From NCBI GenBank assembly GCA_041746675.1, contig JBGTGO010000050.1, positions 958 to 64,957 on the forward strand: 64,000 nt of DNA, read 5' to 3'. Positions within the stretch are counted from its first letter, which is position 1. Every line of letters begins with the position of its first letter. Shown in pieces: positions 1 to 64,000 of this stretch. This stretch comes from Pyrinomonadaceae bacterium (lineage in GTDB: Bacteria; Acidobacteriota; Blastocatellia; Pyrinomonadales; Pyrinomonadaceae). The notes beneath the pieces were generated by a model. The model saw only the letters and a list, made by a program, of their open reading frames with translations. It was not told the origin of the DNA and did not search any database. The position numbers and the translations under genes were made by a program.

Positions 1-1
1 G

Positions 2-910
2 CTCAACGACCTCAACGGGCAGATAAAGGAAACCGACAAGCGCATCGCGGAAATCGAAAAACAGCTTGCCGCAACGCAAACGCGCGTTTCGACGCAAAGC
101 CGCATTATGCCGAATCAGGAATCGGTCGAGCGGTTCAACACGATGCTCGTCGAACTTCGCAATCGACGCACTCAACTGCTGACTAAATTTCAGCCCGAAG
201 ACCGGCTCGTCAAAGAAGTTGACGAGCAGATTCGCACGACAACCGACGCTCTCTCGAAAGCTAAACAGACGACTTACAGCGAACAGGCTTCGGATTTGAA
301 TCCGCTTCGCCAATCGCTCGAAAGCGAGTTGAACAAAGCCCGCATTGAGCAAGCCGGACGCTATCCGCTGCGCACGAATTTGGCGATGCAGGTAAATTTA
401 TACAGACAGCAGTTGGAACAGCTCAAAGGAGCGACGACGACGAACGACGATTTGACCAGACAAGTAAAAAAAGCGGATGACAGTTATCGGCTTTACGCAC
501 AGAAACAGGAAGAATCAAGAATTTCGGACGAACTCGATAAGCAGAAAGTTTCCAACGTCTCAATTCTCGAAGCGCCGACCGTGCCGCACGTTCCCTTTAA
601 AACCAATCGCCCGCTGACCGTTCTGCTCGGCATCGGAATGGGCTTGCTGCTCGGTTTCGGCTGTGCCATCGTCGCCGAATTTTTCCGCGAAACGATTCAC
701 ACGCCGCGCGAACTCGAAGCCTTAACCGGAATGCCGGTCGTGGCGACTGTGCCGCTTAATTCTAAAGTTCCGCAGCGGCTAAATATAAAAACTTACCGGC
801 AGGCTGAAACGGCGATTGACACGGACGATTCCTCAACCGACGCAGAGGACGAAGATTACGTTATCAAATTTATGAACAGCAAAAATCAATCGATTTATTC
901 AAAACATTAA
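2..910 (+). CDS. Polysaccharide co-polymerase (Wzz/GumC-type chain-length determinant), C-terminal part; 5' end outside window
   Basis: The frame of the 107..910 ORF stays open to the window edge. It has a Q/E/K/R-rich coiled-coil-like stretch, a Pro-rich motif (EAPTVPHVPFKTNRP) and a terminal TM helix (LTVLLGIGMGLLLGFGCAIVAEFF), as in PCP proteins. Kinase-like, OPX and initiating transferase genes follow. Confidence 0.7.
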   Translation, partial: LNDLNGQIKETDKRIAEIEKQLAATQTRVSTQSRIMPNQESVERFNTMLVELRNRRTQLLTKFQPEDRLVKEVDEQIRTTTDALSKAKQTTYSEQASDLNPLRQSLESELNKARIEQAGRYPLRTNLAMQVNLYRQQLEQLKGATTTNDDLTRQVKKADDSYRLYAQKQEESRISDELDKQKVSNVSILEAPTVPHVPFKTNRPLTVLLGIGMGLLLGFGCAIVAEFFRETIHTPRELEALTGMPVVATVPLNSKVPQRLNIKTYRQAETAIDTDDSSTDAEDEDYVIKFMNSKNQSIYSKH

Positions 911-952
911 AGTATTGGTTCGGCATTGCCGGATAGTCGAGAGAAGAATTTT

Positions 953-1576
953 ATGCAGCAGTATTTACAAGTTTTTTTAAACAATATTCAGAAGAAAAAC
1001 CGCAAATCCGGTATGTGTTTCGCCGTCGCTTTTACTTCCTACGAACCGGAAGAAGGTGTCAGTTACGTTACGCAGTCGTTCGGCATCGAAATCGCTAAAC
1101 GCACGGGCAAGCGAACGCTGATTGCCGACGCAAGGCATCTATCGCAGCTGAATATTATGCAGTATGAACGCATCGCGGAAAACTGTTTTCCGACAGATGT
1201 GGCTAATCTCTGGAATCTGCCGCCCGAAGAGGTTCACGGGCAGCAGGAAAACGTCGAAGAAATCGAAGGCGACGAAACCTATTTGCAAACTTTTGCCGAC
1301 AATCCGATTGAAAATTCGATCAACAATCTGCAAACGCTGCGCTACGCTTTTGATTATATTCTGCTTGATTGTCCGGCATTGCGGGTTTCAGACGAAGCGG
1401 TTTTTTTAGCTCCCGAAACAGATGGTGTAATGGTTGTGGTCGAAGCCGACCGAACCAGGCGCGAACAGATTCAAAACGCACAGCAGACGATTGAAGCGGC
1501 AGACGGCAATCTGCTCGGGTTTATTTTGAACAAACGGCAATACACCGTTCCGAAATGGCTTTACAACCGGCTGTAG
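953..1576 (+). CDS. BY-kinase-like P-loop ATPase partner of the co-polymerase, with a degenerate Walker A
   Basis: CpsD/Wzc-C-terminal-like layout: SYEPEEGVSYV where GxxGxGK[ST] is expected, a Walker A'-like TLIADARH, a Walker B-like YILLDCPAL, and GFILNK. I prefer the ATG at 953 over the TTG at 926. Confidence 0.6.
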   Translation: MQQYLQVFLNNIQKKNRKSGMCFAVAFTSYEPEEGVSYVTQSFGIEIAKRTGKRTLIADARHLSQLNIMQYERIAENCFPTDVANLWNLPPEEVHGQQENVEEIEGDETYLQTFADNPIENSINNLQTLRYAFDYILLDCPALRVSDEAVFLAPETDGVMVVVEADRTRREQIQNAQQTIEAADGNLLGFILNKRQYTVPKWLYNRL

Positions 1577-1589
1577 GAGAATTTTTGCG

Positions 1590-2282
1590 ATGAGATTTTA
1601 TTTTATTTTAGCAGTCATTCTGACGATATCGCTTTTTACTTTAACGAGTTCGGCACAGACCGATTTGCCCGTTTCGGCGGTTAAACCGGTGCGAAGCGAA
1701 GCACCGCAGTTAAAGAATTTCGACGGCAATCGCTACCGGCTCAATCCCGGCGACGTGGTTGAAATTATCTATCGCTACTCGCCGGAATTTAATCAGACCG
1801 TCACGATTCAGCCGGACGGTTTCGTGATGCTTCAAATCGTCGGCGAACTAAAAATCGGCGGTTTGACGGGTGAAGAAGCACGGTTGAAGGTTTTAGAAAA
1901 CGCCGGCAAACGCTTGAAAGACCCGGAAATCAACCTGCTGCTCAAGGAGTTTCAGAAACCGTTTTTCGTCGTTTCCGGCGAGGTCGTTCAACCCGGAAAA
2001 TTTGAGTTAAATCAAAGTTATACCGCACTCCAAGCCGTAATGCTCGCGGGCGGTTTCAAAGATTCGGCAAAGTCTTCGCAAATTCTCGTGTTTCGCCGCA
2101 TCAATTCTGACACGGCGGAAGTTAAATTGCTCAACTTGAAAGGCATAAAAAAGACTGACGATTTGGAAAACGATTTCGCGCTCGAACCCGGCGATATGCT
2201 GATGGTTCCGCGCAATACGATTACGAAAGTCGAACGCTACATAAAATTCGCCAACCTTGCCAACATTTTCAGACAATTTTAA
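1590..2282 (+). CDS. Outer-membrane polysaccharide export (OPX/Wza-family) protein, short form
   Basis: Signal peptide (…FTLTSSAQ), Poly_export-type motif YRLNPGDVVEI, and an SLBB-like C-terminal part with EPGDMLMVP. Only 230 aa. Confidence 0.75.
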   Translation: MRFYFILAVILTISLFTLTSSAQTDLPVSAVKPVRSEAPQLKNFDGNRYRLNPGDVVEIIYRYSPEFNQTVTIQPDGFVMLQIVGELKIGGLTGEEARLKVLENAGKRLKDPEINLLLKEFQKPFFVVSGEVVQPGKFELNQSYTALQAVMLAGGFKDSAKSSQILVFRRINSDTAEVKLLNLKGIKKTDDLENDFALEPGDMLMVPRNTITKVERYIKFANLANIFRQF

Positions 2283-2297
2283 GGATTTAATATACTT

Positions 2298-3746
2298 ATG
2301 ACGACACCGCAGGGACAACTTTCGACACTGGCACTCAAAGCGGCGGATTCGCTGCTGCTGCTGCTCGCCTTATTGCTGGCGGAAATTATCAATTACGCGC
2401 CGGAATCAGAGTTGAATACAGTAGCTTATTCCGTGGATTTTTTGGCGACGCGCGTCAAATTAAGCAACGCGATTTTGTGCGTTTCTTTGCTGATTATCTG
2501 GCACGTCTTTTTTAATATGTGCGGCTTGTATCGCTCGCATCGTCTGCGCGGTCTGCGCGAAGAATTGAAACAAGTGTGGCAGGCGGCGGCTTTGTGTGCG
2601 TCGATTTTGTTGATTGCCGCACAGCTCGGCAGTTGGAAAACGATAGACTTGGGGGTTATTGCGGCTTTTTGGTGTTTCGCGGTTTTCTCGTGCGGCGGCA
2701 TCCGGTTTATGTCGCGCAGATTCTTGCGAATGCAGCGTCGGAACGGACGATATTTGAAGACGCTGCTCATCATCGGCGGCGGACATCGTGCCGAGCAGTT
2801 TGCCGATATGCTCGTGCATCAAAAAGATTTGGGATATCGCCTGATCGGTTTCGTTGACAATGAAAAGATTTACGGCAAACGCGAATTAGCGGGAACCCCG
2901 TGGCTCGGCGGTCTTGAAAATTTAGGGGAAATCGTCGCCCGTGAGGCGATTGACGACGTGGCGGTCACGTTGCCGATAAAATCTCATTACACGGAAATTC
3001 AAAAGGTAATTTCGCTGCTTGAAGAACAAGGCATTGCGACGCATTTGTTATCAGACTTTTTTCCGAGACATCTGGCACGCTGTCAGCCTATGGAATTTGA
3101 AGGCAAACCGTTGCTTTTCTTTCATAGTGCGCCGCTCTTTAGCTGGCGCACCGAAGTTAAACGCCTGATTGATTTAATTGCCGCCGTCGCACTTTTGATA
3201 ATACTCGCACCGGTTTTCGCCGTCATCTCCGTTCTGATCAAATTCGATTCGCCCGGTTCGGTCTTTTTTACGCAGGAACGACTAGGTTATAACAAACGGC
3301 GGTTTCGGATGATAAAATTCCGCACGATGATGATGGATGCCGAAGCACGGATGGAGGAAATTGAACATCTCAACGAAAAGGAAGGTCCAATTTTCAAGAT
3401 AAAAAACGATCCGCGAATCACGCGGCTCGGACGAATTCTCCGCAAGTCGAGTCTCGACGAACTGCCGCAGTTTTTAAATGTGCTGCTCGGCGATATGAGT
3501 TTTGTCGGACCGCGCCCGCTTTCCGTCCGCGATGCCGACCGCGTAGAAGAAAGCTGGCAGAAACGCCGTTTCAGCGTGCGTCCCGGCTTGACCTGTCTGT
3601 GGCAGGTTTCCGGTCGCAGTAATCTCTCGTTTGAACAATGGATGAAACTCGATTTGGAATATATCGACCATTGGTCATTGTTACTGGATTGGTGGATTCT
3701 GCTGCGCACGATTCCGGCGGTTTTGACTTCGCGCGGTGCGGTTTGA
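2298..3746 (+). CDS. Polyprenyl-phosphate glycosylphosphotransferase (WbaP/EpsB-type initiating sugar transferase)
   Basis: N-terminal TM segments, a central Rossmann-like [14 protein letters not shown], and C-terminal bacterial sugar transferase motifs [21 protein letters not shown] and [22 protein letters not shown]. Confidence 0.9.
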
Positions 3747-3758
3747 CAGACTAACAAT

Positions 3759-5321
3759 ATGACCAACCGCACTCAAATGCAAAATATACGAAAGATTCGT
3801 CCCGCCCGCAGACGCTCGTCGCTTCTGTGGCTGATACCGACACAGTTGGCGGCAGTTATTACCGCTTTGGGAGCGGCAATGGGCGAAAATCTTTTGCGGA
3901 TGGTTTTACTCGGCGGAATGTTAAGCACGATGCTCGTGCCGCTGATGGTCAGTCTTGAAGCGGGATTGATGGCGATTATGATTTTTGAGCCGTTTCGCGG
4001 ATTTCTGCGGCGGGCACAGTATATTCTCGTTCCATATTCGCAAACCGAGCCGATTCACTTACTTGTTCCCGTTGCTACGTTCGCCGCTTTTACAATCATT
4101 TTATTTCGCCACAAACTCGAAACGATTCGGCTCACACCGCTTGCCGGATGGACAACGGTGCTGGCAGCGATTTGTTTCGTGCAGATTTTCAATCCGCTGC
4201 AAGGCGGCATTTTTATTGGTTTTACCGGTGCACTTTTTTATCTCGTGCCGATGGCTTGGTTTTATTTCGGGCAAACCGTCAAAGAAGAATTCGTCCCGAA
4301 GTTGTTACGCGTCATCGTCGGTCTCGGTTTAATTACGTCGCTTTACGGCGTTTATCAGCTTGTTTTCGGTTATCCGTCTTTCGAGAAATACTGGATTGAT
4401 AACACCGACCTTTACAGCTCAATCGCCGTTTTTAACATTCAGCGTGCTTTGGCGACATTCAATAATTCGGAAGAATGGGGAAGATACATTCAAATCGGCT
4501 GCACCATCGCCATCGGCTTGGGAATGTCGCGTGAGGAAGGCGGCAAGCGTCTTGCGTGGTTCAGTGCCGCCGGTTTGCTGTTTTTAATGATTGCTTTCAC
4601 CGGACAGCGTACCTCGATTTTCGGCGTGATGCTGTCCGGTGCGATTTTATTTTTGACCGGTGCAAAAAGTTTTATGAATGCCGTCGCCAGACTAATGCTG
4701 ATGTGTACTCCAATCGTTTTGATAGTCGCTTTATCCAACCCGATGAGCGACGATGCCGGTTACGAAATTGACGAGAGCGACCGCATCGGCACGATGCTGA
4801 CGCACACGACGAAAGGCACGGTCAACCCGACGGGCGAAGGCAGTTTGGACGCACGATTTGACACCTGGACAAATGTTATCACGCGAGATTTACCGTCAAA
4901 TCCGGTCGGCACGGGCTTAGGCTCGACGACGCTTGCCGCCAGCCGCGAACGAATTGACGATGATGTGCCGATTGACAACCATTTTTTAAGTCTGGCGATT
5001 TCCGCCGGAATTCCCGCCGCACTGCTTCTAATTTTTATATTAGTTCGTGCCGCCATTTTTTGTTTTCGCGGCTGGCGGCGTTCCGAATCCGGGACGAGCG
5101 AAGAGAATTTGTGGCGAATAATGTTGGCTTTGATGGCGGCGTTTATTCTCAATAATTTTTTCGGCACGTCATTTACGATCTACTCGGTCGCACCGATTGG
5201 CTGGCTGCTCGTCGGCTATATCAGTGCCGCTTACGGTAAACAGGAATCAGAGCTTGCCGAAAGCCGCACCGCCGTCGAAGAAAACTCCCGATGGCTGAAC
5301 GCTGAAAGAGATTCATATTAA
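3759..5321 (+). CDS. O-antigen ligase/Wzy-like polymerase family membrane protein
   Basis: Many hydrophobic segments plus one large hydrophilic loop. Has a Wzy_C-like stretch ([20 protein letters not shown]). Sits inside a Wzx/Wzy-type locus. Confidence 0.6.
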
Positions 5322-5325
5322 ATAA

Positions 5326-6111
5326 ATGCCTATTTTACAAATGATTCGGACTGATCCGGATAATTCGGTGACGGAAGCTTGCCGGCAATTTCCGTCCGTC
5401 GAATTAACGCTGGAAAGCGGTGTGGCAGACGTTTGGCTGGCACGGCTGGACGCTGAAAACACGGCAGAATTAGAGTTGATCATATCCGCTGACGAGCGAG
5501 CAAGAGCCGCACGTTTTCGGTTTGAAACGGACAAAAAAAAGTTCATCGCGGCACGTGCTATTTTGAGAATCATTCTCGGCAAATATCTGCGAACAAATCC
5601 GCACGAAATTTGTTTTGAATATAATCAATACGGCAAGCCGTCAATCGGCGGAGGACGGCGGACAGAAATCAAATTCAATCTTTCGCATTCGGACAATCTC
5701 GCACTTTTTGCCGTTACTAAAACGCGGGAAATCGGTATTGACATCGAGTGCGTTAAGCCAGGACTTGTTGATGAATCAATGGTGTCGCAGTGCCTGACGT
5801 GGCGGGAAACCGAGCATCTTCAAACACTTTCCGAAACAGACCGGGATTTGTTTTTTTTCGATTGCTGGACCCGCAAAGAAGCCTTTCTCAAAGCGTGGGG
5901 AAAAGGTTTGTCGCTGCCGCCTAATGAAATTGAAACATTATCGCTTTCAAAATTTTCAGCCGGTTTTTTTGAACACGGTGCAGAATCTCCGAAAATCTTT
6001 TGGGCTTTTCAAAAACTTCCTTCAATTTCGGGTTACGCGGCGGCGTTGGCAATTGAAGGCGGAAGCGTGCCGGTAAGATTCCGGCGACTTTCGGCGGCGG
6101 ACTTATTATAA
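5326..6111 (+). CDS. Sfp-type 4'-phosphopantetheinyl transferase
   Basis: Motifs GKPSI, FNLSHSDNLALFAV, EIGIDIE and WTRKEAFLKAWGKGL. Lies immediately upstream of the NRPS genes. Confidence 0.85.
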   Translation: MPILQMIRTDPDNSVTEACRQFPSVELTLESGVADVWLARLDAENTAELELIISADERARAARFRFETDKKKFIAARAILRIILGKYLRTNPHEICFEYNQYGKPSIGGGRRTEIKFNLSHSDNLALFAVTKTREIGIDIECVKPGLVDESMVSQCLTWRETEHLQTLSETDRDLFFFDCWTRKEAFLKAWGKGLSLPPNEIETLSLSKFSAGFFEHGAESPKIFWAFQKLPSISGYAAALAIEGGSVPVRFRRLSAADLL

Positions 6112-6458
6112 TAAATTCGAAAACACGCAGTAAAAACCAACTTTTGACCTCTAAATTTCAAAAGCCGTAAAAAATGAATCAGTTACGTTTATCGTGCTGT
6201 TCATTATTCACTCTGCACTGTTTGTCCGAAAAAATAAATTCCGCTCTCTGCCGTCTTCCTATTTATATTGGCTCGACAGCGTAATTTTTATTGGAAATAC
6301 AACTCTATTATCAATCTCTAAACGCATACGAGAGAGATTCGACCGGAGTTTGCAAAAAATTCACATCTGCTTAAGTCATCATAAAGCGAATCCGAAGCGA
6401 AAGCTCAGGGCTTTTCCGCGTCAGCTATCGGGAAAAAGATTGGTAAAAAATAAAATTT

Positions 6459-9400
6459 ATGGACGGAACATTAACGAAACGACTGGAAAATCTATCGCCC
6501 GCCAAGCGTGTTCTGCTTGAAATGAAGCTAAAGGAGAGAACTGCCGCTTCGATTAAAGAACCGTTTTCGATTTCAAAACGGCAGAATGCCGATGTCGCAC
6601 CGTTGTCTTCAAATCAGGAAAGTCTGCTTTTTATGGAGCGGCTCAATCCGAACACCGCGACCTATAATCTTTATGAAGCGATACAAATAACGGGAGATTT
6701 GAATTTCGATGCCTTGCAGAAAACTATTGATGAGATTGTCGTGCGGCACGAATCGCTGCGGACGAATTTCAGAGAAATCGACGGTCAGACGCGGCAAATT
6801 ATCAATCCACCGCAGAGCGTTCAGATAAAAATTTCCGAATTGCCGCAATCGTCGGTTGAAGAACAGGAGCGGCTGGCACTTGAGATATTAAACGCCGAAG
6901 TCAATCGCCCGATGGATTTGCGGCGGGACTTATTGATCGAAGCGACGCTGGTTAAACTCGCCGCCCACGAACATTTTTTTCTGATCAAAATGCACCACAT
7001 TATCAGCGACGGCTGGTCAATGGGCGTTTTTTGGAAGGAATTTACGCACCTTTATCAAAGTTTTTCTCAAGATGAAACGCCTGCACTGCCCATACTTCCG
7101 ATTCAATTTGGCGATTACGCAATTTGGGCAAGCGAACAACTTATAAAAGAAGAAACGCGGCAAGTTGAATATTGGAAAAATCAACTGAAAGACGCACCTG
7201 TTTTGTTGGAATTGCCGACGAGCCGTCCGCGTCCCGCCGTCCAGACCTACCGCGGGACACAGGAAATCAGTCTTCTTCCGGTTGAACTCGGTAATAAATT
7301 AAAAGAATTCAGTCGCCGGGAAAACGTTACTCTTTTTATGACTCTGCTGGCGGCTTTCAATGTTCTGCTCGCACGATATACGGGACAGGAAGATTTAATC
7401 GTCGGCACGCCGTTTGCCGGTCGCAGCCGCACGGAAACCGAGAATCTAATCGGCTTTTTCGTCAACACGCTCTCGCTGCGTGCCGATTTATCGGGCGACC
7501 CGACGTTTCGACAATTATTGCGGCAAACGAGAGACTCGACGCTCGAAGCGTTTTCTTATCAGGATTTGCCGTTTGAACAAGTCGTCGCCGCCGTTCAACC
7601 TGAACGCAGCTTGAGTTATAATCCGATATTTCAAGTCGCTTTCGCACTTCAACCCGACTCGGAATCGTCGCTGGAAATTTCAGGACTGGAAATTCAAACG
7701 GTCAAACTCGGTTCGGTAACGTCTAAATTCGATTTGTTTCTGTCCGCTAAAGAAACGGCTGACGGTTTGTCCGTGACCGTCGAATACAGCACCGATCTAT
7801 TTGATTCCGACACCATCAAGCGACTGATGAATCATTACCGAAATCTGCTCGAAGCTCTGGTCGTCAATCCGAAACGGTGCATTTCGGAATTTCAATTATT
7901 AAGCGAATCGGAACGGCAGCAAATACTGGTTGATTGGAACGACACGACAACCGAATACCCGAATCAATGTCTGCAGCAGCTTTTTGAAGCACAAGCCGCA
8001 AAACAACCGGAGGCGATTGCCGTTAACGCACCGGAAGGCAGTCTTACTTACGACCAATTAAATCGGCAAGCTAACAAAATCGCACATTATCTTAGAAAAT
8101 GCGGTGTTCAGCCGAATTCGCCGGTCGGAATTTTTATGGAGCGTTCGGCGTTAATGACGGCGGGCATTCTCGGCATTTTGAAAGCCGGCGGTGCGTATCT
8201 GCCGCTCGATGCGGGCAGTCCGCAAACAAGATTGCGGCAAATGATTGAAAACGCTGATACAAAAGTGATTTTAACGAATGCCGAAAAAATATCTCTGCTG
8301 CCGACAACCGATGCGAAAGTGATTTGTCTCGATACCGATTGGGAAACTATCGCTGCCGAAAATGACGATAATCCGTCGAATTTGAATCAGCCGACTGATT
8401 TGGCATATGTGATTTACACATCCGGTTCAACCGGCGAGCCGAAAGGAACGCTGATTCCGCACCGTGCCGTCAACCGTTTGGTTTTTAACACCAATTACAT
8501 CCAAATTGATTCGACCGACTGTATCGCACACGTTTCCAATGTCGCGTTCGATGCCGCCACTTTTGAATTATGGGGTGCACTTCTGCACGGAGCAAGGTTG
8601 GTTATTTTCAATAAAGATTTACTTCTTTCGCCCGAAGAATTCAGTCTGGAATTAAAGAAGTGGAAAGTTTCGGCGATGTTTTTAACCTCGTCGCTTTTCA
8701 ATCTTTTGTCCCGCGTCAAACCGGACGCGTTTCAAACGTTGAAAACGCTCATCGTCGGCGGCGAAGCACTTGACCCGACGGCTGTCCGCTATGTGCTGGA
8801 AAATAATCCGCCCGCCAGATTGGTCAATGGTTACGGACCGACCGAAACAACGACTTTCGCCGTTTGCCGCGAGATAAAAAATGTCGCCCCCGATGCTCAG
8901 ACGATCCCGATTGGGCGACCGATTTCAAACACCGCGATTTATATATTAGATTCAAACCAAAATCCGGTTCCGATTGGTGTGAGAGGCGAAATTTACATCG
9001 GCGGCGATGGTTTAGCACAAGGTTATTTGAATCATCCCGAACTGACGGCGGAAAAATTCATTTCGCTTTCATTGAATAAATTAGGTGTATCCGTTGCCGA
9101 TTCGATGAACGATGAAACTCAAAACGTCAGATTATACCGAACCGGCGACATTGGACGTTATTTGCCGGACGGAGCTATCGAATTCATCGGACGAACTGAT
9201 AATCAGATCAAACTACGCGGGTTTCGCATCGAATTGGGCGAAATCGAAGCCGCCGTCAATTCACATCCGGCAATCAAAGAAGGCATCGTCGCCGTCAAAA
9301 AAACGGGCGGCGAAAAGAAAATAGTCGCGTATTATGTTCTCGCCGAAGGTGCTGCACTGACGAGCGGAGACGCACGCGATTTTCTAAAGGAACGGCTGCC

Positions 9401-10607
9401 GGATTATATGATTCCGTCGGTATTTTTTGAAGTCACCGAATTTGTCCTTAATCAGAACGGCAAAATTGACCGCCGCAAACTGCCCGCACTCGAAGAAATT
9501 TCGGTTCCCGCAACGGCGGCGATTGAAACGCCGAAAGACGAGTTGGAGATAAAACTGACGTGGATTTGGCAGAAAGTTCTCGGACTGAAATCAATCGGCA
9601 TTAACGACAATTTTTTTGAATGCGGCGGACATTCGCTCGCCGCCGTCCGGCTGTTTTCGGAAATTGAAAAGACGCTCGGCTGCCGTCTGCCACTGGCATC
9701 CCTCTTTGAGTCGCCGACCATTGATCGGCTCGCTGCTTTGATTCGTGCGGGCGGCTGGAAATCCGATTGGCAAGCACTTGTTCCGCTGCGACCGACGGGC
9801 GGCAAACCGCCGTTTTTCTGCGTTCATGCAGTCGGCGGAAACATTCTCGAATACAAAGACCTCGCCGGACATCTGGATTCAGACCAGCCTTTCTACGGTT
9901 TGCAGTCATTCGGTCTGGACGGTAGATCCGCACCGCTCACCGATATTGAACAAATGGCAATTGCGTATCTCAAGGAGGTTCGGAAAATTCAGCCGCAGGG
10001 TCCGTATTATCTCGGCGGACGTTCTTTCGGCGGAATGGTCGCTTATGAAATGGCTCGGCAGCTCGTCGAACAGGGAGAAACGGTCGCACTGCTGGCAATT
10101 CTCGACACTTACCCGAAAGGCTGGCTGAAAACTTATTCCGATGACGAAGCACGCAGCTTTAGAAAACAATTTCGGCAGATGAGAATCAAAAGCCATCTGG
10201 AAAATTGGAAACAATTAGACATCACCGGAAAAGCTGAGTATTTTCTCGAAAAAGCCAATTTCAAAAAACGCAAATACAAAAATCTGTTATGGCAATACAC
10301 GCGAAAATCGAGTGATAAAACGAAGCAGTCGGTTGGTGCGACGATTCGCAATATCGAAGAAATAAATTATCTCGCCATCAGAAAATTTGTTCCGAAATTT
10401 TATCCGGGAATCGTAACCTTTTTCGGTGCAAGCGAAGAAATTTGCCCCGAAGAGAATTTGACCGGCTGGCGACGGCTGGCACAGGGCGGTGTCGAAGTCG
10501 TCGAAGTTCCCGGCGATCATCAGACGATGATTAAAGAGCCGTATGTGGGCGAGTTGGCGGAAGCCCTCGAAAAAAGTATTAGTCTTTCGATGAACAACAA
10601 AAGTTAG
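6459..10607 (+). CDS. Non-ribosomal peptide synthetase, terminal module C-A-T-TE
   Basis: C domain HHIISDGWS (6993-7013). A domain LAYVIYTSGSTGEPKG, NGYGPTETT and NQNGKIDRRKLP. Carrier FFECGGHSLAA (Ser codon 9633-9635). Thioesterase GGRSFGG (Ser codon 10023-10025) and PGDH. Confidence 0.95.
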   Translation: MDGTLTKRLENLSPAKRVLLEMKLKERTAASIKEPFSISKRQNADVAPLSSNQESLLFMERLNPNTATYNLYEAIQITGDLNFDALQKTIDEIVVRHESLRTNFREIDGQTRQIINPPQSVQIKISELPQSSVEEQERLALEILNAEVNRPMDLRRDLLIEATLVKLAAHEHFFLIKMHHIISDGWSMGVFWKEFTHLYQSFSQDETPALPILPIQFGDYAIWASEQLIKEETRQVEYWKNQLKDAPVLLELPTSRPRPAVQTYRGTQEISLLPVELGNKLKEFSRRENVTLFMTLLAAFNVLLARYTGQEDLIVGTPFAGRSRTETENLIGFFVNTLSLRADLSGDPTFRQLLRQTRDSTLEAFSYQDLPFEQVVAAVQPERSLSYNPIFQVAFALQPDSESSLEISGLEIQTVKLGSVTSKFDLFLSAKETADGLSVTVEYSTDLFDSDTIKRLMNHYRNLLEALVVNPKRCISEFQLLSESERQQILVDWNDTTTEYPNQCLQQLFEAQAAKQPEAIAVNAPEGSLTYDQLNRQANKIAHYLRKCGVQPNSPVGIFMERSALMTAGILGILKAGGAYLPLDAGSPQTRLRQMIENADTKVILTNAEKISLLPTTDAKVICLDTDWETIAAENDDNPSNLNQPTDLAYVIYTSGSTGEPKGTLIPHRAVNRLVFNTNYIQIDSTDCIAHVSNVAFDAATFELWGALLHGARLVIFNKDLLLSPEEFSLELKKWKVSAMFLTSSLFNLLSRVKPDAFQTLKTLIVGGEALDPTAVRYVLENNPPARLVNGYGPTETTTFAVCREIKNVAPDAQTIPIGRPISNTAIYILDSNQNPVPIGVRGEIYIGGDGLAQGYLNHPELTAEKFISLSLNKLGVSVADSMNDETQNVRLYRTGDIGRYLPDGAIEFIGRTDNQIKLRGFRIELGEIEAAVNSHPAIKEGIVAVKKTGGEKKIVAYYVLAEGAALTSGDARDFLKERLPDYMIPSVFFEVTEFVLNQNGKIDRRKLPALEEISVPATAAIETPKDELEIKLTWIWQKVLGLKSIGINDNFFECGGHSLAAVRLFSEIEKTLGCRLPLASLFESPTIDRLAALIRAGGWKSDWQALVPLRPTGGKPPFFCVHAVGGNILEYKDLAGHLDSDQPFYGLQSFGLDGRSAPLTDIEQMAIAYLKEVRKIQPQGPYYLGGRSFGGMVAYEMARQLVEQGETVALLAILDTYPKGWLKTYSDDEARSFRKQFRQMRIKSHLENWKQLDITGKAEYFLEKANFKKRKYKNLLWQYTRKSSDKTKQSVGATIRNIEEINYLAIRKFVPKFYPGIVTFFGASEEICPEENLTGWRRLAQGGVEVVEVPGDHQTMIKEPYVGELAEALEKSISLSMNNKS

Positions 10608-10631
10608 ATTTACTTTTGAATGGAGTGAAAC

Positions 10632-11480
10632 GTGATTTATTTATTGAGTTTTATATTAACGATTCCAACGGAAACGAATCGGCTGACAATTGTCAGCGAT
10701 TATCTTTACGAGATGATTAACGGTCTCGCCGGAAGATCCTGGATTTTCGACAATTTAACTGATTTGCCGCTGGAAAGCAATTTGGTCAAAGCGGCGTTAA
10801 TCGGTGCTTGTTTTATGTTCGCGTGGCTGGCGGGGGCGGACGACGCGGAAGTCGCTCGCCGTCGTAAAATTCTTTTGATTACGCTGATCGCTTCGGTTTT
10901 TGTCATCGTCACGACCAAGACTTTATCGAAAACGATTTTTCTGCCGCGTCCGTTTATTCAATCACAGAAAACTTTTCATCTCGAAGGCGAACAATTGGTG
11001 GAGAGTCGGCGGCTCGATTACCGCGTGCCGCTCGACGATGAAAATCAAAAAAGCTTTAAGGCTCTGCAAAACGGGGAAATTATTCAAAACGATTTGGGTT
11101 CATTTCCGAGCGACCACGCCGGATTTTATATGACTTTAGCCGTCGGAATCCTGCTCGCGTGCCGTTCCGCCGGTATAATTGCACTTTTTTGGACGATTTT
11201 CGTCACCCTCGGAAGCCGCATCATTACCGGTCAGCATTCGCCGCTCGACATCGTTGTCGGTTCGGGCATCGGTATCGGAATCCTGCTCGTGCTGCAAGTT
11301 GTTATCGGCAATCTCGGCAAACGGATTATTGATCCGATTGTTAATTGGACGTTAAAAAACTCCGCCGTTTCTTCCGCTATTATTTTCGTTGTCTTGTTCG
11401 AGGCGGTAAATAAGCTGGAAGATGTCCGCCTGATAGCAAAGGTCGCCGTGGACATCGCCAAACATTTAATCAGAGGTTAA
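10632..11480 (+). CDS. PAP2-family (type 2 phosphatidic acid/undecaprenyl-PP-type) phosphatase, membrane protein
   Basis: The three PAP2 motifs are present: KTIFLPRP, FPSDHA and SRIITGQHSPLD. Several TM helices. GTG start. Confidence 0.8.
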   Translation: MIYLLSFILTIPTETNRLTIVSDYLYEMINGLAGRSWIFDNLTDLPLESNLVKAALIGACFMFAWLAGADDAEVARRRKILLITLIASVFVIVTTKTLSKTIFLPRPFIQSQKTFHLEGEQLVESRRLDYRVPLDDENQKSFKALQNGEIIQNDLGSFPSDHAGFYMTLAVGILLACRSAGIIALFWTIFVTLGSRIITGQHSPLDIVVGSGIGIGILLVLQVVIGNLGKRIIDPIVNWTLKNSAVSSAIIFVVLFEAVNKLEDVRLIAKVAVDIAKHLIRG

Positions 11481-11485
11481 AAGCT

Positions 11486-12415
11486 ATGAAAGACTTTATT
11501 AAAACGGAAAATTTACAAATGACAACTAGGAAATTCTGCTTTTTCGCTTTATTTTTAAGCTCTGTTCTGCTCGGCGGCTGCGGACTCGACCAGAAAGGAA
11601 TGGTTTTGCTGACCGACAAATCTTACCGTGCGTCGGTCGTCGGAACTAACAATGACGGCTTTACCGTGCCGGACGGAATTTTGTGGAAACAGGGAAAACT
11701 GTATATGGCGGACGAAGGCGGCGGTGCGTTTCGCGTCTGGACGAACGCCGACGATGTAAAAACTCTGGCTGATTCGAGTTTGGGAATTTTGTCGCCGGAA
11801 GATTTGGTAATGGACGCACAAGGGAATATCTTTTTTACCGACGACGATGCCGGCGGCGTTTGGGAAATAAATGACCAGAGAAAACCGTCTCTGCTCGCGG
11901 GAAAAGACAAAGGCTTGATTTCAACCGAAGGAATCGCTTTATCACCGAACGGACAAATTTTAGTCGGCGACGGCAAACAGCATCAGGTTTTCAGCGTCAG
12001 CAAAAGCGGTGATGTGTCTGTTTTTCTCGGAACGGATTACGGCATCACCAAACCGGAAAGTATGGTTTACGACGACAGAGGAAATCTTTATGTCGCCGAC
12101 AACGAAGACGACATACTTTACCTGCTAACGCCGGATATGAAACTCCATCGCCCGCTCGAAAATCGGGAAGGATTTTCCCCCGAAACGATTTGGTATTCGC
12201 ACGGAACGCTTTACATTACCGACAGCAGCAACGGGAAACTCTTTTCTTACAAGCCCGAAGAAGGCTTAAAAACGATTGCCGTTTTCGGCGGAAAACTGGC
12301 GGCGGTCAGCGGCATCACGACCAATGACAACGGCAGCGTTTATCTTTCCATTCAGACAAATCTGAAAAAGAAGCTCGGTTATATCGTGCGACTTGATAAG
12401 GAAATGCAGCCATAA
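11486..12415 (+). CDS. Lipoprotein with six-bladed beta-propeller (SMP-30/gluconolactonase/NHL-like) repeats
   Basis: Lipobox LLGGC. About six repeats of the type G.LY.AD/G.IFFTD/G.LYITD spaced roughly 45 aa apart. Confidence 0.6.
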   Translation: MKDFIKTENLQMTTRKFCFFALFLSSVLLGGCGLDQKGMVLLTDKSYRASVVGTNNDGFTVPDGILWKQGKLYMADEGGGAFRVWTNADDVKTLADSSLGILSPEDLVMDAQGNIFFTDDDAGGVWEINDQRKPSLLAGKDKGLISTEGIALSPNGQILVGDGKQHQVFSVSKSGDVSVFLGTDYGITKPESMVYDDRGNLYVADNEDDILYLLTPDMKLHRPLENREGFSPETIWYSHGTLYITDSSNGKLFSYKPEEGLKTIAVFGGKLAAVSGITTNDNGSVYLSIQTNLKKKLGYIVRLDKEMQP

Positions 12416-12497
12416 CGCGGACATAAAAACTCGTTTTGTTTAACGTCGGTTCGATATAAAATTTAAAGTGTGAAAGTAAAAATATAACTAACCAAAT

Positions 12498-12576
12498 GCA
12501 CGAAAAAAACACGAAAGTTTACGAAAATATGATATGACTCAAATGGAGTTTTATCTTTTATTCGTATTTTTCGTAG
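12498..12576. repeat. Palindromic ACGAAA-repeat element in the 5' region of the flippase-NRPS gene
   Basis: GCACGAAAAAAACACGAAAGTTTACGAAAATA (ACGAAA starting at 12500, 12511 and 12521) faces the inverted TTATTCGTATTTTTCGTAG (12558-12576). A related element lies at 62487-62609. Confidence 0.6.
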
Positions 12577-12654
12577 TCAAATTTCTTTATGTCGAACTTA
12601 ACGTTGTTCAAGAAAATTTTTGGATAGATCGTCCGATTAAAACTTTCATTTACT

Positions 12655-15600
12655 TTGAATAACCGCCGATTCAAAGTCGTGCGTTCAAAAATACCGCTCG
12701 CTTTGTTATTCGCTTCATTAGCCGCTGACTTTTTGATGAAGAAAAATCTAACCATCATCTTTTTCGCCAACTTTTTCACGCTTCTCTCCGGCGTGGTTAC
12801 GAGCCTTTTGACCGCGTGGGCATTAGGACCGGAAGGTCGCGGCGATTTGGCGGTCATCGTGCTTTATCCGAATGTCGTGGCACTGGCGGTCGGATTCGGT
12901 CTGCCGCAGGCACATCGGTATTTTCTCGCCCGCGAACCCGAAGAAATTTCTCCGCTTTTTTCAAACGCCGTTATTTTTGCCGTCGTAACGGGCATTTTGG
13001 CTTTGGCGGCGGCGGAATGGATTGTGCCGTCGCTCATTGGTACACGCAGCGAAGCCGTAGTTTGGCTGGTTAAAATTTACCTGATAAACATTCCGCTCGC
13101 TTTGCTTTACGATTTGATGGCGGGAATGCTCGAAGGCTCGCGGCAATTTAAATGGGCGGCACTGGCACGAATTGTTTTTTTCGGTATTCAATCCACCGTT
13201 TATTTTCTGCTGTGGAATTTCGGGCTTTTGACGGTTTATACTGCCGCACTGACGATGATTGTCGCACAGACGGCGAATACTTTAACCGCATCAATCAGCG
13301 TTTATCGGGTTTTGAAACCGCGATGGAAACCGTGTTGGATAACCTGGAAAAAATCAATCACTTTCGGATTGAAGTATCACGTCGGCGTTGTTACATCTTT
13401 TACGACTTTGCGGCTCGACCAACTTATGCTCAGCTCGATGGCAACGAGCGTCGAAATCGGGCTTTATGTGATTGCCGTCCGCTTATCCGAAATTACGACC
13501 GTGCTGGCATCGTCAATCGCCGAAGTTCTGATGCCGGAAGTCGCCGCTTCTAAACACGCAGAACGCTCGGCACAACTGCTGCTGCGAAGTTTGCGGCTGA
13601 TGATTTACGTTTATCTGCTGATTTTGATTCCGCTGTTCTTACTCGTGCCGACGCTTTTAGAATTCGCCTTCGGCACAGAATTTCTCGCCGCCGCCGGAAC
13701 GCTTCGTCTGTTGTTGGTCGCTTCGATGGTGTGGAGTATTGGTGCGATCATTATCAGCGGTCTGAACGGCTTCGGCTATCCCGGTTTAAGCACCGTTTCG
13801 CGGCTCTCGTCAGCCGTCGTCACAGTTTTTGCTCTTCTCTACTGGCTGCCGCGATACGGAATTGTCGGTGCGGCACTCTCATCGCTGGTCGGTTACAGCG
13901 TGATGCTCGCCGTCGCACTCTTCTGGCTTGTCAAAAAAAATAATATTCGATTGGGCGAGGTTTTTCGTCCGCGTCTGAGCGATATACCTATGAAAAAGTT
14001 TATAACCGTCTTAAGTTCACGTTTCAACTTGGAAACACAGGCAAATATCATTGATGCACCGAAAAGCGACGGCTTTCACCAATTATTCGAGCGGCAAGCT
14101 GCCGCACAGCCCGACCGCGTGGCGATTGTTTGCAAGGGAGAGCAACTAACTTACGGCGAACTCAACGCACGTGCCAATCAACTGGCACGGCATCTGCGTT
14201 CGCTCGGTGCGATGCCGGAAACTTTGATTCCCGTCTGCACTGACCGCTCCGTCGAAATGGCAATCGGCATTTTAGGGATTCTCAAATCCGGTGCGGCGTA
14301 TGTTCCGATTGACCCAACTTATCCAGCCGAACGCATCGAATTTATGCTGGCGGAAATTTCCGCACCGTTTATCGTTACTCAATCGTCATTCTTACAATCG
14401 TCAGCGATTAAAAAGATTTTGCTTGATACCGACCGGGAACTTATCGCCGAAAATTCGACTGACAATCCGCTGCCGACCGCCGCCGCCGAAAATCTCGCTT
14501 ATGTGATTTACACTTCCGGTTCGACCGGAAAACCTAAGGGAGCGATGTTGACGCACGCTAATCTTTGTCACTACGTGCGGGCATTGCAGCACGAATTTTA
14601 TCTCACGCCCGACGATAAATATCTGCATCTGGCATCAATCGCTTTTTCATCGGCACGACGGCATCTGCTATTTCCGCTGGCACAAGGTGCGAGCGTCATA
14701 ATCGCCGACGAAGAACAGAGAATGGACGCACTGCCTCTGTTCAAACTCATCAAAGAACAGTCGGTAACTGTTTTCGACACTGTTCCTTCGTTTCAGAGAC
14801 ATTGTATGAACGCCCTGCTCGAACTCGACACCGAGCAAAGAAACGATTTATTAAACAACGATTTGCGATTAATCGTTTCGGCGAGCGAACCTTTATTGTC
14901 GGATATTCCCGCGACCTGGATGTTTGAGTTTAAACATCCGGCACGGCACGTTCATATGATCGGACAGACGGAAACGAGCGGCATCGTTTCGATCAATCAT
15001 ATTACAGAAGCTGATGCCGCCGGAGCGGTGCGAACGGTTTCGGTCGGACGTTCGATTGCTAATACTAAAATTTATCTGCTCGACGAAAACCGTCAGCCGG
15101 TCGCACCGGGAAAAGCCGGAGAAATGTATGTATGCGGAAAGGGTTTGGGGCGCGGCTACTTGAATCGCCCGGAATTGACGGTGCAGAAATTCATCGAATT
15201 GTCGGTAGAAAATGAGTCAGACGCGGAAGAATTCAAAGTTCGGCGCGTTTGCCGAACCGGAGATTTCGCGCGATTGCTGCCGGATGGCAGGTTGGAATGT
15301 CTCGGCAGACAGGATTTTCAAGTCAAAGTGCGCGGGCAGCGTGTCGAACTCGGCGAAATCGAAGCGTTGCTCATCAGCAATCAAAATGTCGGTGAATGCT
15401 CGGTCATCGGGCACGAAGATGTGCCGGGAACAATTCAATTGGTCGCTTACGTCGTGTCGCGCCACTCGTCCGATTCGCTCATCGAAGATTTGCGAATATT
15501 GACCAAAGAAAAGCTGCCCGATTACGCACAGCCGTCGGCTTTCGTGTTGTTGAATGCTTTGCCGCTCAACGCGAACGGAAAAATAGACCGCAAAAATCTG

Positions 15601-18600
15601 CCGCGTCCCGATGCTTCGGCTTTCGCAGTGGACACAACTTTCGTCGCTCCGCGCAACGCGACCGAGCGAATCATCGCCGGAATCTGGGCGGAGGTTTTAG
15701 GATTTAACGACATCGGCATCAACGATAATTTTTTTGAATTGGGTGGTAATTCATTGCTTGCCAGCCGTGTTATTTCCCGTCTGCGAAAGGCTTTCAATCT
15801 GGAAATGCCGCTGAGGACAATTTTTGAAGCACCGACCATCGCAGAATTAGCGAAAAAAACCTCATTTTACGGGCGGCAAAACGATTTCGTCCCGCTGAAT
15901 GTCTTGAAAAAAGCCGGAAGACCGGCGGCGATTCCGCTTTCTTTCGCCCAGCAGCGTCTCTGGTTTCTGGCGCAGATGGAAATCGATTCTTCAACTTACA
16001 ATATGAGCGAAGTCGTTCGTTTGGACGGAAAATTGCAGACGGAAGCACTGCGTTCCGCTCTGGAAAACGTCATCGGGCGGCACGAAATTCTGCGAACGTC
16101 TTTCGAGTCAATCGGCGGACAGCCTTCTCAAATCGTCGCTTCCGAAGCCTATGTTGATTTCTCCATCGCCGACTTGACCGATTTTCCATTTGACATGTGC
16201 GAAGCGGAAGCCCGCAAAATCGCTTCTGAATTTTCGGCACGAGCCTTTGATTTGACCGGTTCACCGCTGCTTCGCGTAAAAGTGATTAAACTTCAGGAAA
16301 CTGAACATTTACTCGCCGTCGTCTTTCACCACATTATCAGCGACGGCTGGTCGGTCGGGGTATTTCTCAAGGAATTGAGTGCGTTTTACGAAGCGGAAAT
16401 TTCCGAGTCTAACGCTTCGGTTGCCAAACTGCCGATTCAATACGCCGACTACGCTTTGTGGCAGCAGGAATGGCTGCGAACCGAACAATATGACCGGCAG
16501 TTGGAATTCTGGAAAGAGCATTTGGAAGGTGCGCCCGCGCTGCTCGAATTACCGACCGATTACCCGCGTCCCGCCGTTCAGCGTTATCGCGGGGCGCGAT
16601 GTTCGGCTTTTGTGTCGAATGATTTAACCAAAAAAATAAACGCACTCGGCAGACGCGAAGGTGCGACGCTGTTTATGACGCTTCTTTCGGCTTGGCAATT
16701 ATTGCTTTTGAGATACAGCGGACAGGAACGAATCGTCGTCGGAACGCCCATTGCCGGAAGAACGAAAACGGAAACCGAAAATCTGATCGGCTTTTTCGTC
16801 AACACATTAGCATTAAACGGCGATTTGTCGGGTAATCCGACGTTTAGAGAACTGCTGCGCCGAACCAGAGAACGTGCTCTTGATGCGTATGCCAATCAGG
16901 AACTGCCGTTTGAAAAACTTGTCGAAGCGATTAATCCCGAAAGAAGTTTGAGCTACGCACCTCTGTTTCAGGTGATGTTCACACTGCAAAACGCTCCGGC
17001 AGCGAACAGAGACTTTGCCGATTTAAAGCTGAATCGTGAAAAAACTGCGGGTAAAACGGCTAAATTTGATCTGAGTTTGGACGTTTACGAAAAAGCCGAC
17101 GGACTCGAACTCGAACTAGAATACGACACCGATTTGTTTGCCGAAGAAACCGTCCGGCAGATGCTCGAACATTTCCGCACGATTTTAGAAGCGATAACCG
17201 AAAATGCCGAACAACGGCTGGCGAGCGTTCCGGTTTTGACAGCGAACGAGCGGCATCAATTGTTCGACGAATGGAACAATTACGACACCGAAGTTCCGCC
17301 CGTCTGCCTGCACAAATTAATCGAAGCACACGTCGAGCAAACGCCCGATGCGATTGCCGTCGTCTGGCAAAACGAGCGGCTTTCCTACGCGGATTTGAAT
17401 GCGCGGGCAAACCGTCTGGCACATTTTTTACAAAAACAGGGCGTTAAACCTGAAACTATTGTCGGCGTTTATGTTGAACGTTCGCTTGATATGATTGTCG
17501 GAGTTTTGGGCGTGCTGAAAGCCGGCGGTGCGTATCTGCCGCTTGATGCCAATTATCCGGCGGAGAGATTGCAGCATATGGTCAGCGATGCCGGGGTTTC
17601 GATATTGATTTCGCAAGAAAATCTCAAATCGAAGACGGCGGAATTTTCTTCGCGGCAAATTATTTGTCTCGATTCCGATTGGTCGGAGATCAGCGGCGAA
17701 TCAGCCGATAATCCCGACAGCGATGTCGCGCCCGACAATCTGGCTTATGTGATTTTCACGTCCGGCTCAACCGGCAAATCGAAGGGCGCGATGATTACGC
17801 ACCGCAGCGTTGTCAGTGCTTACGCCGGTTGGGAAGACGCTTATAAGCTTTCGTCGCTGAAATGCCACCTGCAAATGGCGAGCTTTTCATTCGACGTGTT
17901 CACCGGAGATTTGACCCGCACACTGTGCAGCGGCGGAACGCTCGTTTTAGTTCCGACCGAATTTCTGCTCGAACCCGAAAAATTGGAACGATTGATGCGC
18001 GACGAAAAGACAGAGTGTGCAGATTTTGTTCCGGCGGTGATGCGTCCGTTAATCGAGTATCTGGAAAATACAGGGCAAAAACTTGATTTTATGAAGGTTG
18101 TTTCCGTTGGTTCGGACATCTGGCAGATGGATGAATTCCGTCGTCTGCGGCGCGTCTGCCGCGAAGACGCACTGGTCGTCAATTCTTACGGCATCACCGA
18201 AACGACGATTGACAGCACTTATTTCGAGATGACGGCGGAAGACGAAACTGCCGAAGGCATTATTCCAATCGGGCGACCCTTTGCCAACACGAAGCTTTAC
18301 ATACTCGACGACAACCGGAATCTTTTACCGGCACGTGTGCCGGGCGAATTATACGTCGGCGGAAATGGTGTCGGTCGCTGCTATTTGAATCGCCCCGAAT
18401 TAACCGCAGAAAAATTTATCGAATGGATGCCGTCCGGCGAATCCGCCGTGTTGCCGCTCAGATTATATAAAACGGGCGACTTCGCCCGCCGCCGCCACGA
18501 CGGAATGGTTGAAATTTTAGGACGCACCGATTATCAAGTGAAACTGCGCGGTTTTCGAGTCGAACTCGGCGAAATCGAAGCCGTTATTTCAACGCATCCC

Positions 18601-19296
18601 GACGTGAACGAATGCGTGGTCGCACTTCGTGAAGACATTCCCGGAAACAAGCAGTTAATCGCTTACCTGACGACCAAAGAAAATGGAATCAATTCCGCCG
18701 AACTGCGCCGTCACGTCAAATCCCTCCTGCCCGAATATATGATGCCCGCCGCGTTCGTGCTGATGAAAGAGTGGAAGCTGACACCGAACGGCAAAATTGA
18801 CCGCCGCCAATTGCCCGCACCCGAAGACACACTGATTTCCGCCGAAACCGAATACGCCGTGCCGCGCACGCCACTCGAAGAAAAAATGGTCGGGATCTGG
18901 TCGAATCTGCTGCGCCGCGAACACATCGGAATTAACGATAATTTCTTTGATCTGGGAGGTCATTCGCTGCTGGCAACGCAGGTTACGTCCCGCATCCGCG
19001 ATGCTTTCGGGATAGACATTCCGCTCAGAATGCTGTTTGAAACGCCGACGATTGCGGGCTTGGCGGAACAAATTTCTCACTTGATCGGTTCGGAGAATGG
19101 CGAACAATCAAATAGCTTTGAGACAAATTACAAAGAATCCACCGCCGCTACCGTGTCGCCGGAAGATAATGATTCGTTGCAATACGACGCGGAACTCGAG
19201 CGTTTGTTAGCCGAAATCGAAAGCGTTTCGGATGAGGAAGCACAGCAGCTTATTGCGGCGGAATCCGATTTTTCCTATGTTCCTTTAGCAGAATGA
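12655..19296 (+). CDS. Fusion protein: Wzx/MOP-family flippase domain + NRPS modules A-T-C-A-T
   Basis: A single uninterrupted ORF. The TTG at 12655 opens it, but the ATG at 12736 (MKKNLTIIFF…) is the more plausible start. Motifs, in order: the flippase-like membrane region, LAYVIYTSGSTGKPKG, FFELGGNSLLA, HHIISDGWS (16327-16347), LAYVIFTSGSTGKSKG and FFDLGGHSLLA. Confidence 0.9.
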   Translation: MNNRRFKVVRSKIPLALLFASLAADFLMKKNLTIIFFANFFTLLSGVVTSLLTAWALGPEGRGDLAVIVLYPNVVALAVGFGLPQAHRYFLAREPEEISPLFSNAVIFAVVTGILALAAAEWIVPSLIGTRSEAVVWLVKIYLINIPLALLYDLMAGMLEGSRQFKWAALARIVFFGIQSTVYFLLWNFGLLTVYTAALTMIVAQTANTLTASISVYRVLKPRWKPCWITWKKSITFGLKYHVGVVTSFTTLRLDQLMLSSMATSVEIGLYVIAVRLSEITTVLASSIAEVLMPEVAASKHAERSAQLLLRSLRLMIYVYLLILIPLFLLVPTLLEFAFGTEFLAAAGTLRLLLVASMVWSIGAIIISGLNGFGYPGLSTVSRLSSAVVTVFALLYWLPRYGIVGAALSSLVGYSVMLAVALFWLVKKNNIRLGEVFRPRLSDIPMKKFITVLSSRFNLETQANIIDAPKSDGFHQLFERQAAAQPDRVAIVCKGEQLTYGELNARANQLARHLRSLGAMPETLIPVCTDRSVEMAIGILGILKSGAAYVPIDPTYPAERIEFMLAEISAPFIVTQSSFLQSSAIKKILLDTDRELIAENSTDNPLPTAAAENLAYVIYTSGSTGKPKGAMLTHANLCHYVRALQHEFYLTPDDKYLHLASIAFSSARRHLLFPLAQGASVIIADEEQRMDALPLFKLIKEQSVTVFDTVPSFQRHCMNALLELDTEQRNDLLNNDLRLIVSASEPLLSDIPATWMFEFKHPARHVHMIGQTETSGIVSINHITEADAAGAVRTVSVGRSIANTKIYLLDENRQPVAPGKAGEMYVCGKGLGRGYLNRPELTVQKFIELSVENESDAEEFKVRRVCRTGDFARLLPDGRLECLGRQDFQVKVRGQRVELGEIEALLISNQNVGECSVIGHEDVPGTIQLVAYVVSRHSSDSLIEDLRILTKEKLPDYAQPSAFVLLNALPLNANGKIDRKNLPRPDASAFAVDTTFVAPRNATERIIAGIWAEVLGFNDIGINDNFFELGGNSLLASRVISRLRKAFNLEMPLRTIFEAPTIAELAKKTSFYGRQNDFVPLNVLKKAGRPAAIPLSFAQQRLWFLAQMEIDSSTYNMSEVVRLDGKLQTEALRSALENVIGRHEILRTSFESIGGQPSQIVASEAYVDFSIADLTDFPFDMCEAEARKIASEFSARAFDLTGSPLLRVKVIKLQETEHLLAVVFHHIISDGWSVGVFLKELSAFYEAEISESNASVAKLPIQYADYALWQQEWLRTEQYDRQLEFWKEHLEGAPALLELPTDYPRPAVQRYRGARCSAFVSNDLTKKINALGRREGATLFMTLLSAWQLLLLRYSGQERIVVGTPIAGRTKTETENLIGFFVNTLALNGDLSGNPTFRELLRRTRERALDAYANQELPFEKLVEAINPERSLSYAPLFQVMFTLQNAPAANRDFADLKLNREKTAGKTAKFDLSLDVYEKADGLELELEYDTDLFAEETVRQMLEHFRTILEAITENAEQRLASVPVLTANERHQLFDEWNNYDTEVPPVCLHKLIEAHVEQTPDAIAVVWQNERLSYADLNARANRLAHFLQKQGVKPETIVGVYVERSLDMIVGVLGVLKAGGAYLPLDANYPAERLQHMVSDAGVSILISQENLKSKTAEFSSRQIICLDSDWSEISGESADNPDSDVAPDNLAYVIFTSGSTGKSKGAMITHRSVVSAYAGWEDAYKLSSLKCHLQMASFSFDVFTGDLTRTLCSGGTLVLVPTEFLLEPEKLERLMRDEKTECADFVPAVMRPLIEYLENTGQKLDFMKVVSVGSDIWQMDEFRRLRRVCREDALVVNSYGITETTIDSTYFEMTAEDETAEGIIPIGRPFANTKLYILDDNRNLLPARVPGELYVGGNGVGRCYLNRPELTAEKFIEWMPSGESAVLPLRLYKTGDFARRRHDGMVEILGRTDYQVKLRGFRVELGEIEAVISTHPDVNECVVALREDIPGNKQLIAYLTTKENGINSAELRRHVKSLLPEYMMPAAFVLMKEWKLTPNGKIDRRQLPAPEDTLISAETEYAVPRTPLEEKMVGIWSNLLRREHIGINDNFFDLGGHSLLATQVTSRIRDAFGIDIPLRMLFETPTIAGLAEQISHLIGSENGEQSNSFETNYKESTAATVSPEDNDSLQYDAELERLLAEIESVSDEEAQQLIAAESDFSYVPLAE
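12736..13950 (+). other. Wzx/'polysaccharide biosynthesis protein' (MOP superfamily) membrane domain of the fusion ORF
   Basis: About a dozen hydrophobic segments with family-typical stretches (LTAWALGPEGRGDLAV, GIVGAALSSLVGYSVMLAV). Boundaries are approximate. Confidence 0.7.
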
Positions 19297-19321
19297 TTGT
19301 TTTGACAAAACAATCCATTTG

Positions 19322-19362
19322 CCTTGAGAAAACACCGATTTTTCTCAAGGTATCTTTATTTA
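19322..19362 (+). terminator. Rho-independent terminator after the NRPS fusion gene
   Basis: 11-bp perfect stem CCTTGAGAAAA / TTTTCTCAAGG with a 7-nt loop, followed by a T-rich tract. It is preceded by the palindrome TTGTTTTG-A-CAAAACAA (19297-19313). Confidence 0.65.
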
Positions 19363-19531
19363 TTGCCTGTCGCTTTTGTTTGATTTCATCGGTTCATTAA
19401 TCATTGCCGAAACACTGTAAATATCATTTTTGTCAGTGCGGTGAAAAAATTTGAAAGTTCCTGCTAATTAACTGTTTATAACGGCTAAGCAATTAATTTT
19501 GCGTACTGATTTACAAATAAACAGAACAACA

Positions 19532-20737
19532 ATGAAGATTCTTTTTTACAATCATCAGGGAAAAGTCAGCGGTGCGGAACGGGTTATCTTGCTCGTTTTG
19601 AAGCGTTTGAACCGGGACTTATTCGAGCCTGTGATGGTTTGTCCGGCGACAGATACGATGGCTGAAGAAACTGCTAAACTCGGCATTCCGTGCCGGATGA
19701 TAAATCAGTTTGAAGCCCGTTTCACCGTTCGTCCCGACAAATTGATGCACTATTTCGCTTCGTTCGTCCAGACATTACGACAACTGAGAGCCGAAATTAG
19801 CCGCGAAGAACCGGCTGTCATTCACGCCAACAGCATTCGTTCCGGTCTGGTGGCGACGGCGGCGAGTGCGGGGATGAAAATTCCGGTTATCTGGCATTTG
19901 CAGGATGAATTGGGAACTCATCCGATCAGCACTTTAATAAGGATTTTCGCCGCCTGTTTCACGCAAACACGCTTGATGCCGGTTTCCGAAGCGACGGGCA
20001 AAAGTTTTCGCGGAGTTCTTCTGCGATTTTTCGGCAGACATCTGCAAGAGTGTGTCGTTCACAACGGAATCGAGATGGAAAAATTCAAGTTTAACTCAAC
20101 AAATCGTGGACAAATCCGAAAGGAATTCAATCTGAGCGACGATGAACTTGTGTTCGGTATCGTCGGACAAATTACGCCGCGGAAAGGTCAGTTAGAGCTT
20201 TTGCAAACATTCGCCGCAATGCAAAAACAGATGCCGTCAACGCTGCTCGTTGTCGGGGCACCGGTGTTCAATCTGGATTATCTTTACCTGGAAAAATTAA
20301 CAGCAACGGTCAAAAATTTGGGGATCGAAAATCGCGTCAAGTTTCTCGGTGCACGGCGAAACGTGGCGGCAATTATGCAGTCACTCGACGCACTGGTAAT
20401 TAATTCCAAAAGCGAGGCACTTGTTCTGGTGGCAATCGAAGCGATGGCGTGCCGTACGCCGGTTATCGCTACCGATGTCGGCGGCACGAATGAAATCATC
20501 ACGCACAAAGAAAACGGCTGGCTGGTTTCCTTCGGCGACAAACGGGCTTTAACCGACGCACTCTTGACAGTCGGAAGCCAACCTGAACTGCGTCGTCAAT
20601 TTGCGGAAAAAAGCGAAAAAATCGTTACGGCACGCTTGAATGCAGAACATTTCATCAATCAAGTCGAAGATTTTTACCGGCACTGCGGTGCGGGCAAAAT
20701 GCAAGCGATGAGCGAGGATTTGGCAACGCAAAGTTAG
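19532..20737 (+). CDS. Glycosyltransferase family 4 (GT-B fold)
   Basis: MKILFYNHQGKVSGAERV N-terminus and an EX7E-type C-terminal motif (SEALVLVAIEAMACRTPVIATDVGG). I prefer the ATG at 19532 over the TTG at 19499. Confidence 0.85.
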   Translation: MKILFYNHQGKVSGAERVILLVLKRLNRDLFEPVMVCPATDTMAEETAKLGIPCRMINQFEARFTVRPDKLMHYFASFVQTLRQLRAEISREEPAVIHANSIRSGLVATAASAGMKIPVIWHLQDELGTHPISTLIRIFAACFTQTRLMPVSEATGKSFRGVLLRFFGRHLQECVVHNGIEMEKFKFNSTNRGQIRKEFNLSDDELVFGIVGQITPRKGQLELLQTFAAMQKQMPSTLLVVGAPVFNLDYLYLEKLTATVKNLGIENRVKFLGARRNVAAIMQSLDALVINSKSEALVLVAIEAMACRTPVIATDVGGTNEIITHKENGWLVSFGDKRALTDALLTVGSQPELRRQFAEKSEKIVTARLNAEHFINQVEDFYRHCGAGKMQAMSEDLATQS

Positions 20738-20788
20738 ACAAACAATATACCCCACGACTTTATTCGTGCGGTATATAAGGAAACATTA

Positions 20789-21946
20789 ATGTCAAAAGTA
20801 GCTCTAGTTCACGATTATTTTGTGCAGATGGGCGGTGCTGAAAAAGTCGCCGAAGAGATGCACAAAATATTTCCCTCCGCACCGATGTTCACCACCGTTG
20901 ACACTCGCACCGAAGTTCCAGCCGAATTGCGGAATTCTCGCGTTCATACGTCATTTATGCAGCGTCTGCCGGGAATAGAAAAGAATTTTCGACATTATTT
21001 CCCCATTTATCCGTTTGCCGTCGAGAGTTTAGATGTAAATGATTACGACTTGATTTTAAGCAGCTCTTCGGGCTACGCCAAAGGAGTTCGCAAGCGGCAC
21101 GGTGCGATACACATCTGTTACTGCCACACGCCGATGCGTTGGGCTTGGCGGTATGAGGATTATGCCGCCCGCGAGCAGTTCGGCGGAGTCAAACGCTTTA
21201 TTTTACCGCCGATTTTAGCGGGTTTGCGTCATTGGGATTTGCGTGCCGCCGAACAGCCGGATTTTTACATCGTCAATTCGAGCAATGTGGCACGCCGCGT
21301 CAAAGAAATTTACGGACGCGATTCAGTTGTCATACCGCCGCCGATTGATGTCGGGCGTTTTTTACCCGACGAACCGGACGAGGATTTTTACCTGATTTTG
21401 TCACGTCTGATTTCATATAAAAAGTTGGATTTGGCAATTGAAGCCTGCAAAAAACTCAATCGCCGTTTAATCGTCATCGGCGAAGGACCGGACAGAAAAC
21501 GGCTCGAACGGCTTGCCGGAAAACAGACCGAGTTTTTAGGACGGCAGCCCGATCAAGTCGTTACGAGATATGCGAGCCGCTGCCGTGCCTTGCTGTTTCC
21601 CGGCGAAGAAGATTTCGGAATGGTGCCGCTCGAAATTAACGCATCCGGTCGTCCGGTCATTGCATACGGTGCGGGCGGTGCGACGGAAACGGTTGTTGAC
21701 GGCGAAACCGGCATATTTTTTGACGAACAGACCGTTGAATCTCTCATTGCGGCAATTGAAGAATTCGAGAGTCGGCTCTGGAATCGGCGATTGATGCGGA
21801 AACACGCGGAAAAATTTGACACGCAGGTTTTCACCAAGCACGTCAGCGATTTTCTGCACAAAGTCGCTCCGGCATCGTGTGTCCAAGAAATTCCGGAAAC
21901 GAAAGAACGTTCATCTTTCAGCATTCGGAAAGCTCATGCGGATTAA
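20789..21946 (+). CDS. Glycosyltransferase family 4 (GT-B fold)
   Basis: VALVHDYFVQMGGAEKV N-terminus and EEDFGMVPLEINASGRPVIAYGAGG in the C-terminal domain. Confidence 0.85.
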   Translation: MSKVALVHDYFVQMGGAEKVAEEMHKIFPSAPMFTTVDTRTEVPAELRNSRVHTSFMQRLPGIEKNFRHYFPIYPFAVESLDVNDYDLILSSSSGYAKGVRKRHGAIHICYCHTPMRWAWRYEDYAAREQFGGVKRFILPPILAGLRHWDLRAAEQPDFYIVNSSNVARRVKEIYGRDSVVIPPPIDVGRFLPDEPDEDFYLILSRLISYKKLDLAIEACKKLNRRLIVIGEGPDRKRLERLAGKQTEFLGRQPDQVVTRYASRCRALLFPGEEDFGMVPLEINASGRPVIAYGAGGATETVVDGETGIFFDEQTVESLIAAIEEFESRLWNRRLMRKHAEKFDTQVFTKHVSDFLHKVAPASCVQEIPETKERSSFSIRKAHAD

Positions 21947-22012
21947 AACCGTGCCGTGATTTTATTGAAATTGGAGACATCTGCCAAAGTTTGAGTTTTG
22001 AAATAGTAATAA

Positions 22013-22058
22013 AATGCACCTGACGCGATTTGAATCGCATCAGGTGCATTGTTTTGTT
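22013..22058. terminator. Bidirectional hairpin terminator between convergent genes
   Basis: 17-bp stem AATGCACCTGACGCGAT / ATCGCATCAGGTGCATT (one mismatch) with a 4-nt loop. A-rich on the left and T-rich on the right. Confidence 0.7.
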
Positions 22059-22087
22059 GAATACATATTTCCGCTGAATACTTTTCT

Positions 22088-22438
22088 CTACCGACCCGTG
22101 AAATTTGGGACCACGGTTTTGTCACCTAAAACGGTACCGTTGCTGAGCAGCACGTTTGTTCCGATGTCACAATTGCTGCCGATAATCGAATCGAAAACGC
22201 TCGTGTAGGAATCAATGCACGTACCTGACCAGATTACAGAGTTTCTGATAATCGAGTTTTCAGCGATGACTACGCCTTTACCTAAAACTGAATTAATAAT
22301 TTGAGCTTTCGGTTTAATTATACAATCTTCGGCAATGCACGATTTATCGTCTATCTCGGAGTCGGTTGATTGAATAAACTTTCCGTCACAGTTAATTTCA
22401 AAGTTCTTTATCTTTCGGCTAAAATTAATGCTTGCAAT
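22088..22438 (-). pseudogene. Left-handed beta-helix (hexapeptide-repeat) fragment resembling the C-terminal domain of sugar nucleotidyltransferases; no ATG/GTG/TTG start
   Basis: My own translation of the minus strand gives IASINFSRKIKNFEINCDGKF…IIKPKAQIINSVLGKGVVIAENSIIRNSVIWSGTCIDSYTSVFDSIIGSNCDIGTNVLLSNGTVLGDKTVVPNFTGR*. The open frame starts right after a stop. Its first codon is ATT, with GGAGG about 7 nt upstream. The ORF track misses it because it has no Met. Confidence 0.5.
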
Positions 22439-22467
22439 TTATTTTCCTCCGGCTGATTTTATTTTGT

Positions 22468-22839
22468 TTAGAATCTTCCAAAATCGTCTTCAAAGCGAAC
22501 GATGTCGTCTTCGCCGAAATAATCCCCGCACTGCACTTCGATAAAAATCAGCGTTTCAGACGCGTCCCGGTTTTCGACGCGGTGCTTGTCGCCGAGTGCA
22601 ATATCAATGTTTTGTCCGGCTTCGATATTGAGGATTTCGTCATTTAAAGTTACTCGAGCCGCACCCTGAATAATAAACCAATGCTCAGCACGGTGGGCGT
22701 GTTTTTGATAGCTGAGTCTTTTCTGTGGCAAAACTTCAATTCGTTTCACCTTGAAATCATTTCCTTCGTCCAGAATCGTGTAATTGCCCCACGGACGATG
22801 CTCGAATTTCGGAGCTTCAGTTTCAATTATTGTATTCAT
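22468..22839 (-). CDS. Stand-alone cupin domain of type II phosphomannose isomerase
   Basis: RPWGNYTILDEGNDFKVKRIEVLPQKRLSYQKHAHRAEHWFIIQG matches the C-terminal cupin of bifunctional ManC/CpsB-type enzymes. Confidence 0.8.
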   Translation of the reverse strand: MNTIIETEAPKFEHRPWGNYTILDEGNDFKVKRIEVLPQKRLSYQKHAHRAEHWFIIQGAARVTLNDEILNIEAGQNIDIALGDKHRVENRDASETLIFIEVQCGDYFGEDDIVRFEDDFGRF

Positions 22840-22900
22840 AAATCTGTATTTAACCTGCCTTTAGAAAAATATTGATTGTTGATGCTAATAAAACTGTTAA

Positions 22901-23098
22901 ACCGATGAAGTTTCCATTTTTCTGCCGTATTTTGAAATCTCTCCGGTAGGATTGAAACGCGGCATTCGCCCCGTTTTAATAACAAGTTTAGCCGCCATTT
23001 TAGGAATGCTGCCACTCGCCGTGATCGGCGGTTTAGCTGTCGCACTTTTATTTTCACTGGTTTTTACGCCGACTGTTTACTACGTTCAGAACAAATAA
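22901..23098 (+). pseudogene. Remnant of the C-terminus of an RND efflux transporter
   Basis: My own translation gives …GIRPVLITSLAAILGMLPLAVIGGLAVALLFSLVFTPTVYYVQNK*. This is the last TM helices of an RND pump. There is no upstream body, and the conserved segment between PLA and IGG appears to be missing. Confidence 0.6.
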
Positions 23099-23176
23099 AT
23101 CGAAAAGAAACAAATATTTCGCATAATTCAAGAAGGCTCCGGAAGAAACATAAGGCTGTTTGATAACTTTGCAAAA

Positions 23177-25702
23177 TTATAACTTCAAACTTCTGAGTCG
23201 CAAAGCATTCAAAATCACCGAAACCGAACTAAATGTCATCGCCGCCGAAGCGATCATCGGGCTTAAAAGTAAACCGATAAATGGAAACAAAATGCCCGCT
23301 GCGATTGGAACACCGACGAGATTGTAAATAAATGCAAAAAACAGATTTTGGCGAATGTTGCTCATCGTCGCTTCGCTTAATTTCTTAGCTTTTAAGATTC
23401 CGCGTAAATCACCTCTGAGTAAAGTTATATCAGCCGATTCCATTGCTACATCCGTTCCCGTTCCCATTGCAATTCCGACCTGTGCCTGAGCAAGTGCGGG
23501 AGCGTCATTAACACCATCGCCCGCCATTGCGACGATTTTTCCTTGGGCTTGCAATTCTTTAACCTTTGCCGCTTTTTGTTCGGGCAGAACATCTGCAAAA
23601 ACTTGGTCAATGTTCAATTTCTTTGCCACGGCTTCGGCGGTTTGTCTATTATCGCCCGTCATCATAATCACTTCGATATTTTGCCGATGGAGTTCGTCAA
23701 TCGCTTCTTTTGCCGTTTGTTTGACTGAATCAGCTACTCCGATCAGACCTGCGAATTTTCCGTCAACTGCTGCAAGCATTACGGTTTGACCTTCAACGCG
23801 AAGTGAGTTGAGAGCGTCGAGTTCGGAGTCCGGCATTTGGATATTTTTTTCGTCAAACATCTTCTGATTGCCGACCACGACTTCTTTTCCGCCGACTTTT
23901 CCAAAAATTCCTTTGCCTGTAACCGATTCAAAGTTTTCGGATTTTAGCAATTCGATGCCCTTATCTGCCGCACCCTCAACAATTGATTCGGCAAGCGGAT
24001 GCTCACTTGATTTTTCCAACGATGCGACCAATTTTAATAGTTCATCTTCACCAAGCTTAGATTCGTTGTAAGCAGAAACTTTCTGCAAACGTGGTCTTCC
24101 TTCGGTCAAAGTTCCGGTTTTATCAACGATAATCGTATTAACCTTTTCAAGTGTTTCCAAAGCTTCGGCTTTTTTGACCAAAACACCCGATTTTGCACCG
24201 TGTCCCGTGCCGACCATAATTGACATCGGAGTTGCCAAACCCAACGCACACGGGCAGGCGATGATTAAAACCGAAACCGCGGCAACAAGTGCATAGGAAA
24301 ATGAACCGAAGATCATCCAGACGACAAATGCGATGATGGCGACAAGAATTACGGCGGGAACAAAATATGCTGAAACAATATCGGCAAGCCTTTGAATCGG
24401 TGCTTGCGAACGCTGGGCTTCACCGACCATTCGGACGATCTGTGCGAGAAGTGTATCGCTTCCGACCTTTTCGGCTTTCATCGTGAACCCACGTTTTCCG
24501 TTGATCGTTCCGCCGATAATTTTATCGCCCGAAGTTTTTTCAACCGGAATTGATTCGCCCGTCACCATTGATTCATCAACATTCGTTTCGCCCTCTAAAA
24601 TAATTCCATCAACGGGAATTTTCTCGTTGGCTTTGACTCTTAAAGTTGCACCGATCTGCACATCTTTTAGATCAATCTCTTCCTCCATACCATCTTCAAA
24701 AACAACGATTGCCGTTTTTGGAGCAAGTCCAAGAAGTTCCCTAATTGCTGAAGATGTTTGACTTCTCGCACGGAGTTCTAAAACTTGTCCGAGCAAAACA
24801 AGCGTCGTAATCACCGCCGCCGCTTCAAAATATACGGCGATCAGGTTTTCCGCGTTTTTCATTGAAGCGGGGAAAATATTTGGTAAAAATATTGCGACCA
24901 GACTGTAAATGAAGGCTGCTCCCGTTCCCATTGCGACAAGTGTAAACATATTCGGGCTGGCGTTTTTAACCGATGCCCAAGCTCGCTCGAAAAAAGGAAA
25001 TCCGCCCCACAGCACAACGGGCGTTGCCAGAATAAATTGAATCCAAAGCGAAATTTGCGGCGGCACGATTTCATTAAAACCCGGAATCATTTCCGCCATT
25101 GCGAGTGCAAAAACGGGAATTGTCAACGCCGCCGAAATCCAGAATCGCCGTGTCATATCAATCAATTCAGGATCAGGTTCGTCGTCGAGTGAAATTACCA
25201 GCGGTTCAAGTGCCATTCCGCATTTCGGACAAGTTCCCGGACCGATCTGCAAAATTTCCGGGTGCATCGGGCAGGTATATTCCGTGCCTTCACTTTCTGC
25301 CTCAAGCTTTTCTTCTACTTTTTCTTCAAGGAAACTGTTCGGATTTTGGCGAAATTTATTTAAACATCCCTTTGAACAAAAATAATATGTTTCATCTCTA
25401 AAATCATATTCTCCCGCAGAAGTTTCGGAAGCAACGCTCATTCCGCACACGGGATCAATAAATTCGCCTGCGGGAGCGGCTTTCATATCGCCGTGCGAAA
25501 CAACCTTTTCACCGTTTTTGGTTTTTATATTTGCTTCGGCAACGTCGGAGATTTTGCTGTTATTTAGTTGTGAAACATATTTTGTTTTGCATCCAACGGC
25601 ACAGAAAAAAACCGTTTCGCCATTTTCAGATTCATATTTCGCAGCGGCACTTTCGGGTTTTACGGTCATTCCGCAAATCGGATCGATATATTCTTTACTC
25701 AT
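23177..25702 (-). CDS. copA: Copper-translocating P1B-type ATPase
   Basis: Two N-terminal TRASH/YHS-like domains (IDPICGMTV…FFCAVGC and IDPVCGMSV…YFCSKGC), a CPMHPE…CPKCGM metal-binding domain, the CPC motif ([12 protein letters not shown]), DKTGTLT, and GDGVNDAP. Confidence 0.95.
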
Positions 25703-25936
25703 AATAATTTTTAAAGCGGAAACTCAAGCGACATTTATCCGCTAAATTTCCGCTTGATTGGTTGTTAGTTAACTTGCACTGTAATTTCGATAAAATTTTG
25801 TTTTTCAAAAAAGATTCTACAACCTGCGTGTTACTGACAAGTCAAATCCAGGTCGGCTTATTCAGCAAAAGTTTCGATCAAATGACATATCGAATGTCCG
25901 TCCGGCAGAGCGTTATCCATTTTATCCCACTTTGTT

Positions 25937-26415
25937 TTAGCTTTGCACATTTTCTTCTACATATCTTCTCAGTTGTTTTATTTTCGTGCGATTTTGTTCG
26001 ATCCTTTTTAGAATGATTTCACGAACCACCGGACACGGAGAATTGCCTCTATCGGCTTCGCTTAAAATCTCAGAAATTTCCCTGAGTGTAAGCCCTAATT
26101 CTTTCGCATTACTGATAGCCCTTCCTCGCTTTAATTTTCAAATAGAAAGTAGTCATAAACGCAATAACCATTCCTGAATTTATTCAAAACGAGAAAGTTT
26201 CTTATTATCAGCAAGTAAACGGTTTTGATTGCAGCAACAGCGAGCATATTCCCAAAATTACTGTTCGTTATTAAACAAAAGTGTGTGATAACAAACAGCA
26301 AAATTCCGACATCTATTAGCAGAACAATTATCATATTTTTTCTGGTCACGAAAAATACCCAACAATATACTTTTGATGATAACGGCGACTCAATAATCGT
26401 AGTTTGCCGATTCAC
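25937..26415 (-). pseudogene. MerR-family (CueR-like) regulator, apparently frameshifted and decayed
   Basis: The frame ending at 25937 encodes LKRGRAISNAKELGLTLREISEILSEADRGNSPCPVVREIILKRIEQNRTKIKQLRRYVEE, a MerR dimerisation/effector region, and has no start codon. The upstream ORF 26131..26415 ends …IKTVYLLIIRNFLVLNKFRNGYCVYD. That aligns loosely with the MerR HTH-wing region but lies in another frame. The gene is co-oriented directly upstream of copA. Confidence 0.45.
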
Positions 26416-26447
26416 TTAAGTAAAGTAATTCCAAAATACATTTCAAG

Positions 26448-26463
26448 TGTTTGTTATCAAACA
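26448..26463. promoter_or_regulatory. Inverted repeat TGTTTG-N4-CAAACA, a candidate enhancer (UAS) site
   Basis: A perfect 6-bp inverted repeat about 105 bp upstream of the sigma-54-type promoter. A GTTTGTTT motif recurs at 26469-26476 and in the inverted repeat at 38423-38438. Confidence 0.3.
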
Positions 26464-26567
26464 ACCTTGTTTGTTTGCAGTCAGAAAAGATCTAGATAGG
26501 AATAACAAATTTTCAACGAAAACCTTTGTTTCCAACAGATAAAGATTTTTTGTCAAATCTGAAAATA

Positions 26568-26583
26568 CGGCACGATTGTTGCG
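26568..26583 (+). promoter_or_regulatory. Sigma-54 (-24/-12) type promoter of the metal efflux operon
   Basis: CGGCACGATTGTTGCG compared with the consensus TGGCACG-N4-TTGCW. The GG and GC dinucleotides have exact spacing. It lies 58 nt upstream of the ATG at 26641. Confidence 0.6.
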
Positions 26584-26640
26584 AATCTTAATGTTTGAAC
26601 TCAAGTGAAGAATATACGAAATAATTTAAAGGCTTCAGGT

Positions 26641-27306
26641 ATGAAATCAACCGATATAACTCAATTCCGCCAAAATAATTTCAGAGCAATTCTTGTGGTG
26701 ATGGTTGTTTTGATACTTTCCGCAGACACATTTCAAGTGTTTGCTCACGGCGGAGAAGATCACAGCGAAGAACCGAAGCAGAATGTTTCAGCGGATGCAA
26801 CAATGATGACGCAAGTCGTTCGTGCGGGTCATATTGAAGTTACGTTCAAACACGCAAGACTTGAGCCGGATACGAAAACCACCGCCCGGATTTTTGTGAC
26901 GGATTATGAAACAAATGCAGCAATTGAAAATGCAAAAATAACTTTGATTGTTGAAGGTGAAGGATTTCAAAAACAAGAAGTGGCGGCAAAAGCGACCGAA
27001 ACACCGGGCATCTTGTCGCTTGAATTGCCGCCGATTCCGATGGGTTCGGTGAAGCTCGATGTGCAGATAGAAGCCGGCGGAAAGAGCGAAAAAGCGAGTT
27101 TCGGTTCAATTGCGGTTGAACAACGTAAAGAGATGACAACATCGGCGGCACAGAGGAATTGGTTGTGGACGACGCTTTTCGGGTTGGGACTCGCTCTTAT
27201 CTTAACTTTGATCGGCGTTGGTATCTGGCTTGGAATTAAGCGTTATAAAGCAATTGAAAACAAAGAAGCAGCAGCAGAAGTTAAAAGCGAAATCGTTTCT
27301 GCGTAA
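26641..27306 (+). CDS. Membrane-anchored periplasmic protein with N-terminal HGGEDHS motif (YtkA/FixH-like beta-sandwich suspected)
   Basis: A signal peptide ending QVFA, then HGGEDHSEEP, then a roughly 130-aa beta-rich domain, then a C-terminal TM helix (WLWTTLFGLGLALILTLIGVGIWLGI). It is a paralogue of the N-terminal extension of the adaptor at 29506. I prefer the ATG at 26641 over the GTG at 26605. Confidence 0.55.
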   Translation: MKSTDITQFRQNNFRAILVVMVVLILSADTFQVFAHGGEDHSEEPKQNVSADATMMTQVVRAGHIEVTFKHARLEPDTKTTARIFVTDYETNAAIENAKITLIVEGEGFQKQEVAAKATETPGILSLELPPIPMGSVKLDVQIEAGGKSEKASFGSIAVEQRKEMTTSAAQRNWLWTTLFGLGLALILTLIGVGIWLGIKRYKAIENKEAAAEVKSEIVSA

Positions 27307-27338
27307 ATAAAGAAATCCATATCATTAAAATCTTAGAT

Positions 27339-28889
27339 TTGAACAAAATATTTACAAAACCAAAAATTTCGGCGGTTGTTTTGATAGCCATAATTTGTTT
27401 ATCGACAATGGTTATTTATGTTCAGGCACAAAATCCGCCGCCGCCACAGACGACCACGCCGATTACCGATCCGGCACAGATCAGATTGAGTTCGACGGAG
27501 TTTATAAGTCAGGAAGGTTCGACGGTTGATAGATTGGTTGAAACAGCCTTTTCGCGTCGGGCTGATCTTTTGGCGGCTCGTCAGCGTTTGGCGGTTGCGG
27601 AGGGAAAACTGATACAAGCGGGACTTCGAGTAAATCCGGTTTTAAATAGTGAGTATGGTAGTCCGCGATTTTTGGGCGGCGAGGCGGAAAATGATTTTTC
27701 AGTCGGCGTGTCGCAGGTTTTTGAACTCGGCGGCAAACGCCGTAAGCGGGTCAGAGTTGCCGAACTTGAAATTGCTCAGATCGGGGCGGAAGTCGCCGCA
27801 TTGGAAAGACAGATTGCTGCCGAAATCCGCATCACTTATGCCGCCGCCGTTGCCGCTGCCCGACAACTCGATGTTTTGGAAAAACTGATCGCGGCGGATA
27901 ACGAAATTGTCCGTGCAACCGAAGCCCGTCTGACCGAAGGCGATGTCGCACCGCTTGATGTCAATTTGGTCAAAGTCGAAAGAAGTCGGTTGCAGATTCA
28001 AGCGATTGAAGCGAAAAACAATCTTGAAACCGCATTGATAACTTTGCAGTCTTTGACCGGAACGGATGTTGCCGAAAGTCTGAAGATCGCACCGCAGTCT
28101 GAACGTCCGCCGCGACTTGATCTCGGATTGTCGGAATTAACTAACCTTGCGTTAACGGGACGAAACGATCTGCAGGCGGCGAGAATTTCCGAAGAACTCG
28201 GCACGGCACGAATTGATCTGGCGAAATCTTTAGCAACACCGAACGTCGCGGGTTCGGTTAAATATTCGCGGAACAAAGGAATTATTGATTTGCCGACAAC
28301 GGCAGGCGGCGGTTTTGCGATTGATAAAGATAACGCACTGACGTTTGGCGTTTCGGTTGAATTGCCGTTTTTTAATCGCAATCAGGGAGAAGTTGCAGCG
28401 GCGACGAGTGAAAAGGTTTTAGCGACGCGAAATCGTGAATTTTTGGAAGCCTCGATCAGACGCGATGTGGCAATAGCTTATCGAAATTATCGGGCGGCGG
28501 CGGAAAAGTTGGTTTTGTATTCGACGCAGATTCTGCCGCTTTCGGAGGAGAATCTGAAATCCGTGCGGGCGGCTTATGGTTTCGGTGAGTTTTCTGTTTT
28601 TGAAGTTGTTAATGAACAGAGGCGTTTAAGCGAAAACCTTGCTGGATACACCGAAAGTTTGCGTGAATATTACACGGCATTGGCGGAACTCGAAACAGCA
28701 CTCGGTGCGTCGCTTCCGGCTTCGGCATTTGCAGATGACGATACTTCGGTTTTGCCGAAGAAAGAAGATGTTCCAAATCAGGTTGAGAAAGGGAAATTAT
28801 TAAATTCGCTTTTCGAGAAAGAAAAGGAGACGGATTTGACGAAGATAACAAAAAATTCAAATAAAAAAAATAAAGAGGAAAACAAATGA
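27339..28889 (+). CDS. TolC/CusC-family outer membrane efflux protein
   Basis: Signal peptide and two repeated alpha-helical/beta-barrel halves typical of OMFs (…RADLLAARQRLAVAEG…, …RNDLQAARISEELG…). First gene of an OMF-adaptor-RND set. TTG start. Confidence 0.85.
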   Translation: MNKIFTKPKISAVVLIAIICLSTMVIYVQAQNPPPPQTTTPITDPAQIRLSSTEFISQEGSTVDRLVETAFSRRADLLAARQRLAVAEGKLIQAGLRVNPVLNSEYGSPRFLGGEAENDFSVGVSQVFELGGKRRKRVRVAELEIAQIGAEVAALERQIAAEIRITYAAAVAAARQLDVLEKLIAADNEIVRATEARLTEGDVAPLDVNLVKVERSRLQIQAIEAKNNLETALITLQSLTGTDVAESLKIAPQSERPPRLDLGLSELTNLALTGRNDLQAARISEELGTARIDLAKSLATPNVAGSVKYSRNKGIIDLPTTAGGGFAIDKDNALTFGVSVELPFFNRNQGEVAAATSEKVLATRNREFLEASIRRDVAIAYRNYRAAAEKLVLYSTQILPLSEENLKSVRAAYGFGEFSVFEVVNEQRRLSENLAGYTESLREYYTALAELETALGASLPASAFADDDTSVLPKKEDVPNQVEKGKLLNSLFEKEKETDLTKITKNSNKKNKEENK

Positions 28890-29503
28890 AGAAAATTTTA
28901 TTATTTACAGTTTTTGCAGTAGTTGCGGGATTAGCCGCCGCTTGTTCAAATTCAACGGAGACAACAACAACGGATACTCCGGCAATGACAAATACGACAA
29001 CCAATACGACGGCTGAAAATACTGAAACTGCACCTAAAAAGGAAGAAGATGCTCCGGCATCCGTCAAAGCAGCGTTTCCCGATGCAGACAGTTTTACCAA
29101 ACAGCATAAGGACATTCCGGCGGAGGCAATTGCCGATATTGAAAAAGACACGGGAGCAAAAATTCCTGACACGGATCATCATTCGTATCTGGCGTTTTCA
29201 AATGCGGGCGGAAGCCGCAAACAGGTTGGAGCGGCAACGGTTATTAAGGCTGACGGTAAAGAATTTGTCGTCATCTACGAAAATAAAGACGATTCGCCTG
29301 CGATCAAAGAGGTTCGCGGCGAAGGCGTTTCGGCGGACTTTTTGAAACAGTTTGCCGGAAAAGGACACGATGATAAATTTCAAGTCGGAGCAGATGTAAA
29401 AGCCGACGGAGTTGACGAAGGAATGGCGAAAGCGATTGCCGAAGCCGTCAGAGTTGACTCGTTGACAATGCAGACACTTTACGGTGCGGCACATTCACAC
29501 TAA
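28886..29503 (+). CDS. Lipoprotein of unknown function, translationally coupled to the OMF gene
   Basis: Lipobox LAAAC, a Thr-rich linker, then a globular domain with a pattern weakly reminiscent of FMN_bind domains (…FLKQFAGKG…) but without the S/TGAT flavinylation motif. Its start overlaps the OMF stop (ATGA). Confidence 0.5.
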   Translation: MKKILLFTVFAVVAGLAAACSNSTETTTTDTPAMTNTTTNTTAENTETAPKKEEDAPASVKAAFPDADSFTKQHKDIPAEAIADIEKDTGAKIPDTDHHSYLAFSNAGGSRKQVGAATVIKADGKEFVVIYENKDDSPAIKEVRGEGVSADFLKQFAGKGHDDKFQVGADVKADGVDEGMAKAIAEAVRVDSLTMQTLYGAAHSH

Positions 29504-29505
29504 AA

Positions 29506-31533
29506 ATGAATTCAAAATTCAAACTTCAAAATTCAAATTTGGCGGTCGGCAAAGCAATTATGTGTGCGGCAGTTTTTTTGTTGCTTGCCGCTTACTGCTT
29601 ACCGCCTGCCGTTTCCGCCCACGAAGGCGAAGATCACAGCAAAGATAAGCCGCAAACGACCGTGGCGACGACCGGAAAAAGTGCGGTAACAATTGCCCGT
29701 GCCGAACGCAATATTCAAACTGACAACGGGCAATTCAATGTTCAGTTTCAGCGTGCTCCCGCCGATGTACGGACTGGCGAAACATCGCAGTTCGCCGTGC
29801 AGATCGCCGAAAAGGTCGAAGGTGGTTTCGGCGGAAGTGAACCTCTGCCGCTGACCGATGCAAACATTACGGCGAATATCACGACTTCTAACGGACAGAT
29901 AATTGCCAGTAAATTGCCGCTTAAATTTGAAGATGGTTTTTACTTTGGAAAATATGCTTTTTCAAATGCGGGAAACTTTAAGATCGTATTGAATGCGACA
30001 ACTTCGGATAACCGCAGTCTGAGCGTTGATTTCCCGGTGAGCGTCGTCAAAGCCCCGATCAGTTGGACGTTTTGGCTGATTATGACTTTGTTCGGTTTGC
30101 TGCTGATTGGCGGAGTCGGTGTGGTCGTTTATAAAACCCGTGGTTATAACGGCAATAAGCGTCTGCAATTGAAAAGAGTCGCTCCCGTTGCGATTGCTGC
30201 TATTTTGATATTTGTTTTGGTTGCTTTCACATTTGCCTACATTACACCGCCACGTCAGACGCGGAGTTTAGCCGAAATGCCGAAACTCGGAACAGGTGCG
30301 ACCGCCGCAGAAACCGAAGTCGCCAATTCTCTGCAAACGACTCTGACCGTTCCAAAGGAATCGCAATTGCTTTTCGGCATCAAGACCGAAGCACTTGAAA
30401 CACGCACGATCACCGCCGGTTTGAAAGTAACCGGAACGGTCAAAGCACGTCCCGAAGCACAAGCTGTCGTCGTGCCGCCAGTTGCGGGACGGATCGTTTT
30501 AAAGCAGGGAATTACCGTTGGTTCGGTGGTAAGTCGGGGCGAACAGGTCGGTTATGTCGAACAGGTTTTGGATGTGTCCGGACAGGTTGGACTTGAACAG
30601 CAAAGGCTCGAAGTCGAAGCCCAGCAACGCGAAATCGAAGCCAGACGTTTGGATATTAAAAATTCCATTTTGCAACTGCAATCACAGCAAGCCGAACAGC
30701 GTGCTAATGCCCAACAAGCAAAAACCCGTCTGGCTCAAGCTCAGAGAGAATTGCGGCGTTCGATAAATCTGGTCGAAGTAAATGCCGTTCCGCAAAAACG
30801 TGTCGAGGAAGCACGGACAGCCGTAAATGTTGCGGAGCAGGAAGTTACAGCGGTGGAAAAACAGGTTGTGTTGCTTGATAATCAGATCAAACAGACAAGT
30901 GCCGGAACAAATATTTTTCGTTTGCCAAAGGTTAATCAGCCAAATAAAAGATTCTCTCTGACTGCACCCGTTACGGGAATTATTAACGATATTAAGGCGA
31001 CGACCGGACAGCAAATTGAAACCGGAACGGAGATTTTGTCCATCAGCAATCTTTCGACCGTCTTAATCGAAGCACAGGTTTTCGAGAGCGATCTGCCGAT
31101 GGTTCGGGAATCAACGCGAGCGAGTTTTACAACCGCCGCATTGAGTGGAGAAGTTTATACGATTGGAACACCCGACGAAGACGGCAGACTCGTTTCCATC
31201 GGTCAGATCGTTGACCCGCAGACACGTACAATTCCGGTCATTTACGAGATGAAAAATCCCGGCAACCGTCTGCGGGACGGAATGTTTGTCGAGATCACGA
31301 TTGACACCAGCGGCGACCGAAAAGTTTTAGCCGTGCCGAAAAAAGCGGTTATCACAGAACAGGGACAGACCTTTGTATTCGTCTTTGACGGCGGCGAAAT
31401 TTTTGAAAAACGCCCCGTCGCACTCGGAGCGGAAGGCGAAGATTTTTACGAAGTGAAAACAGGCTTGAAGGAAAATGACAGAGTTGTCGTCGAGGGCGTT
31501 TATCAACTTCGCTCGACACAACCGGGAAGTTAA
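29506..31533 (+). CDS. RND efflux periplasmic adaptor (CusB/CzcB-like) with an extra N-terminal periplasmic domain and TM hairpin
   Basis: A signal peptide ending AVSA, then HEGEDHSKDKP and a beta-rich domain, then two TM helices. A typical adaptor follows: coiled-coil hairpin QRLEVEAQQREIEARRLD…, beta-barrel and C-terminal domains. Confidence 0.85.
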   Translation: MNSKFKLQNSNLAVGKAIMCAAVFLLLAAYCLPPAVSAHEGEDHSKDKPQTTVATTGKSAVTIARAERNIQTDNGQFNVQFQRAPADVRTGETSQFAVQIAEKVEGGFGGSEPLPLTDANITANITTSNGQIIASKLPLKFEDGFYFGKYAFSNAGNFKIVLNATTSDNRSLSVDFPVSVVKAPISWTFWLIMTLFGLLLIGGVGVVVYKTRGYNGNKRLQLKRVAPVAIAAILIFVLVAFTFAYITPPRQTRSLAEMPKLGTGATAAETEVANSLQTTLTVPKESQLLFGIKTEALETRTITAGLKVTGTVKARPEAQAVVVPPVAGRIVLKQGITVGSVVSRGEQVGYVEQVLDVSGQVGLEQQRLEVEAQQREIEARRLDIKNSILQLQSQQAEQRANAQQAKTRLAQAQRELRRSINLVEVNAVPQKRVEEARTAVNVAEQEVTAVEKQVVLLDNQIKQTSAGTNIFRLPKVNQPNKRFSLTAPVTGIINDIKATTGQQIETGTEILSISNLSTVLIEAQVFESDLPMVRESTRASFTTAALSGEVYTIGTPDEDGRLVSIGQIVDPQTRTIPVIYEMKNPGNRLRDGMFVEITIDTSGDRKVLAVPKKAVITEQGQTFVFVFDGGEIFEKRPVALGAEGEDFYEVKTGLKENDRVVVEGVYQLRSTQPGS

Positions 31534-31540
31534 GAAAGAG

Positions 31541-31652
31541 TTTTTTCCCGCGAAATACGCGAAAGGACGCTAAAAAAAGAGAAGAGAAATGAAAATAACA
31601 AGGTAAGAAAATCTTTCGCTTCTTTGACCATATTTCATAGGCAGAAATTATT
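31541..31652. repeat. Palindromic intergenic element of the CCCGCGAAATACGCGAAAGGACGC family
   Basis: TTTTTTCCCGCGAAATACGCGAAAGGACGC (31541-31570) is nearly identical to 53209-53238. A degenerate inverted partner (…TCTTTCGCTTCTTTGACCATATTTCATAGGCAGAAA) lies about 45 nt downstream. Confidence 0.6.
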
Positions 31653-31705
31653 AAATGTTTTAAGTTTACAATGCCAAATTTGAGAAATTCGGAGCAAAGA
31701 AATAT

Positions 31706-32944
31706 ATGAGATCAACATTTTTAATTACAATTTTATCAGTAATAGTAGCGGCATTCGTCTTTAGCGGATGTAATCAACCGACGGCGGAAAAACCATCTGA
31801 AACAAAATCAACCGAAACAAAATCCGTTGACATAAAACGCACGGAATTAACCGAAAACGCGAATTATGCGATGGATATTAAGGTTGAATCGCCGGAAGTA
31901 AATTCAGAGAAGGAAGTTACGTTTAATTTCTCGGTCAAAGATAAGGAAGGAAAACCGTTTGATAACCTAAAAATAGTTCACGAGAAATTGATCCATCTTT
32001 TAGTCGTATCTGACGACCTCGCGTTTTTTGAACACGTTCATCCTGAAAAACAGGCGGATGGAGGTTTTAAGCTGAATTACAAATTTCCGACCGGCGGAGT
32101 TTATAAACTTTACGCCGATTTTACGCCGGAAGATTCGCCGCAGATCGTCAATGTTTTTGATGTCAATGTCGGCGGAGAACCACGTCAAAAAACACCTCTG
32201 ACGGCAGATGTGGATTACAAAAAAACGGTTGATGGTCTGACCTTCACGATGAAACCCGGCGGTAATTTGAAAGCCGCCAACGGTGTTGCTCTTAATTTTT
32301 ATGTAACGGACGAAAACGGAAAAGCCGTTACCGATCTGCAACCGTATTTGGGTGCGATGGCACATTTTGTCGTCATCAGCGAAGACGCAAGCAAATTTTT
32401 GCACGTTCACGCGGAAGGCGGCAAAATGACCGAAACAAAAGGCACCGGCGGACACGAAGGACACGGCGATCAGCACGGCGGGATGGAAATGGATGTGAAA
32501 CCCGACGTGAAGGATGCGGAAACGCCGACCGTGATGGCTCACACCGAATTCCCGACCGGCGGATTGTATAAACTCTGGGGACAATTTCAGCGAAACGGCA
32601 AAGTTATCACCGTTCCGTTTGTAGTAAATGTGGCGGCGGCTGATGCAGCAAGCACGTCGAAAAATGTTGAAATTCCGAAAGACGCATACAAAATTACGGT
32701 CAGCAAAAACGGATTTTCGCCGGAAGAAGTAACGGTGGACAGAAACAAATTTTCAAAACTCGCATTCTTGCGGACGGATTCGGAAAACTGCGGAAGTGAA
32801 ATAGTTTTTAAAGATTTAGACATTAAGAAAAAATTGCCCGTCGGCGAAGTTGTATTGGTTGATCTGCCTGAAAATCTAAAGGGCAAAACGCTGAATTTCG
32901 CCTGCGGGATGGATATGATGAAAGGAAAATTGATCATAAATTAA
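31706..32944 (+). CDS. Periplasmic lipoprotein with two His-containing metal-binding beta-sandwich domains and a C-terminal cupredoxin-like domain
   Basis: Lipobox FSGC. Repeated HVHPE…FPTGGVYKLYADF and LHVHAEGG…FPTGGLYKLWGQF modules. A His-rich linker GGHEGHGDQHGGMEMD. A C-terminal …LNFACGMDMMKGKLIIN, typical of cupredoxin_1-type domains. Confidence 0.6.
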   Translation: MRSTFLITILSVIVAAFVFSGCNQPTAEKPSETKSTETKSVDIKRTELTENANYAMDIKVESPEVNSEKEVTFNFSVKDKEGKPFDNLKIVHEKLIHLLVVSDDLAFFEHVHPEKQADGGFKLNYKFPTGGVYKLYADFTPEDSPQIVNVFDVNVGGEPRQKTPLTADVDYKKTVDGLTFTMKPGGNLKAANGVALNFYVTDENGKAVTDLQPYLGAMAHFVVISEDASKFLHVHAEGGKMTETKGTGGHEGHGDQHGGMEMDVKPDVKDAETPTVMAHTEFPTGGLYKLWGQFQRNGKVITVPFVVNVAAADAASTSKNVEIPKDAYKITVSKNGFSPEEVTVDRNKFSKLAFLRTDSENCGSEIVFKDLDIKKKLPVGEVVLVDLPENLKGKTLNFACGMDMMKGKLIIN

Positions 32945-32987
32945 CGACGAATTTCGAGAGAACAATTAACAAGGAGGGAATTAAAAA

Positions 32988-33587
32988 ATGAAAGAAACAA
33001 TGGGCAAAAAAAACGACATTAAAATCACAGACACAATGGATCATAAAGGAGATATGAAACATTCGGATACAGATAAAAGCGATATGAAAACGAAAGATAC
33101 CGCGAACAATAAAATGGAGGGCAAACATCAGATGATGTCGGGCAGTTATGCGAGATTCGGGGCGATGATCGCAACTTCGACCGCTGTCATGTTCGGCTTG
33201 ATGTATCTGAATACATACGCTTCAAATCACGTTTATTTTAGTGAAACACGTTTTTATATGGCGTTTTATATGGGTGCGGTGATGGCGATCATTATGCTGC
33301 TCTTTATGCTCAATATGTATAAAGACTGGAAAGTGAATGCGGCTATTCTGGCAGTCAGCGTCGTTGTTTTCGCGGGTTCATTGTGGCTCGTGCGAAGTCA
33401 GACGACCATCGAAGACGTTTCGTGGATGAAGGCGATGATTCCGCATCACTCGATAGCGATCCTAACGAGCGAACGGGCGAATATAAAAGACCCGCGTGTG
33501 CGAAAACTTGCCGACAGCATTATAGAAGCCCAACGCAGAGAAATTGACGAAATGAAAGCGTTGATCAAAGACCTTGAGAGTAAATAA
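32988..33587 (+). CDS. DUF305-family membrane protein with a Met/His/Asp-rich N-terminus
   Basis: An N-terminal DTMDHKGDMKHSDTDKSDMKTKD, three hydrophobic segments, and a C-terminal DUF305-type motif MIPHHSIAILTSE…DPRVRKLADSIIEAQRREIDEM. Confidence 0.65.
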   Translation: MKETMGKKNDIKITDTMDHKGDMKHSDTDKSDMKTKDTANNKMEGKHQMMSGSYARFGAMIATSTAVMFGLMYLNTYASNHVYFSETRFYMAFYMGAVMAIIMLLFMLNMYKDWKVNAAILAVSVVVFAGSLWLVRSQTTIEDVSWMKAMIPHHSIAILTSERANIKDPRVRKLADSIIEAQRREIDEMKALIKDLESK

Positions 33588-33620
33588 ATCAGAAAATTGA
33601 AGTCGGCAAAAGAAGTATAA

Positions 33621-36600
33621 ATGTTAAATGCGATAATAAAATTTTCTCTGCAAAACCGCCTGATCGTCGTGGCGGTGGCATCTTTACTGCTCGTTTGGGG
33701 AACTTACGTTGCCGTCAATTTGCCGGTTGATGTCTTGCCCGATCTGAATAAACCGACGGTGACGATCTTGACGGAAGCGGGCGGACTTGCTCCCGAAGAA
33801 GTTGAAACGCTCGTTTCGTTTCCGATCGAAACGGCGATGAACGGCGTGCCGGGAGTAACGCGTGTGCGGTCGCAGAGCGGCATCGGACTTTCGGTGATCT
33901 ATGTCGAATTCGATTGGGGAACGGATGTTTATCGCAATCGTCAACTGGTTGCCGAAAAACTTGCTCAAGCCCGCGAACAATTACCCGCAAATGTTTCGCC
34001 GACGCTTGCTCCGATCTCTTCGATAATGGGCGAAATTATGCTCGTTTCGGTCAGATCGAAATCGGGCAAAACCGATCCGCTCGATGTCCGCACGTTGGCT
34101 GATTGGACGATTCGCCCGCGACTTTTAACAATTCAGGGAATTGCACAAGTTATCAATATCGGCGGCGGTGTCAAGCAATATCAGGTTCTGGTTACGCCCG
34201 AAAAACTCAAACAATTCGGCATCACGATCGAAGAAATTTCTGATGCACTCGAAAAATCGAACAGCAATTCGACGGGCGGTTTTGTTGACGCACAATCGCA
34301 GGAATATCTGGTCAGAAATCTGGCACGTTTTTATTCGGTTGATGAACTGAAAAACACCGTCGTCGCTTACCGCAACAACACGGCGATCAAGGTCGGCGAT
34401 GTGGCAAAGGTCGAATTCGGGGCAAAGATCAAACGCGGCGACGCGGGTTCAAACGGAACGCCCGCCGTGATTATGTCAATTCAGAAACAACCCGGTGCAT
34501 CGACGCTTGAATTGACGGAAACAATCACCAAAGCACTTGATGAACTGCAAGCAAATTTGCCGGACGATATTGAGGTCAATTCCAATTTGTTTCGGCAGGC
34601 GAATTTTATTGATACTTCGATCTCAAACGTCATCGAAGCACTGCGGGACGGAGCGATTCTGGTCGTTATCGTTTTGTTCCTGTTTCTGCTTAATTTCCGC
34701 ACGACATTTATTACTCTGACGGCGATTCCGCTCTCGTTTGTTGTTACATTTCTGATTTTCAGAGCCTTTGATATTTCGATAAACACAATGACGCTCGGCG
34801 GTTTAGCGGTTGCCATCGGAGAACTCGTGGACGACTCGATCGTTGATGTCGAGAACATTTTCCGAAGGTTGAGGGAAAACCGGACACTCGAAAATCCGCG
34901 TCCGCCGCTTGAAGTTATCTATCACGCATCGTTGGAAATTCGCTCGTCAATCGTCTATGCGACGATCATCGTTGCACTTGTGTTTATGCCGCTTTTCGCA
35001 CTTTCCGGCGTGGACGGCAGATTGCTTGCTCCGCTCGGACTGGCATATATTACTGCATTAGTTGCGTCTTTGTTTGTCAGTCTGACGGTAACGCCCGTTT
35101 TGTCTTCTTACCTTTTGCCGAAAATGAAGGCGATGCACGATGAAAAGGACGGCTTTTTGGTGCGGTTTTTGAAAAAGTGGGATGAAAAACTTCTGCATCG
35201 AACTCTGCGGCATCCGTGGCTTGTTATCGGCGGAGCAACTGTTTTATTTTTGATCGCAATTTCGACTCTGCCGTTTGTCGGAACATCGTTTCTGCCCGAA
35301 TTCAACGAGGGAACGCTGACGGTCAACGTGCAGGCACAGCCCGGAACTTCGCTCTCGGAAAGCAACCGCATCGGACAAATTGCCGAAAAACTTCTGCTCG
35401 AAGTGCCGGAAGTTATTTCGACGGGAAGACGAACCGGACGAGCCGAATTGGACGAACACGCGGAGGGCGTTCACTATACGGAAATTGATGTTGACCTGAA
35501 AAAAGACGGACGCGAACGTGAGGAAGTTCTCCACGATATACGCGACAAACTGGCTTTAATTCCGGGCGTAACAACCAACGTCGGACAGCCGATCTCGCAC
35601 CGCATTGACCACTTGCAATCAGGTGTGCGGGCTCAGATCGCCGTCAAACTTTTCGGCGACAATCTGCAAACTTTGCGTTCAAAAGCCGAAGAGATACGCA
35701 ACGTGATGGAAGGCGTTCCGGGAGCGACCGATGTATCTATCGAAAAACAGGTTTTGATTCCGCAAATCCAGTTTCAGGTAAACCGCTCAAGTGCCGCTCA
35801 ATACGGACTCAAACCGGGTGAAATATCGGAAACTCTCGAAACCGCACTCAATGGCAAAGTCGTGTCCGAAGCCGTCGAAGGTCAGCGGCGTTTTGATGTC
35901 GTCGTTCGTTTTGCCGATGAAGCGAGAAACAATCTCGATGCTCTTAGAAACGTAACGATTGACACGCCGCAGGGAACTCAAATTCCCGTTTCAGCAGTTG
36001 CGACAATCGAAAATCTGCCGGGACCGAATCAGGTTTTACGCGAAAACACACAACGAAGAATTGTTATCCAATCCAACACCGCCGGACGCGATCTCGGTTC
36101 GGTCGTCGGTGATATGCGTGAGAGGATCACCGCTCAGGTTGATCTTCCCGAAGGTTATTTTATCGAATACGGCGGACAGTTTCAGGCTCAGCAGGAAGCT
36201 ACCCGCACGCTTTCGTTGCTGACGGTTTTCTCGCTGATCGCAATTTTCTTTATTTTGATCAAAGCCCTCGGCGATTGGCGAACTGCATTGCAGGTAATGA
36301 TCAATATTCCGCTCGCCCTGATCGGTGCGATTGCCGCACTACTTCTGACGGGCGGAGTGTTCTCGATCGCCACTCTCGTCGGATTTATCTCGCTCGTCGG
36401 CATTACTTCGAGAAACGGAATTATGATGCTTTCGCATTATCTGCATTTGATCCGCGAAGAAGGCGAAGATTTTACCGAAGAAATGATTATTCGCGGCTCG
36501 CTCGAAAGATTAGTTCCGGTTTTGATGACCGCTCTGACCGCCGGATTATCTCTAATACCGCTGGCAATTGCCTCCGGCGAACCCGGTAAGGAAATTCTCC

Positions 36601-36812
36601 ATCCGCTCGCCGTCGTCGTCATCGGCGGAATTTTGACATCAACTCTTCTCGATCAATTGGTAACTCCGGCGATATTTTACAAATTCGGAAAACCCGTGGC
36701 AGAGAAAATTATCGCCCAACGCGAAGCGGAAAAATCGGGCGTTGAAAATATGTTTGGCGAAGAAGAAATGGTGAAAACCGATGTTCCGCCTTATTCGGAA
36801 GATTTGAAATAA
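33621..36812 (+). CDS. Heavy-metal efflux RND transporter (CusA/CzcA family)
   Basis: 1063 aa. The N-terminus MLNAIIKFSLQNRLIVVAVASLLLVWG…LPVDVLPDLNKPTVTI is typical of HME-RND pumps. Twelve TM segments are expected, with two large periplasmic loops. Confidence 0.9.
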   Translation: MLNAIIKFSLQNRLIVVAVASLLLVWGTYVAVNLPVDVLPDLNKPTVTILTEAGGLAPEEVETLVSFPIETAMNGVPGVTRVRSQSGIGLSVIYVEFDWGTDVYRNRQLVAEKLAQAREQLPANVSPTLAPISSIMGEIMLVSVRSKSGKTDPLDVRTLADWTIRPRLLTIQGIAQVINIGGGVKQYQVLVTPEKLKQFGITIEEISDALEKSNSNSTGGFVDAQSQEYLVRNLARFYSVDELKNTVVAYRNNTAIKVGDVAKVEFGAKIKRGDAGSNGTPAVIMSIQKQPGASTLELTETITKALDELQANLPDDIEVNSNLFRQANFIDTSISNVIEALRDGAILVVIVLFLFLLNFRTTFITLTAIPLSFVVTFLIFRAFDISINTMTLGGLAVAIGELVDDSIVDVENIFRRLRENRTLENPRPPLEVIYHASLEIRSSIVYATIIVALVFMPLFALSGVDGRLLAPLGLAYITALVASLFVSLTVTPVLSSYLLPKMKAMHDEKDGFLVRFLKKWDEKLLHRTLRHPWLVIGGATVLFLIAISTLPFVGTSFLPEFNEGTLTVNVQAQPGTSLSESNRIGQIAEKLLLEVPEVISTGRRTGRAELDEHAEGVHYTEIDVDLKKDGREREEVLHDIRDKLALIPGVTTNVGQPISHRIDHLQSGVRAQIAVKLFGDNLQTLRSKAEEIRNVMEGVPGATDVSIEKQVLIPQIQFQVNRSSAAQYGLKPGEISETLETALNGKVVSEAVEGQRRFDVVVRFADEARNNLDALRNVTIDTPQGTQIPVSAVATIENLPGPNQVLRENTQRRIVIQSNTAGRDLGSVVGDMRERITAQVDLPEGYFIEYGGQFQAQQEATRTLSLLTVFSLIAIFFILIKALGDWRTALQVMINIPLALIGAIAALLLTGGVFSIATLVGFISLVGITSRNGIMMLSHYLHLIREEGEDFTEEMIIRGSLERLVPVLMTALTAGLSLIPLAIASGEPGKEILHPLAVVVIGGILTSTLLDQLVTPAIFYKFGKPVAEKIIAQREAEKSGVENMFGEEEMVKTDVPPYSEDLK

Positions 36813-36929
36813 ATCTGCTTTGCAGAAAAAAAATGCTAAATGAGAAAACAGAGATACCTTCAACTTTTTATGTTCTATTATTTACTATTGCGTTTGGAGT
36901 AAATTGGATTTGGGAAGTTTCTCAGACTT

Positions 36930-37805
36930 TTGCCATCACAATTTGTTGACGGAGCAAGAGAGTTTCGTTTGACGGCATCGGTTTTTCAGCATCAACTTTC
37001 GACCTTTCCGAAAAAGTTTGCCGAAGTCTGGGGTTATAACAATTCCATTCCCGGACCGACCGCCATTGCTTACGAGGGCGAGAAACTTCGGTTTATCGTT
37101 ACAAATCAATTGCCTGATCCGACAACCGTCCATTTTCACGGGTTACATCAGACCAATGATAATGACGGAGTCGCCGGTGTCAGTCAGTTAAACCCGATCA
37201 ACCCGGGCGAAACTTATACCTACGAAATAACTCCCGAACATACGGGAACTTTCGCTTATCACTCGCACTATGAAACAGCTAAACAAGACCTGAAGGGATT
37301 GAACGGAATGATAGTTGTGTTGCCGCGGCGGGAGTCAAAAGAAGAACACGTTGACCGCGATTTTGTGTTCGTGCTGCAATCCTGGTTCTGGGAATCCGAA
37401 GGCAGTCCGATTGTTGTCTTTCCCGGTACAATAAACAAAGAATTTAACATTCACACAATGAATGGAAAAACCCGTGATGCCGCCGAAGAAATTCCTCTGA
37501 AGGTCGGACAGAAGGTTCGTCTGCGTGTTTATAACGTCGGTAATCTTTCCCACGCGATGCACGAACACGGTTTCGATCTGACGATTGAATCTCAAAATGG
37601 TCACAAACGTCCGGTTCAGGCTCAATTTGAAGTCACCACTTTCGACATCGGTCCGGGTAATTTTTACGAAGTTACCTTTACACCGGATAAGCCGGGAAAA
37701 TGGCTTTTCCATTGCCACGTTCCACACCATACATCAAACGAAGGAATGTCCGGTCCGGGCGGTTCGCCGGCTGGAATGTCGCGTGTTTTCAACGTAACCA
37801 ACTAA
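36930..37805 (+). CDS. Two-domain multicopper oxidase; N-terminal signal peptide apparently out of frame
   Basis: All four Cu-ligand motifs are present: HFHGL, YHSHY, HAMHEHG and HCHVPHHTSNEGM. The open frame has only a TTG start and no signal sequence. A 38-codon ORF in another frame (36833..36949) encodes a signal-peptide-like MLNEKTEIPSTFYVLLFTIAFGVNWIWEVSQTFA. Confidence 0.75.
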   Translation: MPSQFVDGAREFRLTASVFQHQLSTFPKKFAEVWGYNNSIPGPTAIAYEGEKLRFIVTNQLPDPTTVHFHGLHQTNDNDGVAGVSQLNPINPGETYTYEITPEHTGTFAYHSHYETAKQDLKGLNGMIVVLPRRESKEEHVDRDFVFVLQSWFWESEGSPIVVFPGTINKEFNIHTMNGKTRDAAEEIPLKVGQKVRLRVYNVGNLSHAMHEHGFDLTIESQNGHKRPVQAQFEVTTFDIGPGNFYEVTFTPDKPGKWLFHCHVPHHTSNEGMSGPGGSPAGMSRVFNVTN

Positions 37806-37825
37806 ATACAGGGGAAGGATAAATT

Positions 37826-38230
37826 ATGAAAAACATTTTAAAAGCAGGCGGCAGATATAAGGCAGTAATATTAACTGTTTTGCTATTTACGATGACTGCT
37901 TCCGCTCAAATAAAACTGCGTAATGCTCTCGATTATGATGGCGACGGCAAAACAGATGTGGCGGTCGTCCGCGAAGTTCCGGTTGATAATCCGACAAATC
38001 TCGTCTGGTATATTTTGAATAGTTCCGACGGTTCGTTCAACATATTTTCTTATGGAAACGCCACGGATTTCACCGCTCAGAACGATTACGACGGCGACGG
38101 AAAAACTGACCTTGCCGTGTGGCGTGAAGAAAACGGAAGTTTTTATATACGAAACAATAACGGAAGTTCAAATGTCGTCAAGTGGGGCAACACCGGTGAT
38201 TATCCGATTGCCGCTTACGATTCTCACTAG
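37826..38230 (+). CDS. Small secreted FG-GAP/VCBS-repeat protein
   Basis: Signal peptide (…TMTASAQ) and two DYDGDGKTD(V/L)AV(V/W)RE repeats. Confidence 0.65.
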   Translation: MKNILKAGGRYKAVILTVLLFTMTASAQIKLRNALDYDGDGKTDVAVVREVPVDNPTNLVWYILNSSDGSFNIFSYGNATDFTAQNDYDGDGKTDLAVWREENGSFYIRNNNGSSNVVKWGNTGDYPIAAYDSH

Positions 38231-38274
38231 CTTAATTTTTTTCGGATTGTTGAAGTATCGAATCTTCAACTTAC

Positions 38275-38348
38275 GGCGGATAAATAAACAGATTATTTCA
38301 GCGGCGATTGTTGCTGGTATACTCGATTTTATTTATCCGCCTTTTTTT
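38275..38348 (+). terminator. Hairpin plus T-run terminator at the end of the efflux operon
   Basis: GGCGGATAAATAAA (38275-38288) pairs with TTTATTTATCCGCC (38328-38341), followed by TTTTTTT. The loop is large (about 39 nt). Confidence 0.55.
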
Positions 38349-38401
38349 GTCGTCAATATCAAGCTGGACTGACGATTCGGATAAATTCATATAATCAAAA
38401 A

Positions 38402-38438
38402 TTGTCTAAAAACAGACAAGCAGTTTGTTTTTAGACAA
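38402..38438. promoter_or_regulatory. 16-bp inverted repeat, candidate enhancer-binding-protein site
   Basis: TTGTCTAAAAACAGAC-AAGCA-GTTTGTTTTTAGACAA with one mismatch. It lies about 50-90 bp upstream of the sigma-54-type promoter at 38490. Confidence 0.45.
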
Positions 38439-38489
38439 ATAGTTTTATGGCAAAAATCGTAAGTTGTTGAATCAATAGAAAAATTAATA

Positions 38490-38505
38490 TGGCATAATCT
38501 TTGCT
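38490..38505 (+). promoter_or_regulatory. Sigma-54 (-24/-12) type promoter of the regulator operon
   Basis: TGGCATAATCTTTGCT compared with the consensus TGGCACG-N4-TTGCW, with exact GG/GC spacing. It lies 37 nt upstream of the ATG at 38542. Confidence 0.6.
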
Positions 38506-38541
38506 TTTCTTCTATTTTAGTATTTTTTCATTGCTTCAATT

Positions 38542-39069
38542 ATGAAAATGTTCAAATCTTACAAAGAAATCTGGTTCGGCGGTTTGTTGGGATTGGCAAT
38601 GTGGCTGGTTGATGCCGTGATGCACGTCGAACTCGGGGCGGATGTTCACGCCGAAAGTCTGTGGTCGGAAATTTTCTCGCCGCATCCGACAGCTTTGATT
38701 TTTCGACTGCTGTATCTGATCATCGCGGTCGCTTTCGGAGTTTTTTTATGGCGTGCAAACTGGCGTGAACGCGAACTGCGGGCATTGGAACAATCGGTAA
38801 TATCGTTTCAAAGACAACTCGATGCACCGGCTCTAAGAATTTTGGGAGCAGTTCGGCAATTGCATAAACGCAACTCGATTCGATTGGATGAAACGGCGGA
38901 AAAACTTGCCGGAGAAATTGATTTTGATGCTAATTTAATAGACGAGCTTGCCAAAAAATATCTTGAATTCAGCCGTCTGGTGCAGGAAGGCGAACGCGAA
39001 CAGGCAATCGAATTTCTGAATTCGCTCCAACTAAAACTTGCACAAACACAAATTTCTACCAAACAGTGA
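38542..39069 (+). CDS. Small membrane protein (two TM helices + cytoplasmic coiled coil), first gene of the regulator operon
   Basis: WFGGLLGLAMWLVDAVMHVELG and LIFRLLYLIIAVAFGVFLW helices followed by an alpha-helical tail. Its stop overlaps the regulator's start (GTGA). Confidence 0.5.
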   Translation: MKMFKSYKEIWFGGLLGLAMWLVDAVMHVELGADVHAESLWSEIFSPHPTALIFRLLYLIIAVAFGVFLWRANWRERELRALEQSVISFQRQLDAPALRILGAVRQLHKRNSIRLDETAEKLAGEIDFDANLIDELAKKYLEFSRLVQEGEREQAIEFLNSLQLKLAQTQISTKQ

Positions 39070-40439
39070 AATCCGAAAATAAAAAAGTAATTCTACTAGC
39101 GGACGACGATGATAATCTTCGCCGCGTACTGGAATTTCAGCTTTCGGAAGAAGGCTTTCAGATCGAATCGGCAAAAGACGGTGCGGAGGCTCTCGATATT
39201 TTTAACAAAAATGATTTTGATTGCGTTATTACTGATTTGCGGATGCCGAATTTGTCGGGTTTGGAGTTACTCGAAAGGATTAAAGTCATAAATTCGGAGA
39301 TTCCGGTCATCGTCATCACGGCGTTCGGAGAGGTTGAAACGGCGGTTACGGCAATGAAAGCGGGAGCATTTGATTATATCAACAAGCCTTTTAACCGCGA
39401 CGAGATTTTACTGATTATTGAGCGGGCGGTTAATTTCAGCGAAACAAAAAATGAAAATCGGCAACTGCGGGAAATTGTCGAGAAAGAATTTCGTCTCGAC
39501 AAAGTGATCGGCGATTCACCGCAAATGCGTAAAGTTATGAATCTCGTCGGACGTGTTTCGCGTTCCGATGCGACCGTTTTAATTACCGGCGAATCAGGCA
39601 CGGGAAAAGAACTTATCGCTAAGGGAATTCATTTTTCGGGCAAACGTGCGAAAAAGGCATTTATCCCGATAAACTGTGCGGCAATTCCCGAAAGTTTGAT
39701 CGAAGCGGAGCTTTTCGGTTACAAAAAGGGAAGTTTTACGGGAGCGATTTCCGATTCGAAAGGGAAATTTGAAGCGGCGGACGGCGGGACGCTTTTTCTC
39801 GATGAAATCAGTGCGATGCCGCTTGCCTTGCAGCCGCGTCTGCTCCGCGTTTTGCAGGAACAGGAAGTTGTCCGCGTCGGCGAAAATAATATCCGCAAAG
39901 TCGATGTCCGCATCATTGCCGCGACCAATGAAAACTTAAAAGGAATGGTTGAAGCAGGCAATTTCCGCGAAGATCTATATTTTCGGCTGGCAGTTGTTCC
40001 CGTAAATCTGCCGCCGCTGCGTGTTCGACGCGAAGATATTCCGCTGCTTATCAATCACTTTTTCAAACTATCGAAAACAAAACACGGTTTTGAAAACTTA
40101 AAGATCGAACGCGGGATTTTTAACGCTTTAGCAAATTATTCTTTCCCCGGAAACATCCGCGAACTTGAAAATCTGGTTGAAAGAATGATTGTGTTGTCGG
40201 ACGAAAAAAGCCTGACGGTTGCCGACATTCCCGATTATATCAACAAACCTTCGCAAACTTTCGGCAGCATTAAATTTGAACTGCCTGTCGAAAGCATTTC
40301 ACTTGACGATGTTGAACGTGAAATTATCCGACACGCTCTCGCAAGGCACGACGACAATCAAACACAAACCGCAAAATATCTCGGCATCACCCGCAGTGCA
40401 TTGATCTACCGGATGCAAAAATCAGGTTTGAATGAATAA
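39066..40439 (+). CDS. Sigma-54-dependent response regulator (NtrC/ZraR family: REC-AAA+-Fis HTH)
   Basis: Receiver domain (DDDDNLRRV…VITDLRMP). AAA+ domain with GESGTGKE, GSFTGA (a GAFTGA variant) and LFLDEI. C-terminal HTH QTQTAKYLGITRSALIYRMQK. Confidence 0.9.
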   Translation: MKSENKKVILLADDDDNLRRVLEFQLSEEGFQIESAKDGAEALDIFNKNDFDCVITDLRMPNLSGLELLERIKVINSEIPVIVITAFGEVETAVTAMKAGAFDYINKPFNRDEILLIIERAVNFSETKNENRQLREIVEKEFRLDKVIGDSPQMRKVMNLVGRVSRSDATVLITGESGTGKELIAKGIHFSGKRAKKAFIPINCAAIPESLIEAELFGYKKGSFTGAISDSKGKFEAADGGTLFLDEISAMPLALQPRLLRVLQEQEVVRVGENNIRKVDVRIIAATNENLKGMVEAGNFREDLYFRLAVVPVNLPPLRVRREDIPLLINHFFKLSKTKHGFENLKIERGIFNALANYSFPGNIRELENLVERMIVLSDEKSLTVADIPDYINKPSQTFGSIKFELPVESISLDDVEREIIRHALARHDDNQTQTAKYLGITRSALIYRMQKSGLNE

Positions 40440-41505
40440 GAAAAACCTTATAACTTCAGCAATATTTTTGGGCAGTGCGATTCTGCTAGTTTCCGCACTG
40501 CACTTTCTGACTCCGATGGATAATCTTGTTTTTCACCAAATTTATCAAAGACTCTATTACATACCGATAATTTTAGCGGCTTTTTGGTATGGCTGGCGTG
40601 GCGGTCTGGGAGCGGCACTTTTTGTCAGCGTTTGTTATTTGCCGCATATTATTATGTATTGGCAGATGCAAAATTATAATTACGCCCTCAATCAATACGG
40701 CGAAGTTGCGATGTTTTTTATTATCGGTGCAGTCACGGGTTGGCTCGGCGATCAAAAACGCCGTGAACGTGAACGGGCGGAAGCGATCAACGCCGAACTG
40801 CAAACTGCTTACGCCGACCTGCGGCAAACGTTCGACCAACTTCTGCAAGCCGAAAAACTTTCCTCATTAGCCGAAATCGCTTCGGGCGTTGTCCACGAAG
40901 TCCGCAATCCGCTTGGGGCGATCAAAGGTGCAGTCGAGATTTTAGAAGACGAATTAGCCGCGGACAGCCCACGCCGCGAATTTGCAGCCATCGCCAAGAT
41001 GGAAGTCGAACGGATAAACAAATTGGTCAGCGAATTCTTAAATTTTGCCCGCACGCCGAAACTCGAAAAAACACCGACGGATGTTAATGACTTAATAAAT
41101 TCCGTGTGTCTTTTAATCGAACCGCAAGCCGTCGAGCAGAGTGTTGCGATCATCAAAAATTTTGCTATGGACTTACCGGAAGTTTCCGTAGATACCGAAA
41201 AGATCAAACAAGTTATACTGAATCTCGGACTCAATGCAATTCAAGCAATGCCGAAGGGCGGCGAGATCGGCTTTTCGACCAAATTTGATAAAAACTACGT
41301 ATCAATCGAGGTTTCCGACACCGGAACGGGAATCAAGGATAAAGAACTACGGCGAATCTTTGACCCGTTCTTATCGACAAAAAAGAAAAGTCTGGGTTTA
41401 GGACTGTCGATTGCTTACAAGATCGTGTCTGAACACGACGGAACTTTAGTTGCAGCAAATCATCACAATGGAGCAGTGTTTGTTCTAAAACTTTCGATTG
41501 GGTGA
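40432..41505 (+). CDS. Sensor histidine kinase with a membrane-embedded N-terminal domain
   Basis: Four hydrophobic segments with only short loops. H-box HEVRNPLGAIKG. HATPase motifs (LNLGLNAIQAM, DTGTGI, GLGLSIAYKIV). Overlaps the regulator gene by 8 nt. Confidence 0.85.
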   Translation: MNKKNLITSAIFLGSAILLVSALHFLTPMDNLVFHQIYQRLYYIPIILAAFWYGWRGGLGAALFVSVCYLPHIIMYWQMQNYNYALNQYGEVAMFFIIGAVTGWLGDQKRRERERAEAINAELQTAYADLRQTFDQLLQAEKLSSLAEIASGVVHEVRNPLGAIKGAVEILEDELAADSPRREFAAIAKMEVERINKLVSEFLNFARTPKLEKTPTDVNDLINSVCLLIEPQAVEQSVAIIKNFAMDLPEVSVDTEKIKQVILNLGLNAIQAMPKGGEIGFSTKFDKNYVSIEVSDTGTGIKDKELRRIFDPFLSTKKKSLGLGLSIAYKIVSEHDGTLVAANHHNGAVFVLKLSIG

Positions 41506-41537
41506 GGAATGCGGGTCGAACATTTTAGAAAAGAAAA

Positions 41538-41573
41538 GGCTTCCAGCTAAATCTATCAACACCGCCGGAAGCC
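41538..41573. terminator. Hairpin between convergent kinase and receptor genes
   Basis: GGCTTCCAGC / GCCGGAAGCC (10 bp, one mismatch) with a 16-nt loop. A-rich on the left and T-containing on the right. Confidence 0.4.
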
Positions 41574-41579
41574 TCTAAT

Positions 41580-43725
41580 TTAAAAACGCAGAGTGTAGCT
41601 GGCACGTACGCCACGCCCGATTTCAGGAGCAATTATTTTCAGAAACGACAGATGATTACGATAGAGTTTGTCGGTTAGATTATAGGCACTAACCGATAAA
41701 ACATTTGCCGTCCGACCTCTAATGAAGGTGTAGGAACCGTTGACATTGACAATTCCGTAACCGGCAGTCGGTGTTTCAAAATCGAAAACCCGCTCCTGTC
41801 TGCCCGCCAGAAGTAACTCGGGACGGATGCTGAAATTTTTATAATTATAATCAAGTCCGAGCGTTCCCCGAAAAGGAGGGATTCGCGGCAACGGCTGATT
41901 TATATCCGTTAATTCAGCCCGCACATAATCCATTTTGGCGTTAAACCAGAGATTGTTGATAACTTCGGCTTCAACCTTCGCTTCGGTCCCGAAGTAACGG
42001 CTGTTACCCTGCACATAGTTGACGATCGGGAGGCTTGATCCGGCATCGAATTCGCCCGTAAAAGCCGGAAAGATAAAGTTTTGAAGATTGTAGTAATAGA
42101 CGCTTCCCTCAAGTCGCAGCCGGTCGGTGCCGTGTCGAAGTGAAACATCTATGCCGTCGCTCCGTTCGGCATCAAGGTTTGGATTTCCGATGTCAAACAG
42201 AAGTATTCCGGGATGCGGTCCGTTGTTGTAGAGTTCTTCGAGTGCCGGAGCCCGAAAACTGTGCTGATAATTGGTAACGAATGAGCCGCCTTTCCAGAGC
42301 GGTACGCGAACGCCGGCACTGCCCGAGAATCCGACAAAGTTTCGATTGGGCAAATTGCCTTCGGGTTTGTAACCGTTCTGCTCAATGCGTCCGCCGAACT
42401 GAAAGCCGATCCGCTCGAAATCAATTCTCTCAAGAGCGTAGACGGCAAATGAATTCTGCTTGGTGCGTGGTGCGGGAGCTTCTGCACCAACCGATTCAAA
42501 GTCGCGTGTAAATCCTGAAAAACCGAATGTGCCAGAGAGTTTACCAAACCGCCGATGATTGAAATTTGCCCGGTAATTAAAATTTTTGTTAGTGGCGAAA
42601 CCTTCAAATTCCGTTTTGTTTTCATCAATTTCAAATTCGAATTCGCGGGCGGTGTAATCATTGTAACGAACCGCAAAATCGCCGCTCTCGATAAAACTTC
42701 CGATTCGCTGCAAGCCGCCCTTGACATCGTAACTGTGGCGACGCTCGCGGTAGTATTCGAGATCAAGTTCATCGGCATCGACCGGAATACCGTGCCGCCG
42801 CCAGTCATCGCCGTAGGTAAATGTCAGCCAGCCTCTGTTTGCAAAATAGCCGCCGCCGCCGCTGAAATTGCTTGTGCGGGCGTAGGAGTTGCGGACAATG
42901 CCGAGCGGAGTGTAGTAATCATTGGCTTTCTGTATGCCGCCGTTCGCAAAGAACATAAAGTTTTTGTAACCGTATTTCAAGCCTCCGCTTCCACCGGCTG
43001 CCCAGTTGTTAGTTCCGCCGAAAGCGGTCAGATAACCCGCCAGACCATCCTGATATATGTCATTGGTTGAGATTCCGTTGACCACGCCGCCGATTGCGTT
43101 CGAGCCGTAGAGAAGTGTCGCCGGACCCTTGACGATCTCGACCCGTTCAAGCGAGAGAACATCAATCGGTTCAACCTCATCAGCCGATTGCGAAGCGATC
43201 CCGCCGACCCGCAAACCATCCTTTAAGACAAGCACCCGGTCCGAAACTTCGGTTAGCCACACCCAATTGATTTTTTAACGCTTCGCCGATGGAAATCGTA
43301 CTTTTTTCCGCCAATTCCAACGCTCCGACCGATGTCACCGCTTGATAGGAATCGTCAATAGATTCCGCCGAACCGGTTGCCGTTACCGTCACCTGTTCGC
43401 GGATCGAACTGAGTTTCAGCTGAAAGTCAGCCGTGGTTGAACCGGCAGCGGTTACTTCGATTGTTTTTAATACATCCGGCACGTGGTCAATGTGGGCGAC
43501 AATGTCATATCTGCCGGCAGGTATTCCGGCAAATTCATAAACACCGTTTTCATCGGTTTGTGCCGACCGCTTTAGTTGCGAAATCGTCACCACCGCATTT
43601 CCTGCTGGTGTCGTTGAACCTGTGATTGTGACGGTTCCCCGTAAAGTGTTTCCAGTTTGGACAGATTGTGCATAAATACTGCCAATTAGGGTTGAAAGCA
43701 GCAATAACAGGTTTGCTGTGTGAAC
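41580..43725 (-). pseudogene. TonB-dependent receptor with an N-terminal carboxypeptidase-regulatory-like domain, disrupted in the plug domain
   Basis: ORF 43180..43704 gives a signal peptide, a CarboxypepD_reg-like domain (RGTVTITG…GVYEFAGIPAGRYDIVA) and the start of the plug (…RSFGPG). ORF 41580..43262, in another frame, continues with DRVLVLKDGLRVGG…VEIVKGPATLLYGSNAIGGVVN and the barrel, ending in …ASYTLRF. At the position where a start is expected, the best signal peptide (xKKKFVHTANLLLLLSTLIGSIYAQS) begins at an ATT codon (43723-43725). Confidence 0.75.
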
Positions 43726-43787
43726 AAATTTTTTCTTAATAATAGATTTAATAGTAAGTTTTTAGTAAATTTTGTTGCAAATGGAAT

Positions 43788-43802
43788 TGAAAATCAATTT
43801 CA
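43788..43802. promoter_or_regulatory. Fur-box-like 7-1-7 palindrome upstream of the TonB-dependent receptor
   Basis: TGAAAAT-C-AATTTCA compared with the Fur 7-1-7 core TGATAAT-N-ATTATCA. It lies about 65 nt upstream of the receptor's start region. Confidence 0.3.
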
Positions 43803-44068
43803 ATAAAGAATAAAGTTAAAATTTTTAGGTTGTGTTGTCAATAAGGAAAATAGTTTTTTCGCAAATGGTAAAAATACTTAACTCTTTGCCAAGTATTTCA
43901 TTTTGACTTCACGATTTTGGTTATTTTGTTGATCAAAATTATTAGATGAATTAAATGCTTCGGCACACATTCAAACAAGATTAAATAAGCGGCAGCTTAT
44001 TGGATTCCTCCGTCCGTACCTCGTTTTTTCCGGGCTGCAGTCTGATTTTCAGATATTATTGGTGTGGT

Positions 44069-45319
44069 TTATTTACCGATTTTGGCAAAGTCCGCCTGTT
44101 TGTCTGCGGTCGGTTTTTCAGCGTTTTCCGTCAACCATTCGACGAGCATCTGCTCCTGTTTGAACAGAGCGTGTTCCGGTTTATCGTTGGCTTCGTCGGT
44201 AACTTGCGGCATTTTGAAAAAGACCGAAAGCTGTTCCTGCACGCCGCCTTTGCCAAGCCGTTTGGCGTATTCGAGCAAGCGAGCGATTTCGATGACGAGC
44301 GGTGCGGCGAGAATCGAATCTTTGCAGAGAAAATTGATTTTCATCTGCATTTTCTGTCCCAAAAAGCCGATCAGATCAATGTTGTCCCACGCTTCTTTGT
44401 CGTCGCCGCGTGGACGATAATAGCGGATGTCAACAATATGATCTTCAACTTTGTAGCCGAGCATATCGTCCAAAACCGAGCCTTTCGTCGTAACTTTCGA
44501 TTTCAACGAATCGGGATCTTTGAGGGCGAGTCCGTCGCGGTTTCCCAGAATATTTGTTGAAAACCAGCCATCAACTTTTAATGCTCTCGATTTCAAGCCC
44601 GGAGCGATGACGGTTTTGATAAAAGTCTGTCCGGTTTTGCCGTCTTTACCCGCGAGCGGAACGCCTTTTTGTTCGGCATATTCGACAAGTGCGGGAATGT
44701 CCGCCCCGACCGACGGCGTGAAATTTCCGTAAGCCACGCCTTCGCCGATTGCCGCGTAAGCGTAGATCATTGCCGGACTGATCTCGGCGGAATTGTCGTT
44801 AATCGCGTTTTCAAACTTTTCGAGCGACTGAAAAATTTCCCCCATTTTGTCAACGAAACTTTCGGTCGAGGCGAGATTTATCATCACAACGCTGTCCAAA
44901 CCCTTTTCGTTTTTAAAATTCCTGATATTTTCGCGGACGGCTTCGATACATTCGTTATGATCTTTGCCCTCGAAAACATTTGCTCCCGTGATGTTTTTAC
45001 AAAATTTAGTATTGCACACGGCGGCTAAAGGTTTCACCGAACTCAATTGCTCGTTCGTATTTTGAAACTGCTGCAACGTCAGCACATCGTGCGTCGTCGC
45101 GGCTTGTGCCAAGTCGTCCGCAAACATATCCCAGCCGCCGACCACCATATTTTCATAAGCGACCAGTCCGACGGTCAAATTTTCCGGCATCGCTGCTAAC
45201 GGCAGACCTTCCGTCCCGATATTTTCGCTTTTCAGCAGCTCGATTCCGGCAACCGCCGTTGTCGCCACCGCTCCGCCGAGACCGACGATCATCACTCCGA
45301 ATTTTGAATCATTTGTCAT
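44069..45319 (-). CDS. ino1: myo-Inositol-1-phosphate (inositol-3-phosphate) synthase
   Basis: N-terminal NAD-binding VMIVGLGGAVATTAVAG and the conserved LGNRDG and KMQMKINFLCKDSILAAPLV regions of bacterial/archaeal MIPS. A 7-bp hairpin (43984-44001) lies downstream. Confidence 0.85.
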   Translation of the reverse strand: MTNDSKFGVMIVGLGGAVATTAVAGIELLKSENIGTEGLPLAAMPENLTVGLVAYENMVVGGWDMFADDLAQAATTHDVLTLQQFQNTNEQLSSVKPLAAVCNTKFCKNITGANVFEGKDHNECIEAVRENIRNFKNEKGLDSVVMINLASTESFVDKMGEIFQSLEKFENAINDNSAEISPAMIYAYAAIGEGVAYGNFTPSVGADIPALVEYAEQKGVPLAGKDGKTGQTFIKTVIAPGLKSRALKVDGWFSTNILGNRDGLALKDPDSLKSKVTTKGSVLDDMLGYKVEDHIVDIRYYRPRGDDKEAWDNIDLIGFLGQKMQMKINFLCKDSILAAPLVIEIARLLEYAKRLGKGGVQEQLSVFFKMPQVTDEANDKPEHALFKQEQMLVEWLTENAEKPTADKQADFAKIGK

Positions 45320-45611
45320 TATTTTTACTTCCTACCCGTGCTTGATTATACCGAAAAAACAAAAAACCTCCGGTTGAAATTTCCCGAAAAAACTTCTCCG
45401 CAAGGCTTTCTATATTTACATCGAGGACTTAAATATTATATTACAGAGTCCTCCGACAGGTTACAAACTTTAATCGCTAATCATCCTGTTTCTACGAAAA
45501 TTTGCTACTAACTGATGTTACGTAATCTTGTGAACCTGTGTTTGTTTGACAAATAACATTCTTCACGCCCGCTATATTTCTTCTCAAGCTGATTTCTAAA
45601 TGTCCGTGCGT

Positions 45612-46634
45612 TTAGTTTTTGAACAGATTGTCCGATTGTGTGAAATTTTTGAACTCTACCGATTTTGATTCGACGATTTTGTAATCGGCGGGAATGGTGA
45701 AGAGTGAATTATCAGGTTCGGTTTGGTTGATGTTGATCAGACGATAGATTTGTTCGCCGGAACGCGGGTCGTATTTGCGTGAATAAACGATTAAATCGAG
45801 GTCTTCGGAATACCATTTTTCGTAGGTTATCTCAATCGGCAGTTCGTTTCCGACGACTCCCGCTTCGATGGTTTTGACCGTCCGTGTGCCGACGGCTTCA
45901 ACCCCTTCGATTGTTTTTGTGCCGAGTGATTCGGGTTTAGCATTGTTGTAAGACAAACTTCCTAAACTTCCCAAAATCAACACGTTAGAAAATTCGTTGT
46001 CGATTTTTGCAAACTTTTTCTCCATTTCATCCGAGTTCTTTTTGTATTGAGCGATTTTTTTTTCAATTTCAGTCCGCTGTTCCGCACTCAATTCTGATAA
46101 ATTTTTTGTTTCCACTCGTGCAGGCGTATCCGGACCGTTCGCAAAAAAATTTGCTGCTCCGAATAGATTCTGACTATTATAACGACGAGCTGTTTTTGTT
46201 TTCGGATCTAAGCTGAACCGGACGGAATTGACCGGATCGTAAATTGAAACTGAATCCGCAACGCCGAAGGAAAAGGCGAAACTGAATCCGCTTGTTTGCG
46301 AAGTGTTGAAGTTATCCGCGACACCGTTTCCTTCACGCCGCGTTCTGCCCTCGCCGTCGCGGAACATTTTGACCGATGTTTTCCGCGTGATGCGGTTACC
46401 GTCAGCCAAAACCTGCACGCTTTCGCTGACAGCTTCGAGCGAATACGGTTTATTTTTGATAACCTTCTCGCCTGCAAAAGGCTGATCTCTCATAACTTTT
46501 GCAAATGCGGAAACGACCGCCGTTTGTTTTTCCGCTGTTTGTTTTTCCGCCGTTTGTTTTGAAGGTGTCTGCTGTGCCATTCCGATTGTCGTCAGCAAAG
46601 CAACGGCTATCGAAGTCGTAATTATTTTTTTCAT
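45612..46634 (-). CDS. Secreted protein of unknown function, last gene of the ECF sigma operon
   Basis: Signal peptide (…TTIGMAQQ) and a QTAEK tandem repeat encoded by a 15-nt DNA repeat at about 46520-46560. I recognise no domain. Confidence 0.5.
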   Translation of the reverse strand: MKKIITTSIAVALLTTIGMAQQTPSKQTAEKQTAEKQTAVVSAFAKVMRDQPFAGEKVIKNKPYSLEAVSESVQVLADGNRITRKTSVKMFRDGEGRTRREGNGVADNFNTSQTSGFSFAFSFGVADSVSIYDPVNSVRFSLDPKTKTARRYNSQNLFGAANFFANGPDTPARVETKNLSELSAEQRTEIEKKIAQYKKNSDEMEKKFAKIDNEFSNVLILGSLGSLSYNNAKPESLGTKTIEGVEAVGTRTVKTIEAGVVGNELPIEITYEKWYSEDLDLIVYSRKYDPRSGEQIYRLININQTEPDNSLFTIPADYKIVESKSVEFKNFTQSDNLFKN

Positions 46635-46664
46635 TTTATTTTCCTCTGATTTTTGTTGATAAAT

Positions 46665-47468
46665 TTAGTATTTCTCGACCAATCTGATCGCTCTGGCGAT
46701 GCCGTCCTGTCCGACGAGTAATTCCGTTTTGACGGTCGAATTTTCGTTTTCAAGTTGTAGATTTACGCCGAGAGCGAACAGTTCCGACCTTGAAAATTCG
46801 GTGCTGACAAGTCGCAGATTCTCATTTCCGGTTTCGCCCGTTTCAGCAAAAGGCAGCGAATAAAATATCTTTTGCGGCTCTTTTTTCGCAACTCGTGTTT
46901 GATCTTCATTCACGTTTTTCTGCGTTTTCAGGCGTTTAGGTTTATCCGAATTTTTCGCAAGGATATTCCGTGATTTTGCCGGGTTCGTTTTTCTGATTGG
47001 CTTTGATGATTTGTCGGTGATTCCAAAAATTATTTGTTTATTGCTTTCAGATTTTTTCGGCGTAAAATCTTCCGCAATTTCAGAATCATTTAACAATTCT
47101 TCATTTTTTGCAGTTTCCGGCTGAATTTGCGGTTTAGTTTTGATTTTCTTTTCCAGTGCTGCGTTTGTTGATTCTTGATTCTTAACAAAAACCAAAGCCG
47201 CAAAAACTGCAAATACAACCAAAATCGCCGACGCACTAATTGCCGCCTGACGATTCAGAAAAGATGACTTTAACCAATTCCATTTGACAAACCCGTGTTC
47301 CATTTTAGTGTTTGATTTCCCGTCGGATTCGATTTGCCTTTGTATCGAAGCAAACAACTGCGAACTGCCGACGACTTTTTCGATTTCTGCGTCGGGCGTT
47401 TTCGTAATCGTCAGCAATCTGCTTCCAATTCGGTCGAGTTCCTTATTTTCCGGTTTTTGTCCTTTCAT
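46665..47468 (-). CDS. Putative anti-sigma factor (single-pass membrane protein)
   Basis: Lies directly downstream of the ECF sigma gene. A cytoplasmic N-terminal segment, one TM helix (AISASAILVVFAVFAALVFV) and an extracytoplasmic tail. Confidence 0.5.
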   Translation of the reverse strand: MKGQKPENKELDRIGSRLLTITKTPDAEIEKVVGSSQLFASIQRQIESDGKSNTKMEHGFVKWNWLKSSFLNRQAAISASAILVVFAVFAALVFVKNQESTNAALEKKIKTKPQIQPETAKNEELLNDSEIAEDFTPKKSESNKQIIFGITDKSSKPIRKTNPAKSRNILAKNSDKPKRLKTQKNVNEDQTRVAKKEPQKIFYSLPFAETGETGNENLRLVSTEFSRSELFALGVNLQLENENSTVKTELLVGQDGIARAIRLVEKY

Positions 47469-47504
47469 TGCTTACTGTAAAAGACGCTTTTCGTTTGAAA
47501 GCGG

Positions 47505-48149
47505 TTACAAATATTTTCTCAAAACTTTTCGCAGAGCATTTCTCGCCCGAAACGTGCGGATTTTCACCTTTGATTTCGACCAGCCCGTAATTTCCGCGAT
47601 CTCTCCGACGTTCATTTCATCTTCGTAAAACATCCGCAAAATCGCCCGGTCTTCCGCCTCGATATGCGACAAAAGTTTCTCCGCCAAATCCTTCCCGACC
47701 AGAATGTCTTCCACAGTCTTTTGATCAGGCTGAACATCGGCAAACAAATTTTCGATCTCGTTCTCCGAAAACTCGCAAATCAAATTTTCAGGCTTTCTTT
47801 TCTCCTTCCGAAGCACATCCAGACAAGCATTCGCCGTAATCCGTTTTAACCAACCCGCAAACGAAAATTCGTGTTTCCCTTTGAAATTCCTGATCTCGAA
47901 ATAGACCTTTGAAAATGTAATCTGAATTATCTCTTCGATCTGTTCGGGACTTTGAAAATAATACTTCGCAACGTTCCCGACAAGACGTTTATACCGCTCA
48001 AAAATCTCCTCAAAAGCCGCAATATCTTCCACCGCAACAAGTTCGACCAGCTGCAAATCAGTCTTTTCAGCACACATTTCAACTTCCGCATTTTTATCAT
48101 CAATACGAGTCTGCGAAACTTGATTCTGCCACGTCGTCGAATAATCCAT
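47505..48149 (-). CDS. ECF-type RNA polymerase sigma-70 family factor
   Basis: Region 2 (FEEIFERYKRLVGNVAKYYF…AGWLKRITANACLDVLR) and region 4 (DRAILRMFYEDEMNVGEIAEITGWSKSKVKIRTFRARNALRK). The true start may be the internal ATG at 48077. Confidence 0.85.
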   Translation of the reverse strand: MDYSTTWQNQVSQTRIDDKNAEVEMCAEKTDLQLVELVAVEDIAAFEEIFERYKRLVGNVAKYYFQSPEQIEEIIQITFSKVYFEIRNFKGKHEFSFAGWLKRITANACLDVLRKEKRKPENLICEFSENEIENLFADVQPDQKTVEDILVGKDLAEKLLSHIEAEDRAILRMFYEDEMNVGEIAEITGWSKSKVKIRTFRARNALRKVLRKYL

Positions 48150-48254
48150 TATGTTTAACCGGCAATTCTATCAGCGTTACAACATAAGACGCACTAACCA
48201 GCCAAACGGTTACAGCAGATATATTTTTGCGACAAAATTTGAACAAAAAACCTC

Positions 48255-48286
48255 AAATAAAAAAGGACGAAGCCGAAACTTCGTCC
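48255..48286 (-). terminator. Rho-independent terminator (minus strand)
   Basis: 8-bp stem GGACGAAG / CTTCGTCC with a 6-nt loop. On the minus strand it is followed by TTTTTTATTT. A degenerate copy lies at 50601-50640. Confidence 0.6.
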
Positions 48287-48347
48287 ACTCAAAGAAATAA
48301 AGACTCTAATTCAATTAGTGTCACAGCGTCTCACTTTTTTAAAAAAC

Positions 48348-48527
48348 CTAATTTCCTAATCGTTTTCCGCCCTGTTCAAATCCAACAATATGCCTGCCGA
48401 TATGCCAATAAGTCTGCACCAATATAATATTTATCGCCCGCCCCGCTTGCTCCCGACCTTTGCCAAGCAATTCGCCGATCTCTTCCTTGAGAGATTGGTA
48501 ATTTTTGTTTGAAATATCTTTGCTCAT
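48348..48527 (-). pseudogene. N-terminal fragment of a DUF1016 (YhcG-like PDDEXK nuclease family) gene
   Basis: My own translation gives MSKDISNKNYQSLKEEIGELLGKGREQAGRAINIILVQTYWHIGRHIVGFEQGGKRLGN* (59 aa). This matches the conserved N-terminus of roughly 350-aa DUF1016 proteins and then stops. Confidence 0.55.
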
Positions 48528-48794
48528 TTTTACTCTATTAACTGAATGTTTGATTTAGTGAACTCTGTATTATTTTAAGAATATAGGTTCTTTAATCATT
48601 ATCAATTATTTGCATCATTAGTGAACTAGGAGAAAGAAAAAGGTTGAGGTGTAAAATAATTATCAATAAAAATAAGTTAATTATAAGTCGTAGCTATTAA
48701 CATAATCTGATAAATGTCGGGAAAATTGTTAAAGACAATTTGTATTTCACATAAATTTTTGTTTCATCATTTTATTATAAGAGATATTGCTCAT

Positions 48795-49664
48795 TTATGG
48801 TTTGAATTCACTATTTTTTTCCATTCGATTCTTCAAGTCTTGATACATCGCTTCTACTCTTTCAATTTCTTTTTCTCTAATTAATAGTTGGCTCTCAAAG
48901 TCGTGAATTTCAATTGTTCCTGAACCCTTATTAAAGCTAGCATTAACACTAAAATTTTCGCAAAAAACATAACCACTAGGAGAAGATGCCTTTGTTCTTG
49001 CAGTCCAAACTTCTCTTGGTAAATTGAGAAGATCTGCAAGACTCAAAACCATTTCTTCACTTGTTGATGTATCATAGACGTTAGTTTTATAAAAAAATTT
49101 TAGTTCATATAAACGGTTGTCGAGGAAGGAAAAATTGAAATACCAAATATTTTCTATATTTGCATGGCTATAGTTTGCAATAGTATCTATCCAATCAAAT
49201 TTCGTTAACTCTGGGAGTGTTATATAAAGAATTTTTTTCTCCTTATATGGTTTTGAAAACTCAGACAGAATTCTTCTTGAAACAGGATTCGATTCATCAA
49301 TAAGTTTTCTATTAAGTTTTTGCCATCTATCCATGATCTCAGGGCTAGTTCCTTGCCTTCTAAGACTTATTCTAATTTTCTTTTCATTTGCCAATATCTT
49401 ATCAGCATTTTTAATTCGATTTCTTGAAGACCGATCTAAGTTTATTTTTGTTTCGATAAATAGCATCCTCTTGTCTATCAGTGGCTTAACATCGAACCTA
49501 ACAATTTTTGAAATTTCATCTGGTGTCATTCCTAAACGGATACCTCGTAACGCTGGAGAATCTTCAACTTTCAAGAAACATGGCTTAACTTGGGCATAGC
49601 AATAGCCAGACACAAATATCAAAATCAGGCTGGATAGAATTAATTCTCGTTTTTGCATCAACAT
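48795..49664 (-). CDS. Secreted hypothetical protein in the AT-rich islet
   Basis: I prefer the start at MLMQKRELILSSLILIFVSGYCYAQ (signal peptide). The longer ORF reaching 49787 is AT-rich read-through. I recognise no domain. There is a coiled-coil-like C-terminus. Confidence 0.5.
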   Translation of the reverse strand: MLMQKRELILSSLILIFVSGYCYAQVKPCFLKVEDSPALRGIRLGMTPDEISKIVRFDVKPLIDKRMLFIETKINLDRSSRNRIKNADKILANEKKIRISLRRQGTSPEIMDRWQKLNRKLIDESNPVSRRILSEFSKPYKEKKILYITLPELTKFDWIDTIANYSHANIENIWYFNFSFLDNRLYELKFFYKTNVYDTSTSEEMVLSLADLLNLPREVWTARTKASSPSGYVFCENFSVNASFNKGSGTIEIHDFESQLLIREKEIERVEAMYQDLKNRMEKNSEFKP

Positions 49665-49792
49665 ATTTTTATATAAGATTATTAAGATTAATAAATTTAT
49701 TAAATCGCTCTGCACAGCAAAGTGAAAAATGTTAAAAACTATAAAATTATTGAAATAAAAATAAATTTTGATATTAATAAATCTCAATAAAC

Positions 49793-50536
49793 TTATGTTT
49801 TTAGTTCGTTATACATTTCATTTAGACTTCCAATCCCCTTATTATTCTTACTTCTATTTTTTATGTATTCTACGATGTCCATATACTCATATCCCCATAA
49901 CTTATAATCATACCTTGTAGAACATTCAATTCTTTGAACTTTTGGGGAAAGACACTCCCATATATAGTCTAGAATTTCGGCACCATTTATCCAAAATTTA
50001 GTTTCACTTTCTCTTTTTGCTTTTTCAATTGAGAATAGAGTTGGACGTATTTTTACAAATCCGAGTTTACTTTCATAAAAAATGGAATCAAAAACACCTT
50101 CTTTTTTTAATCCGTGTTTGCTTACAACTGTCATTAAATTTGGAGTCAAAGCGTCTATTTCGTTATCCTCAAATATACCTGTCCATCTTAATAGTTGTCC
50201 CCAATTTTGTTTTGCTCTGTTTTCTTCTTTTATTAAAGCATCATTAAATTTAAGCGAATTGTTCTTGACTTCAGCAATAATAATATCAATGAAATTTTCA
50301 GGATTTCCTATAAGAGGAGAAAATTCAACTTGCCGCTCAGGTTGTTTATGATTTGGAAATCTTACTGCAATTCTATCAATATCTGTCCCTGCATTTCCCC
50401 AGATGCCAGAATGAGGAATGTAGCCACTCTGTAAATAACCATTTAACCTTAAAAATAAACATACTAATCTTTCTTGAAATAAACTTTTTTCTTTTTTATC
50501 TTCTTCATTACTCATTTTATTTAATTTCTTTTTCAT
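49793..50536 (-). CDS. Hypothetical protein with a PD-(D/E)xK nuclease-like N-terminal motif set
   Basis: QERLVCLFLRLNGY (helix with Glu), TDIDRIAVRF (strand with Asp) and IDIIIAEVKN (E-x-K) occur in the order and spacing of restriction-endonuclease-like folds. About 150 further residues have no recognisable domain. Confidence 0.45.
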   Translation of the reverse strand: MKKKLNKMSNEEDKKEKSLFQERLVCLFLRLNGYLQSGYIPHSGIWGNAGTDIDRIAVRFPNHKQPERQVEFSPLIGNPENFIDIIIAEVKNNSLKFNDALIKEENRAKQNWGQLLRWTGIFEDNEIDALTPNLMTVVSKHGLKKEGVFDSIFYESKLGFVKIRPTLFSIEKAKRESETKFWINGAEILDYIWECLSPKVQRIECSTRYDYKLWGYEYMDIVEYIKNRSKNNKGIGSLNEMYNELKT

Positions 50537-50975
50537 TAAGATTATACTTAATAATTGTTTAACTACAATTTCTCTTAGAATCTAAGATCATAGTTTTATT
50601 ATAAAAAAGATAAAGCCGAAACTTCACCTCTACTGATTCAAATCTGAAATTAAATTCACCATTCAAGTTATAAATATTTTCGGTTATAATCAAGTCTAGT
50701 CCGAAATCGTTAAATCTTTAGAAGGAGTGAAATTACTCTAATTCTTTCAGTTGCGTTTCTTTTGCTCTTTAGTTCTGGCAGTTCGATTATGTAATTGCTG
50801 AATGGTTTGAGAATTGAATAATAAAATGGGATCATTTTTGACTTTCTTAATTTACGTTTTGAATCAGAGTTGACTAGAATAACGTTAATTAACTATTGTC
50901 TTTAATTGATTTGTGTTCAAACCGAAACATATTGTTTGGTGAGCAAACTTAGTTCTAATTATTATAAAAATATAA

Positions 50976-53195
<2,220 letters not shown>

Positions 53196-53208
53196 GATTT
53201 TGAAAGGA

Positions 53209-53477
53209 TTTTTGCCCGCGAAATACGCGAAAGGACGCGAAATAAAGAAAAAGAATTATTAATCACAGATAAAAACGGATAAAAACGGATGGAAGAAAAA
53301 AGAAAATATAAAATGCCTTTATGATTTATCTCTTTTCTTAATTATCTGAGTTTATCTGTGTAAATCTGTGGCAAAATTTATTTCTCTTATTCGTGCTAGT
53401 TCGCGTAATTAGCGGGCAAAAACTCTTTCTTATTTTCGCGTCTTTTCGCATTTATTCACGGACAAAAAATTCTTCTA
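53209..53477. repeat. Composite imperfect palindrome (MITE/REP-like) of the CCCGCGAAATACGCGAAAGGACGC family
   Basis: Left end TTTTTGCCCGCGAAATACGCGAAAGGACGCGAA (53209-53241). Inner CACAGATAAAAACGGATAAAAACGGAT faces the inverted GTTTATCTGTGTAAATCTGTG. There are two degenerate inverted copies of the end motif (53391-53422 and about 53447-53477). Confidence 0.65.
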
Positions 53478-53514
53478 TTTTGCCGGGCGATGAATTTTCA
53501 ATTAAATTAGAGTT

Positions 53515-54243
53515 ATGCGAAATAACTTCTCCAAAATCCTTTCAGGTATCGTTACCTCAAAATTATCGGGCGAAAAGCAGGGTGATTTTTTGAATCGTGA
53601 AATTGGAATTGGTAATGAAAATTACACTTATCAACTCTATATTCCGCCGAATGTGCAGGCTGAAAACACACCTTTAATGATTTTTCTGCACGGCATACGT
53701 GAACGCGGGGAAGGCGGTTATATTTCGGGAATGTTTTCGAGTGTTATCAAACAATATCTCAAAGATATTCCGGCGATAATTATGTTTCCGCAGTGTCGTC
53801 CGAATGTTTATTGGTCTGATGCGAAGATGGATAAAATGGTGATGCAGGAGATTGAAGCTGTGAAAAATGAATTTTCAGTTGATGAAACGCGGAAATATTT
53901 GATCGGTGTTTCGATGGGCGGTTACGGGGTTTGGAGTTTTGCGAGCGAATATCCCGAAAAGTTTGCGGCGTTGGTTTCGATTTGCGGCGGAAGTCCTCTA
54001 TCAAATGGAGATCGTTTTTCGCCAATTGCGGAAAAAATCGGCAAGACTCCGGCGTGGTTATTTCACGGAAGCGTGGATGAGGTCGTGCAGGTCAGCGAGT
54101 CACGAAATATGGCGGCGGCGATTCGGGAAAATGGCGGGAATGTAAAATACACCGAATACGAAGGTGTCGGGCATAATTCTTATATGAATGCGATTGGCGA
54201 AAAAGAACTGATGCCTTGGATTTTATCGCAAAAACTCGATTGA
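53515..54243 (+). CDS. Alpha/beta-hydrolase fold esterase (phospholipase/carboxylesterase-like)
   Basis: LMIFLHGIRERGEGG, the nucleophile elbow GVSMGGYGVW, and C-terminal WLFHGSVDEVV and GVGHNSY (Asp/His). Confidence 0.7.
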   Translation: MRNNFSKILSGIVTSKLSGEKQGDFLNREIGIGNENYTYQLYIPPNVQAENTPLMIFLHGIRERGEGGYISGMFSSVIKQYLKDIPAIIMFPQCRPNVYWSDAKMDKMVMQEIEAVKNEFSVDETRKYLIGVSMGGYGVWSFASEYPEKFAALVSICGGSPLSNGDRFSPIAEKIGKTPAWLFHGSVDEVVQVSESRNMAAAIRENGGNVKYTEYEGVGHNSYMNAIGEKELMPWILSQKLD

Positions 54244-54261
54244 TAATTTCAAAATTATATT

Positions 54262-54807
54262 TTAATTTTCAGCCAATTTTTCCAAATGATTTCGGGCATT
54301 TTCCGCTCCCATCATTTTTGCCATATCTTGCGGTGTTGCTCCGTCGCTTGATTTTAAATTCAAGTCCGCACCGTTTTCGATAAGCAGATCAATAATCTCA
54401 ATGCGGTCAAACATTGCGGCAAACATCAGCGGTGTTTTGCCGTCGGACATTTGGGCGTTGACATCCGCACCGTTTTCGATAAGAATTTTTGCCATTTCCA
54501 AATTGCCCTTGAACGCCGCACCCGCGAGCGGGATTTGTCCCATATCGTTGGCGATTTGCGGATCGCCGCCGTTTTTGAGCAGAACTTTTGTCATTTCCAA
54601 CTGTCCGTTGTAACTTGCTAACATCAACAGCGTGTTGCCTTTTCCGTCGCGGATGTTCGGTGCGTCGAAACCTTTATCGAAAAGTCCCTGAAGCCGTTCG
54701 GCATCGCTTGAACGGACGAGTTGAAATAATTCCTGAATCATTTCGTAAGTTTCCTCATCCATCTGCGATTTTTCCGTCTGTGTCGAATCTGCGTTTTCCT
54801 TGTTCAT
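54262..54807 (-). CDS. Ankyrin-repeat protein
   Basis: Four consecutive approximately 33-aa repeats of the type G.TPLM.AA..G..E….LL..GAD.N. Confidence 0.85.
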   Translation of the reverse strand: MNKENADSTQTEKSQMDEETYEMIQELFQLVRSSDAERLQGLFDKGFDAPNIRDGKGNTLLMLASYNGQLEMTKVLLKNGGDPQIANDMGQIPLAGAAFKGNLEMAKILIENGADVNAQMSDGKTPLMFAAMFDRIEIIDLLIENGADLNLKSSDGATPQDMAKMMGAENARNHLEKLAEN

Positions 54808-54828
54808 AGATTTCCTTTTGAAATGTGC

Positions 54829-55110
54829 TTAAAGTTTTTCGATCTCGCCGGCGACATCGAAATCATTGTGCGTTAAACCGCCCGTGTCGTGTGTCGTTAA
54901 TTCGATTTCGGCGTAACCCCAACCGAAGGTTATGTCGGGATGGTGATCGGCAATTTCGGCAATTTCGCCGACTTTATTGACGAATTTCAGACTTTCCGCA
55001 AAGTTTTCAAATTCAAATTTCTTACGCAGAAACTTTTCCTCGACCTTCCATTCATTCAGCTTCTCCAAATTTTCTCCAATTTCGCCGTCAGATAATTTTT
55101 GTCTGCTCAT
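54829..55110 (-). CDS. Pterin-4-alpha-carbinolamine dehydratase
   Basis: 93 aa, with the ADHHPDITFGWGYAEIELTTHD active-site region. Confidence 0.85.
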   Translation of the reverse strand: MSRQKLSDGEIGENLEKLNEWKVEEKFLRKKFEFENFAESLKFVNKVGEIAEIADHHPDITFGWGYAEIELTTHDTGGLTHNDFDVAGEIEKL

Positions 55111-55187
55111 TCGTCTAAATCCTCGCTTTTAGGTTATACTTTTGGGTTTAGTATAACTATTTTGACAGAGTTTGTTTATTAGGGAAT

Positions 55188-55808
55188 ATGCATTTAGGTA
55201 AATTTTTAATTATTACAGTTTTAGCGTTGGTTTTTACAGCTTGCGGCAGCAAGGCAGAGCCTTCTAAACCGCTCGATACGCTCAAGGCTTATCACGAAGC
55301 GGTGCTGAAAAAAGATGCGACGACGATGAAACTTTTGCTGTCCGATGCGTCGCTCAAACTTCATCAGCAAGAGGCACAAGCACAAGGTTTGACGCTCGAT
55401 GACATTGTGATGCGGGACACGCTTTTTCCGATTGACCAGAAAGTTTTCGGTTACAAAAATGAAAAGATCGAAGTTAACAAAGCGACGGTCGAAGTAAAAA
55501 ACAACTTTGGCGGTTACGATATAATTTATCTCGTGAAGGAAGAAGGAATTTGGAAAATTGACAAAAAAGCGACGAGCGACCGGATGATTCAGGATGTTGA
55601 CGCTCCGACGACCGATTTTGAGAATCAGCTCGATCAGGACCGGCAGAAGATAAATGAAAGTATGAATGACACGAAGCCGTCTGATCCCGCCGCTTCGCCG
55701 GGTGTTTCGCCGGATGTTTCGGCAAGTCCCGCGACGAGTCCGAGTATTCCCGACAATTCTCCGCCCGCGACCGGAGATTTTGAACCGACGCTGAATCCGA
55801 CTCCGTAA
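55188..55808 (+). CDS. Lipoprotein, DUF4878/NTF2-like, with a Pro/Ser-rich tail
   Basis: Lipobox FTACGS, …ATVEVKNNFGGYDIIYLVKEEGIWKIDKK…, and a C-terminal PAASPGVSPDVSASPATSPS. It is a paralogue of the next gene. Confidence 0.5.
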   Translation: MHLGKFLIITVLALVFTACGSKAEPSKPLDTLKAYHEAVLKKDATTMKLLLSDASLKLHQQEAQAQGLTLDDIVMRDTLFPIDQKVFGYKNEKIEVNKATVEVKNNFGGYDIIYLVKEEGIWKIDKKATSDRMIQDVDAPTTDFENQLDQDRQKINESMNDTKPSDPAASPGVSPDVSASPATSPSIPDNSPPATGDFEPTLNPTP

Positions 55809-55820
55809 GATATTTTTGCT

Positions 55821-56414
55821 ATGAATTATTTGAAGATTTTCCTTTTTGCGATAGTTTGTTTGTCCTTCCCGGCGTGTTGGTCAACGCCGGAAAACACGGC
55901 AGTTTCTGAAAATGTGAACACGAATACGACGAAGATTGAGCAAGTCGAAACTGCTGACGGAACGGAAAAAGAAAACAGCGGAACAATTGACGAAAAGTTG
56001 TCTGAAGGCAGGGAAGTTGATCTCGTAAAATCAACCGAAATCACTAAACCGCACGCGGAACTTTCGCCGACCGAAGTTTTAATCGGCTTTGCTCAAGCCT
56101 CGAACGCTCACAATGCGGCGAATTTTAAGAAATATATTACAAGGAAATCATTGGAATTTTTCAAAGCGGATGCCGCGAAACAGGGAATGACGGTTGATGA
56201 ACTGATTGAAAAACCGAGTCAGATGCCGACGGTCGAAACACCGAAATTCCGCAATGAAAAAATCAACGGCGACACGGCAACGGTCGAAGCGGAAAATATG
56301 AACGGAAGTTTCGATGAGTATCCGTTGGTCAAAGAAGACGGCGTTTGGAAAGTAGATTTTGATAAATTCCTCAGACAGCAGATGGAGAAAATCAATCAAG
56401 GCGGCAGGCGTTAA
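55821..56414 (+). CDS. Lipoprotein, DUF4878/NTF2-like (tandem paralogue)
   Basis: Signal/lipobox-like FPACWS, and …ATVEAENMNGSFDEYPLVKEDGVWKVDFDK…, which parallels the previous gene. Confidence 0.5.
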   Translation: MNYLKIFLFAIVCLSFPACWSTPENTAVSENVNTNTTKIEQVETADGTEKENSGTIDEKLSEGREVDLVKSTEITKPHAELSPTEVLIGFAQASNAHNAANFKKYITRKSLEFFKADAAKQGMTVDELIEKPSQMPTVETPKFRNEKINGDTATVEAENMNGSFDEYPLVKEDGVWKVDFDKFLRQQMEKINQGGRR

Positions 56415-56477
56415 AGTATAAATTAGCAAAACATTTGTGTACTTAAGAAAGATTATTTAGGAGAACAATTTTAAAAA

Positions 56478-57704
56478 GTGGCGATTATTAAACCTTTTCG
56501 GGCATTGCGTCCGAAATTGGAAAATGCAAAACAGGCTTCGTGCGTCCCGTATGACGTGGTTTATACATCGGAAGTGCGGGAATTTATTGGCAAAAATCCC
56601 TTGAGTTTTCTGCGTGTGACGCGGGCGGAAGCTGAATTCGAGGATGAAACGAAGGTTACGAAGGAAGAAATTTTCGCACGGGCGAAGGCTAATCTGGAAG
56701 AGTTTATTGATAAGGAATTGTTTTTTCAAGAAGCAGAACCGTGTATCTATATTTATCAACTTTCAGTCGGCGACCACACGCAGACGGGCGTTGTTGCCTG
56801 CTGTGCGGTTGATGAATACGAAAGTTCCATCATCAAAAAGCACGAAAAAACACGCCCCGATAAGGTTGAAGACCGCACCGAGCATATGCTTGCTCTGAAT
56901 GCTCAGACGGGTTTGATCTTTCTGGCTTTTCGTAATACTGAAACGATTCAAGAATTACTGAAAAACGCCGTTTCAGAAAAACCGATCTACAAATTTCATT
57001 GCAACGACGGTGTGCAGCAAGTCGTCTGGAGAATCTCCGATACCGCAAAATGGGTTGAAGCATTTGCGGAAGTGCCAAATTTATATATCGCCGACGGACA
57101 TCACCGGGCGGAAAGTTCGCTTTTGACGCGAAATACACGGCGGGATAAAAATCCGAATCACACCGGCAAGGAAAACTACAATTACGTTTTGACGGGAATG
57201 TATCCGGCGGAGGATTTGGCAATTCTTGCCTACAATCGCGTCGTTAAGGATTTAAACGGCTTGAGCGAAGATGAATTTTTGGAAGCAATCAAACAACATT
57301 TCGTCATCACGGGCGAGGGCGTAAAGCCATCGGAAAATCCGCGTGAGTTTTGTATGTATCTCAACGGAAAATGGCGGACACTTCGTTTTTCCGTCGAATT
57401 CGACCGCGAACCCGATCCGATTGAACGGCTCGATGTCAGCATTTTGCAGCAGTTTTTGCTTGAACCGATCTTGGGAATCGGCGACGCGAGAACCGATCAA
57501 CGAATCGGCTTCGTCGGTGGTGCGAGAGGAACGGCGGAACTCGAACGAGTTGTTGACGAAGGAATTGCGAAAGTTGCATTCTCGATGTTCCCGACAACGA
57601 TGCAGGATCTGTTCGATGTGTCCGACATAGACGAAATTATGCCGCCGAAATCAACCTGGTTCGAGCCGAAATTAAAAGACGGCTTACTCGTCTATCTCAT
57701 TTGA
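56478..57704 (+). CDS. DUF1015 family protein
   Basis: MAIIKPFRALRP…VPYDVV N-terminus and ADGHHR. The length and motifs are typical of DUF1015. GTG start. Confidence 0.75.
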   Translation: MAIIKPFRALRPKLENAKQASCVPYDVVYTSEVREFIGKNPLSFLRVTRAEAEFEDETKVTKEEIFARAKANLEEFIDKELFFQEAEPCIYIYQLSVGDHTQTGVVACCAVDEYESSIIKKHEKTRPDKVEDRTEHMLALNAQTGLIFLAFRNTETIQELLKNAVSEKPIYKFHCNDGVQQVVWRISDTAKWVEAFAEVPNLYIADGHHRAESSLLTRNTRRDKNPNHTGKENYNYVLTGMYPAEDLAILAYNRVVKDLNGLSEDEFLEAIKQHFVITGEGVKPSENPREFCMYLNGKWRTLRFSVEFDREPDPIERLDVSILQQFLLEPILGIGDARTDQRIGFVGGARGTAELERVVDEGIAKVAFSMFPTTMQDLFDVSDIDEIMPPKSTWFEPKLKDGLLVYLI

Positions 57705-57874
57705 GTTTGGGAGTTTAGAGAGTTTGGAGAGTTTTGGGAGTTTTGAGAGTTAAGAAAGTTGAGAGATAAGTAAATTGAAAGAATGTTTCTTTTACTTTCC
57801 GATTGATAAATATACTAAAATTTTCATAACTCCGAAACTCTCCAAACTCCCAAAACTCTCTAAACTCTCTAAAC
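57705..57874. repeat. Long imperfect hairpin built from about 9-nt (G/A)GAGAGTTT units
   Basis: Left arm GTTTGGGAGTTTAGAGAGTTTGGAGAGTTTTGGGAGTTTTGAGAGTT (57705-57751). Right arm AACTCCGAAACTCTCCAAACTCCCAAAACTCTCTAAACTCTCTAAAC (57828-57874). Five units per arm, with a loop of about 75 nt. Confidence 0.7.
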
Positions 57875-57884
57875 CTTAAAGGAA

Positions 57885-58400
57885 ATGTTTGAAACAGACA
57901 GACTATTTTTGCGAAAACTTCAGGATTATGATGTTGACGAGATTTTCGGAATTCGCAGTGATGCGGAAATGATGCGTTATATTCGCAAACCGCAGACCGA
58001 ACGCGGCGAATCGCTCGGTTGGATCGAAATGATCTCGGCAAAATGGGACACGGAAAAGATCGGCTTCTGCGGCATCGTTGAAAAAACAACAAAGGATTTT
58101 GTCGGCTGGTGCGGACTCTGGAAACTCGTTGAAACGGGTGAATTCGAAATCGGTTACGCAATCAAAAGAGAATTCCAGGGCAAAGGCTACGCAACCGAAG
58201 CCGCGAAAAGAATTTTGCGATACGGTTTTGAAGATTTGGACTTGGAAAAAATCGTCGCCGTCGCTTCGCCCGCAAACGAATCTTCACAAAATGTTATGAA
58301 ACGAATCGGAATGAAATATGTCGGAGTCGGCAGATTCTACGATAACGAACTAGTTCAATATGCGATTTTGCGTGAAGATTTTTTGTTGCAAAAATACTGA
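57885..58400 (+). CDS. GNAT-family N-acetyltransferase (RimJ/RimL-like)
   Basis: FETDRLFLRKL…, IGYAIKREFQGKGYATEA (acetyl-CoA binding Q/RxxGxG/A), and LDLEKIVAVASPANESSQNVMKRIGM. Confidence 0.8.
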   Translation: MFETDRLFLRKLQDYDVDEIFGIRSDAEMMRYIRKPQTERGESLGWIEMISAKWDTEKIGFCGIVEKTTKDFVGWCGLWKLVETGEFEIGYAIKREFQGKGYATEAAKRILRYGFEDLDLEKIVAVASPANESSQNVMKRIGMKYVGVGRFYDNELVQYAILREDFLLQKY

Positions 58401-58420
58401 GCAGTGAATTTCAATGATCG

Positions 58421-58505
58421 GACTGCGGACATCCCTGTCTGCACAGCTCGATTTTTGCTTATCTGATTTTAACCTGAGAACTTGCGGACAGAGATGTCCG
58501 CAGTC
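58421..58505. repeat. 23-bp inverted repeat (REP-like)
   Basis: GACTGCGGACATCCCTGTCTGCA (58421-58443) and TGCGGACAGAGATGTCCGCAGTC (58483-58505), with 2 mismatches and a 39-nt spacer. Confidence 0.6.
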
Positions 58506-58640
58506 TGCCGAAAAACAAGTTTAGCTGATTATTTAAAACAACTCGGACAACACGAAAAATCGGGCGGGAATCATCAATTCTTGCGGCTGGCGGACTTTCG
58601 GTTTATTATTCTTACAAAAGGTTTGGAAGAATAATATTTT

Positions 58641-59468
58641 ATGAAAGCAACACTAATCACGGGAGCATCGAGCGGAATCGGCGAAGCGTTTGCCCGACGG
58701 CTTGCCGCCAAAGGTCATAATTTGGTTTTAGTTGCCCGCCGCGAGGAAAAACTCGCCGAGATTTGCGATGCTCTGATGGCGGAACACGAAATTTTAGCTC
58801 ATTATGTGGCAATTGATCTCAACGATTATCAAGCCGATCTGCGGCTTTTCAAAGAAACCGTTCACCACGAGATTGAAGTTGACTGGCTGATAAACAATGC
58901 GGGTTTCGGTTCGATGGGAGATTTTTCCGAACTTGAAATCAAGAATGAACTCGCAATGATCGGATTAAATATTTCGGCTTTAACCGCTCTGACACATCGT
59001 TATCTGCAACAGATGCGGACGCGAAAAAGCGGAACGATCATCAATGTTTCATCAACTGCCGGAGTTCAGCCGATTCCGTTTATGGCAACTTATGCCGCAA
59101 CGAAAGCCTTCGTCACTTCCTTTTCCGAAGCTGTCGCCGAAGAAAATCGCCCATTCGGAATCCGCGTGATGGCACTCTGTCCGGGAGCGACCGAAACGAA
59201 TTTTTTCGCCGCTTCCAACATCAAAGACCCCGTTAAAATAAAAGGAACGCAAACCGCCGAAGAGGTTGTCGAAGCCGCCCTCGAAGGCTTAGGAAAAGGC
59301 AAAACGAAAGTTATTTCCGGTTGGATGAATTCGCTCGTCGCTCACGCCGCTTCGCTTGCTCCGAATTCGCTCGTTACCAAAAGCATCGCCAACAAACTGC
59401 GTCCGAAAATCGAAAAAGAACGTGAATCGAGTGAACTGGAAAAAGATAAAATTGATGAAAGTGAATAG
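58641..59468 (+). CDS. Short-chain dehydrogenase/reductase (SDR) family oxidoreductase
   Basis: TGASSGIGEAFARRLA cofactor motif, NNAG, and catalytic S…YAATK. Confidence 0.85.
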   Translation: MKATLITGASSGIGEAFARRLAAKGHNLVLVARREEKLAEICDALMAEHEILAHYVAIDLNDYQADLRLFKETVHHEIEVDWLINNAGFGSMGDFSELEIKNELAMIGLNISALTALTHRYLQQMRTRKSGTIINVSSTAGVQPIPFMATYAATKAFVTSFSEAVAEENRPFGIRVMALCPGATETNFFAASNIKDPVKIKGTQTAEEVVEAALEGLGKGKTKVISGWMNSLVAHAASLAPNSLVTKSIANKLRPKIEKERESSELEKDKIDESE

Positions 59469-59602
59469 TTCAAGAAAATTCTACCAAGGAGACATAGAGA
59501 ACACGGAGTTTTTTAATAAAAGTCATTTTCTCAAAATAATTTATTTAACAGAGATGAAGTGGATAGAAAGGATTTTCGTTAAAATTTTCTTTGGCAGAAT
59601 TT

Positions 59603-60739
59603 TTATCCCTGAATATCTTCTTCATCCCTGTTAAATAATATTTTATCTGACGGCACACCGTTTTCAACTGTAATAACTTCCGCACTTTTGCCGAAATCCT
59701 CGACGAAACTTTCTTTGGAAGTCGTCACGAATGTCTGCGTTTTATCTTCAAGGAATTCCAGTAATTGCCCGATGCGTTTGTAATCCAGTTCAGCATCAAT
59801 ATCGTCCAGCAGGAAAAGCGGATATTCTTTGTGCTGCTCGAAATAAACCGATAAATTGGCGATTTGCAAAATCAATAAAGCACTTCTTTGTTGTCCCGAT
59901 GAGCCGTATTTCCGCAAATCTTTGCCGTCGAAATTTATCTCCAGTTCGTCGCGGTGTGTTCCGATCAACGAATATCCGGCGTAGAGTTCGGCGGGAATCC
60001 GCAGCTTCAAACGTTCGGTGATAAGTCCAGCATAATCGTTCAGATCGCCTTTTCCTTCTAATGACGAAACATAACGAATCGAAACTTCCTCGCGTTCAAA
60101 TAATTTTTTTTCCAAAACTTCGTTTAACCTTTCGACGAAACGGACGCGGGCTTTGTAGATTCTGGCAGCAAGTTGAATCAACTGTTCGTTCCATGGTTCG
60201 AGCAGATCGGCAACTTGATCGAGTTTATATTCCTTATCACGGGCATTTTGCAGAAGCGTGTTTTTTTGTTTGATAACGCGGTTGTAATCCGCCAGTGTTT
60301 GGATAAACGGCGGATAAATAGCGACGATTCCGCCGTCTAAAAATTTGCGTCGGGCGGTGGGCGTGCCGCGGATTATTTCGAGTTCGTCGGAGTTGAAAAT
60401 GATCGTATGAAGCTGACCGAGAAATCTCTGGACGGTTTCTTTTTTGTGGTTGACCGTCAAAGTTTTAGCGTTGCCCTGCATAATCACCTGCAAATTACGG
60501 ACGATTTCTTCGCTTTGACGAACATCGCCGCGAACAATTGCCATCGCTTCGTTAAATTTTATCGCCTCGGTCAAACGTGCGGTTTTAAATGATTTGGTCG
60601 TGGCGAGAATATAAATCGCTTCGAGCCAGTTGGTTTTGCCCTGTCCATTTTCGCCGAAAATTATGTTCAAACCGTTTCCGCATTTAATTTTTCCGTTGAG
60701 GTTGCGGAAGTTTTCCGCCTCGACCGACTCTAGTTTCAT
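59603..60739 (-). CDS. recF: DNA replication and repair protein RecF
   Basis: MKLESVEAENFRNL…GENGQGKTNWLEAI (Walker A), the signature SSGQQRSALL, and Walker B LFLLDDIDAELD. Confidence 0.9.
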   Translation of the reverse strand: MKLESVEAENFRNLNGKIKCGNGLNIIFGENGQGKTNWLEAIYILATTKSFKTARLTEAIKFNEAMAIVRGDVRQSEEIVRNLQVIMQGNAKTLTVNHKKETVQRFLGQLHTIIFNSDELEIIRGTPTARRKFLDGGIVAIYPPFIQTLADYNRVIKQKNTLLQNARDKEYKLDQVADLLEPWNEQLIQLAARIYKARVRFVERLNEVLEKKLFEREEVSIRYVSSLEGKGDLNDYAGLITERLKLRIPAELYAGYSLIGTHRDELEINFDGKDLRKYGSSGQQRSALLILQIANLSVYFEQHKEYPLFLLDDIDAELDYKRIGQLLEFLEDKTQTFVTTSKESFVEDFGKSAEVITVENGVPSDKILFNRDEEDIQG

Positions 60740-60874
60740 AAAATCATTTTAACATAATGTTATATTAATTATTGTCGTTGAACTTTGGAATAAACCGACA
60801 ATTAGAAATTTTTATTAAACAGTGTTTGTTGTTACCGAACACTTTGTCAAAATCCCCGCATCGCACGAATAATT

Positions 60875-61372
60875 ATGAAATTTATAAATGCCTTAATATT
60901 GGTTTTGATTATCTCCGTTTTTGCTTTCGGACAGCAGGAAACGGGCGTTGCCGCTCAGGATTTTAGCGTGCTGACTCTTGACGGCAAGACATTTGAACTG
61001 AATCAGACGAAGGGAAAAGTTACCGTTCTTACGTTTTGGTCAACCAAGTGCCAGATTTGTGCGGCGGAAATTCCGAAACTAAATAAGTTGGCTGATAAAT
61101 ATGACGGCGAAAAGGTCGCGTTTATCGGTCTGACAATGAACAACGCCCAATTGGTCAACGATTATCTCAAGAAAAAACCGTTTAATTTTACGCTGATTCC
61201 GAACAGCTTGGGAGTTGTTCTAAAATATGCCGACCGCGATTCACAAGGACGGCTTCTGATGGGTTATCCGGCACATTACGTCATCAATCAGGAAGGCAAC
61301 GTCGTTCTAAAAACAAGCGGTTTCAAGAAAAGCGAAAAGATTGACGAAACCATCGAGAAACTTTTAAAATAA
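60875..61372 (+). CDS. TlpA/ResA-like periplasmic thiol:disulfide oxidoreductase (thioredoxin fold)
   Basis: Signal peptide, then FWSTKCQICAAEIPKL with a CxxC motif. Confidence 0.8.
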   Translation: MKFINALILVLIISVFAFGQQETGVAAQDFSVLTLDGKTFELNQTKGKVTVLTFWSTKCQICAAEIPKLNKLADKYDGEKVAFIGLTMNNAQLVNDYLKKKPFNFTLIPNSLGVVLKYADRDSQGRLLMGYPAHYVINQEGNVVLKTSGFKKSEKIDETIEKLLK

Positions 61373-61429
61373 AGGAGTTTGAGAAATCTACGCGATTGCG
61401 GTATATTTTCAAATTGCCGCTTTTTTTGC

Positions 61430-61515
61430 GGAGAAGTAGCATAATTGGTAATGCAGTAGTCTTGAAAACTACCGCCCTTACAGGCTTGCAGGTTCGAGTC
61501 CTGTCTTCTCCGCCA
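61430..61515 (+). tRNA. tRNA-Ser (anticodon UGA)
   Basis: I folded it by hand. Acceptor GGAGAAG/CTTCTCC, discriminator G and an encoded CCA. D-stem GCAT/ATGC. Anticodon stem GTAGT/ACTAC with loop CTTGAAA. A long variable arm. T-arm GCAGG-TTCGAGT-CCTGT. Confidence 0.85.
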
Positions 61516-61834
61516 TTTATATTTTGTTTTAGTCTAAAAAGAAGATTTGCCGAAAGGTGAATCTTTTTTTGTCGGAGCATCTGCTTTCCGCCGGCGAAAA
61601 GAATTTTCCATTCTGTCACATTCGTGTTGATTTAATTAAGGTTTATGATATAAGTTTAGGAGTTACGCAGTTGAACCAAAAATCAATAACTTACGAGCCG
61701 ATTTACAAAAATTAAATTGCTCTAAGTCTTTTATTTTCAATAAAGCCGTATTCAAAAATGTTTCAACTGCGTAACTTCTAAAGTTATAAACAAAACTGAA
61801 TGACCGTTCATTCACAAAAACTGGATTTTTCTTT

Positions 61835-62461
61835 ATGCCGCGTTCCAATCGTTCAAACAATACATCAACAAGAAATACAAACGCCGACAAACACGAAGCG
61901 ATTTTGCGGGCGGCGATTAAGGTTTTCGCCGATAAAGGATATTTTAATTCGAAGGTTGCAGACATCGCCGGAGCAGCAAATATCGCCGACGGCACGGTTT
62001 ATTTATACTTTAAAAGCAAGGAAGAAATTCTTCATTCGATCTTTGACCGGATGATGTCGGAATTTATTTCAGAAGGGAAAAAACAAATCGAAAAGATTGA
62101 AAAGGCGGACGAGAAAATAAGACGTATCGCCGAACTGCACCTTGAAAAGTTGGGTACAGACAGAGATTTGGCAATCGTTTTTCAGGTTCAGCTTCGCGGT
62201 TCGATTAAATTTATGCAGGAATTTTCCGCCGCCGGCTTTTCCGAATATCTGGATATTATCAAAAAGGCTTTTGAAGAAGGGCAGCAACAAAAAATTTTCC
62301 GCGAAGACATAAACGCGACGGTTTGCTCGAAAATTTTGTTCGGTGCATTGGACGAAATGGTTACAAACTGGATTTTGTCGAACAAACAATATGAACTCGC
62401 ACCTTTGGCAAATGAAGTTTTGAAAATATTTTTCGGCGGTGTCGTGATGCAGAAGTCGTAA
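61835..62461 (+). CDS. TetR/AcrR-family transcriptional regulator
   Basis: N-terminal HTH AILRAAIKVFADKGYFNSKVADIAGAANIADGTVYLYFKSKEEIL. Lies upstream of an acyl-CoA ligase gene. Confidence 0.85.
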   Translation: MPRSNRSNNTSTRNTNADKHEAILRAAIKVFADKGYFNSKVADIAGAANIADGTVYLYFKSKEEILHSIFDRMMSEFISEGKKQIEKIEKADEKIRRIAELHLEKLGTDRDLAIVFQVQLRGSIKFMQEFSAAGFSEYLDIIKKAFEEGQQQKIFREDINATVCSKILFGALDEMVTNWILSNKQYELAPLANEVLKIFFGGVVMQKS

Positions 62462-62486
62462 ATTTTAAAATTGGAACAAAAGATTT

Positions 62487-62609
62487 GACTACGAAATAGA
62501 CAAAAAATTCACGAAAGTTTTTTTCATCAAAATAACTGTTTTCGCTGAACTTTATAAGTAGATTGAATTTCTTTTAAATATTATTTCATATTTGTTTCGT
62601 GTTTCGTGG
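62487..62609. repeat. Palindromic ACGAAA-repeat element upstream of the acyl-CoA ligase gene
   Basis: GACTACGAAATAGACAAAAAATTCACGAAAGTTTTTTT (62487-62524) faces the inverted TTTGTTTCGTGTTTCGTGG (62591-62609). It shares CACGAAAGTTT with the element at 12498. Confidence 0.55.
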
Positions 62610-62636
62610 TTAAATTCTTAGCTGAAAAATAAAAAA

Positions 62637-64000
62637 ATGCTAGAAAGTGAAGTTAATGAAGAAAAAATCATTCGTCGTGTGAAAAGGATTCCACTTTTCT
62701 CCGACGAACCGCAAACTTTGGCGGAGTTGTTTTACTATGCTTCGGAAAAACATCCCCGCGAAGACGTGCTAAATTACAAAAAAGACGGTAAATGGCACGC
62801 GGTTTCATCCGCAGAAATTCTTGAACGAAGTGAAAATATCGCTCTCGGACTGCACACGCTCGGAGTAGAGAAGGGCGAACGGGCGGCAATTTTAGCTTCA
62901 AATTCACCCGATTGGACGCTAACCGATGCGGGTTGCCAGATCGCCGGAATTGTTGATGTTCCGATCTACACAACGCTTACGCCGGACTCGATCAAATACA
63001 TTCTCGACGATGCCGAAGCGAAAGTCTTTTTCGTCGAGAATTTGGAGAAATTCGAGCGTTTTAAAGAGCAGGTTTTAGAGTGCAAAACCTTAGAACACAT
63101 AATCTTTTTCGGTTCGGAAACAATCGAATCGGAAGACGCTCTGACGCTTGATGAACTGGAAAAACGCGGTGCTGAACTGAAATTGAAAAAGCCAGAATTA
63201 ATCAAAGAAATGATTTCCGCGGGCGAAACCGACGATATTGCAACGCTGATCTATACTTCGGGAACGACCGGCGAACCGAAAGGTGTGATGCTCTCGCACG
63301 GGAATTTGCTTTCGAACGTGATTGATGTCGGCGAGAGTTACAATTTTACTGAAAAAGATGTCTCGCTGTCCGTTCTGCCGCTGTCGCACGTTTTCGAGCG
63401 AACCGGAATGTATGTTTATATTTTTAACGGAATGTCGGTTTATTACGCCGAATCCATCGAAAAAGTCGCTGATAATTTGCAGGAAGTCCGCCCGACAATG
63501 TTCGTCGGTGTGCCGCGAATTTTTGAGAAAGTTTATGCGAAAGCGAAACTAAAAGCGGCAAATCAGAGCAGTTTTAAAGAAAAAATATTTGATTGGGCAA
63601 TTGATCTCGGCAAGGATTTTGCCGAGCGAAAAGAAAAAGGTAAAAAGATTTCAGGTTTTGAAGGTATCAAACACAGCCTTGCCGACAAACTTGTTTTCTC
63701 AAAAATGCGTGCATTCTTCGGCGGACGTTTACGCTTTTGCATCACCGGCGGGGCGGCACTTTCCGACAATATTTATCTGATTTTCAACGGTGCGGATATT
63801 TCGATTATGCAGGGTTACGGCTTGACCGAAACCTCGCCCGTCATTACGTCGAGCAATCCGATCAACGTCAAACTCGGAGCCTCCGGCAGACCGATTCGCA
63901 ATGTCGAAATCCGCATCGCCGAAGATGGCGAAGTCGAAGTTTCGGGACCGAATATAATGCACGGCTACTACAACAAACCCGACGCGACCCGCGACACATT
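62637..64000 (+). CDS. Long-chain-fatty-acid--CoA ligase (AMP-binding family), 3' end outside window
   Basis: Not in the ORF track because the window contains no stop. My own translation from the ATG at 62637 gives MLESEVNEEKIIRR…, the AMP-binding motif LIYTSGTTGEPKGVML, then GYGLTETSP. Confidence 0.85.
   Translation, partial: MLESEVNEEKIIRRVKRIPLFSDEPQTLAELFYYASEKHPREDVLNYKKDGKWHAVSSAEILERSENIALGLHTLGVEKGERAAILASNSPDWTLTDAGCQIAGIVDVPIYTTLTPDSIKYILDDAEAKVFFVENLEKFERFKEQVLECKTLEHIIFFGSETIESEDALTLDELEKRGAELKLKKPELIKEMISAGETDDIATLIYTSGTTGEPKGVMLSHGNLLSNVIDVGESYNFTEKDVSLSVLPLSHVFERTGMYVYIFNGMSVYYAESIEKVADNLQEVRPTMFVGVPRIFEKVYAKAKLKAANQSSFKEKIFDWAIDLGKDFAERKEKGKKISGFEGIKHSLADKLVFSKMRAFFGGRLRFCITGGAALSDNIYLIFNGADISIMQGYGLTETSPVITSSNPINVKLGASGRPIRNVEIRIAEDGEVEVSGPNIMHGYYNKPDATRDT

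Follow-up and report, generated by a model that had tools for sequence, protein, structure and literature searches.

A Wzx-type flippase fused to a three-module NRPS in a Blastocatellia polysaccharide locus, and the possible peptide decoration of its polymer

The polysaccharide locus described here has a single flippase, which is fused to a nonribosomal peptide synthetase (NRPS) line of three modules, and this linkage recurs in related species. The polymer is therefore probably decorated with peptide. An acyl-dipeptide may be coupled at the flippase to the lipid-linked repeat unit, with the NRPS line functionally integrated into the Wzx/Wzy locus; we give this reading about an even chance. No published description of this flippase-NRPS system was found in the literature.

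Gene calling on the window, which is the whole 64,000-nucleotide stretch of DNA that was analysed, places twelve genes in positions 1-21946, all on the + strand. In order these are PCP, BY-kinase-like protein, OPX, phosphoglycosyl transferase (PGT), Wzy-like protein, Sfp/HetI-type 4'-phosphopantetheinyl transferase (PPTase), NRPS C-A-T-TE, PgpB-like PAP2, NHL lipoprotein, Wzx::A-T-C-A-T and two GT4 glycosyltransferases (Table 1). The initial annotation had twelve same-strand genes at essentially these coordinates, which gene calls and Pfam bear out, as well as three larger gaps (6112-6458, 12416-12735 and 19297-19531), which are there. Judged by sequence, the host is a Pyrinomonadaceae-like soil acidobacterium of the class Blastocatellia, and the locus is one for a Wzx/Wzy-dependent surface polysaccharide. 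Past GT4 b, its last gene, lie a PMI cupin and copper-resistance genes.

Table 1. Coordinates of genes, domains and non-coding elements in the locus.
Feature	Position	Strand	Evidence or remark
PCP, 3' part only	1..910	+	GNVR 31.1 bits, at 107-910
BY-kinase-like P-loop protein	926..1576	+	weak BcsQ/ParA-type match; TIGR01007 58.7 bits vs cut-off 108
OPX outer-membrane polysaccharide export protein	1590..2282	+	Poly_export 52.4 bits, SLBB_2 43.4 bits
Initiating polyprenyl-phosphate phosphoglycosyl transferase	2298..3746	+	Bac_transf 229 bits, CoA_binding_3 64 bits
Wzy-like repeat-unit polymerase	3759..5321	+	Wzy_C 29.0 bits, E=1.1e-6; cut-off 31.7
Sfp/HetI-type 4'-phosphopantetheinyl transferase	5326..6111	+	ACPS 61 bits, AASDHPPT_N 44 bits
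NRPS termination subunit C-A-T-TE	6459..10607	+	Pfam domains; N-terminal docking helix
Termination subunit domains	C 6588-7928, A 7983-9464, T 9564-9743, TE 9810-10577	+	
PgpB-like PAP2 integral-membrane lipid-phosphate phosphatase	10632..11480	+	PAP2 49 bits
Predicted periplasmic NHL-repeat beta-propeller lipoprotein	11486..12415	+	NHL 46.8 bits; lipobox LLGGC
Conserved non-coding block, ~40-120 nt upstream of flippase start	12618..12700	+	
Wzx-type (PST/MOP) flippase domain	12736..13932	+	Polysacc_synt 43.9 bits
Fusion junction	13933..14085	+	native flippase tail ...DIPMKKFITVLSSRFN continues directly into NRPS
Starter module A1-T1	14086..15855	+	AMP-binding, PP-binding; TIGR01733 383.7 bits vs 317.4 cut-off
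C-A2-T2 with C-terminal docking tail	15931..19296	+	Pfam
Fused-subunit domains	C 15931-17262, A2 ~17323-18810, T2 ~18868-19065	+	
13-bp hairpin, T-rich tail	19320..19352	+	directly 3' of NRPS stop
GT4 glycosyltransferase a	19499..20737	+	Glycos_transf_1 118 bits, Glyco_trans_4_4 43 bits
GT4 glycosyltransferase b	20789..21946	+	Glycos_transf_1 92 bits

The PCP gene loses its 5' part to the window start, as its reading frame stays open as far as base 2; its orthologue in L146 is a 541 aa protein with Wzz and GNVR domains, and is the first gene of that locus. The next protein was initially called a kinase-like ATPase. It is more probably a pseudo-kinase that partners the PCP: at Walker A it reads ...YEPEEGVSYV... 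without GK[ST], and so lacks the lysine; motifs A' and B remain. None of the NCBIfam tyrosine-autokinase models reaches its cut-off on this protein. The Wzy-like call falls under the curated Pfam threshold in the window, but the orthologues in related loci carry PF04932. The PAP2 protein matches the E. coli PgpB structure 5jwy (E=9e-7) with its motifs K(x5)RP, PSDH and SRx5Hx3D all intact, and among solved structures the NHL lipoprotein comes closest to the sensor propeller of PknD (E=5e-16). Pfam finds no genes for uronic-acid or amino-sugar biosynthesis in the locus. The TE aside, no obvious gene for a peptide-to-sugar transferase was found. Both absences speak against decoration of the repeat unit with peptide.

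The flippase and the first two modules form a single ORF of 2186 aa, with its first in-frame stop at 19296. Its true start is the ATG at 12736 (MKKNL...), which is the start in every homologue; a TTG at 12655 was rejected, being out of frame in relatives. The flippase domain is 52-84% identical to hundreds of stand-alone flippases of 430-440 aa. As initially noted, it is the sole flippase-like sequence, and Pfam found no other in the locus. Both of its termini are rich in Lys and Arg. The N- and C-termini of Wzx proteins are cytoplasmic, which these positive charges fit, and a C-terminal NRPS is thus topologically feasible.

The starter domain A1 has all core motifs (A4 is AFSSARRH, A5 is MIGQTETSG), and its specificity code is SSRDVAMGIK. 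Asp235 is absent, and the code is near-invariant across all related loci, as SSRD[LV]AMGI(K/R/S). Taken together this means that A1 probably loads something other than an amino acid. The first unit of the three-residue product proposed earlier is therefore most likely not an amino acid. The codes of A2 (DVGDSGSIDK) and A3 (DAFFIGGTFK, in the termination subunit) are Orn-like and Val/Ile-like. Codes of the later modules differ between clades, and include Orn, Val/Ile, Gly, beta-Ala-like and Asn/Asp-like ones; a constant starter followed by variable modules is in keeping with a linking unit that stays the same while the peptide varies. The C domain of the fused subunit is nearest to the elongation C domains of Txo1/Txo2 and TycC, and the motifs HHIISDG, GGHS, GRSFG and GDH are found in C-A-T-TE. 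The docking tail of the fused subunit, ending in ...AELERLLAEIESVSDEEAQQLI, matches the N-terminal docking helix of the termination subunit, which would hold the assembly line at the flippase. The PPTase scores 152 bits against the HetI model, under the equivalog cut-off.

Two non-coding elements accompany the fused gene. The block before it is kept in the window, L001, L010 and L011, while its flanks are not. It is unique in the window, where chance predicts 0 matches, and has no Rfam match. It is a candidate promoter or leader. The hairpin behind the NRPS stop is a possible terminator, though the window as a whole holds as many such sites as chance predicts, which makes this one a lead only.

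The proposed mechanism is as follows. The PGT and the two GT4 enzymes would build the lipid-linked repeat unit. The fused subunit Wzx-A1-T1-C-A2-T2 would dock C-A3-T3-TE and so keep the NRPS at the flippase, and the PPTase would prime the three T domains. A1 would load a common carboxylic acid without an alpha-amino group, A2 an Orn-like cationic residue, and A3 Val or Ile. The acyl-dipeptidyl chain would then be put onto the undecaprenyl-diphosphate-linked repeat where the flippase opens to the cytoplasm. The joining might be a TE-catalysed transfer to a sugar hydroxyl or amine, or the starter acid might be the carboxylate of the glycan itself. The decorated unit would next be flipped, and Wzy, PCP, pseudo-kinase and OPX would polymerise and export the polymer. 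On the periplasmic side, PAP2 would recycle the lipid diphosphate and the NHL lipoprotein may bind or process the product.

The fusion is found in frame in eight distinct Blastocatellia/Pyrinomonadaceae sequences: the window, L011, L012, L022, L023, L091, L092 and L093. In a flippase tree the fused sequences form one clade, within which two lineages, L001 and L010, have split again through a 1-nt frameshift. The closest relative is among these, and has separate but overlapping genes for flippase and NRPS, so the fusion is a reversible clade trait and not a fixed requirement. Sister clades (L004-type loci) have a stand-alone flippase gene immediately upstream of the same NRPS, and more basal loci (L008/L090-type) have flippase and NRPS within one locus. 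Over the class, the linkage tightens stepwise, from shared locus to adjacent to fused.

The neighbourhood was counted in 38 species-level loci whose sequence extends 8 kb or more to each side of the flippase. NRPS domains lie within 10 kb of it in 21 of the 38, and NRPS or PPTase in 31; the other 7 have neither within that distance. In some loci the PPTase stands alone, and after it come a GH5 enzyme and unrelated genes. Such loci count against peptide decoration, as does the split gene pair of the closest relative. PAP2-NHL directly precedes the starter module or the flippase, and the PAP2-NHL-starter block is kept in two gene orders. In the closest relative the PCP gene opens the locus, with unrelated opposite-strand genes upstream of it and no stand-alone wzx there, and syntenic relatives do have the NRPS block. 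This differs from the first result named initially as a refutation, a wzx gene just upstream together with an NRPS block missing from the loci of relatives. No cultured carrier organism was found. The initial interpretation stands in part: the NRPS is no chance neighbour, since this flippase family sits with NRPS and/or PPTase in most related loci, and the NRPS-EPS linkage and the recurrence of the fusion are supported, while the three-residue product had to be refined.

Could the single ORF come from an A-run misread in sequencing or assembly, with two overlapping genes in the real genome? Around 13993 the window is 1 nt shorter than L001 in a DNA alignment (ATGA-AAAAG against ATAAGAAAAG), and the search for independent assemblies gave none above 84% identity to the window. 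But the same in-frame junction is present in the seven further sequences, which come from different studies. A three-frame comparison of 19 loci also has the ancestral flippase tail ...SRFN kept in the window frame, as in unfused relatives, and it is the tails of L001 and L010 that are out of frame. The ATG that starts the NRPS of L001 is ATA in the window, where a split version would lack a good start. Such an error is extremely unlikely; by these comparisons the fusion is real and old, and not specific to the window. Somewhat doubtful, but to be taken seriously, is that the NRPS makes a free peptide or lipopeptide (siderophore, signal, surfactant or antibiotic) with the fused MOP protein as its exporter, the EPS genes lying nearby as those of a second matrix or biofilm component, made alongside the peptide and not linked to it. 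The MOP superfamily includes drug and metabolite exporters, and NRPS clusters often have transporters. Three loci (L028, L036 and L043) have two tandem flippase paralogues adjoining the NRPS, one of which could be specialised for peptide and not glycan; the 10 kb around the flippase-NRPS block of L004-type loci show neither PGT nor Wzy nor GT4; and the Ser/His arrangement of the TE is that of a standard hydrolase. Against a free peptide, the fused flippase is orthologous (~50-55% identity) to one lying between PGT and Wzy in loci of canonical order, the window locus and that of the closest relative have a single flippase, without which their Wzy pathway would have none, and EPS genes directly adjoin the NRPS block in L025, L054 and L022.

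PAP2 might also confer self-resistance, as BcrC is established to do for bacitracin, in an antibiotic cluster directed against undecaprenyl diphosphate that happens to lie beside an EPS locus. It is PgpB-like and catalytically intact by motif, and is tightly linked to the NRPS and not to Wzy. We hold this to be very unlikely: a product of three units is far below the size of known undecaprenyl-diphosphate binders, the flippase fusion and the NHL lipoprotein are left unexplained, and any Wzy pathway needs lipid-carrier recycling anyway. A sub-case of decoration at the flippase is that A1 adenylates a carboxylate already on a lipid- or nucleotide-linked sugar (uronic, lactyl or pyruvyl). A two-residue stem would be built there and the TE would release by hydrolysis, giving a peptidoglycan-like, peptide-bearing glycan with an NRPS in place of Mur-type ligases. 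The missing Asp235, which binds the alpha-amino group, would agree with this, as would the polar and basic, near-invariant pocket (S, S, R, D, and Arg at 238). No locus examined has a gene for an unusual starter acid, and of the NRPS modules the starter in particular is the one fused with, or adjoining, the flippase. However, we know of no A domain that has been shown to act on a lipid-linked glycan, the locus has no uronic-acid, lactyl-ether or pyruvyl-transferase gene, and pocket residues by themselves are insufficient to name a substrate. This variant is improbable in our estimation.

Parts of the arrangement are familiar. Wzx/Wzy systems like the E. coli group 1 capsule, colanic acid and Myxococcus EPS share its full export set, here on one strand: PGT, GT4s, PST-family flippase, Wzy-like polymerase, PCP with a BY-kinase-like partner, and OPX. 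Unlike those systems, this one has a PPTase, three NRPS modules, PAP2 and an NHL lipoprotein set among these genes, its flippase and NRPS are fused, and its kinase partner has no Walker-A lysine. In the lipid II pathway (MurC-F, MraY, MurG, MurJ), peptide is added to a lipid-linked sugar in the cytoplasm and a MOP-superfamily flippase follows. The logic proposed here is the same, but with a thiotemplate NRPS instead of ATP-dependent Mur ligases, and with Wzy polymerisation and OPX export; Pfam finds no Mur, MraY or transpeptidase genes in the locus.

Dlt D-alanylation decorates teichoic acids by way of an NRPS-type adenylation enzyme and a carrier protein. It transfers a single residue, whereas the C domains, three modules and TE here would build a peptide; DltA models score 251-280 bits on the A domains, under cut-off, and MBOAT (DltB) and DltD are absent from the locus by Pfam. 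Exosortase A (PEP-CTERM) EPS loci likewise have an adenylate-forming enzyme, an acyl-CoA ligase of the TIGR03098 family, and an acyl carrier protein within an EPS locus. The A domains here are not of that family, given scores of 193-201 bits against a cut-off of 592, and they come with full condensation modules and a TE; an exosortase is absent from the locus. Mycobacterial glycopeptidolipids are surface glycoconjugates made by an NRPS peptide and glycosyltransferases, and the TE of Pks13, which transfers mycolate to trehalose, is a case of off-loading onto a sugar hydroxyl. Glycopeptidolipids are small lipids exported by MmpL, and unlike the system here involve no Wzx, Wzy, PCP, OPX or lipid-linked repeat; MmpL and FAAL are absent from the locus (Pfam).

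A similar published idea concerns carenaemin, a short peptide of PKS/NRPS origin from Collimonas arenae Cal35; by genetics, both making and secreting it depend on a Wzy-dependent sugar-repeat locus (PMC8313283). The authors propose a route in which the NRPS peptide is first linked to a sugar repeat on its lipid carrier, and Wzx then flips the product; the two chromosomal loci lie far from each other, the paper reports no fusion, and the route is a proposal (PMC8313283). Here, by comparison, there is one locus, a physical flippase-NRPS fusion and a full set of polymer export genes. If this polymer is indeed decorated with peptide, the decoration would be of a kind not yet described.

Polysaccharides of the cell surface and non-ribosomal peptides are usually seen as distinct classes of product, each with its own machinery. 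In this locus a Wzx-type flippase and the NRPS domains A1-T1-C-A2-T2 share a single open reading frame, with a partner NRPS gene (C-A3-T3-TE) in the same gene series. The frame starts at an ATG; a TTG further upstream was rejected as the start because 2 nt are missing at that point in relatives and every homologue begins with MKKNL. The best 120 database homologues of the flippase domain are all stand-alone proteins of about 430-450 amino acids, and those among them with a named source come from Blastocatellia or Pyrinomonadaceae.

The closest relative (L001) first suggested that this single frame might be a sequencing error in the window. Its flippase is 84% identical and its gene order matches. 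There the flippase (439 aa) and the NRPS (1757 aa) are encoded by two genes that overlap by 53 nt, and in a DNA alignment the window differs by a single base in a run of A's. The split arrangement was seen in four assemblies. An artefact is nevertheless unlikely, given that the same fusion recurs elsewhere. The flippase alignment was scanned against one genome per species, with 80 loci kept, and fusions were counted by scanning onward from each start codon. True in-frame fusions of 2149-2710 aa are found in the window and in L011, L012, L022 and L023, and a metagenome scan with the junction peptide yielded three more (L091-L093). Pairwise, the fusion sequences are at most 83% identical in DNA. 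Two other candidates, L021 and L006, were discarded because their tblastn segments spanned a stop codon. The titles of 78 of the 80 loci place them in the Acidobacteriota (Blastocatellia, Pyrinomonadaceae, Pyrinomonadales, Chloracidobacterium). A cultured carrier, for example a strain of Pyrinomonas, Blastocatella, Arenimicrobium or Chloracidobacterium, did not turn up in the 80, and nearly all comparisons use metagenome-assembled sequences.

The reading frames also argue against an error. In a three-frame comparison, unfused flippases terminate in ...DIPLxxLLxxFRLRFN followed by a stop, and fused ones read ...DIPMKKFITVLSSRFN and then continue into the A domain. In L001 and L010 the flippase tails are out of frame, and the ancestral tail has been captured by their NRPS genes. 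It follows that the ancestral frame is preserved in the window and that L001 and L010 have split secondarily. The fused and frameshift-split flippases form one clade in a neighbour-joining tree of the flippase domains, which is a simple distance tree. The fusion thus has a single origin and has been retained since, across 63-84% amino-acid identity. Recurrence in distinct loci, the ancestral frame and the single clade bear out the initial annotation, which had read flippase and NRPS as one gene. A crude hydropathy count of the flippase gives about 11-12 membrane segments; this is indecisive, so only the charge bias of both flippase termini was used.

The gene assignments proposed earlier for the locus are all backed by Pfam, the Wzy-like one by a Wzy_C match slightly below its threshold. 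Plus-strand genes run uninterrupted from the start of the window to the end of the locus. The matches along them are GNVR, Poly_export/SLBB, Bac_transf with CoA_binding_3, Wzy_C, ACPS with AASDHPPT_N, C-A-T-TE, PAP2, NHL, Polysacc_synt::A-T-C-A-T and two GT4 glycosyltransferases. The initiating phosphoglycosyl transferase (PGT) scores 229.4 bits with Bac_transf (cut-off 27). The flippase, of the PST/MOP (Wzx) type, scores 43.9 bits with Polysacc_synt (cut-off 28.2), and its stand-alone homologues number in the hundreds. Wzy_C reaches 29.0 bits (E=1.1e-6, cut-off 31.7), and precomputed tables annotate PF04932 in the orthologues. The export pair consists of a polysaccharide co-polymerase (PCP; GNVR, 31.1 bits) and an outer-membrane export protein (OPX; Poly_export, 52.4 bits, plus SLBB). 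The reading frame of the first gene, encoding the PCP, is open back to base 2, so this gene is cut by the window edge; the full-length PCP of the closest relative is Wzz+GNVR.

The label 'kinase-like ATPase' can be refined. The 216-aa protein does resemble tyrosine autokinases, at scores that are all below the cut-offs of the models, and it keeps the A' and B motifs. The Walker A lysine of GxxxxGK[ST] is missing (EEGVSYV), there are only two C-terminal tyrosines, and the orthologue in L146, the closest relative's locus with upstream DNA, has no Pfam match whatever. As a BY-kinase-like partner of the PCP, it is probably a pseudo-kinase. The polysaccharide half as a whole has, by its predicted proteins, most of what defines a Wzx/Wzy pathway.

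The locus ends at the second GT4 gene, because past it come an opposite-strand mannose-6-phosphate-isomerase cupin and then a copper-resistance block. The GC content of that block is lower than that of the EPS-NRPS locus, and it falls sharply further on, in what may be recently acquired DNA. A myo-inositol-1-phosphate synthase gene, with two Pfam-less ORFs and an ECF-type sigma factor as neighbours, is unconnected to the fusion.

Coordinates of features in the window and in related loci
Sequence	Feature	Coordinates	Strand	Details
Window	EPS-NRPS locus	1-21946	+	twelve genes; GC 0.46-0.50
Window	BY-kinase-like protein	926-1576	+	216 aa
Window	conserved non-coding block	12618-12700		TTTTGGATAG-N5-CCGATTAAAACTTT...TTGAATAACCGCCGATTC
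Window	rejected TTG start	12655	+	
Window	fusion ORF start (ATG)	12736	+	
Window	single-base difference from L001	~13993		in A-run
Window	hairpin	19320-19352		13 bp, perfect, T-rich tail
Window	copper-resistance block	23177-37805		P-type ATPase with YHS/HMBD, outer-membrane factor, CusB/HlyD-type adaptor, AcrB-type RND pump, cupredoxin and DUF305 proteins, multicopper oxidase; GC 0.42-0.46
Window	AcrB-type RND pump	33621-36812		
Window	myo-inositol-1-phosphate synthase gene	44069-45319	-	
Window	low-GC stretch	48001-52000		GC 0.32-0.36
Window	two ORFs	48795-49787, 49793-50536	-	no Pfam match
L028	tandem flippase paralogues	7260-11308		
L036	tandem flippase paralogues	7327-11308		
L043	tandem flippase paralogues	1124-3887		
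L004, L006	Laminin_G_3 protein	about 7650-9950		660-750 aa
L090	basal-type locus	10001-23720		

The peptide half is, to judge from its domains, a standard type I NRPS apart from the starter domain. Its C, A, T and TE domains score far over the Pfam cut-offs. HHxxxDG occurs in both C domains, GGxS in all three T domains, GRSFG and GDH in the TE, and the A3, A8 and A10 motifs are present in the A domains. The C, T and TE domains look functional, and the C domain resembles ordinary elongation C domains. The locus also encodes a cognate Sfp-type PPTase (ACPS and AASDHPPT_N), for which the HetI model is the top NCBIfam match. The fused subunit has an acidic C-terminal tail, ...LLAEIESVSDEEAQQLI, and the TE subunit has the N-terminus ...LSPAKRVLLEMKLKE. 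These tails form the usual docking pair, so the predicted order is Wzx-A1-T1-C-A2-T2, then C-A3-T3-TE.

The Stachelhaus specificity residues of the A domains were taken from an alignment to the Phe-activating domain of GrsA. The code of GrsA itself read back correctly from this alignment, as DAWTIAAICK. Substrates were predicted by comparison with the reference codes for Orn, Val, Gly, beta-Ala and Asn/Asp.

Specificity codes of the three A domains and their predicted substrates
Domain	Window	Relatives	Predicted substrate
A1 (starter)	SSRDVAMGIK	SSRD[LV]AMGI(K/R/S), every related locus	not an alpha-amino acid
A2	DVGDSGSIDK	DVGE[VI]GSIDK, the classical Orn code	Orn-like
A3	DAFFIGGTFK	DAFF[ML]GVTFK	Val/Ile; one residue off the classical Val code

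In A domains, Asp235 binds the alpha-amino group of the substrate. In the window, as in all orthologues that were compared, A1 has Ser at this position. The remaining core motifs of adenylation domains are present, A4 and A5 in variant form, and A1 passes the amino-acid-adenylation model. A1 therefore most likely loads an acid other than an alpha-amino acid, and its predicted pocket (S, S, R, D), being polar and basic, speaks against a simple fatty acid. The starter code is common to basal loci with different downstream modules; later positions in other clades have a Gly, beta-Ala-like or Asn/Asp-like code. When the starter A domain was used for a HMMER search of the whole library, the best 150 matches, ranked by summed scores, were all giant multi-module NRPSs. 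Proteins from Gloeobacter, Planctomycetes, Chloroflexi, Longimicrobium and Hyalangium, the top non-acidobacterial matches to the NRPS of another related locus (L008), were ruled out as starter-type relatives on account of their ordinary FDxS A4 motifs.

All loci were searched by tblastn with the window's proteins. The flanks were 10 kb, and parts of some loci lie beyond them. The widespread order is PCP, ATPase, OPX, PGT, flippase, Wzy, GT4a, GT4b, followed by PAP2-NHL-NRPS or the PPTase. A second order runs ...TE, PAP2, NHL, flippase, A-T-C-A-T..., which places the flippase directly upstream of the same NRPS. The clade of the window has this second order, with flippase and NRPS fused. In 38 loci the sequence reaches at least 8 kb to either side of the flippase; NRPS domains occur in 21 of these, a PPTase in 20 and one or the other in 31. 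We read this as a linkage that tightened stepwise, from the same locus to adjacent genes, to fusion and to an overlapping split. That is the pattern expected of physically interacting partners. Together with the loci shared among relatives, it supports the initial annotation's proposal that the NRPS belongs to the polysaccharide pathway. A stand-alone wzx just upstream, combined with absence of the NRPS block from otherwise syntenic loci of relatives, had been named as a result that would refute this. The closest relative's locus begins with the full-length PCP gene, and the genes upstream are unrelated, on the opposite strand and include no wzx; syntenic relatives do have the NRPS block. This refutation therefore does not apply.

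Some relatives are arranged differently. L028, L036 and L043 have tandem flippase paralogues (~48% and ~55% identical to that of the window) directly upstream of a starter-type NRPS, with a Gly and a beta-Ala-like code in later modules; this may be a case of duplication and specialisation. In several relatives, L004 and L006 among them, a lectin-like Laminin_G_3 protein is encoded between the NHL gene and the flippase, and L146 has an 847-aa Laminin_G_3 protein upstream of the locus. In L090, PAP2 and NHL are followed by A-T-C-T, C-A-T, C-A-T-TE, a TauD-family dioxygenase gene and a separate A-T gene. The second carrier domain of the A-T-C-T protein has no cognate A domain. This arrangement suggests that a residue may be loaded in trans and hydroxylated.

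The PAP2 and NHL genes always accompany the starter module. E. coli PgpB is the nearest match to the PAP2 protein, in which all three catalytic motifs are preserved and the first is spaced unusually (K-x5-RP). These features agree with a role as a lipid-diphosphate phosphatase on the periplasmic side of the inner membrane. The NHL protein carries a lipoprotein signal; among solved structures it is nearest to the ligand-binding propeller of PknD.

Before the flippase start lies a non-coding block that L001, L010 and L011 share with the window; the intergenic sequence flanking it is not conserved. It contains a CCGATT(A/C)AAA direct repeat and could be a promoter, operator or leader. An Rfam scan of 1-26000 gave zero matches, and a promoter and terminator scan found site counts no different from chance. 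A hairpin lies 24 nt past the NRPS stop, before the GT4 genes. It may terminate a transcription unit, in which case the GT4 pair could be transcribed separately.

In the best-supported reading of these sequences, the NRPS would be held at the flippase and a short acyl-dipeptide would be coupled to the lipid-linked repeat unit prior to flipping. The unit bearing it would then be flipped, polymerised by Wzy and exported by PCP and OPX. The parts, the fusion, the docking sequences and their conservation are evident from the comparisons. For the coupling chemistry we infer either transfer by the TE, or a starter acid that is itself a carboxylate on the glycan. A bolder version of the latter, which we consider improbable, is an undescribed route to a peptidoglycan-like exopolymer in the Blastocatellia. 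A membrane-tethered NRPS, fused to or docked on Wzx, would assemble a stem of starter acid, Orn and Val/Ile directly on the repeat unit while this is linked to undecaprenyl diphosphate, and the starter A domain would adenylate a carboxylate of the glycan. Flipping of the peptide-bearing units would be followed by Wzy polymerisation and export. In the periplasm, also the presumed site of action of the conserved NHL lipoprotein, the amine of Orn would be free to carry charge or form cross-links.

The main rival, which is kept alive, is that the flippase merely exports a free peptide. Tandem flippases beside the NRPS would fit this, as would the loci in which the flanks covered around the flippase-NRPS block show no EPS genes. 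However, the flippase is orthologous to the one found between PGT and Wzy in canonical loci, no other flippase is present in the locus, and in L022, L025 and L054 the EPS genes abut the NRPS block directly. It is also possible that PAP2 provides bacitracin-type self-resistance, but this would leave the fusion unexplained.

By its gene content the locus does not belong to several known systems. Unlike Dlt, it has no MBOAT (DltB) or DltD partner among its twelve gene products in Pfam scans. Scores with the exosortase-A-associated ligase family TIGR03098 are 193-201 bits against a cut-off of 592, and no exosortase is found among the locus proteins. The mycobacterial glycopeptidolipid cluster differs as well, since the locus has no MMPL or FAAL-type protein; the sole MMPL-related match in the window is a weak, secondary one on the AcrB-type RND pump.

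The only published parallel found in the open-access literature is carenaemin from Collimonas arenae, where genetics tied a PKS/NRPS locus to a distant Wzy-type locus (PMC8313283). Its authors proposed, but did not demonstrate, that the peptide is joined to a lipid-linked repeat unit which is then flipped by Wzx (PMC8313283). Nothing was found there on flippase-NRPS fusions, the starter code or EPS-NRPS clusters in Acidobacteria. What is new, in our view, is that the two machines are coupled both physically and in evolution.

That the fusion of flippase and starter module is conserved and has been retained repeatedly is a strong comparative argument for the two machines acting as one. If the product is a peptide-decorated polymer, this would be a new way of glycan peptidylation, in addition to those that use Mur ligases, Dlt and ATP-grasp enzymes. 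It would account for reports of NRPS products that need a Wzy pathway, such as carenaemin (PMC8313283), and it would give a rule for genome mining: an NRPS beside wzx/wzy may signal a conjugate, not two clusters. The near-invariant starter signature without Asp235 marks an uncharacterised substrate class. The switching of the clade among fused, adjacent and overlapping-split states is a natural experiment on the membrane tethering of assembly lines, and the coupling would span a whole class of abundant soil Acidobacteria.

Follow-up and report, generated by a model that had tools for sequence, protein, structure and literature searches.

A Wzx-like flippase joined in frame to a two-module non-ribosomal peptide synthetase in an exopolysaccharide operon of Pyrinomonadaceae

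Results

The window analysed here is a stretch of 64,000 nt from a Pyrinomonadaceae bacterium, and all coordinates refer to its + strand. Positions 107–2282 hold a chain-length determinant (GNVR), a tyrosine-kinase-like ORF and a Wza-type exporter. They are followed by a priming polyprenyl glycosylphosphotransferase (2298–3746; TIGR03025, 418.7 bits against a cut-off of 295.6), a Wzy/O-antigen-ligase-like membrane protein (3759–5321), whose Wzy_C match of 29 bits is slightly below the cut-off of 31.7, and an Sfp/HetI-type 4'-phosphopantetheinyl transferase (PPTase; 5326–6111). A partner non-ribosomal peptide synthetase (NRPS) of C-A-T-TE layout occupies 6459–10607. A PAP2 membrane phosphatase with a weak undecaprenyl-diphosphate phosphatase match (10632–11480) and an NHL-repeat beta-propeller protein with a lipoprotein signal (..LLGGC; 11486–12415) come before the fused gene (12736–19296), and two GT4 glycosyltransferases (19499–21946) come after it. 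The surroundings of the fused gene are those of a Wzx/Wzy exopolysaccharide operon, with a priming transferase, a Wzy-like protein, a PCP and Wza, and the fused flippase is the sole Wzx-type flippase found in it. The set of Wzz, kinase, Wza, PGT, flippase, Wzy, two GT4, PAP2, NHL and NRPS genes, with a single flippase, is kept down to about 50% identity, and the flippase and NRPS genes share one operon with PAP2 and NHL throughout the family. XrtA-type models were matched by the PCP, kinase, Wza and GT4 genes, all below cut-offs, and the ORFs scanned, a part of those in the window, included no exosortase. No enzyme obviously joining a peptide to the glycan was identified, the TE or the C domain being the sole possible candidates.

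The fused gene lies in a single open frame of 2213 codons at 12655–19296, and the re-check of this ORF confirmed that it runs without interruption, as the original prediction had stated. Position 12655 is the TTG start of the mechanically called ORF. Because MKKN.. begins every homologue in an alignment with 16 homologues, the true start is the ATG at 12736, which gives a protein of 2186 aa ending at the stop at 19296. One frame encodes a flippase of MOP/Wzx fold and then A-T-C-A-T. The two-module layout had been proposed before and was recovered by Pfam, which found two AMP-binding, two AMP-binding_C, two PP-binding and one Condensation domain (residues 1093–1536, numbered from 12655); across the whole protein, Polysacc_synt and NRPS domains were the only matches. 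The flippase core (residues 1–418 from ATG 12736; 12736–13989) is followed by a C-terminal tail or linker of about 30 aa (MKKFITVLSSRFNLETQANIIDAPKSDG...; 13990–14085) that runs straight into the first adenylation domain, A1 (14086–15582). The carrier domain T1 (15673–15855), the condensation domain (15931–17262), the second adenylation domain A2 (17311–18813, approximate limits) and the carrier domain T2 (18886–19074, approximate limits) come next, and an acidic tail beyond T2 reaches 19293. The carrier motifs are FFELGGNSLLA at 15730–15762 (T1, Ser codon 15751–15753) and FFDLGGHSLLA at 18943–18975 (T2, Ser codon 18964–18966). Both Ser codons are where they had been placed, but the condensation motif HHIISDGWS (16327–16353) ends at 16353 and not at 16347, a trivial slip. 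The NRPS core motifs SGSTGxPKG, GGxS, HHxxxDG and the A10 lysine are all present.

PF01943 (Polysacc_synt) matched residues 29–294 (numbered from 12655) with 43.9 bits, where the gathering score is 28.2. The fused orthologues matched PF13440 (Polysacc_synt_3) as well as PF01943, and none of the NCBIfam flippase models matched the flippase part. The AF2 model of this part had a pLDDT of 79.6 and a pTM of 0.76, and Foldseek aligned it with MurJ (6nc6, TM 0.76/0.73) and WzxE (9g9n, TM 0.71/0.76), with a probability of 1.00 for both. These lipid-linked-glycan flippases were the top fold matches, and MATE exporters also matched, among them ClbM from the colibactin cluster. The HMM and structure tests place the N-terminal region inside the MOP/Wzx superfamily, whose transporter fold consists of two six-helix bundles, in agreement with its first reading as a Wzx-type flippase, and its putative function is the translocation of an Und-PP-linked oligosaccharide. 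The C-terminus of the flippase, and with it the junction, is predicted to be cytoplasmic; the side depends on the number of transmembrane helices, which was taken from the match to the 12-helix WzxE, as hydropathy gave no clean count.

The nearest solved relatives of the synthetase are LgrA, ApnA, McyB and GrsA. The A1 code, SSRDVAMGIK, is without Asp235. The family form of this code, SSRD[VL]AMGIK, does not vary over about 30 loci (36 matches, partial or full) whose identity ranges from 100% down to 49%. The Asp235 position is Ser in A1 and Asp in A2 and in A3, the adenylation domain of the partner NRPS. Asp235 of the A-domain pocket binds the α-amino group of amino-acid substrates. Since A1 lacks this residue and its code is invariant in the family, the starter is probably something other than an α-amino acid. 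The missing Asp235 bears on the starter substrate and not on NRPS membership, and the nearest solved structures of A1 are ordinary NRPS A domains. We take A2 (DVGDVVSIDK) to be Orn-like and A3 (DAFFIGGTFK) to be Val-like, by comparison with known specificity codes rather than from a predictor. The terminating module (C-A-T-TE) and the PPTase are encoded in the same operon.

The database search for the flippase plus A-domain architecture, which the original prediction had proposed, found the same in-frame join nine more times, in sequences of Blastocatellia/Pyrinomonadaceae that come from independent assemblies, so that ten distinct fused sequences are counted with the window. They are five GTDB species representatives (L010, L011, L021, L022 and L023), P0121/P0354 and three metagenome contigs (L090–L092). 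The genome records belong to separate MAG projects, and the contig names carry short-read assembler k-mer tags. The linkers from the flippase tail to the A domain are divergent in sequence and unequal in length, but they are in frame every time. The sister clade has the two genes on either side of an intergenic spacer, and there all three relative frames (0, +1 and +2) occur without preference.

In a neighbour-joining tree of the flippase core, six fused sequences (the window, L010, L011 and L021–L023) and four split ones formed one clade with a bootstrap of 100. P0121 and L090–L092, which are outside this tree, are 75–82% identical to the window, inside the identity range of the fusion clade. 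The genes are separate in two lineages within this clade and in all sister clades. In more distant relatives, the flippase is not adjacent to the NRPS but several genes away, flanked, as is classical, by the priming transferase and Wzy; its move to the side of the NRPS took place in the clade that gave rise to the fusion. The separate genes in all these groups indicate that the fusion is not required. In the split members of the fusion clade, the two genes overlap by 43–53 nt and the NRPS N-terminus (MTILKSDF.., MSLFKTRF..) is homologous to the flippase tail of other lineages. Both features fit secondary fission, and the split forms look, at the sequence level, like fissions that were caused by a ±1 nt change in an A-run.

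This A-run is within ATGAAAAAG (13990–13998), where relatives differ by ±1 nt; in the window it has only five A's (13993–13997). The ATA at 14002–14004 of the window aligns with the NRPS start ATG of the split relatives. The nearest sampled relative (L001–L003 and L089; 88% identity in the flippase core) has two overlapping genes in four independent samples and is exactly one base different from the window, in the A-run. The -1 frame of the window is open as far as the TGA that terminates the L001 flippase.

Discussion

The usual picture of an NRPS is that of a soluble enzyme making metabolites that diffuse, and a Wzx flippase is normally seen as a transporter of sugar repeat units that stands alone. 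Here the two are encoded as one protein, an architecture that the original prediction did not recognise as described; a full-text search of the literature likewise found no description of a flippase–NRPS fusion. Given its recurrence across divergent linkers with the frame kept, we conclude from the comparative data that the fusion is very probably genuine and evolutionarily maintained and that it is no isolated accident. Our favoured explanation, which we hold with a little better than even confidence, is that the sole Wzx found in the operon is joined at its C-terminus to modules 1 and 2 of a three-module NRPS, tethered there for the coupling of peptide and glycan. The separate C-A-T-TE protein would complete the synthetase, and the PPTase of the same operon would serve it.

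The in-frame fusion is very probably real, but the window itself has to be considered on its own, as its closest relative has two genes, in four independent samples, and differs by one base at this point. Homopolymers are error-prone, and the -1 frame stays open to the TGA at which the L001 flippase ends, so one base might be missing at 13993–13997, whether by a mistake in sequencing or assembly or by an inactivating mutation of very recent date, and the organism would then truly have two overlapping genes, like L001. We regard this as very unlikely, as the run has merely five A's, the in-frame state is shared by nine other sequences, the linkers of L010, L092 and P0121 have exactly the length found in the window, and the window has ATA where the NRPS would need its start ATG. 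A real fusion might also be neutral, with the NRPS product made and handled independently of the flippase domain and no channelling between them. It could have arisen from adjacent, translationally coupled genes by loss of the stop codon with an in-frame spacer, which would be tolerated because the Wzx C-terminus is cytoplasmic. The alternation of fused and split states in one clade, the persistence of the split forms and the distance of several genes between flippase and NRPS in distant relatives agree with such a history. An open frame in ten distinct fused sequences across a divergent, length-variable linker, when the spacer-separated relatives are random in frame, and the shared operon with PAP2 and NHL throughout the family argue against it, and we consider neutrality unlikely.

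A different role of the MOP domain was also weighed, namely that of a dedicated exporter of the free NRPS product, like the MATE pumps of other NRPS clusters, and not of a repeat-unit flippase. MATE exporters such as ClbM are indeed among the fold matches, and the clade in which the fusion originated is also the one in which the flippase gene came to lie beside the NRPS. However, the best folds are MurJ and WzxE, the Pfam families are Polysacc_synt and Polysacc_synt_3, no second flippase is seen in what is a complete Wzx/Wzy operon, and the flippase of distant relatives occupies the classical slot between the priming transferase and Wzy. Such an exporter is in our judgement rather improbable.

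In the coupled system that we favour, the synthetase would be held beside the flippase at the inner face of the membrane. A short capped peptide is predicted, consisting of an unusual non-α-amino-acid starter, an Orn-like residue and a Val-like residue. In the predicted order of events, it would be added to the undecaprenyl-PP-linked repeat unit made by the priming transferase and the two GT4 enzymes, or passed along with this unit, and the flippase domain would carry the unit, once decorated, across to the periplasmic side. Processing, polymerisation and export would then fall to the PAP2 phosphatase, the NHL lipoprotein, the Wzy-like protein and Wza/PCP. Within this scheme it is the coupling that has support, and the chemistry is predicted. 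The synthetase and the flippase may be mechanistically coupled, as originally suggested, with the product either exported or attached to the glycan.

The protein shares with Wzx/PST MOP flippases such as WzxE (PDB 9g9n) the Pfam family, the fold and an operon with a priming phosphoglycosyltransferase, a Wzy-like protein, a PCP and Wza. It differs in its cytoplasmic NRPS extension of about 1750 aa, as the described Wzx proteins are, to our knowledge, all stand-alone. As an assembly line (A-T-C-A-T plus C-A-T-TE with an Sfp-type PPTase), it has all the core motifs of modular NRPSs. Unlike these, it is anchored covalently in the membrane through a transporter of 12 helices (the number coming from the WzxE match), lies within a polysaccharide operon and has a starter A domain without Asp235. 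MprF, a lysyl-phosphatidylglycerol synthase fused to its own flippase, follows the same design principle, in which a cytoplasmic aminoacylating enzyme is fused to the flippase of its lipid product. The domains are nevertheless unrelated, MprF chemistry being tRNA based and that of our protein carrier-protein based, and the Pfam scan of the whole fused protein found no MprF-type synthase or flippase domains. The Dlt (DltABCD) and Vibrio AlmEFG systems modify envelope glycopolymers or lipid A with amino acids by means of an adenylation enzyme and a carrier protein. They consist of separate small proteins that add a single residue, and they need an MBOAT (DltB) or an acyltransferase (AlmG), whereas the condensation domains and the TE of our system indicate that a peptide is made; no MBOAT (DltB), DltD or AlmG-type acyltransferase was found in the operon genes scanned.

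The covalent join of flippase and NRPS has persisted in many lineages of a soil bacterial group that is abundant and mostly uncultured. Its recurrence in about ten related sequences of soil Acidobacteriota suggests an undescribed peptide-bearing surface polymer. As Rosetta-stone evidence, it indicates that an assembly-line peptide may be part of a lipid-linked surface glycan or travel with it, and it directs attention to a class of peptide-decorated exopolysaccharide or glycolipopeptide that awaits description. The protein could serve as a natural model for the coupling of a synthetase to a transporter, and its Asp235-less starter domain is a concrete target for a new NRPS substrate.

The Lipid II pathway (Mur ligases, FemXAB, then MurJ) offers a working analogy, not a membership, in that a MOP flippase flips a lipid-linked glycan that carries a peptide. 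The peptide here would come from an NRPS and not from Mur ligases or tRNA-dependent transferases, and no Mur or Fem homologues were seen in the operon. A bolder but improbable version has the NRPS itself take a sugar-borne or lipid-linked substrate, in a non-ribosomal parallel to Lipid II stem-peptide synthesis, with flipping physically gated by the synthetase. A1, with its polar pocket of Ser, Ser, Arg and Asp, would activate a sugar-acid or hydroxy-acid carboxylate of the repeat unit, and the peptide would be grown on this carboxylate. If this were true, a peptide-bearing exopolysaccharide would be typical of Blastocatellia. As an addition to the same proposal, slippage at the poly-A tract of the junction might set the ratio of fused to free flippase.

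The Fused Gene and Its Two Parts

Nucleotides 12655..19296 on the + strand form one uninterrupted ORF of 2213 codons, as the original prediction had read it. Since all homologues in the alignment begin with MKKN.., the start was assigned to the ATG at 12736, giving a fused gene at 12736-19296 (+) and a protein of 2186 aa. The Pfam analysis of the ORF detected Polysacc_synt at residues 29-294 (43.9 bits; gathering score 28.2), followed by AMP-binding, AMP-binding_C, PP-binding, Condensation (residues 1093-1536), AMP-binding, AMP-binding_C and PP-binding. The earlier positions of the carrier serines and of HHIISDGWS were confirmed. A promoter and terminator scan of 12300-14200 revealed no internal signal.

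The N-terminal 445 residues were modelled with AlphaFold2 (pLDDT 79.6, pTM 0.76), and the model had the lipid II flippase MurJ as its best fold match in the PDB (6nc6, TM 0.76/0.73) and the lipid III flippase WzxE as its second (9g9n, TM 0.71/0.76), with MATE transporters next. A PDB sequence search with the flippase profile gave no match, and the fold search alone was informative. As the HMM match and the fold match agree, the N-terminal part was identified as a MOP/Wzx-type flippase; the identity proposed from sequence alone was confirmed in this way, and neither method placed the region outside the MOP group.

Each part is a member of a well-known family; the novelty lies in their covalent linkage and in the occurrence of an NRPS module within a Wzx/Wzy operon. 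Our full-text literature search found no description of a Wzx-NRPS fusion or of its locus, which agreed with the earlier impression that the architecture was not a described one. Fused proteins, of which HEX8288570.1 and MBA2736797.1 are examples, are already in public databases under generic names, and NCBI annotates two of them just as "amino acid adenylation domain-containing protein".

Occurrence of the Fusion

Among the homologues listed for the flippase part, each of the best 120 was a stand-alone protein, about 430-440 aa long. The closest of them, P0001, shows 84% identity to the protein-search query and 88% over the flippase core. Its locus is fully syntenic with the window, and there the flippase (439 aa) and the A-T-C-A-T synthetase (1757 aa) are separate genes, in different frames and with an overlap of 53 nt. 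The two-gene state was found in three independent samples and then in a fourth (L089). DNA alignment of the window with L001, which represents this nearest relative, revealed a one-base difference in a run of A's: the junction reads CCTATGA-AAAAGTTTATA in the window, where the run has five A's (ATGAAAAAG), and CCGATAAGAAAAGTTTATG in L001.

The stand-alone homologues and the single-nucleotide difference had led to the reading that the fusion is an artefact. It was dropped because of a length bias in the search and because fused ORFs were found elsewhere. The protein search listed nothing longer than ~480 aa, even for a query of which an A domain made up half, though thousands of long NRPSs must match; the uniformly stand-alone result is thus attributed to this bias. 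A search of this kind hides long fusion proteins and can falsely suggest that a domain always stands alone.

In five GTDB species representatives (L010, L011, L021, L022 and L023), whose sequences contain no N, the flippase ORF runs in frame into the synthetase. Pfam detected Polysacc_synt together with A, T and C domains in all four representatives scanned, and the product of the fifth, L021, is identical to the database protein P0122. The proteins of L010 (2979-11111) and L011 (3544-11571) are about 500 aa longer, with the order Wzx-A-T-C-A-T-C-T, where the extra C-terminal pair is a second condensation-type domain and a third carrier domain. The top two matches of the exhaustive representative search were also fused proteins, namely P0122 and P0121, the latter being 1514 aa long, cut by a contig end, and having a full-length member of 2175 aa in its cluster. 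Below these two matches the search was filled by giant NRPSs, and the fusion is known so far from Blastocatellia. Three metagenome contigs (L090, L091 and L092) also carry it. The flippase and A-domain architecture first noticed in the window therefore recurs in the databases, with ten distinct fused sequences, the window included, from separate assemblies. The contig names of the fused genome records bear short-read assembler k-mer tags.

The window itself carries ATA at 14002-14004; at this site the split relatives have the start codon ATG of the NRPS gene, and the difference argues that the window's fused state is genuine. We consider it very unlikely that a one-nucleotide error in the window created an apparent fusion. 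Exact-sequence searches gave no match on record for the window's NHL protein, GT4 or fused protein, and its 38-nt junction was absent from JGI metagenome contigs, both as it stands and with one base added.

Evolution of the Junction

Neighbour joining on the flippase core groups the window with L010, L011 and L021-L023 in one clade (bootstrap 100), inside which the split loci L001 and L007-L009 also fall. P0121 and L090-L092, which came to light later, are not part of the tree; their identity to the window, 75-82%, is within the range of the fusion clade. All sister lineages have two genes and a spacer, and the frame of the NRPS relative to the flippase is 0, +1 or +2 with no preference. In the fusion clade, the linker extends from the conserved D-I/F-P of the flippase tail to the F-x-Q-L-F start of the A domain. 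The linkers are of unequal length and divergent sequence, yet they are stop-free and in frame in all fused sequences. The split members of the clade have a gene overlap of 43-53 nt, and the N-termini of their NRPSs (MTILKSDF.., MSLFKTRF..) share homology with the flippase tails seen in other lineages (..KLLASLRLRFN-stop, MKKFITVLSSRFN..).

The simplest history suggested by these comparisons would be a single fusion at the base of the clade, with loss of the stop codon and absorption of the spacer into the frame, after which the fusion would have been kept under selection and at least two secondary fissions would have occurred by ±1 nt in the A-run (+1 in L001, -1 in L008/L009). L007 is in frame at the A-run and has a ~29-nt deletion further on (about 1900-1990), which takes out the FHQLFE motif conserved where the A domain starts and introduces a stop codon; the locus may be a pseudogene or may be misassembled.

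In most fused lineages, the boundary codons Lys-Lys form a run of 5-8 A's, found at 13990-13998 in the window and at the equivalent position in L007, L010, L011, L021 and L090-L092. The ±1-nt differences of the split relatives are located in this run. At the least the run is probably a mutational hot spot, and this would account for the alternation of fused and split states. The -1 frame at the run meets a stop after 11-22 codons, and we speculate that -1 slippage there would yield a free flippase.

The Polysaccharide Operon

The fused gene lies in an operon whose genes are all on the + strand. It begins with a chain-length determinant (GNVR, 107-910), a tyrosine-kinase-like ORF (926-1576), a Wza-type exporter (1590-2282), a priming polyprenyl glycosylphosphotransferase (2298-3746), which passes TIGR03025, and a Wzy/O-antigen-ligase-like protein (3759-5321). 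These are followed by an Sfp/HetI-type PPTase (5326-6111), an NRPS of C-A-T-TE organization (6459-10607), a PAP2 phosphatase (10632-11480) and an NHL-repeat, strictosidine-synthase-like protein (11486-12415), and two GT4 glycosyltransferases (19499-21946) stand downstream of the fused gene. The NHL protein always accompanies PAP2 and the NRPS; because of its lipoprotein signal (..LLGGC), it probably acts outside the cytoplasm. At the beginning of the operon, the first ORF of 107-1576 matches just the C-terminal half of chain-length-determinant models and the second just part of tyrosine-kinase models. The PCP/kinase of the window may be split, degenerate, or begun upstream of the window.

Our tblastn comparison of the operon proteins with 88 loci indicated that all of Blastocatellia and Pyrinomonadaceae conserve this gene combination. 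Relatives with ~50-55% identity (L027, L038, L040, L041 and L049) have the order Wzz-kinase-Wza-PGT-flippase-Wzy-GT4-GT4-PAP2-NHL-NRPS, with the flippase in its classical place and as the sole flippase of the cluster. Because of this position and uniqueness, the gene order indicates that the flippase is the repeat-unit flippase of the pathway and not an added exporter. The same comparison indicates that the genes for the NRPS, PAP2 and NHL proteins have long belonged to the polysaccharide locus. In the clade nearer to the window, the flippase gene has been relocated between NHL and NRPS, and the fusion arose within that clade.

Predicted Product of the Synthetase

Specificity codes were obtained by alignment to GrsA-PheA, for which the procedure returns the known code DAWTIAAICK. 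The code of the second adenylation domain (A2), DVGDVVSIDK, is Orn-like, being close to the ornithine code DVGEIGSIDK. That of the C-A-T-TE protein (A3), DAFFIGGTFK, is Val-like and close to valine codes. The first domain (A1) gave SSRDVAMGIK, which was refined by hand and confirmed by tblastn. Asp235 of A domains binds the α-amino group; A1 has Ser in its place, and its substrate is probably not an α-amino acid. The catalytic motifs of A1 are all intact, and the solved structures nearest to it are of ordinary amino-acid A domains. By tblastn, about 30 loci (36 partial or full matches) share SSRD[VL]AMGIK without change, over identities of 100% to 49% and whether the genes were fused, split or non-adjacent.

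The missing Asp235 and the invariant code suggest that the starter is a conserved unusual substrate, probably a hydroxy-, keto- or other non-α-amino carboxylic acid with polar groups. The product is tentatively predicted to be X-(Orn-like)-(Val-like), which the TE would release or transfer. Direct adenylation of a lipid-linked uronic acid by A1 has a low probability, since the pocket of an A domain is closed and a lipid-linked sugar would not readily fit into it.

Possible Role of the Fusion

WzxE is a 12-helix protein with both termini in the cytoplasm, and an NRPS must work on the cytoplasmic side. By homology with WzxE, the junction between flippase and NRPS should be cytoplasmic, and the loading modules would then be tethered at the flippase. 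The tail past the last flippase helix is rich in Lys and Arg; a Kyte-Doolittle helix count is too crude for topology. We propose, as the most economical model, that the capped peptide would be attached to the undecaprenyl-PP-linked repeat unit on the inner membrane face, and that the decorated unit would be flipped, after which PAP2, the NHL lipoprotein, Wzy and Wza would act on it. The Lipid II route likewise has a peptide on a lipid-linked glycan that is flipped by a MOP protein, and in MprF an aminoacylating enzyme is likewise fused to its own flippase, a likeness of design only; the system of the window is a member of neither.

Besides an error in the window, judged very unlikely above, two rival explanations are to be weighed against this proposal. 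The MOP domain might export the free peptide, and the presence of MATE transporters among the fold matches, after MurJ and WzxE, is in favor of such a role; the classical position of the flippase in the more distant clusters points to the repeat unit as its substrate. The fusion might also be neutral, with no channelling between its parts. Tethering of the loading modules for decoration of the repeat unit is the reading that we prefer.

Other Regions of the Window

The G+C content of 48001-52000 is 0.32-0.36, against about 0.45-0.50 elsewhere in the window. This stretch has two ORFs, at 48795-49787 (-) and 49793-50536 (-), the former of which had no Pfam match. A copper-resistance block at 23177-37805 directly adjoins the operon. 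It comprises a P-type ATPase with YHS/HMBD domains (- strand), an outer-membrane factor, a membrane-fusion protein and an RND pump, together with a cupredoxin protein, a DUF305 protein and a multicopper oxidase.

Follow-up and report, generated by a model that had tools for sequence, protein, structure and literature searches.

Current understanding of heavy-metal RND pumps comes chiefly from the Cus system, with its Cu(I)/Ag(I) substrates, Met ligands and carrier CusF, and from Czc/Zne. In Escherichia coli, CusF serves as a periplasmic carrier, and the HME-RND adaptor CusB possesses a flexible, Met-rich N-terminal tail that receives the metal. How other heavy-metal RND pumps acquire their substrates in the periplasm is, to our knowledge, largely open. 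Several further systems are relevant to the present analysis. In Helicobacter pylori, crdA (HP1326) stands with HP1327 (crdB), HP1328 and HP1329, all copper-handling genes (PMC9182242), a set that has been named the CrdAB-CzcBA efflux transporter (HP1326-HP1329; PMC12319023). According to the passages on CrdA in PMC9182242, the protein has no His and binds metal through a Met-rich loop with an MxxMPGM-type motif; the same source describes CopC proteins as having a His site for Cu(II), a Met site for Cu(I), or the two together. YtkA/CtaK domains are described as functioning in copper delivery in Bacillus subtilis (PMC13344008), and the HME-RND system CopBAC of Synechocystis is described as working with the DUF305-type, copper-binding protein CopM in copper resistance (PMC4335983).

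Within a 64,000-nucleotide stretch of a Pyrinomonadaceae genome (hereafter the window), we identified a gene cluster encoding an HME-RND efflux system, in which a module with a predicted N-terminal His/acid tip occurs twice: once as a stand-alone protein, ORF1, and once fused to the RND adaptor (Table 1). Homologous N-termini align to the ATG at 26641 and not to a GTG at 26605, which was taken as the start of ORF1.

Table 1. Features of the efflux gene cluster and its surroundings, in window coordinates.
Feature	Position	Strand	Description and basis
Divergent Cu-type P1B ATPase (CopA-type)	23177..25702	-	two YHS domains and HMBD; TIGR01511 619 bits (cut-off 397)
Sigma-54-type -24/-12 element	26568..26583	+	CGGCAC-N5-TTGCG, 58 bp upstream of ORF1 ATG
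ORF1, stand-alone module	26641..27306	+	221 aa; signal peptide, HGGEDH tip, CrdA/YtkA-like beta-sandwich, one C-terminal TM helix, short basic cytoplasmic tail
ORF1 signal peptide	26641..26745	+	residues 1-35, end V-F-A; hydrophobic segment 16-34; inferred cleavage site
ORF1 tip	26746..26763	+	H36-G-G-E-D-H41, predicted mature N-terminus
ORF1 beta-sandwich	26803..27117	+	residues 55-159; AF2 model, pLDDT mostly 95-98
ORF1 TM anchor	27175..27231	+	residues 179-197, followed by tail IKRYKAIENKEAAAEVKSEIVSA; hydropathy and model
Outer-membrane factor (OMF), OEP/TolC family	27339..28889	+	Pfam OEP 8.6e-50
Lipoprotein	28886..29503	+	205 aa; no known family, conserved cluster member
RND periplasmic adaptor	29506..31533	+	675 aa, module fused at N-terminus; HlyD_D23 3.9e-24, TIGR01730 129 bits
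Adaptor tip	29620..29637	+	H39-E-G-E-D-H44 after ...V-S-A, predicted mature N-terminus
Adaptor beta-sandwich	29695..30048	+	residues 64-181; confident in structure model
Adaptor TM hairpin	30064..30243	+	helices 187-212 and 218-246, basic cytoplasmic loop; model and hydropathy
P412, lipoprotein-like protein	31706..32944	+	412 aa; weak YtkA-like region, His-rich stretches, C-terminal Cupredoxin_1
DUF305/CopM-like protein	32988..33587	+	Pfam DUF305 2.2e-10, above cut-off; NCBIfam CopM 45 bits, below 90-bit cut-off
HME-RND pump	33621..36812	+	TIGR00914 889.4 bits (cut-off 701.45)
Small multicopper oxidase	36930..37805	+	291 aa
NtrC-type sigma-54 response regulator and histidine kinase	39066..41505	+	39066-40439 and 40432-41505; candidate operon regulators

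Direct BLASTP comparison of ORF1 with the adaptor returned 25/83 identities (E 4e-6), and profile-profile alignment of the two families with hhalign gave 99% probability (E 4.2e-18) across 172 columns covering the signal peptide, the motif, the beta domain and the first TM helix. In this alignment the first TM helix of the adaptor matches the TM helix of ORF1, and adaptor residues 1-215 are homologous to ORF1 across their entire common length. Together, these sequence comparisons confirm that ORF1 and the adaptor N-terminus are two copies of one homologous module, as put forward in a preliminary description of this locus. Furthermore, a codon pattern for A-H-[G/D/E]-G-E-D-H was found exactly twice in the 3.48-Mb genome, in the ORF1 and adaptor genes, with no occurrence of a reversed-pattern control. 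Both copies share an Ala-ended signal peptide (...QVFA/HGGEDHS in ORF1 and ...AVSA/HEGEDHS in the adaptor), an H-[GE]-G-E-D-H tip, a tail of 20-25 residues, a beta-sandwich and a TM helix. The order of signal peptide, beta domain and TM segment given in the preliminary description is thereby retained, but the fold is smaller than the 130-150 residues estimated there (about 105-118), and the tip, which does follow directly after Ala, lies outside it, on a tail that is modelled as disordered in both copies (pLDDT 44-58; about 57 at H36-H41 of ORF1).

Following the sandwich, the AF2 model of ORF1 continues as a helix (residues 169-219) that includes the only TM segment detected by hydropathy. For the adaptor, two hydropathic segments (190-208 and 228-246) flank a basic loop, YKTRGYNGNKRLQL, consistent with the hairpin previously suggested to return the chain to the periplasm. 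The C-terminal 370 residues correspond to a canonical adaptor, exceeding the cut-offs of both TIGR01730 (129 bits against 94.9) and HlyD_D23 (85.6 bits against 30). The fused form resembles the product of joining a gene of ORF1 type to an adaptor whose own N-terminal TM anchor was retained, which would account for the hairpin. Residues 39-184 of the adaptor contain no Met, no Cys and only two His, both in the tip, and residues 36-166 of ORF1 contain four scattered Met and lack an MxxMPGM-type motif. A lipoprotein reading of either protein was ruled out because Cys is absent near the cleavage site.

No family was reached by ORF1 in searches of Pfam and NCBIfam, which returned only sub-threshold matches to DUF7248 (15.9 bits) and a pilin-like model (13.1 bits). 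A comparison with YtkA/FixH, CopC and PCuAC folds had been proposed in the preliminary description, and structure searches returned periplasmic copper and metal binders, with CrdA clearly first. The ORF1 sandwich superimposes on CrdA (9ll2_A) with Z 14.5 and an rmsd of 1.5 over 101/108 residues (VIA-align; next row Z 11.3), and the adaptor sandwich with Z 12.8 and an rmsd of 2.0 over 103/108 residues (next row Z 11.1); Foldseek also matched the adaptor sandwich to CrdA (E 1.6e-5, TM 0.72 on target). Subsequent structural matches comprise HftA, Tp34, P19/FetP, DUF4426, PmoD and CopC, the latter with Z 8.1 between 5icu and the ORF1 model and a Foldseek E of 1.8e-3. On the strength of these models, both copies are predicted to share a CrdA/CopC-like beta-sandwich fold. 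Homology to CrdA at the sequence level is not claimed, since wider profiles searched against PDB sequences reach CrdA only at non-significant E values of 0.13 and 0.44, behind filamin-type Ig repeats as their best matches, and the close-family profile matched no PDB sequence.

The HGGEDH tip of ORF1 is invariant in 9/9 close relatives and carried by 11/11 stand-alone homologs from family genomes (2 from unpublished genomes), conservation of each of H36, G38 and H41 reaches 90% or more in 89 stand-alone relatives (18-66% identical to ORF1), and a strict rule demanding HxxxxH after a hydrophobic region was passed by 121 among the 150 profile matches listed, shares that lean upward because the querying profiles hold the motif as conserved columns. 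E66, K70 and N92 of ORF1 are also conserved. A few stand-alone relatives replace the first His by Gln, Asn or Gly (AQGGEDH, ANGGEDH, AGGGDDHTH), and some lack the second, which in the tip follows five residues after the first (AHGGVDDE, AHGGGEET). Among adaptors the picture is more variable. A-HxxxxH is kept in only 18/58 adaptors from cluster relatives picked through the ORF1 motif, as judged by a pattern match that misses two further adaptors cut by the sequence slice and one with Ser at position -1. Other tips among these 58 include ANGDDDH, AHGGVDDE, AENEPK and similar strings, several of them free of any His (AENEPK, AQEKQQ, AAEAPA). The motif is found in 98/120 adaptors drawn from the matches most similar to the window's own N-terminus, a share that is for this reason biased upward. 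One or both His have been lost from many adaptor copies, making the tip dispensable there. An ATCUN motif was ruled out, as position 3 of the mature H-G-G-E-D-H or H-E-G-E-D-H would be Gly and not His; a true histidine brace is perhaps a candidate reading of the tip. The four tip motif strings were not found in use as a protein motif in a full-text literature search.

Given this variability, we considered whether the sandwich could act as a structural or assembly element, for example as a spacer, in contacts with the OMF, lipoprotein or pump, or in oligomerisation, with the His tip being of minor or lineage-specific importance. Ig-like sandwiches are common scaffolds, with filamin, macroglobulin and CBM domains also matching the present models at Z 8-10 and filamin repeats leading the PDB sequence matches; in addition, among the invariant residues of the adaptor sandwich (A66-E67-R68, R83, D87, R89, E92, E102, E105, G106 and F108), the AER triplet, R83, D87, R89, E92, E102 and E105 are kept by many adaptors lacking the tip. 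However, in stand-alone relatives that are otherwise 18-44% identical no feature is better conserved than the tip, the best structural matches are by a clear margin copper or metal binders, and cation binding, too, would be compatible with the invariant acidic residues. We therefore regard a purely structural role as unlikely.

The family is large, with 243 cluster representatives and at least 352 genomic loci, and its members carry no annotation beyond 'hypothetical protein' or plain adaptor. A survey of adaptors bearing the N-terminal extension, as envisaged in the preliminary description, recovered 222 relatives of the window's adaptor. Fusions occur in several phyla: 31 of the 32 long relatives examined are RND adaptor fusions, some of them labelled Bacteroidota and Thermodesulfobacteriota. 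At a threshold of E <= 1e-5, 37/61 family genomes lack a match, and some genomes carry only the fused copy. Matches to YtkA (Pfam PF13115) were obtained for 33/89 stand-alone relatives at E <= 0.01 (best 1.8e-8) and for several fused relatives; of 35 relatives scanned, six matched at E <= 0.001, with one (P0224, 29.1 bits) above the gathering score of 25.9. Neither ORF1 nor the window's adaptor matches PF13115, so that the YtkA link, as drawn from sequence profiles, comes through relatives and not from the two proteins of the window themselves. The genome additionally contains a canonical YtkA gene at a separate location.

Comparison of related loci revealed a cluster order conserved in Acidobacteriota, namely ORF1-OMF-lipoprotein-adaptor-P412-(DUF305)-RND. 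In the best-scoring 80 of at least 352 loci, a set based on a narrower alignment and nearly all labelled Acidobacteriota, and so uninformative about how far the family extends, ORF1 homologs are followed by the OMF in 76/77, the lipoprotein in 58/58, the N- and C-terminal parts of the adaptor in 57/57 and 53/53, and the RND pump in 35/36 loci. P412 is present in most of these loci; with an hhalign probability of only 22%, it bears a weak relation to the module and is at most a candidate third copy. No operon protein matches CusF (Pfam PF11604), and residue counts revealed no CusB-like Met tail on the adaptor, in keeping with the earlier suggestion that the module could replace or supplement such a chaperone. 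The genome's only CusF-like match lies on another contig.

These genomic associations also bear on whether the module might supply metal not to the pump but to cuproenzymes, such as the operon's multicopper oxidase or cupredoxin protein, much as CtaK/YtkA act at the CuA site. The sole YtkA-family members studied by experiment support the metallation of oxidases (PMC13344008), and to this may be added the YtkA matches among relatives described above and the gene content of the operon, which encodes a multicopper oxidase as well as a Cupredoxin_1 protein. Conversely, the near-universal fusion of long relatives to RND adaptors and the almost invariable OMF downstream of ORF1 tie the module to efflux, and multicopper oxidase matches occur in just 2/80 loci (L071 and L082, both upstream and on the opposite strand), with many loci ending before its place. 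Cuproenzyme supply thus appears quite improbable as the main role.

From its TIGR00914 score and its relation to solved structures (CusA, 542 bits, as the best; ZneA, 478 bits), the RND pump is assigned to the CusA/CzcA heavy-metal family. Alignment to CusA placed N569, Y619 and H664 at the positions of the CusA Met triad, which we take to be M573/M623/M672, mapped with the chain's 8-residue offset; a CusA-type Cu(I)/Ag(I) Met triad is accordingly not present in this alignment. The Asn/Tyr/His residues and the accompanying His/acid motifs are conserved in 8/8 cluster relatives, with conserved RAELDEHAEGVHYTEIDVD and PISHRIDHLQSG in the pump and AIGELVDDSIVDVEN in TM4. The periplasmic cleft thus presents conserved His, Glu and Asp where CusA has its Met triad, and TM4 holds an Asp-Asp pair.

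The sigma-54-type element upstream of ORF1 gains weight only from comparison across loci, as the window contains 29 consensus matches against 24.9 expected, which is not above chance. In 49/78 related loci, a GGCAY-N5-TYGC site is located no more than 250 bp upstream of the ORF1 homolog, compared with 30 occurrences elsewhere in 910,863 bp of these loci (0.01 expected per 260 bp). A sigma-54 promoter preceding ORF1 probably drives expression of the entire cluster. The response regulator and kinase were found near the cluster in 3/80 loci (L019, L026 and L082), most loci ending before them.

The preliminary description had placed signal peptidase cleavage directly before His by eye, and comparison of relatives is consistent with this, the site being canonical by the -3/-1 rule: position -1 is Ala in 105/121 and 97/98 motif-bearing relatives. 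By the -3/-1 rule, cleavage between Ala and His would expose an N-terminal His. The least probable of the alternatives is that the signal peptide remains uncut or is cut elsewhere, leaving H-x4-H as an internal, membrane-proximal His/acid patch devoid of a free N-terminal His, as might be supposed from the four of 121 relatives with Pro, Gln or Val at -1, but this position is Ala, Gly or Ser in 117/121 and 98/98 relatives, small or aliphatic residues nearly always occupy position -3, and His directly follows the site at any signal peptide length, with the first His falling anywhere from position 14 to 91.

Taken together, we favour with modest confidence a model in which ORF1 is a tethered metallochaperone and the first ~185 residues of the adaptor its paralogous acceptor, employing His/carboxylate ligands for Cu(II) or another divalent ion. 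Signal peptidase would cut after Ala to expose H-G-G-E-D-H in ORF1 and H-E-G-E-D-H in the adaptor, leaving each tip at the end of a flexible tail of 20-25 residues hung from a CrdA/YtkA-like sandwich that a TM helix would hold at the inner membrane. The His/Glu/Asp tip, perhaps aided by conserved acidic residues of the sandwich, could capture a periplasmic metal ion, which might then be handed to the copy on the adaptor and from there enter the pump. A complex prediction of adaptor residues 39-184 with the ORF1 ectodomain (36-166) scored 0.00 and weighs neither way. The N/O donors, the lack of Met and Cys in the adaptor module and the copper-protein neighbours would suggest Cu(II), with another divalent ion as the second choice. 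Judged from context, ligand set and neighbours offer no indication of Cu(I)/Ag(I), and the His/carboxylate ligands and the Asp-Asp pair of TM4 would be just as well suited to Zn, Co or Ni.

A fuller scheme, combining a widespread and unnamed family of tethered chaperones, a His site made by signal peptidase, like-with-like docking for Cu(II) rather than Cu(I), a Met-less and His-lined HME-RND pump and a sigma-54 route, is distinctly unlikely to hold in all its parts. Nevertheless, a short His/acid tip on a CrdA/YtkA-like domain, in both free-tethered and adaptor-borne form, provides a testable candidate, the definition of which is strengthened by a conserved cluster whose pump carries His/carboxylates at the CusA Met positions. 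Should the tip bind Cu(II), the system would connect copper oxidation in the periplasm, carried out by the multicopper oxidase of the operon, with export. The module also provides an annotation handle for many adaptors with unexplained N-terminal extensions.

Comparison with described systems highlights both shared and distinct features. The YtkA-like family, which a part of the module's relatives match and which includes B. subtilis CtaK and the C-terminal domain of YcnJ, is a membrane-anchored domain for copper handling outside the cytoplasm (PMC13344008). However, the known role of YtkA given in that source is oxidase assembly and not efflux, and its passages on the family describe no N-terminal HGGEDH tip. 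CrdA of H. pylori represents the best structural match for both copies and is likewise a small secreted sandwich protein encoded beside OMF, adaptor and HME-RND genes (PMC9182242). It differs in its Met-rich loop, the tip of ORF1 being H-G-G-E-D-H and the adaptor module being devoid of Met, and CrdA as solved lacks the TM anchor of ORF1. Since CrdA relies on this loop and has no His, the tip site would not be inherited from it, and the passages on CrdA in PMC9182242 describe no fused adaptor copy in H. pylori.

The alternative His and Met sites of CopC are mirrored by ORF1 and CrdA. As in CopC, the predicted first mature residue of the module is His, with a second His and carboxylates nearby, and the sandwich is related. 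The folded domain of CopC starts at His1, and the fold supplies its partner ligands, whereas both His of ORF1 and of the adaptor reside on a tail modelled as disordered, and His1 is replaceable in some of their relatives. The DUF305/CopM-like gene of the operon invites comparison with CopBAC/CopM, which we set beside it by description and not by sequence; we know of no ORF1-like module in the Synechocystis system. With Cus, the locus shares the logic of a periplasmic carrier paired with a flexible N-terminal receiver on the adaptor, but the fold is another, Met gives way to His/Glu/Asp, an entire folded domain preceding a TM hairpin serves as receiver, and the pump lacks the Met triad. If a dedicated Cu(II) route of this kind exists, its logic would mirror that of CopZ and the metal-binding domain of CopA, transferred to the periplasm.

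The preliminary description had proposed that a periplasmic module beginning with His occurs twice in one operon, once free (ORF1) and once fused to the RND adaptor, and this duplication is borne out by BLASTP, profile-profile comparison and a codon-pattern count. The N-terminal regions read ...QVFA-HGGEDHS in ORF1 and ...AVSA-HEGEDHS in the adaptor, and BLASTP aligned the two proteins with 25/83 identities (E 4e-6). We compared an alignment of 89 stand-alone relatives (A3) with one of 53 adaptor sequences (A2), comprising residues 1-270 from the window and 52 full-length relatives, hand-picked from 120 listed hits with motif-less ones deliberately kept. The two profiles matched along 172 columns at a probability of 99% (E 4.2e-18), a stretch that takes in signal peptide, motif and beta domain and reaches the first TM helix. 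Across the 3.48-Mb genome, the codon pattern A-H-[G/D/E]-G-E-D-H occurs only in the ORF1 and adaptor genes (2 occurrences), and the reversed control pattern gave 0 occurrences.

AlphaFold2 models (mean pLDDT 87.7 for ORF1, from 89 sequences, and 80 for adaptor residues 1-270, from 53) place a beta-sandwich at ORF1 residues 55-159 and adaptor residues 64-181, followed by helices at 169-219 and at 187-212 and 218-246, respectively; the motif and the next 15-20 residues have pLDDT 44-58 in both. Membrane segments from hydropathy agree with the models for both proteins and fit the TM hairpin previously suggested for the adaptor. Since the loop of the adaptor, YKTRGYNGNKRLQL, and the tail of ORF1, IKRYK..., are both basic, they should lie in the cytoplasm. 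This topology points to ORF1 as a type-I tethered periplasmic protein, and the adaptor is modelled as an ORF1-like unit with a second helix returning the chain outward. Judged by sequence, the adaptor looks like an ORF1-type gene fused to an adaptor whose own anchor was retained. The ORF1 tail closes (27288-27306) with a conserved E-[IV]-V-S-[AV], its Ser invariant among 9 close relatives.

At the tip of ORF1, A35, H36, G38, E39, D40 and H41 are invariant in 9/9 close relatives. Among the 89 stand-alone relatives (18-66% identity to ORF1), H36, G38, H41, E66, K70 and G123 are at least 90% conserved and N92 is invariant. A strict rule (HxxxxH inside the first 100 residues, directly after a hydrophobic stretch) was passed by 121 of the 150 profile hits listed, 79 with HGGEDH. 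On inspection by eye, the 29 failures comprised 7 or 8 fragments lacking the N-terminus, several genuine motifs overlooked by the rule, about 6 sequences with the first His only (e.g. AHGGVDDE) and about 7 with the second only (AQGGEDH, ANGGEDH, AGGGDDHTH). All 11 stand-alone homologs from same-family genomes carry A-H-[GE]-G-E-x-H, two of them from genomes marked unpublished (G032, G017). The shares in both of these stand-alone samples lean upward, since the motif is built into the search profiles A1 and A3 as conserved positions. For adaptors, 98 of the 120 listed hits passed the rule (Ala at -1 in 97), a sample biased because it comprises those most similar to the window's own N-terminus. 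In a fairer sample, the adaptors of 58 clusters selected via ORF1's motif, only 18 have A-HxxxxH, with two more cut by the sequence slice used and one more with Ser at -1; other tips include ANGDDDH, ANGEDDH, AHGGVDDE, AHEEDE, AENEPK, AQEKQQ and AAEAPA. Even where the tip is missing, the adaptor sandwich retains A66-E67-R68, R83, D87, R89, E92, E102, E105, G106 and F108 as invariant residues. The tip thus appears near-constant in the free protein and optional in the fused copy.

A word-based search with ORF1 found only 8 relatives; when a profile was run against 1.84 billion cluster representatives, 243 matched at E <= 1e-3, of which 87 reached <= 1e-10 and 19 reached <= 1e-30. The 150 hits listed comprise stand-alone proteins of about 200 aa and 32 proteins of 380-650 aa. 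Adaptor domains are present in 31 of these 32 long hits, and an OEP domain in the remaining one. By source name, relatives include adaptors of Bacteroidota and Thermodesulfobacteriota, and annotations range from 'cobalt-zinc-cadmium efflux system membrane fusion protein' to 'hypothetical protein'; names of relatives also place the source organism within Acidobacteriota/Pyrinomonadaceae. ORF1 itself matched neither YtkA nor other family models; YtkA was detected at E <= 0.001 in 6 of 35 scanned relatives (the 32 long ones and three of 259-289 aa), once above its cut-off, and at E <= 0.01 in 33 of the 89 stand-alone proteins. ESM Atlas neighbours were unnamed Acidobacteriota clusters, the nearest named one being YtkA-like (score 0.85). 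In B. subtilis, YtkA/CtaK domains take part in delivering copper to cytochrome oxidase (PMC13344008). Within the same bacterial family, 24 of 61 genomes had a match at E <= 1e-5, and 7 of these 24 (one unpublished) carry the free and the fused copy on a single strand at a distance of 2.4-3.1 kb. Elsewhere in the source genome are a CusF-like domain within a 302-aa open frame (contig C36:44812-44979) and a canonical 149-aa YtkA protein (contig C40:88530-88784).

ORF1 opens a densely packed row of genes spanning 26.6-37.8 kb, assigned by Pfam and NCBIfam.

Features of the ORF1 gene row and other parts of the window
Feature	Position	Strand	Length	Assignment or remark
Long open frame	12655-19296	+	2213 aa	very long
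Copper-type P1B ATPase	23177-25702			YHS and HMBD domains; divergent transcription
Sigma-54-type -24/-12 element	26568-26583			CGGCACGATTGTTGCG; upstream of ORF1
ORF1	26641-27306	+	221 aa	Pfam/NCBIfam: none
Outer-membrane factor	27339-28889	+	516 aa	OEP, 8.6e-50
Lipoprotein	28886-29503	+	205 aa	no family
RND adaptor	29506-31533	+	675 aa	HlyD_D23; TIGR01730 above cut-off
P412	31706-32944	+	412 aa	Cupredoxin_1 at C-terminal end; weak YtkA-like region
DUF305/CopM-like	32988-33587	+	199 aa	DUF305 above cut-off
RND pump	33621-36812	+	1063 aa	TIGR00914, 889 bits vs 701-bit cut-off
Multicopper oxidase	36930-37805	+	291 aa	Cu-oxidase domains; TTG start
Second sigma-54-type -24/-12 element	38490-38505			upstream of 175-aa ORF preceding regulator and kinase
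NtrC-type regulator and kinase	39066-41505			after operon
Low-G+C segment	48001-52000			G+C 0.32-0.36 vs about 0.45-0.49 elsewhere

The lipoprotein gene overlaps the outer-membrane factor stop with its start, its own stop being free of overlap; in ESM Atlas its matches were limited to unnamed clusters from Acidobacteriota, plus a weak lead to FMN_bind (0.82). P412 has a lipoprotein-like start and His-rich stretches (HVHPEK, HVHAEGG, GGHEGHGDQHGG), is kept in most related clusters, and is often followed there by a second short cupredoxin-like match. The short multicopper oxidase looks either like a small enzyme of the two-domain type or like a gene whose start was mis-called.

Scanning one genome per species for the peptide pattern AHGGEDH[GS][DE] yielded at least 602 matching stretches, at least 352 coding for relatives, of which the best 80 were kept. 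All but one bear Acidobacteriota-type labels; L084 is labelled Dehalococcoidia, which could reflect a binning error or gene transfer. Counting only loci whose sequence extends far enough past the ORF1 homolog on its downstream side, the outer-membrane factor follows in 76/77, the lipoprotein (between it and the adaptor) in 58/58, the adaptor N- and C-terminal parts in 57/57 and 53/53, and the RND pump in 35/36. ORF1 is the fastest-evolving member (25-44% identity versus 73-90% for the pump). Among loci L014-L093, 49/78 carry a sigma-54-type GGCAY-N5-TYGC element no more than 250 bp upstream of the ORF1 homolog; the rest of the sequence of these loci, 910,863 bp, has 30 occurrences (about 0.01 expected per 260 bp). 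Three of the best 80 loci have a comparable regulator/kinase pair close to the cluster; most of the 80 stop short of this region. This heavy-metal RND operon is probably under sigma-54 control.

The solved relatives scoring best against the pump were CusA, at 542 bits, and ZneA, at 478 bits. At what we take to be the CusA Met triad positions, mapped onto the alignment with the chain's 8-residue offset, the pump has Asn, Tyr and His, and the surrounding RAE[LM]DEHAEGVHYTEIDVD and PISHR[IL]DHLQSG are conserved in 8/8 cluster relatives. From sequence, these features set the pump apart from the Cus type that exports Cu(I)/Ag(I); possibly it represents a distinct HME subgroup. It also holds strictly conserved His/Glu/Asp motifs (RAELDEHAEGVHYTEIDVD, PISHRIDHLQSG) and a TM4 motif, AIGELVDD[SA]IV (8/8 cluster relatives), whose Asp-Asp pair is presumably AcrB-like.

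The operon encodes two paralogous tethered sandwich modules with a conserved His/acid tip, strictly coupled to an HME-RND cluster whose pump is His/carboxylate-lined and whose neighbours are copper proteins. We lean slightly towards the free copy as a putative chaperone and the fused copy as a putative acceptor: following cleavage at Ala|His, the tip would capture Cu(II) or another divalent ion, which would pass from free to fused copy and on to the pump. That His1 coordinates the ion in a brace-like manner, through its free amine and its imidazole, is less likely than not. A structural role for the module is unlikely. Still less probable is delivery of metal to cuproenzymes. Least probable is that the Ala|His site is not cleaved: among the 121 hits passing the tip rule, residue -1 is Ala 105 times, Gly 7 times and Ser 5 times, and 82 have Val or Ala at -3.

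Each ingredient is known, with CrdA, YtkA, the CusF/CusB tail and the CopC His site as precedents. In the non-subscription literature searched, we found no description of the combination, tip or free/fused pair, nor of such a module in work on CrdA or on YtkA with copper or efflux; full-text searches with four motif strings returned no relevant use, 'hegedh' occurring in six papers inside other words, judged by titles only. Structure comparison of the AlphaFold models by Foldseek and Z-scored alignment, proposed earlier with CopC among the candidates, gave H. pylori CrdA (9ll2) as the clear top match for both sandwiches, with CopC lower. The ORF1 sandwich matched with Z 14.5 (rmsd 1.5, 101/108 residues; next row 11.3), and that of the adaptor with Z 12.8 (rmsd 2.0, 103/108 residues; next row 11.1; Foldseek E 1.6e-5). 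Below CrdA stand mostly metal binders (HftA, Tp34, DUF4426, P19/FetP, PmoD, CopC), then generic Ig-like domains (Z 8-10). By sequence, profile searches gave non-significant links to CrdA (E 0.13 and 0.44), and the close-family profile returned no hit. In H. pylori, CrdA forms part of the copper system HP1326-HP1329 (PMC9182242), named CrdAB-CzcBA (PMC12319023); the protein contains no His and relies on a Met-rich loop (PMC9182242). Unlike CrdA, the adaptor module has 0 Met, 0 Cys and no His beyond the two of its tip, and the ORF1 ectodomain has four His and four scattered Met. CrdA and the His-tipped module therefore have a fold in common and a different site.
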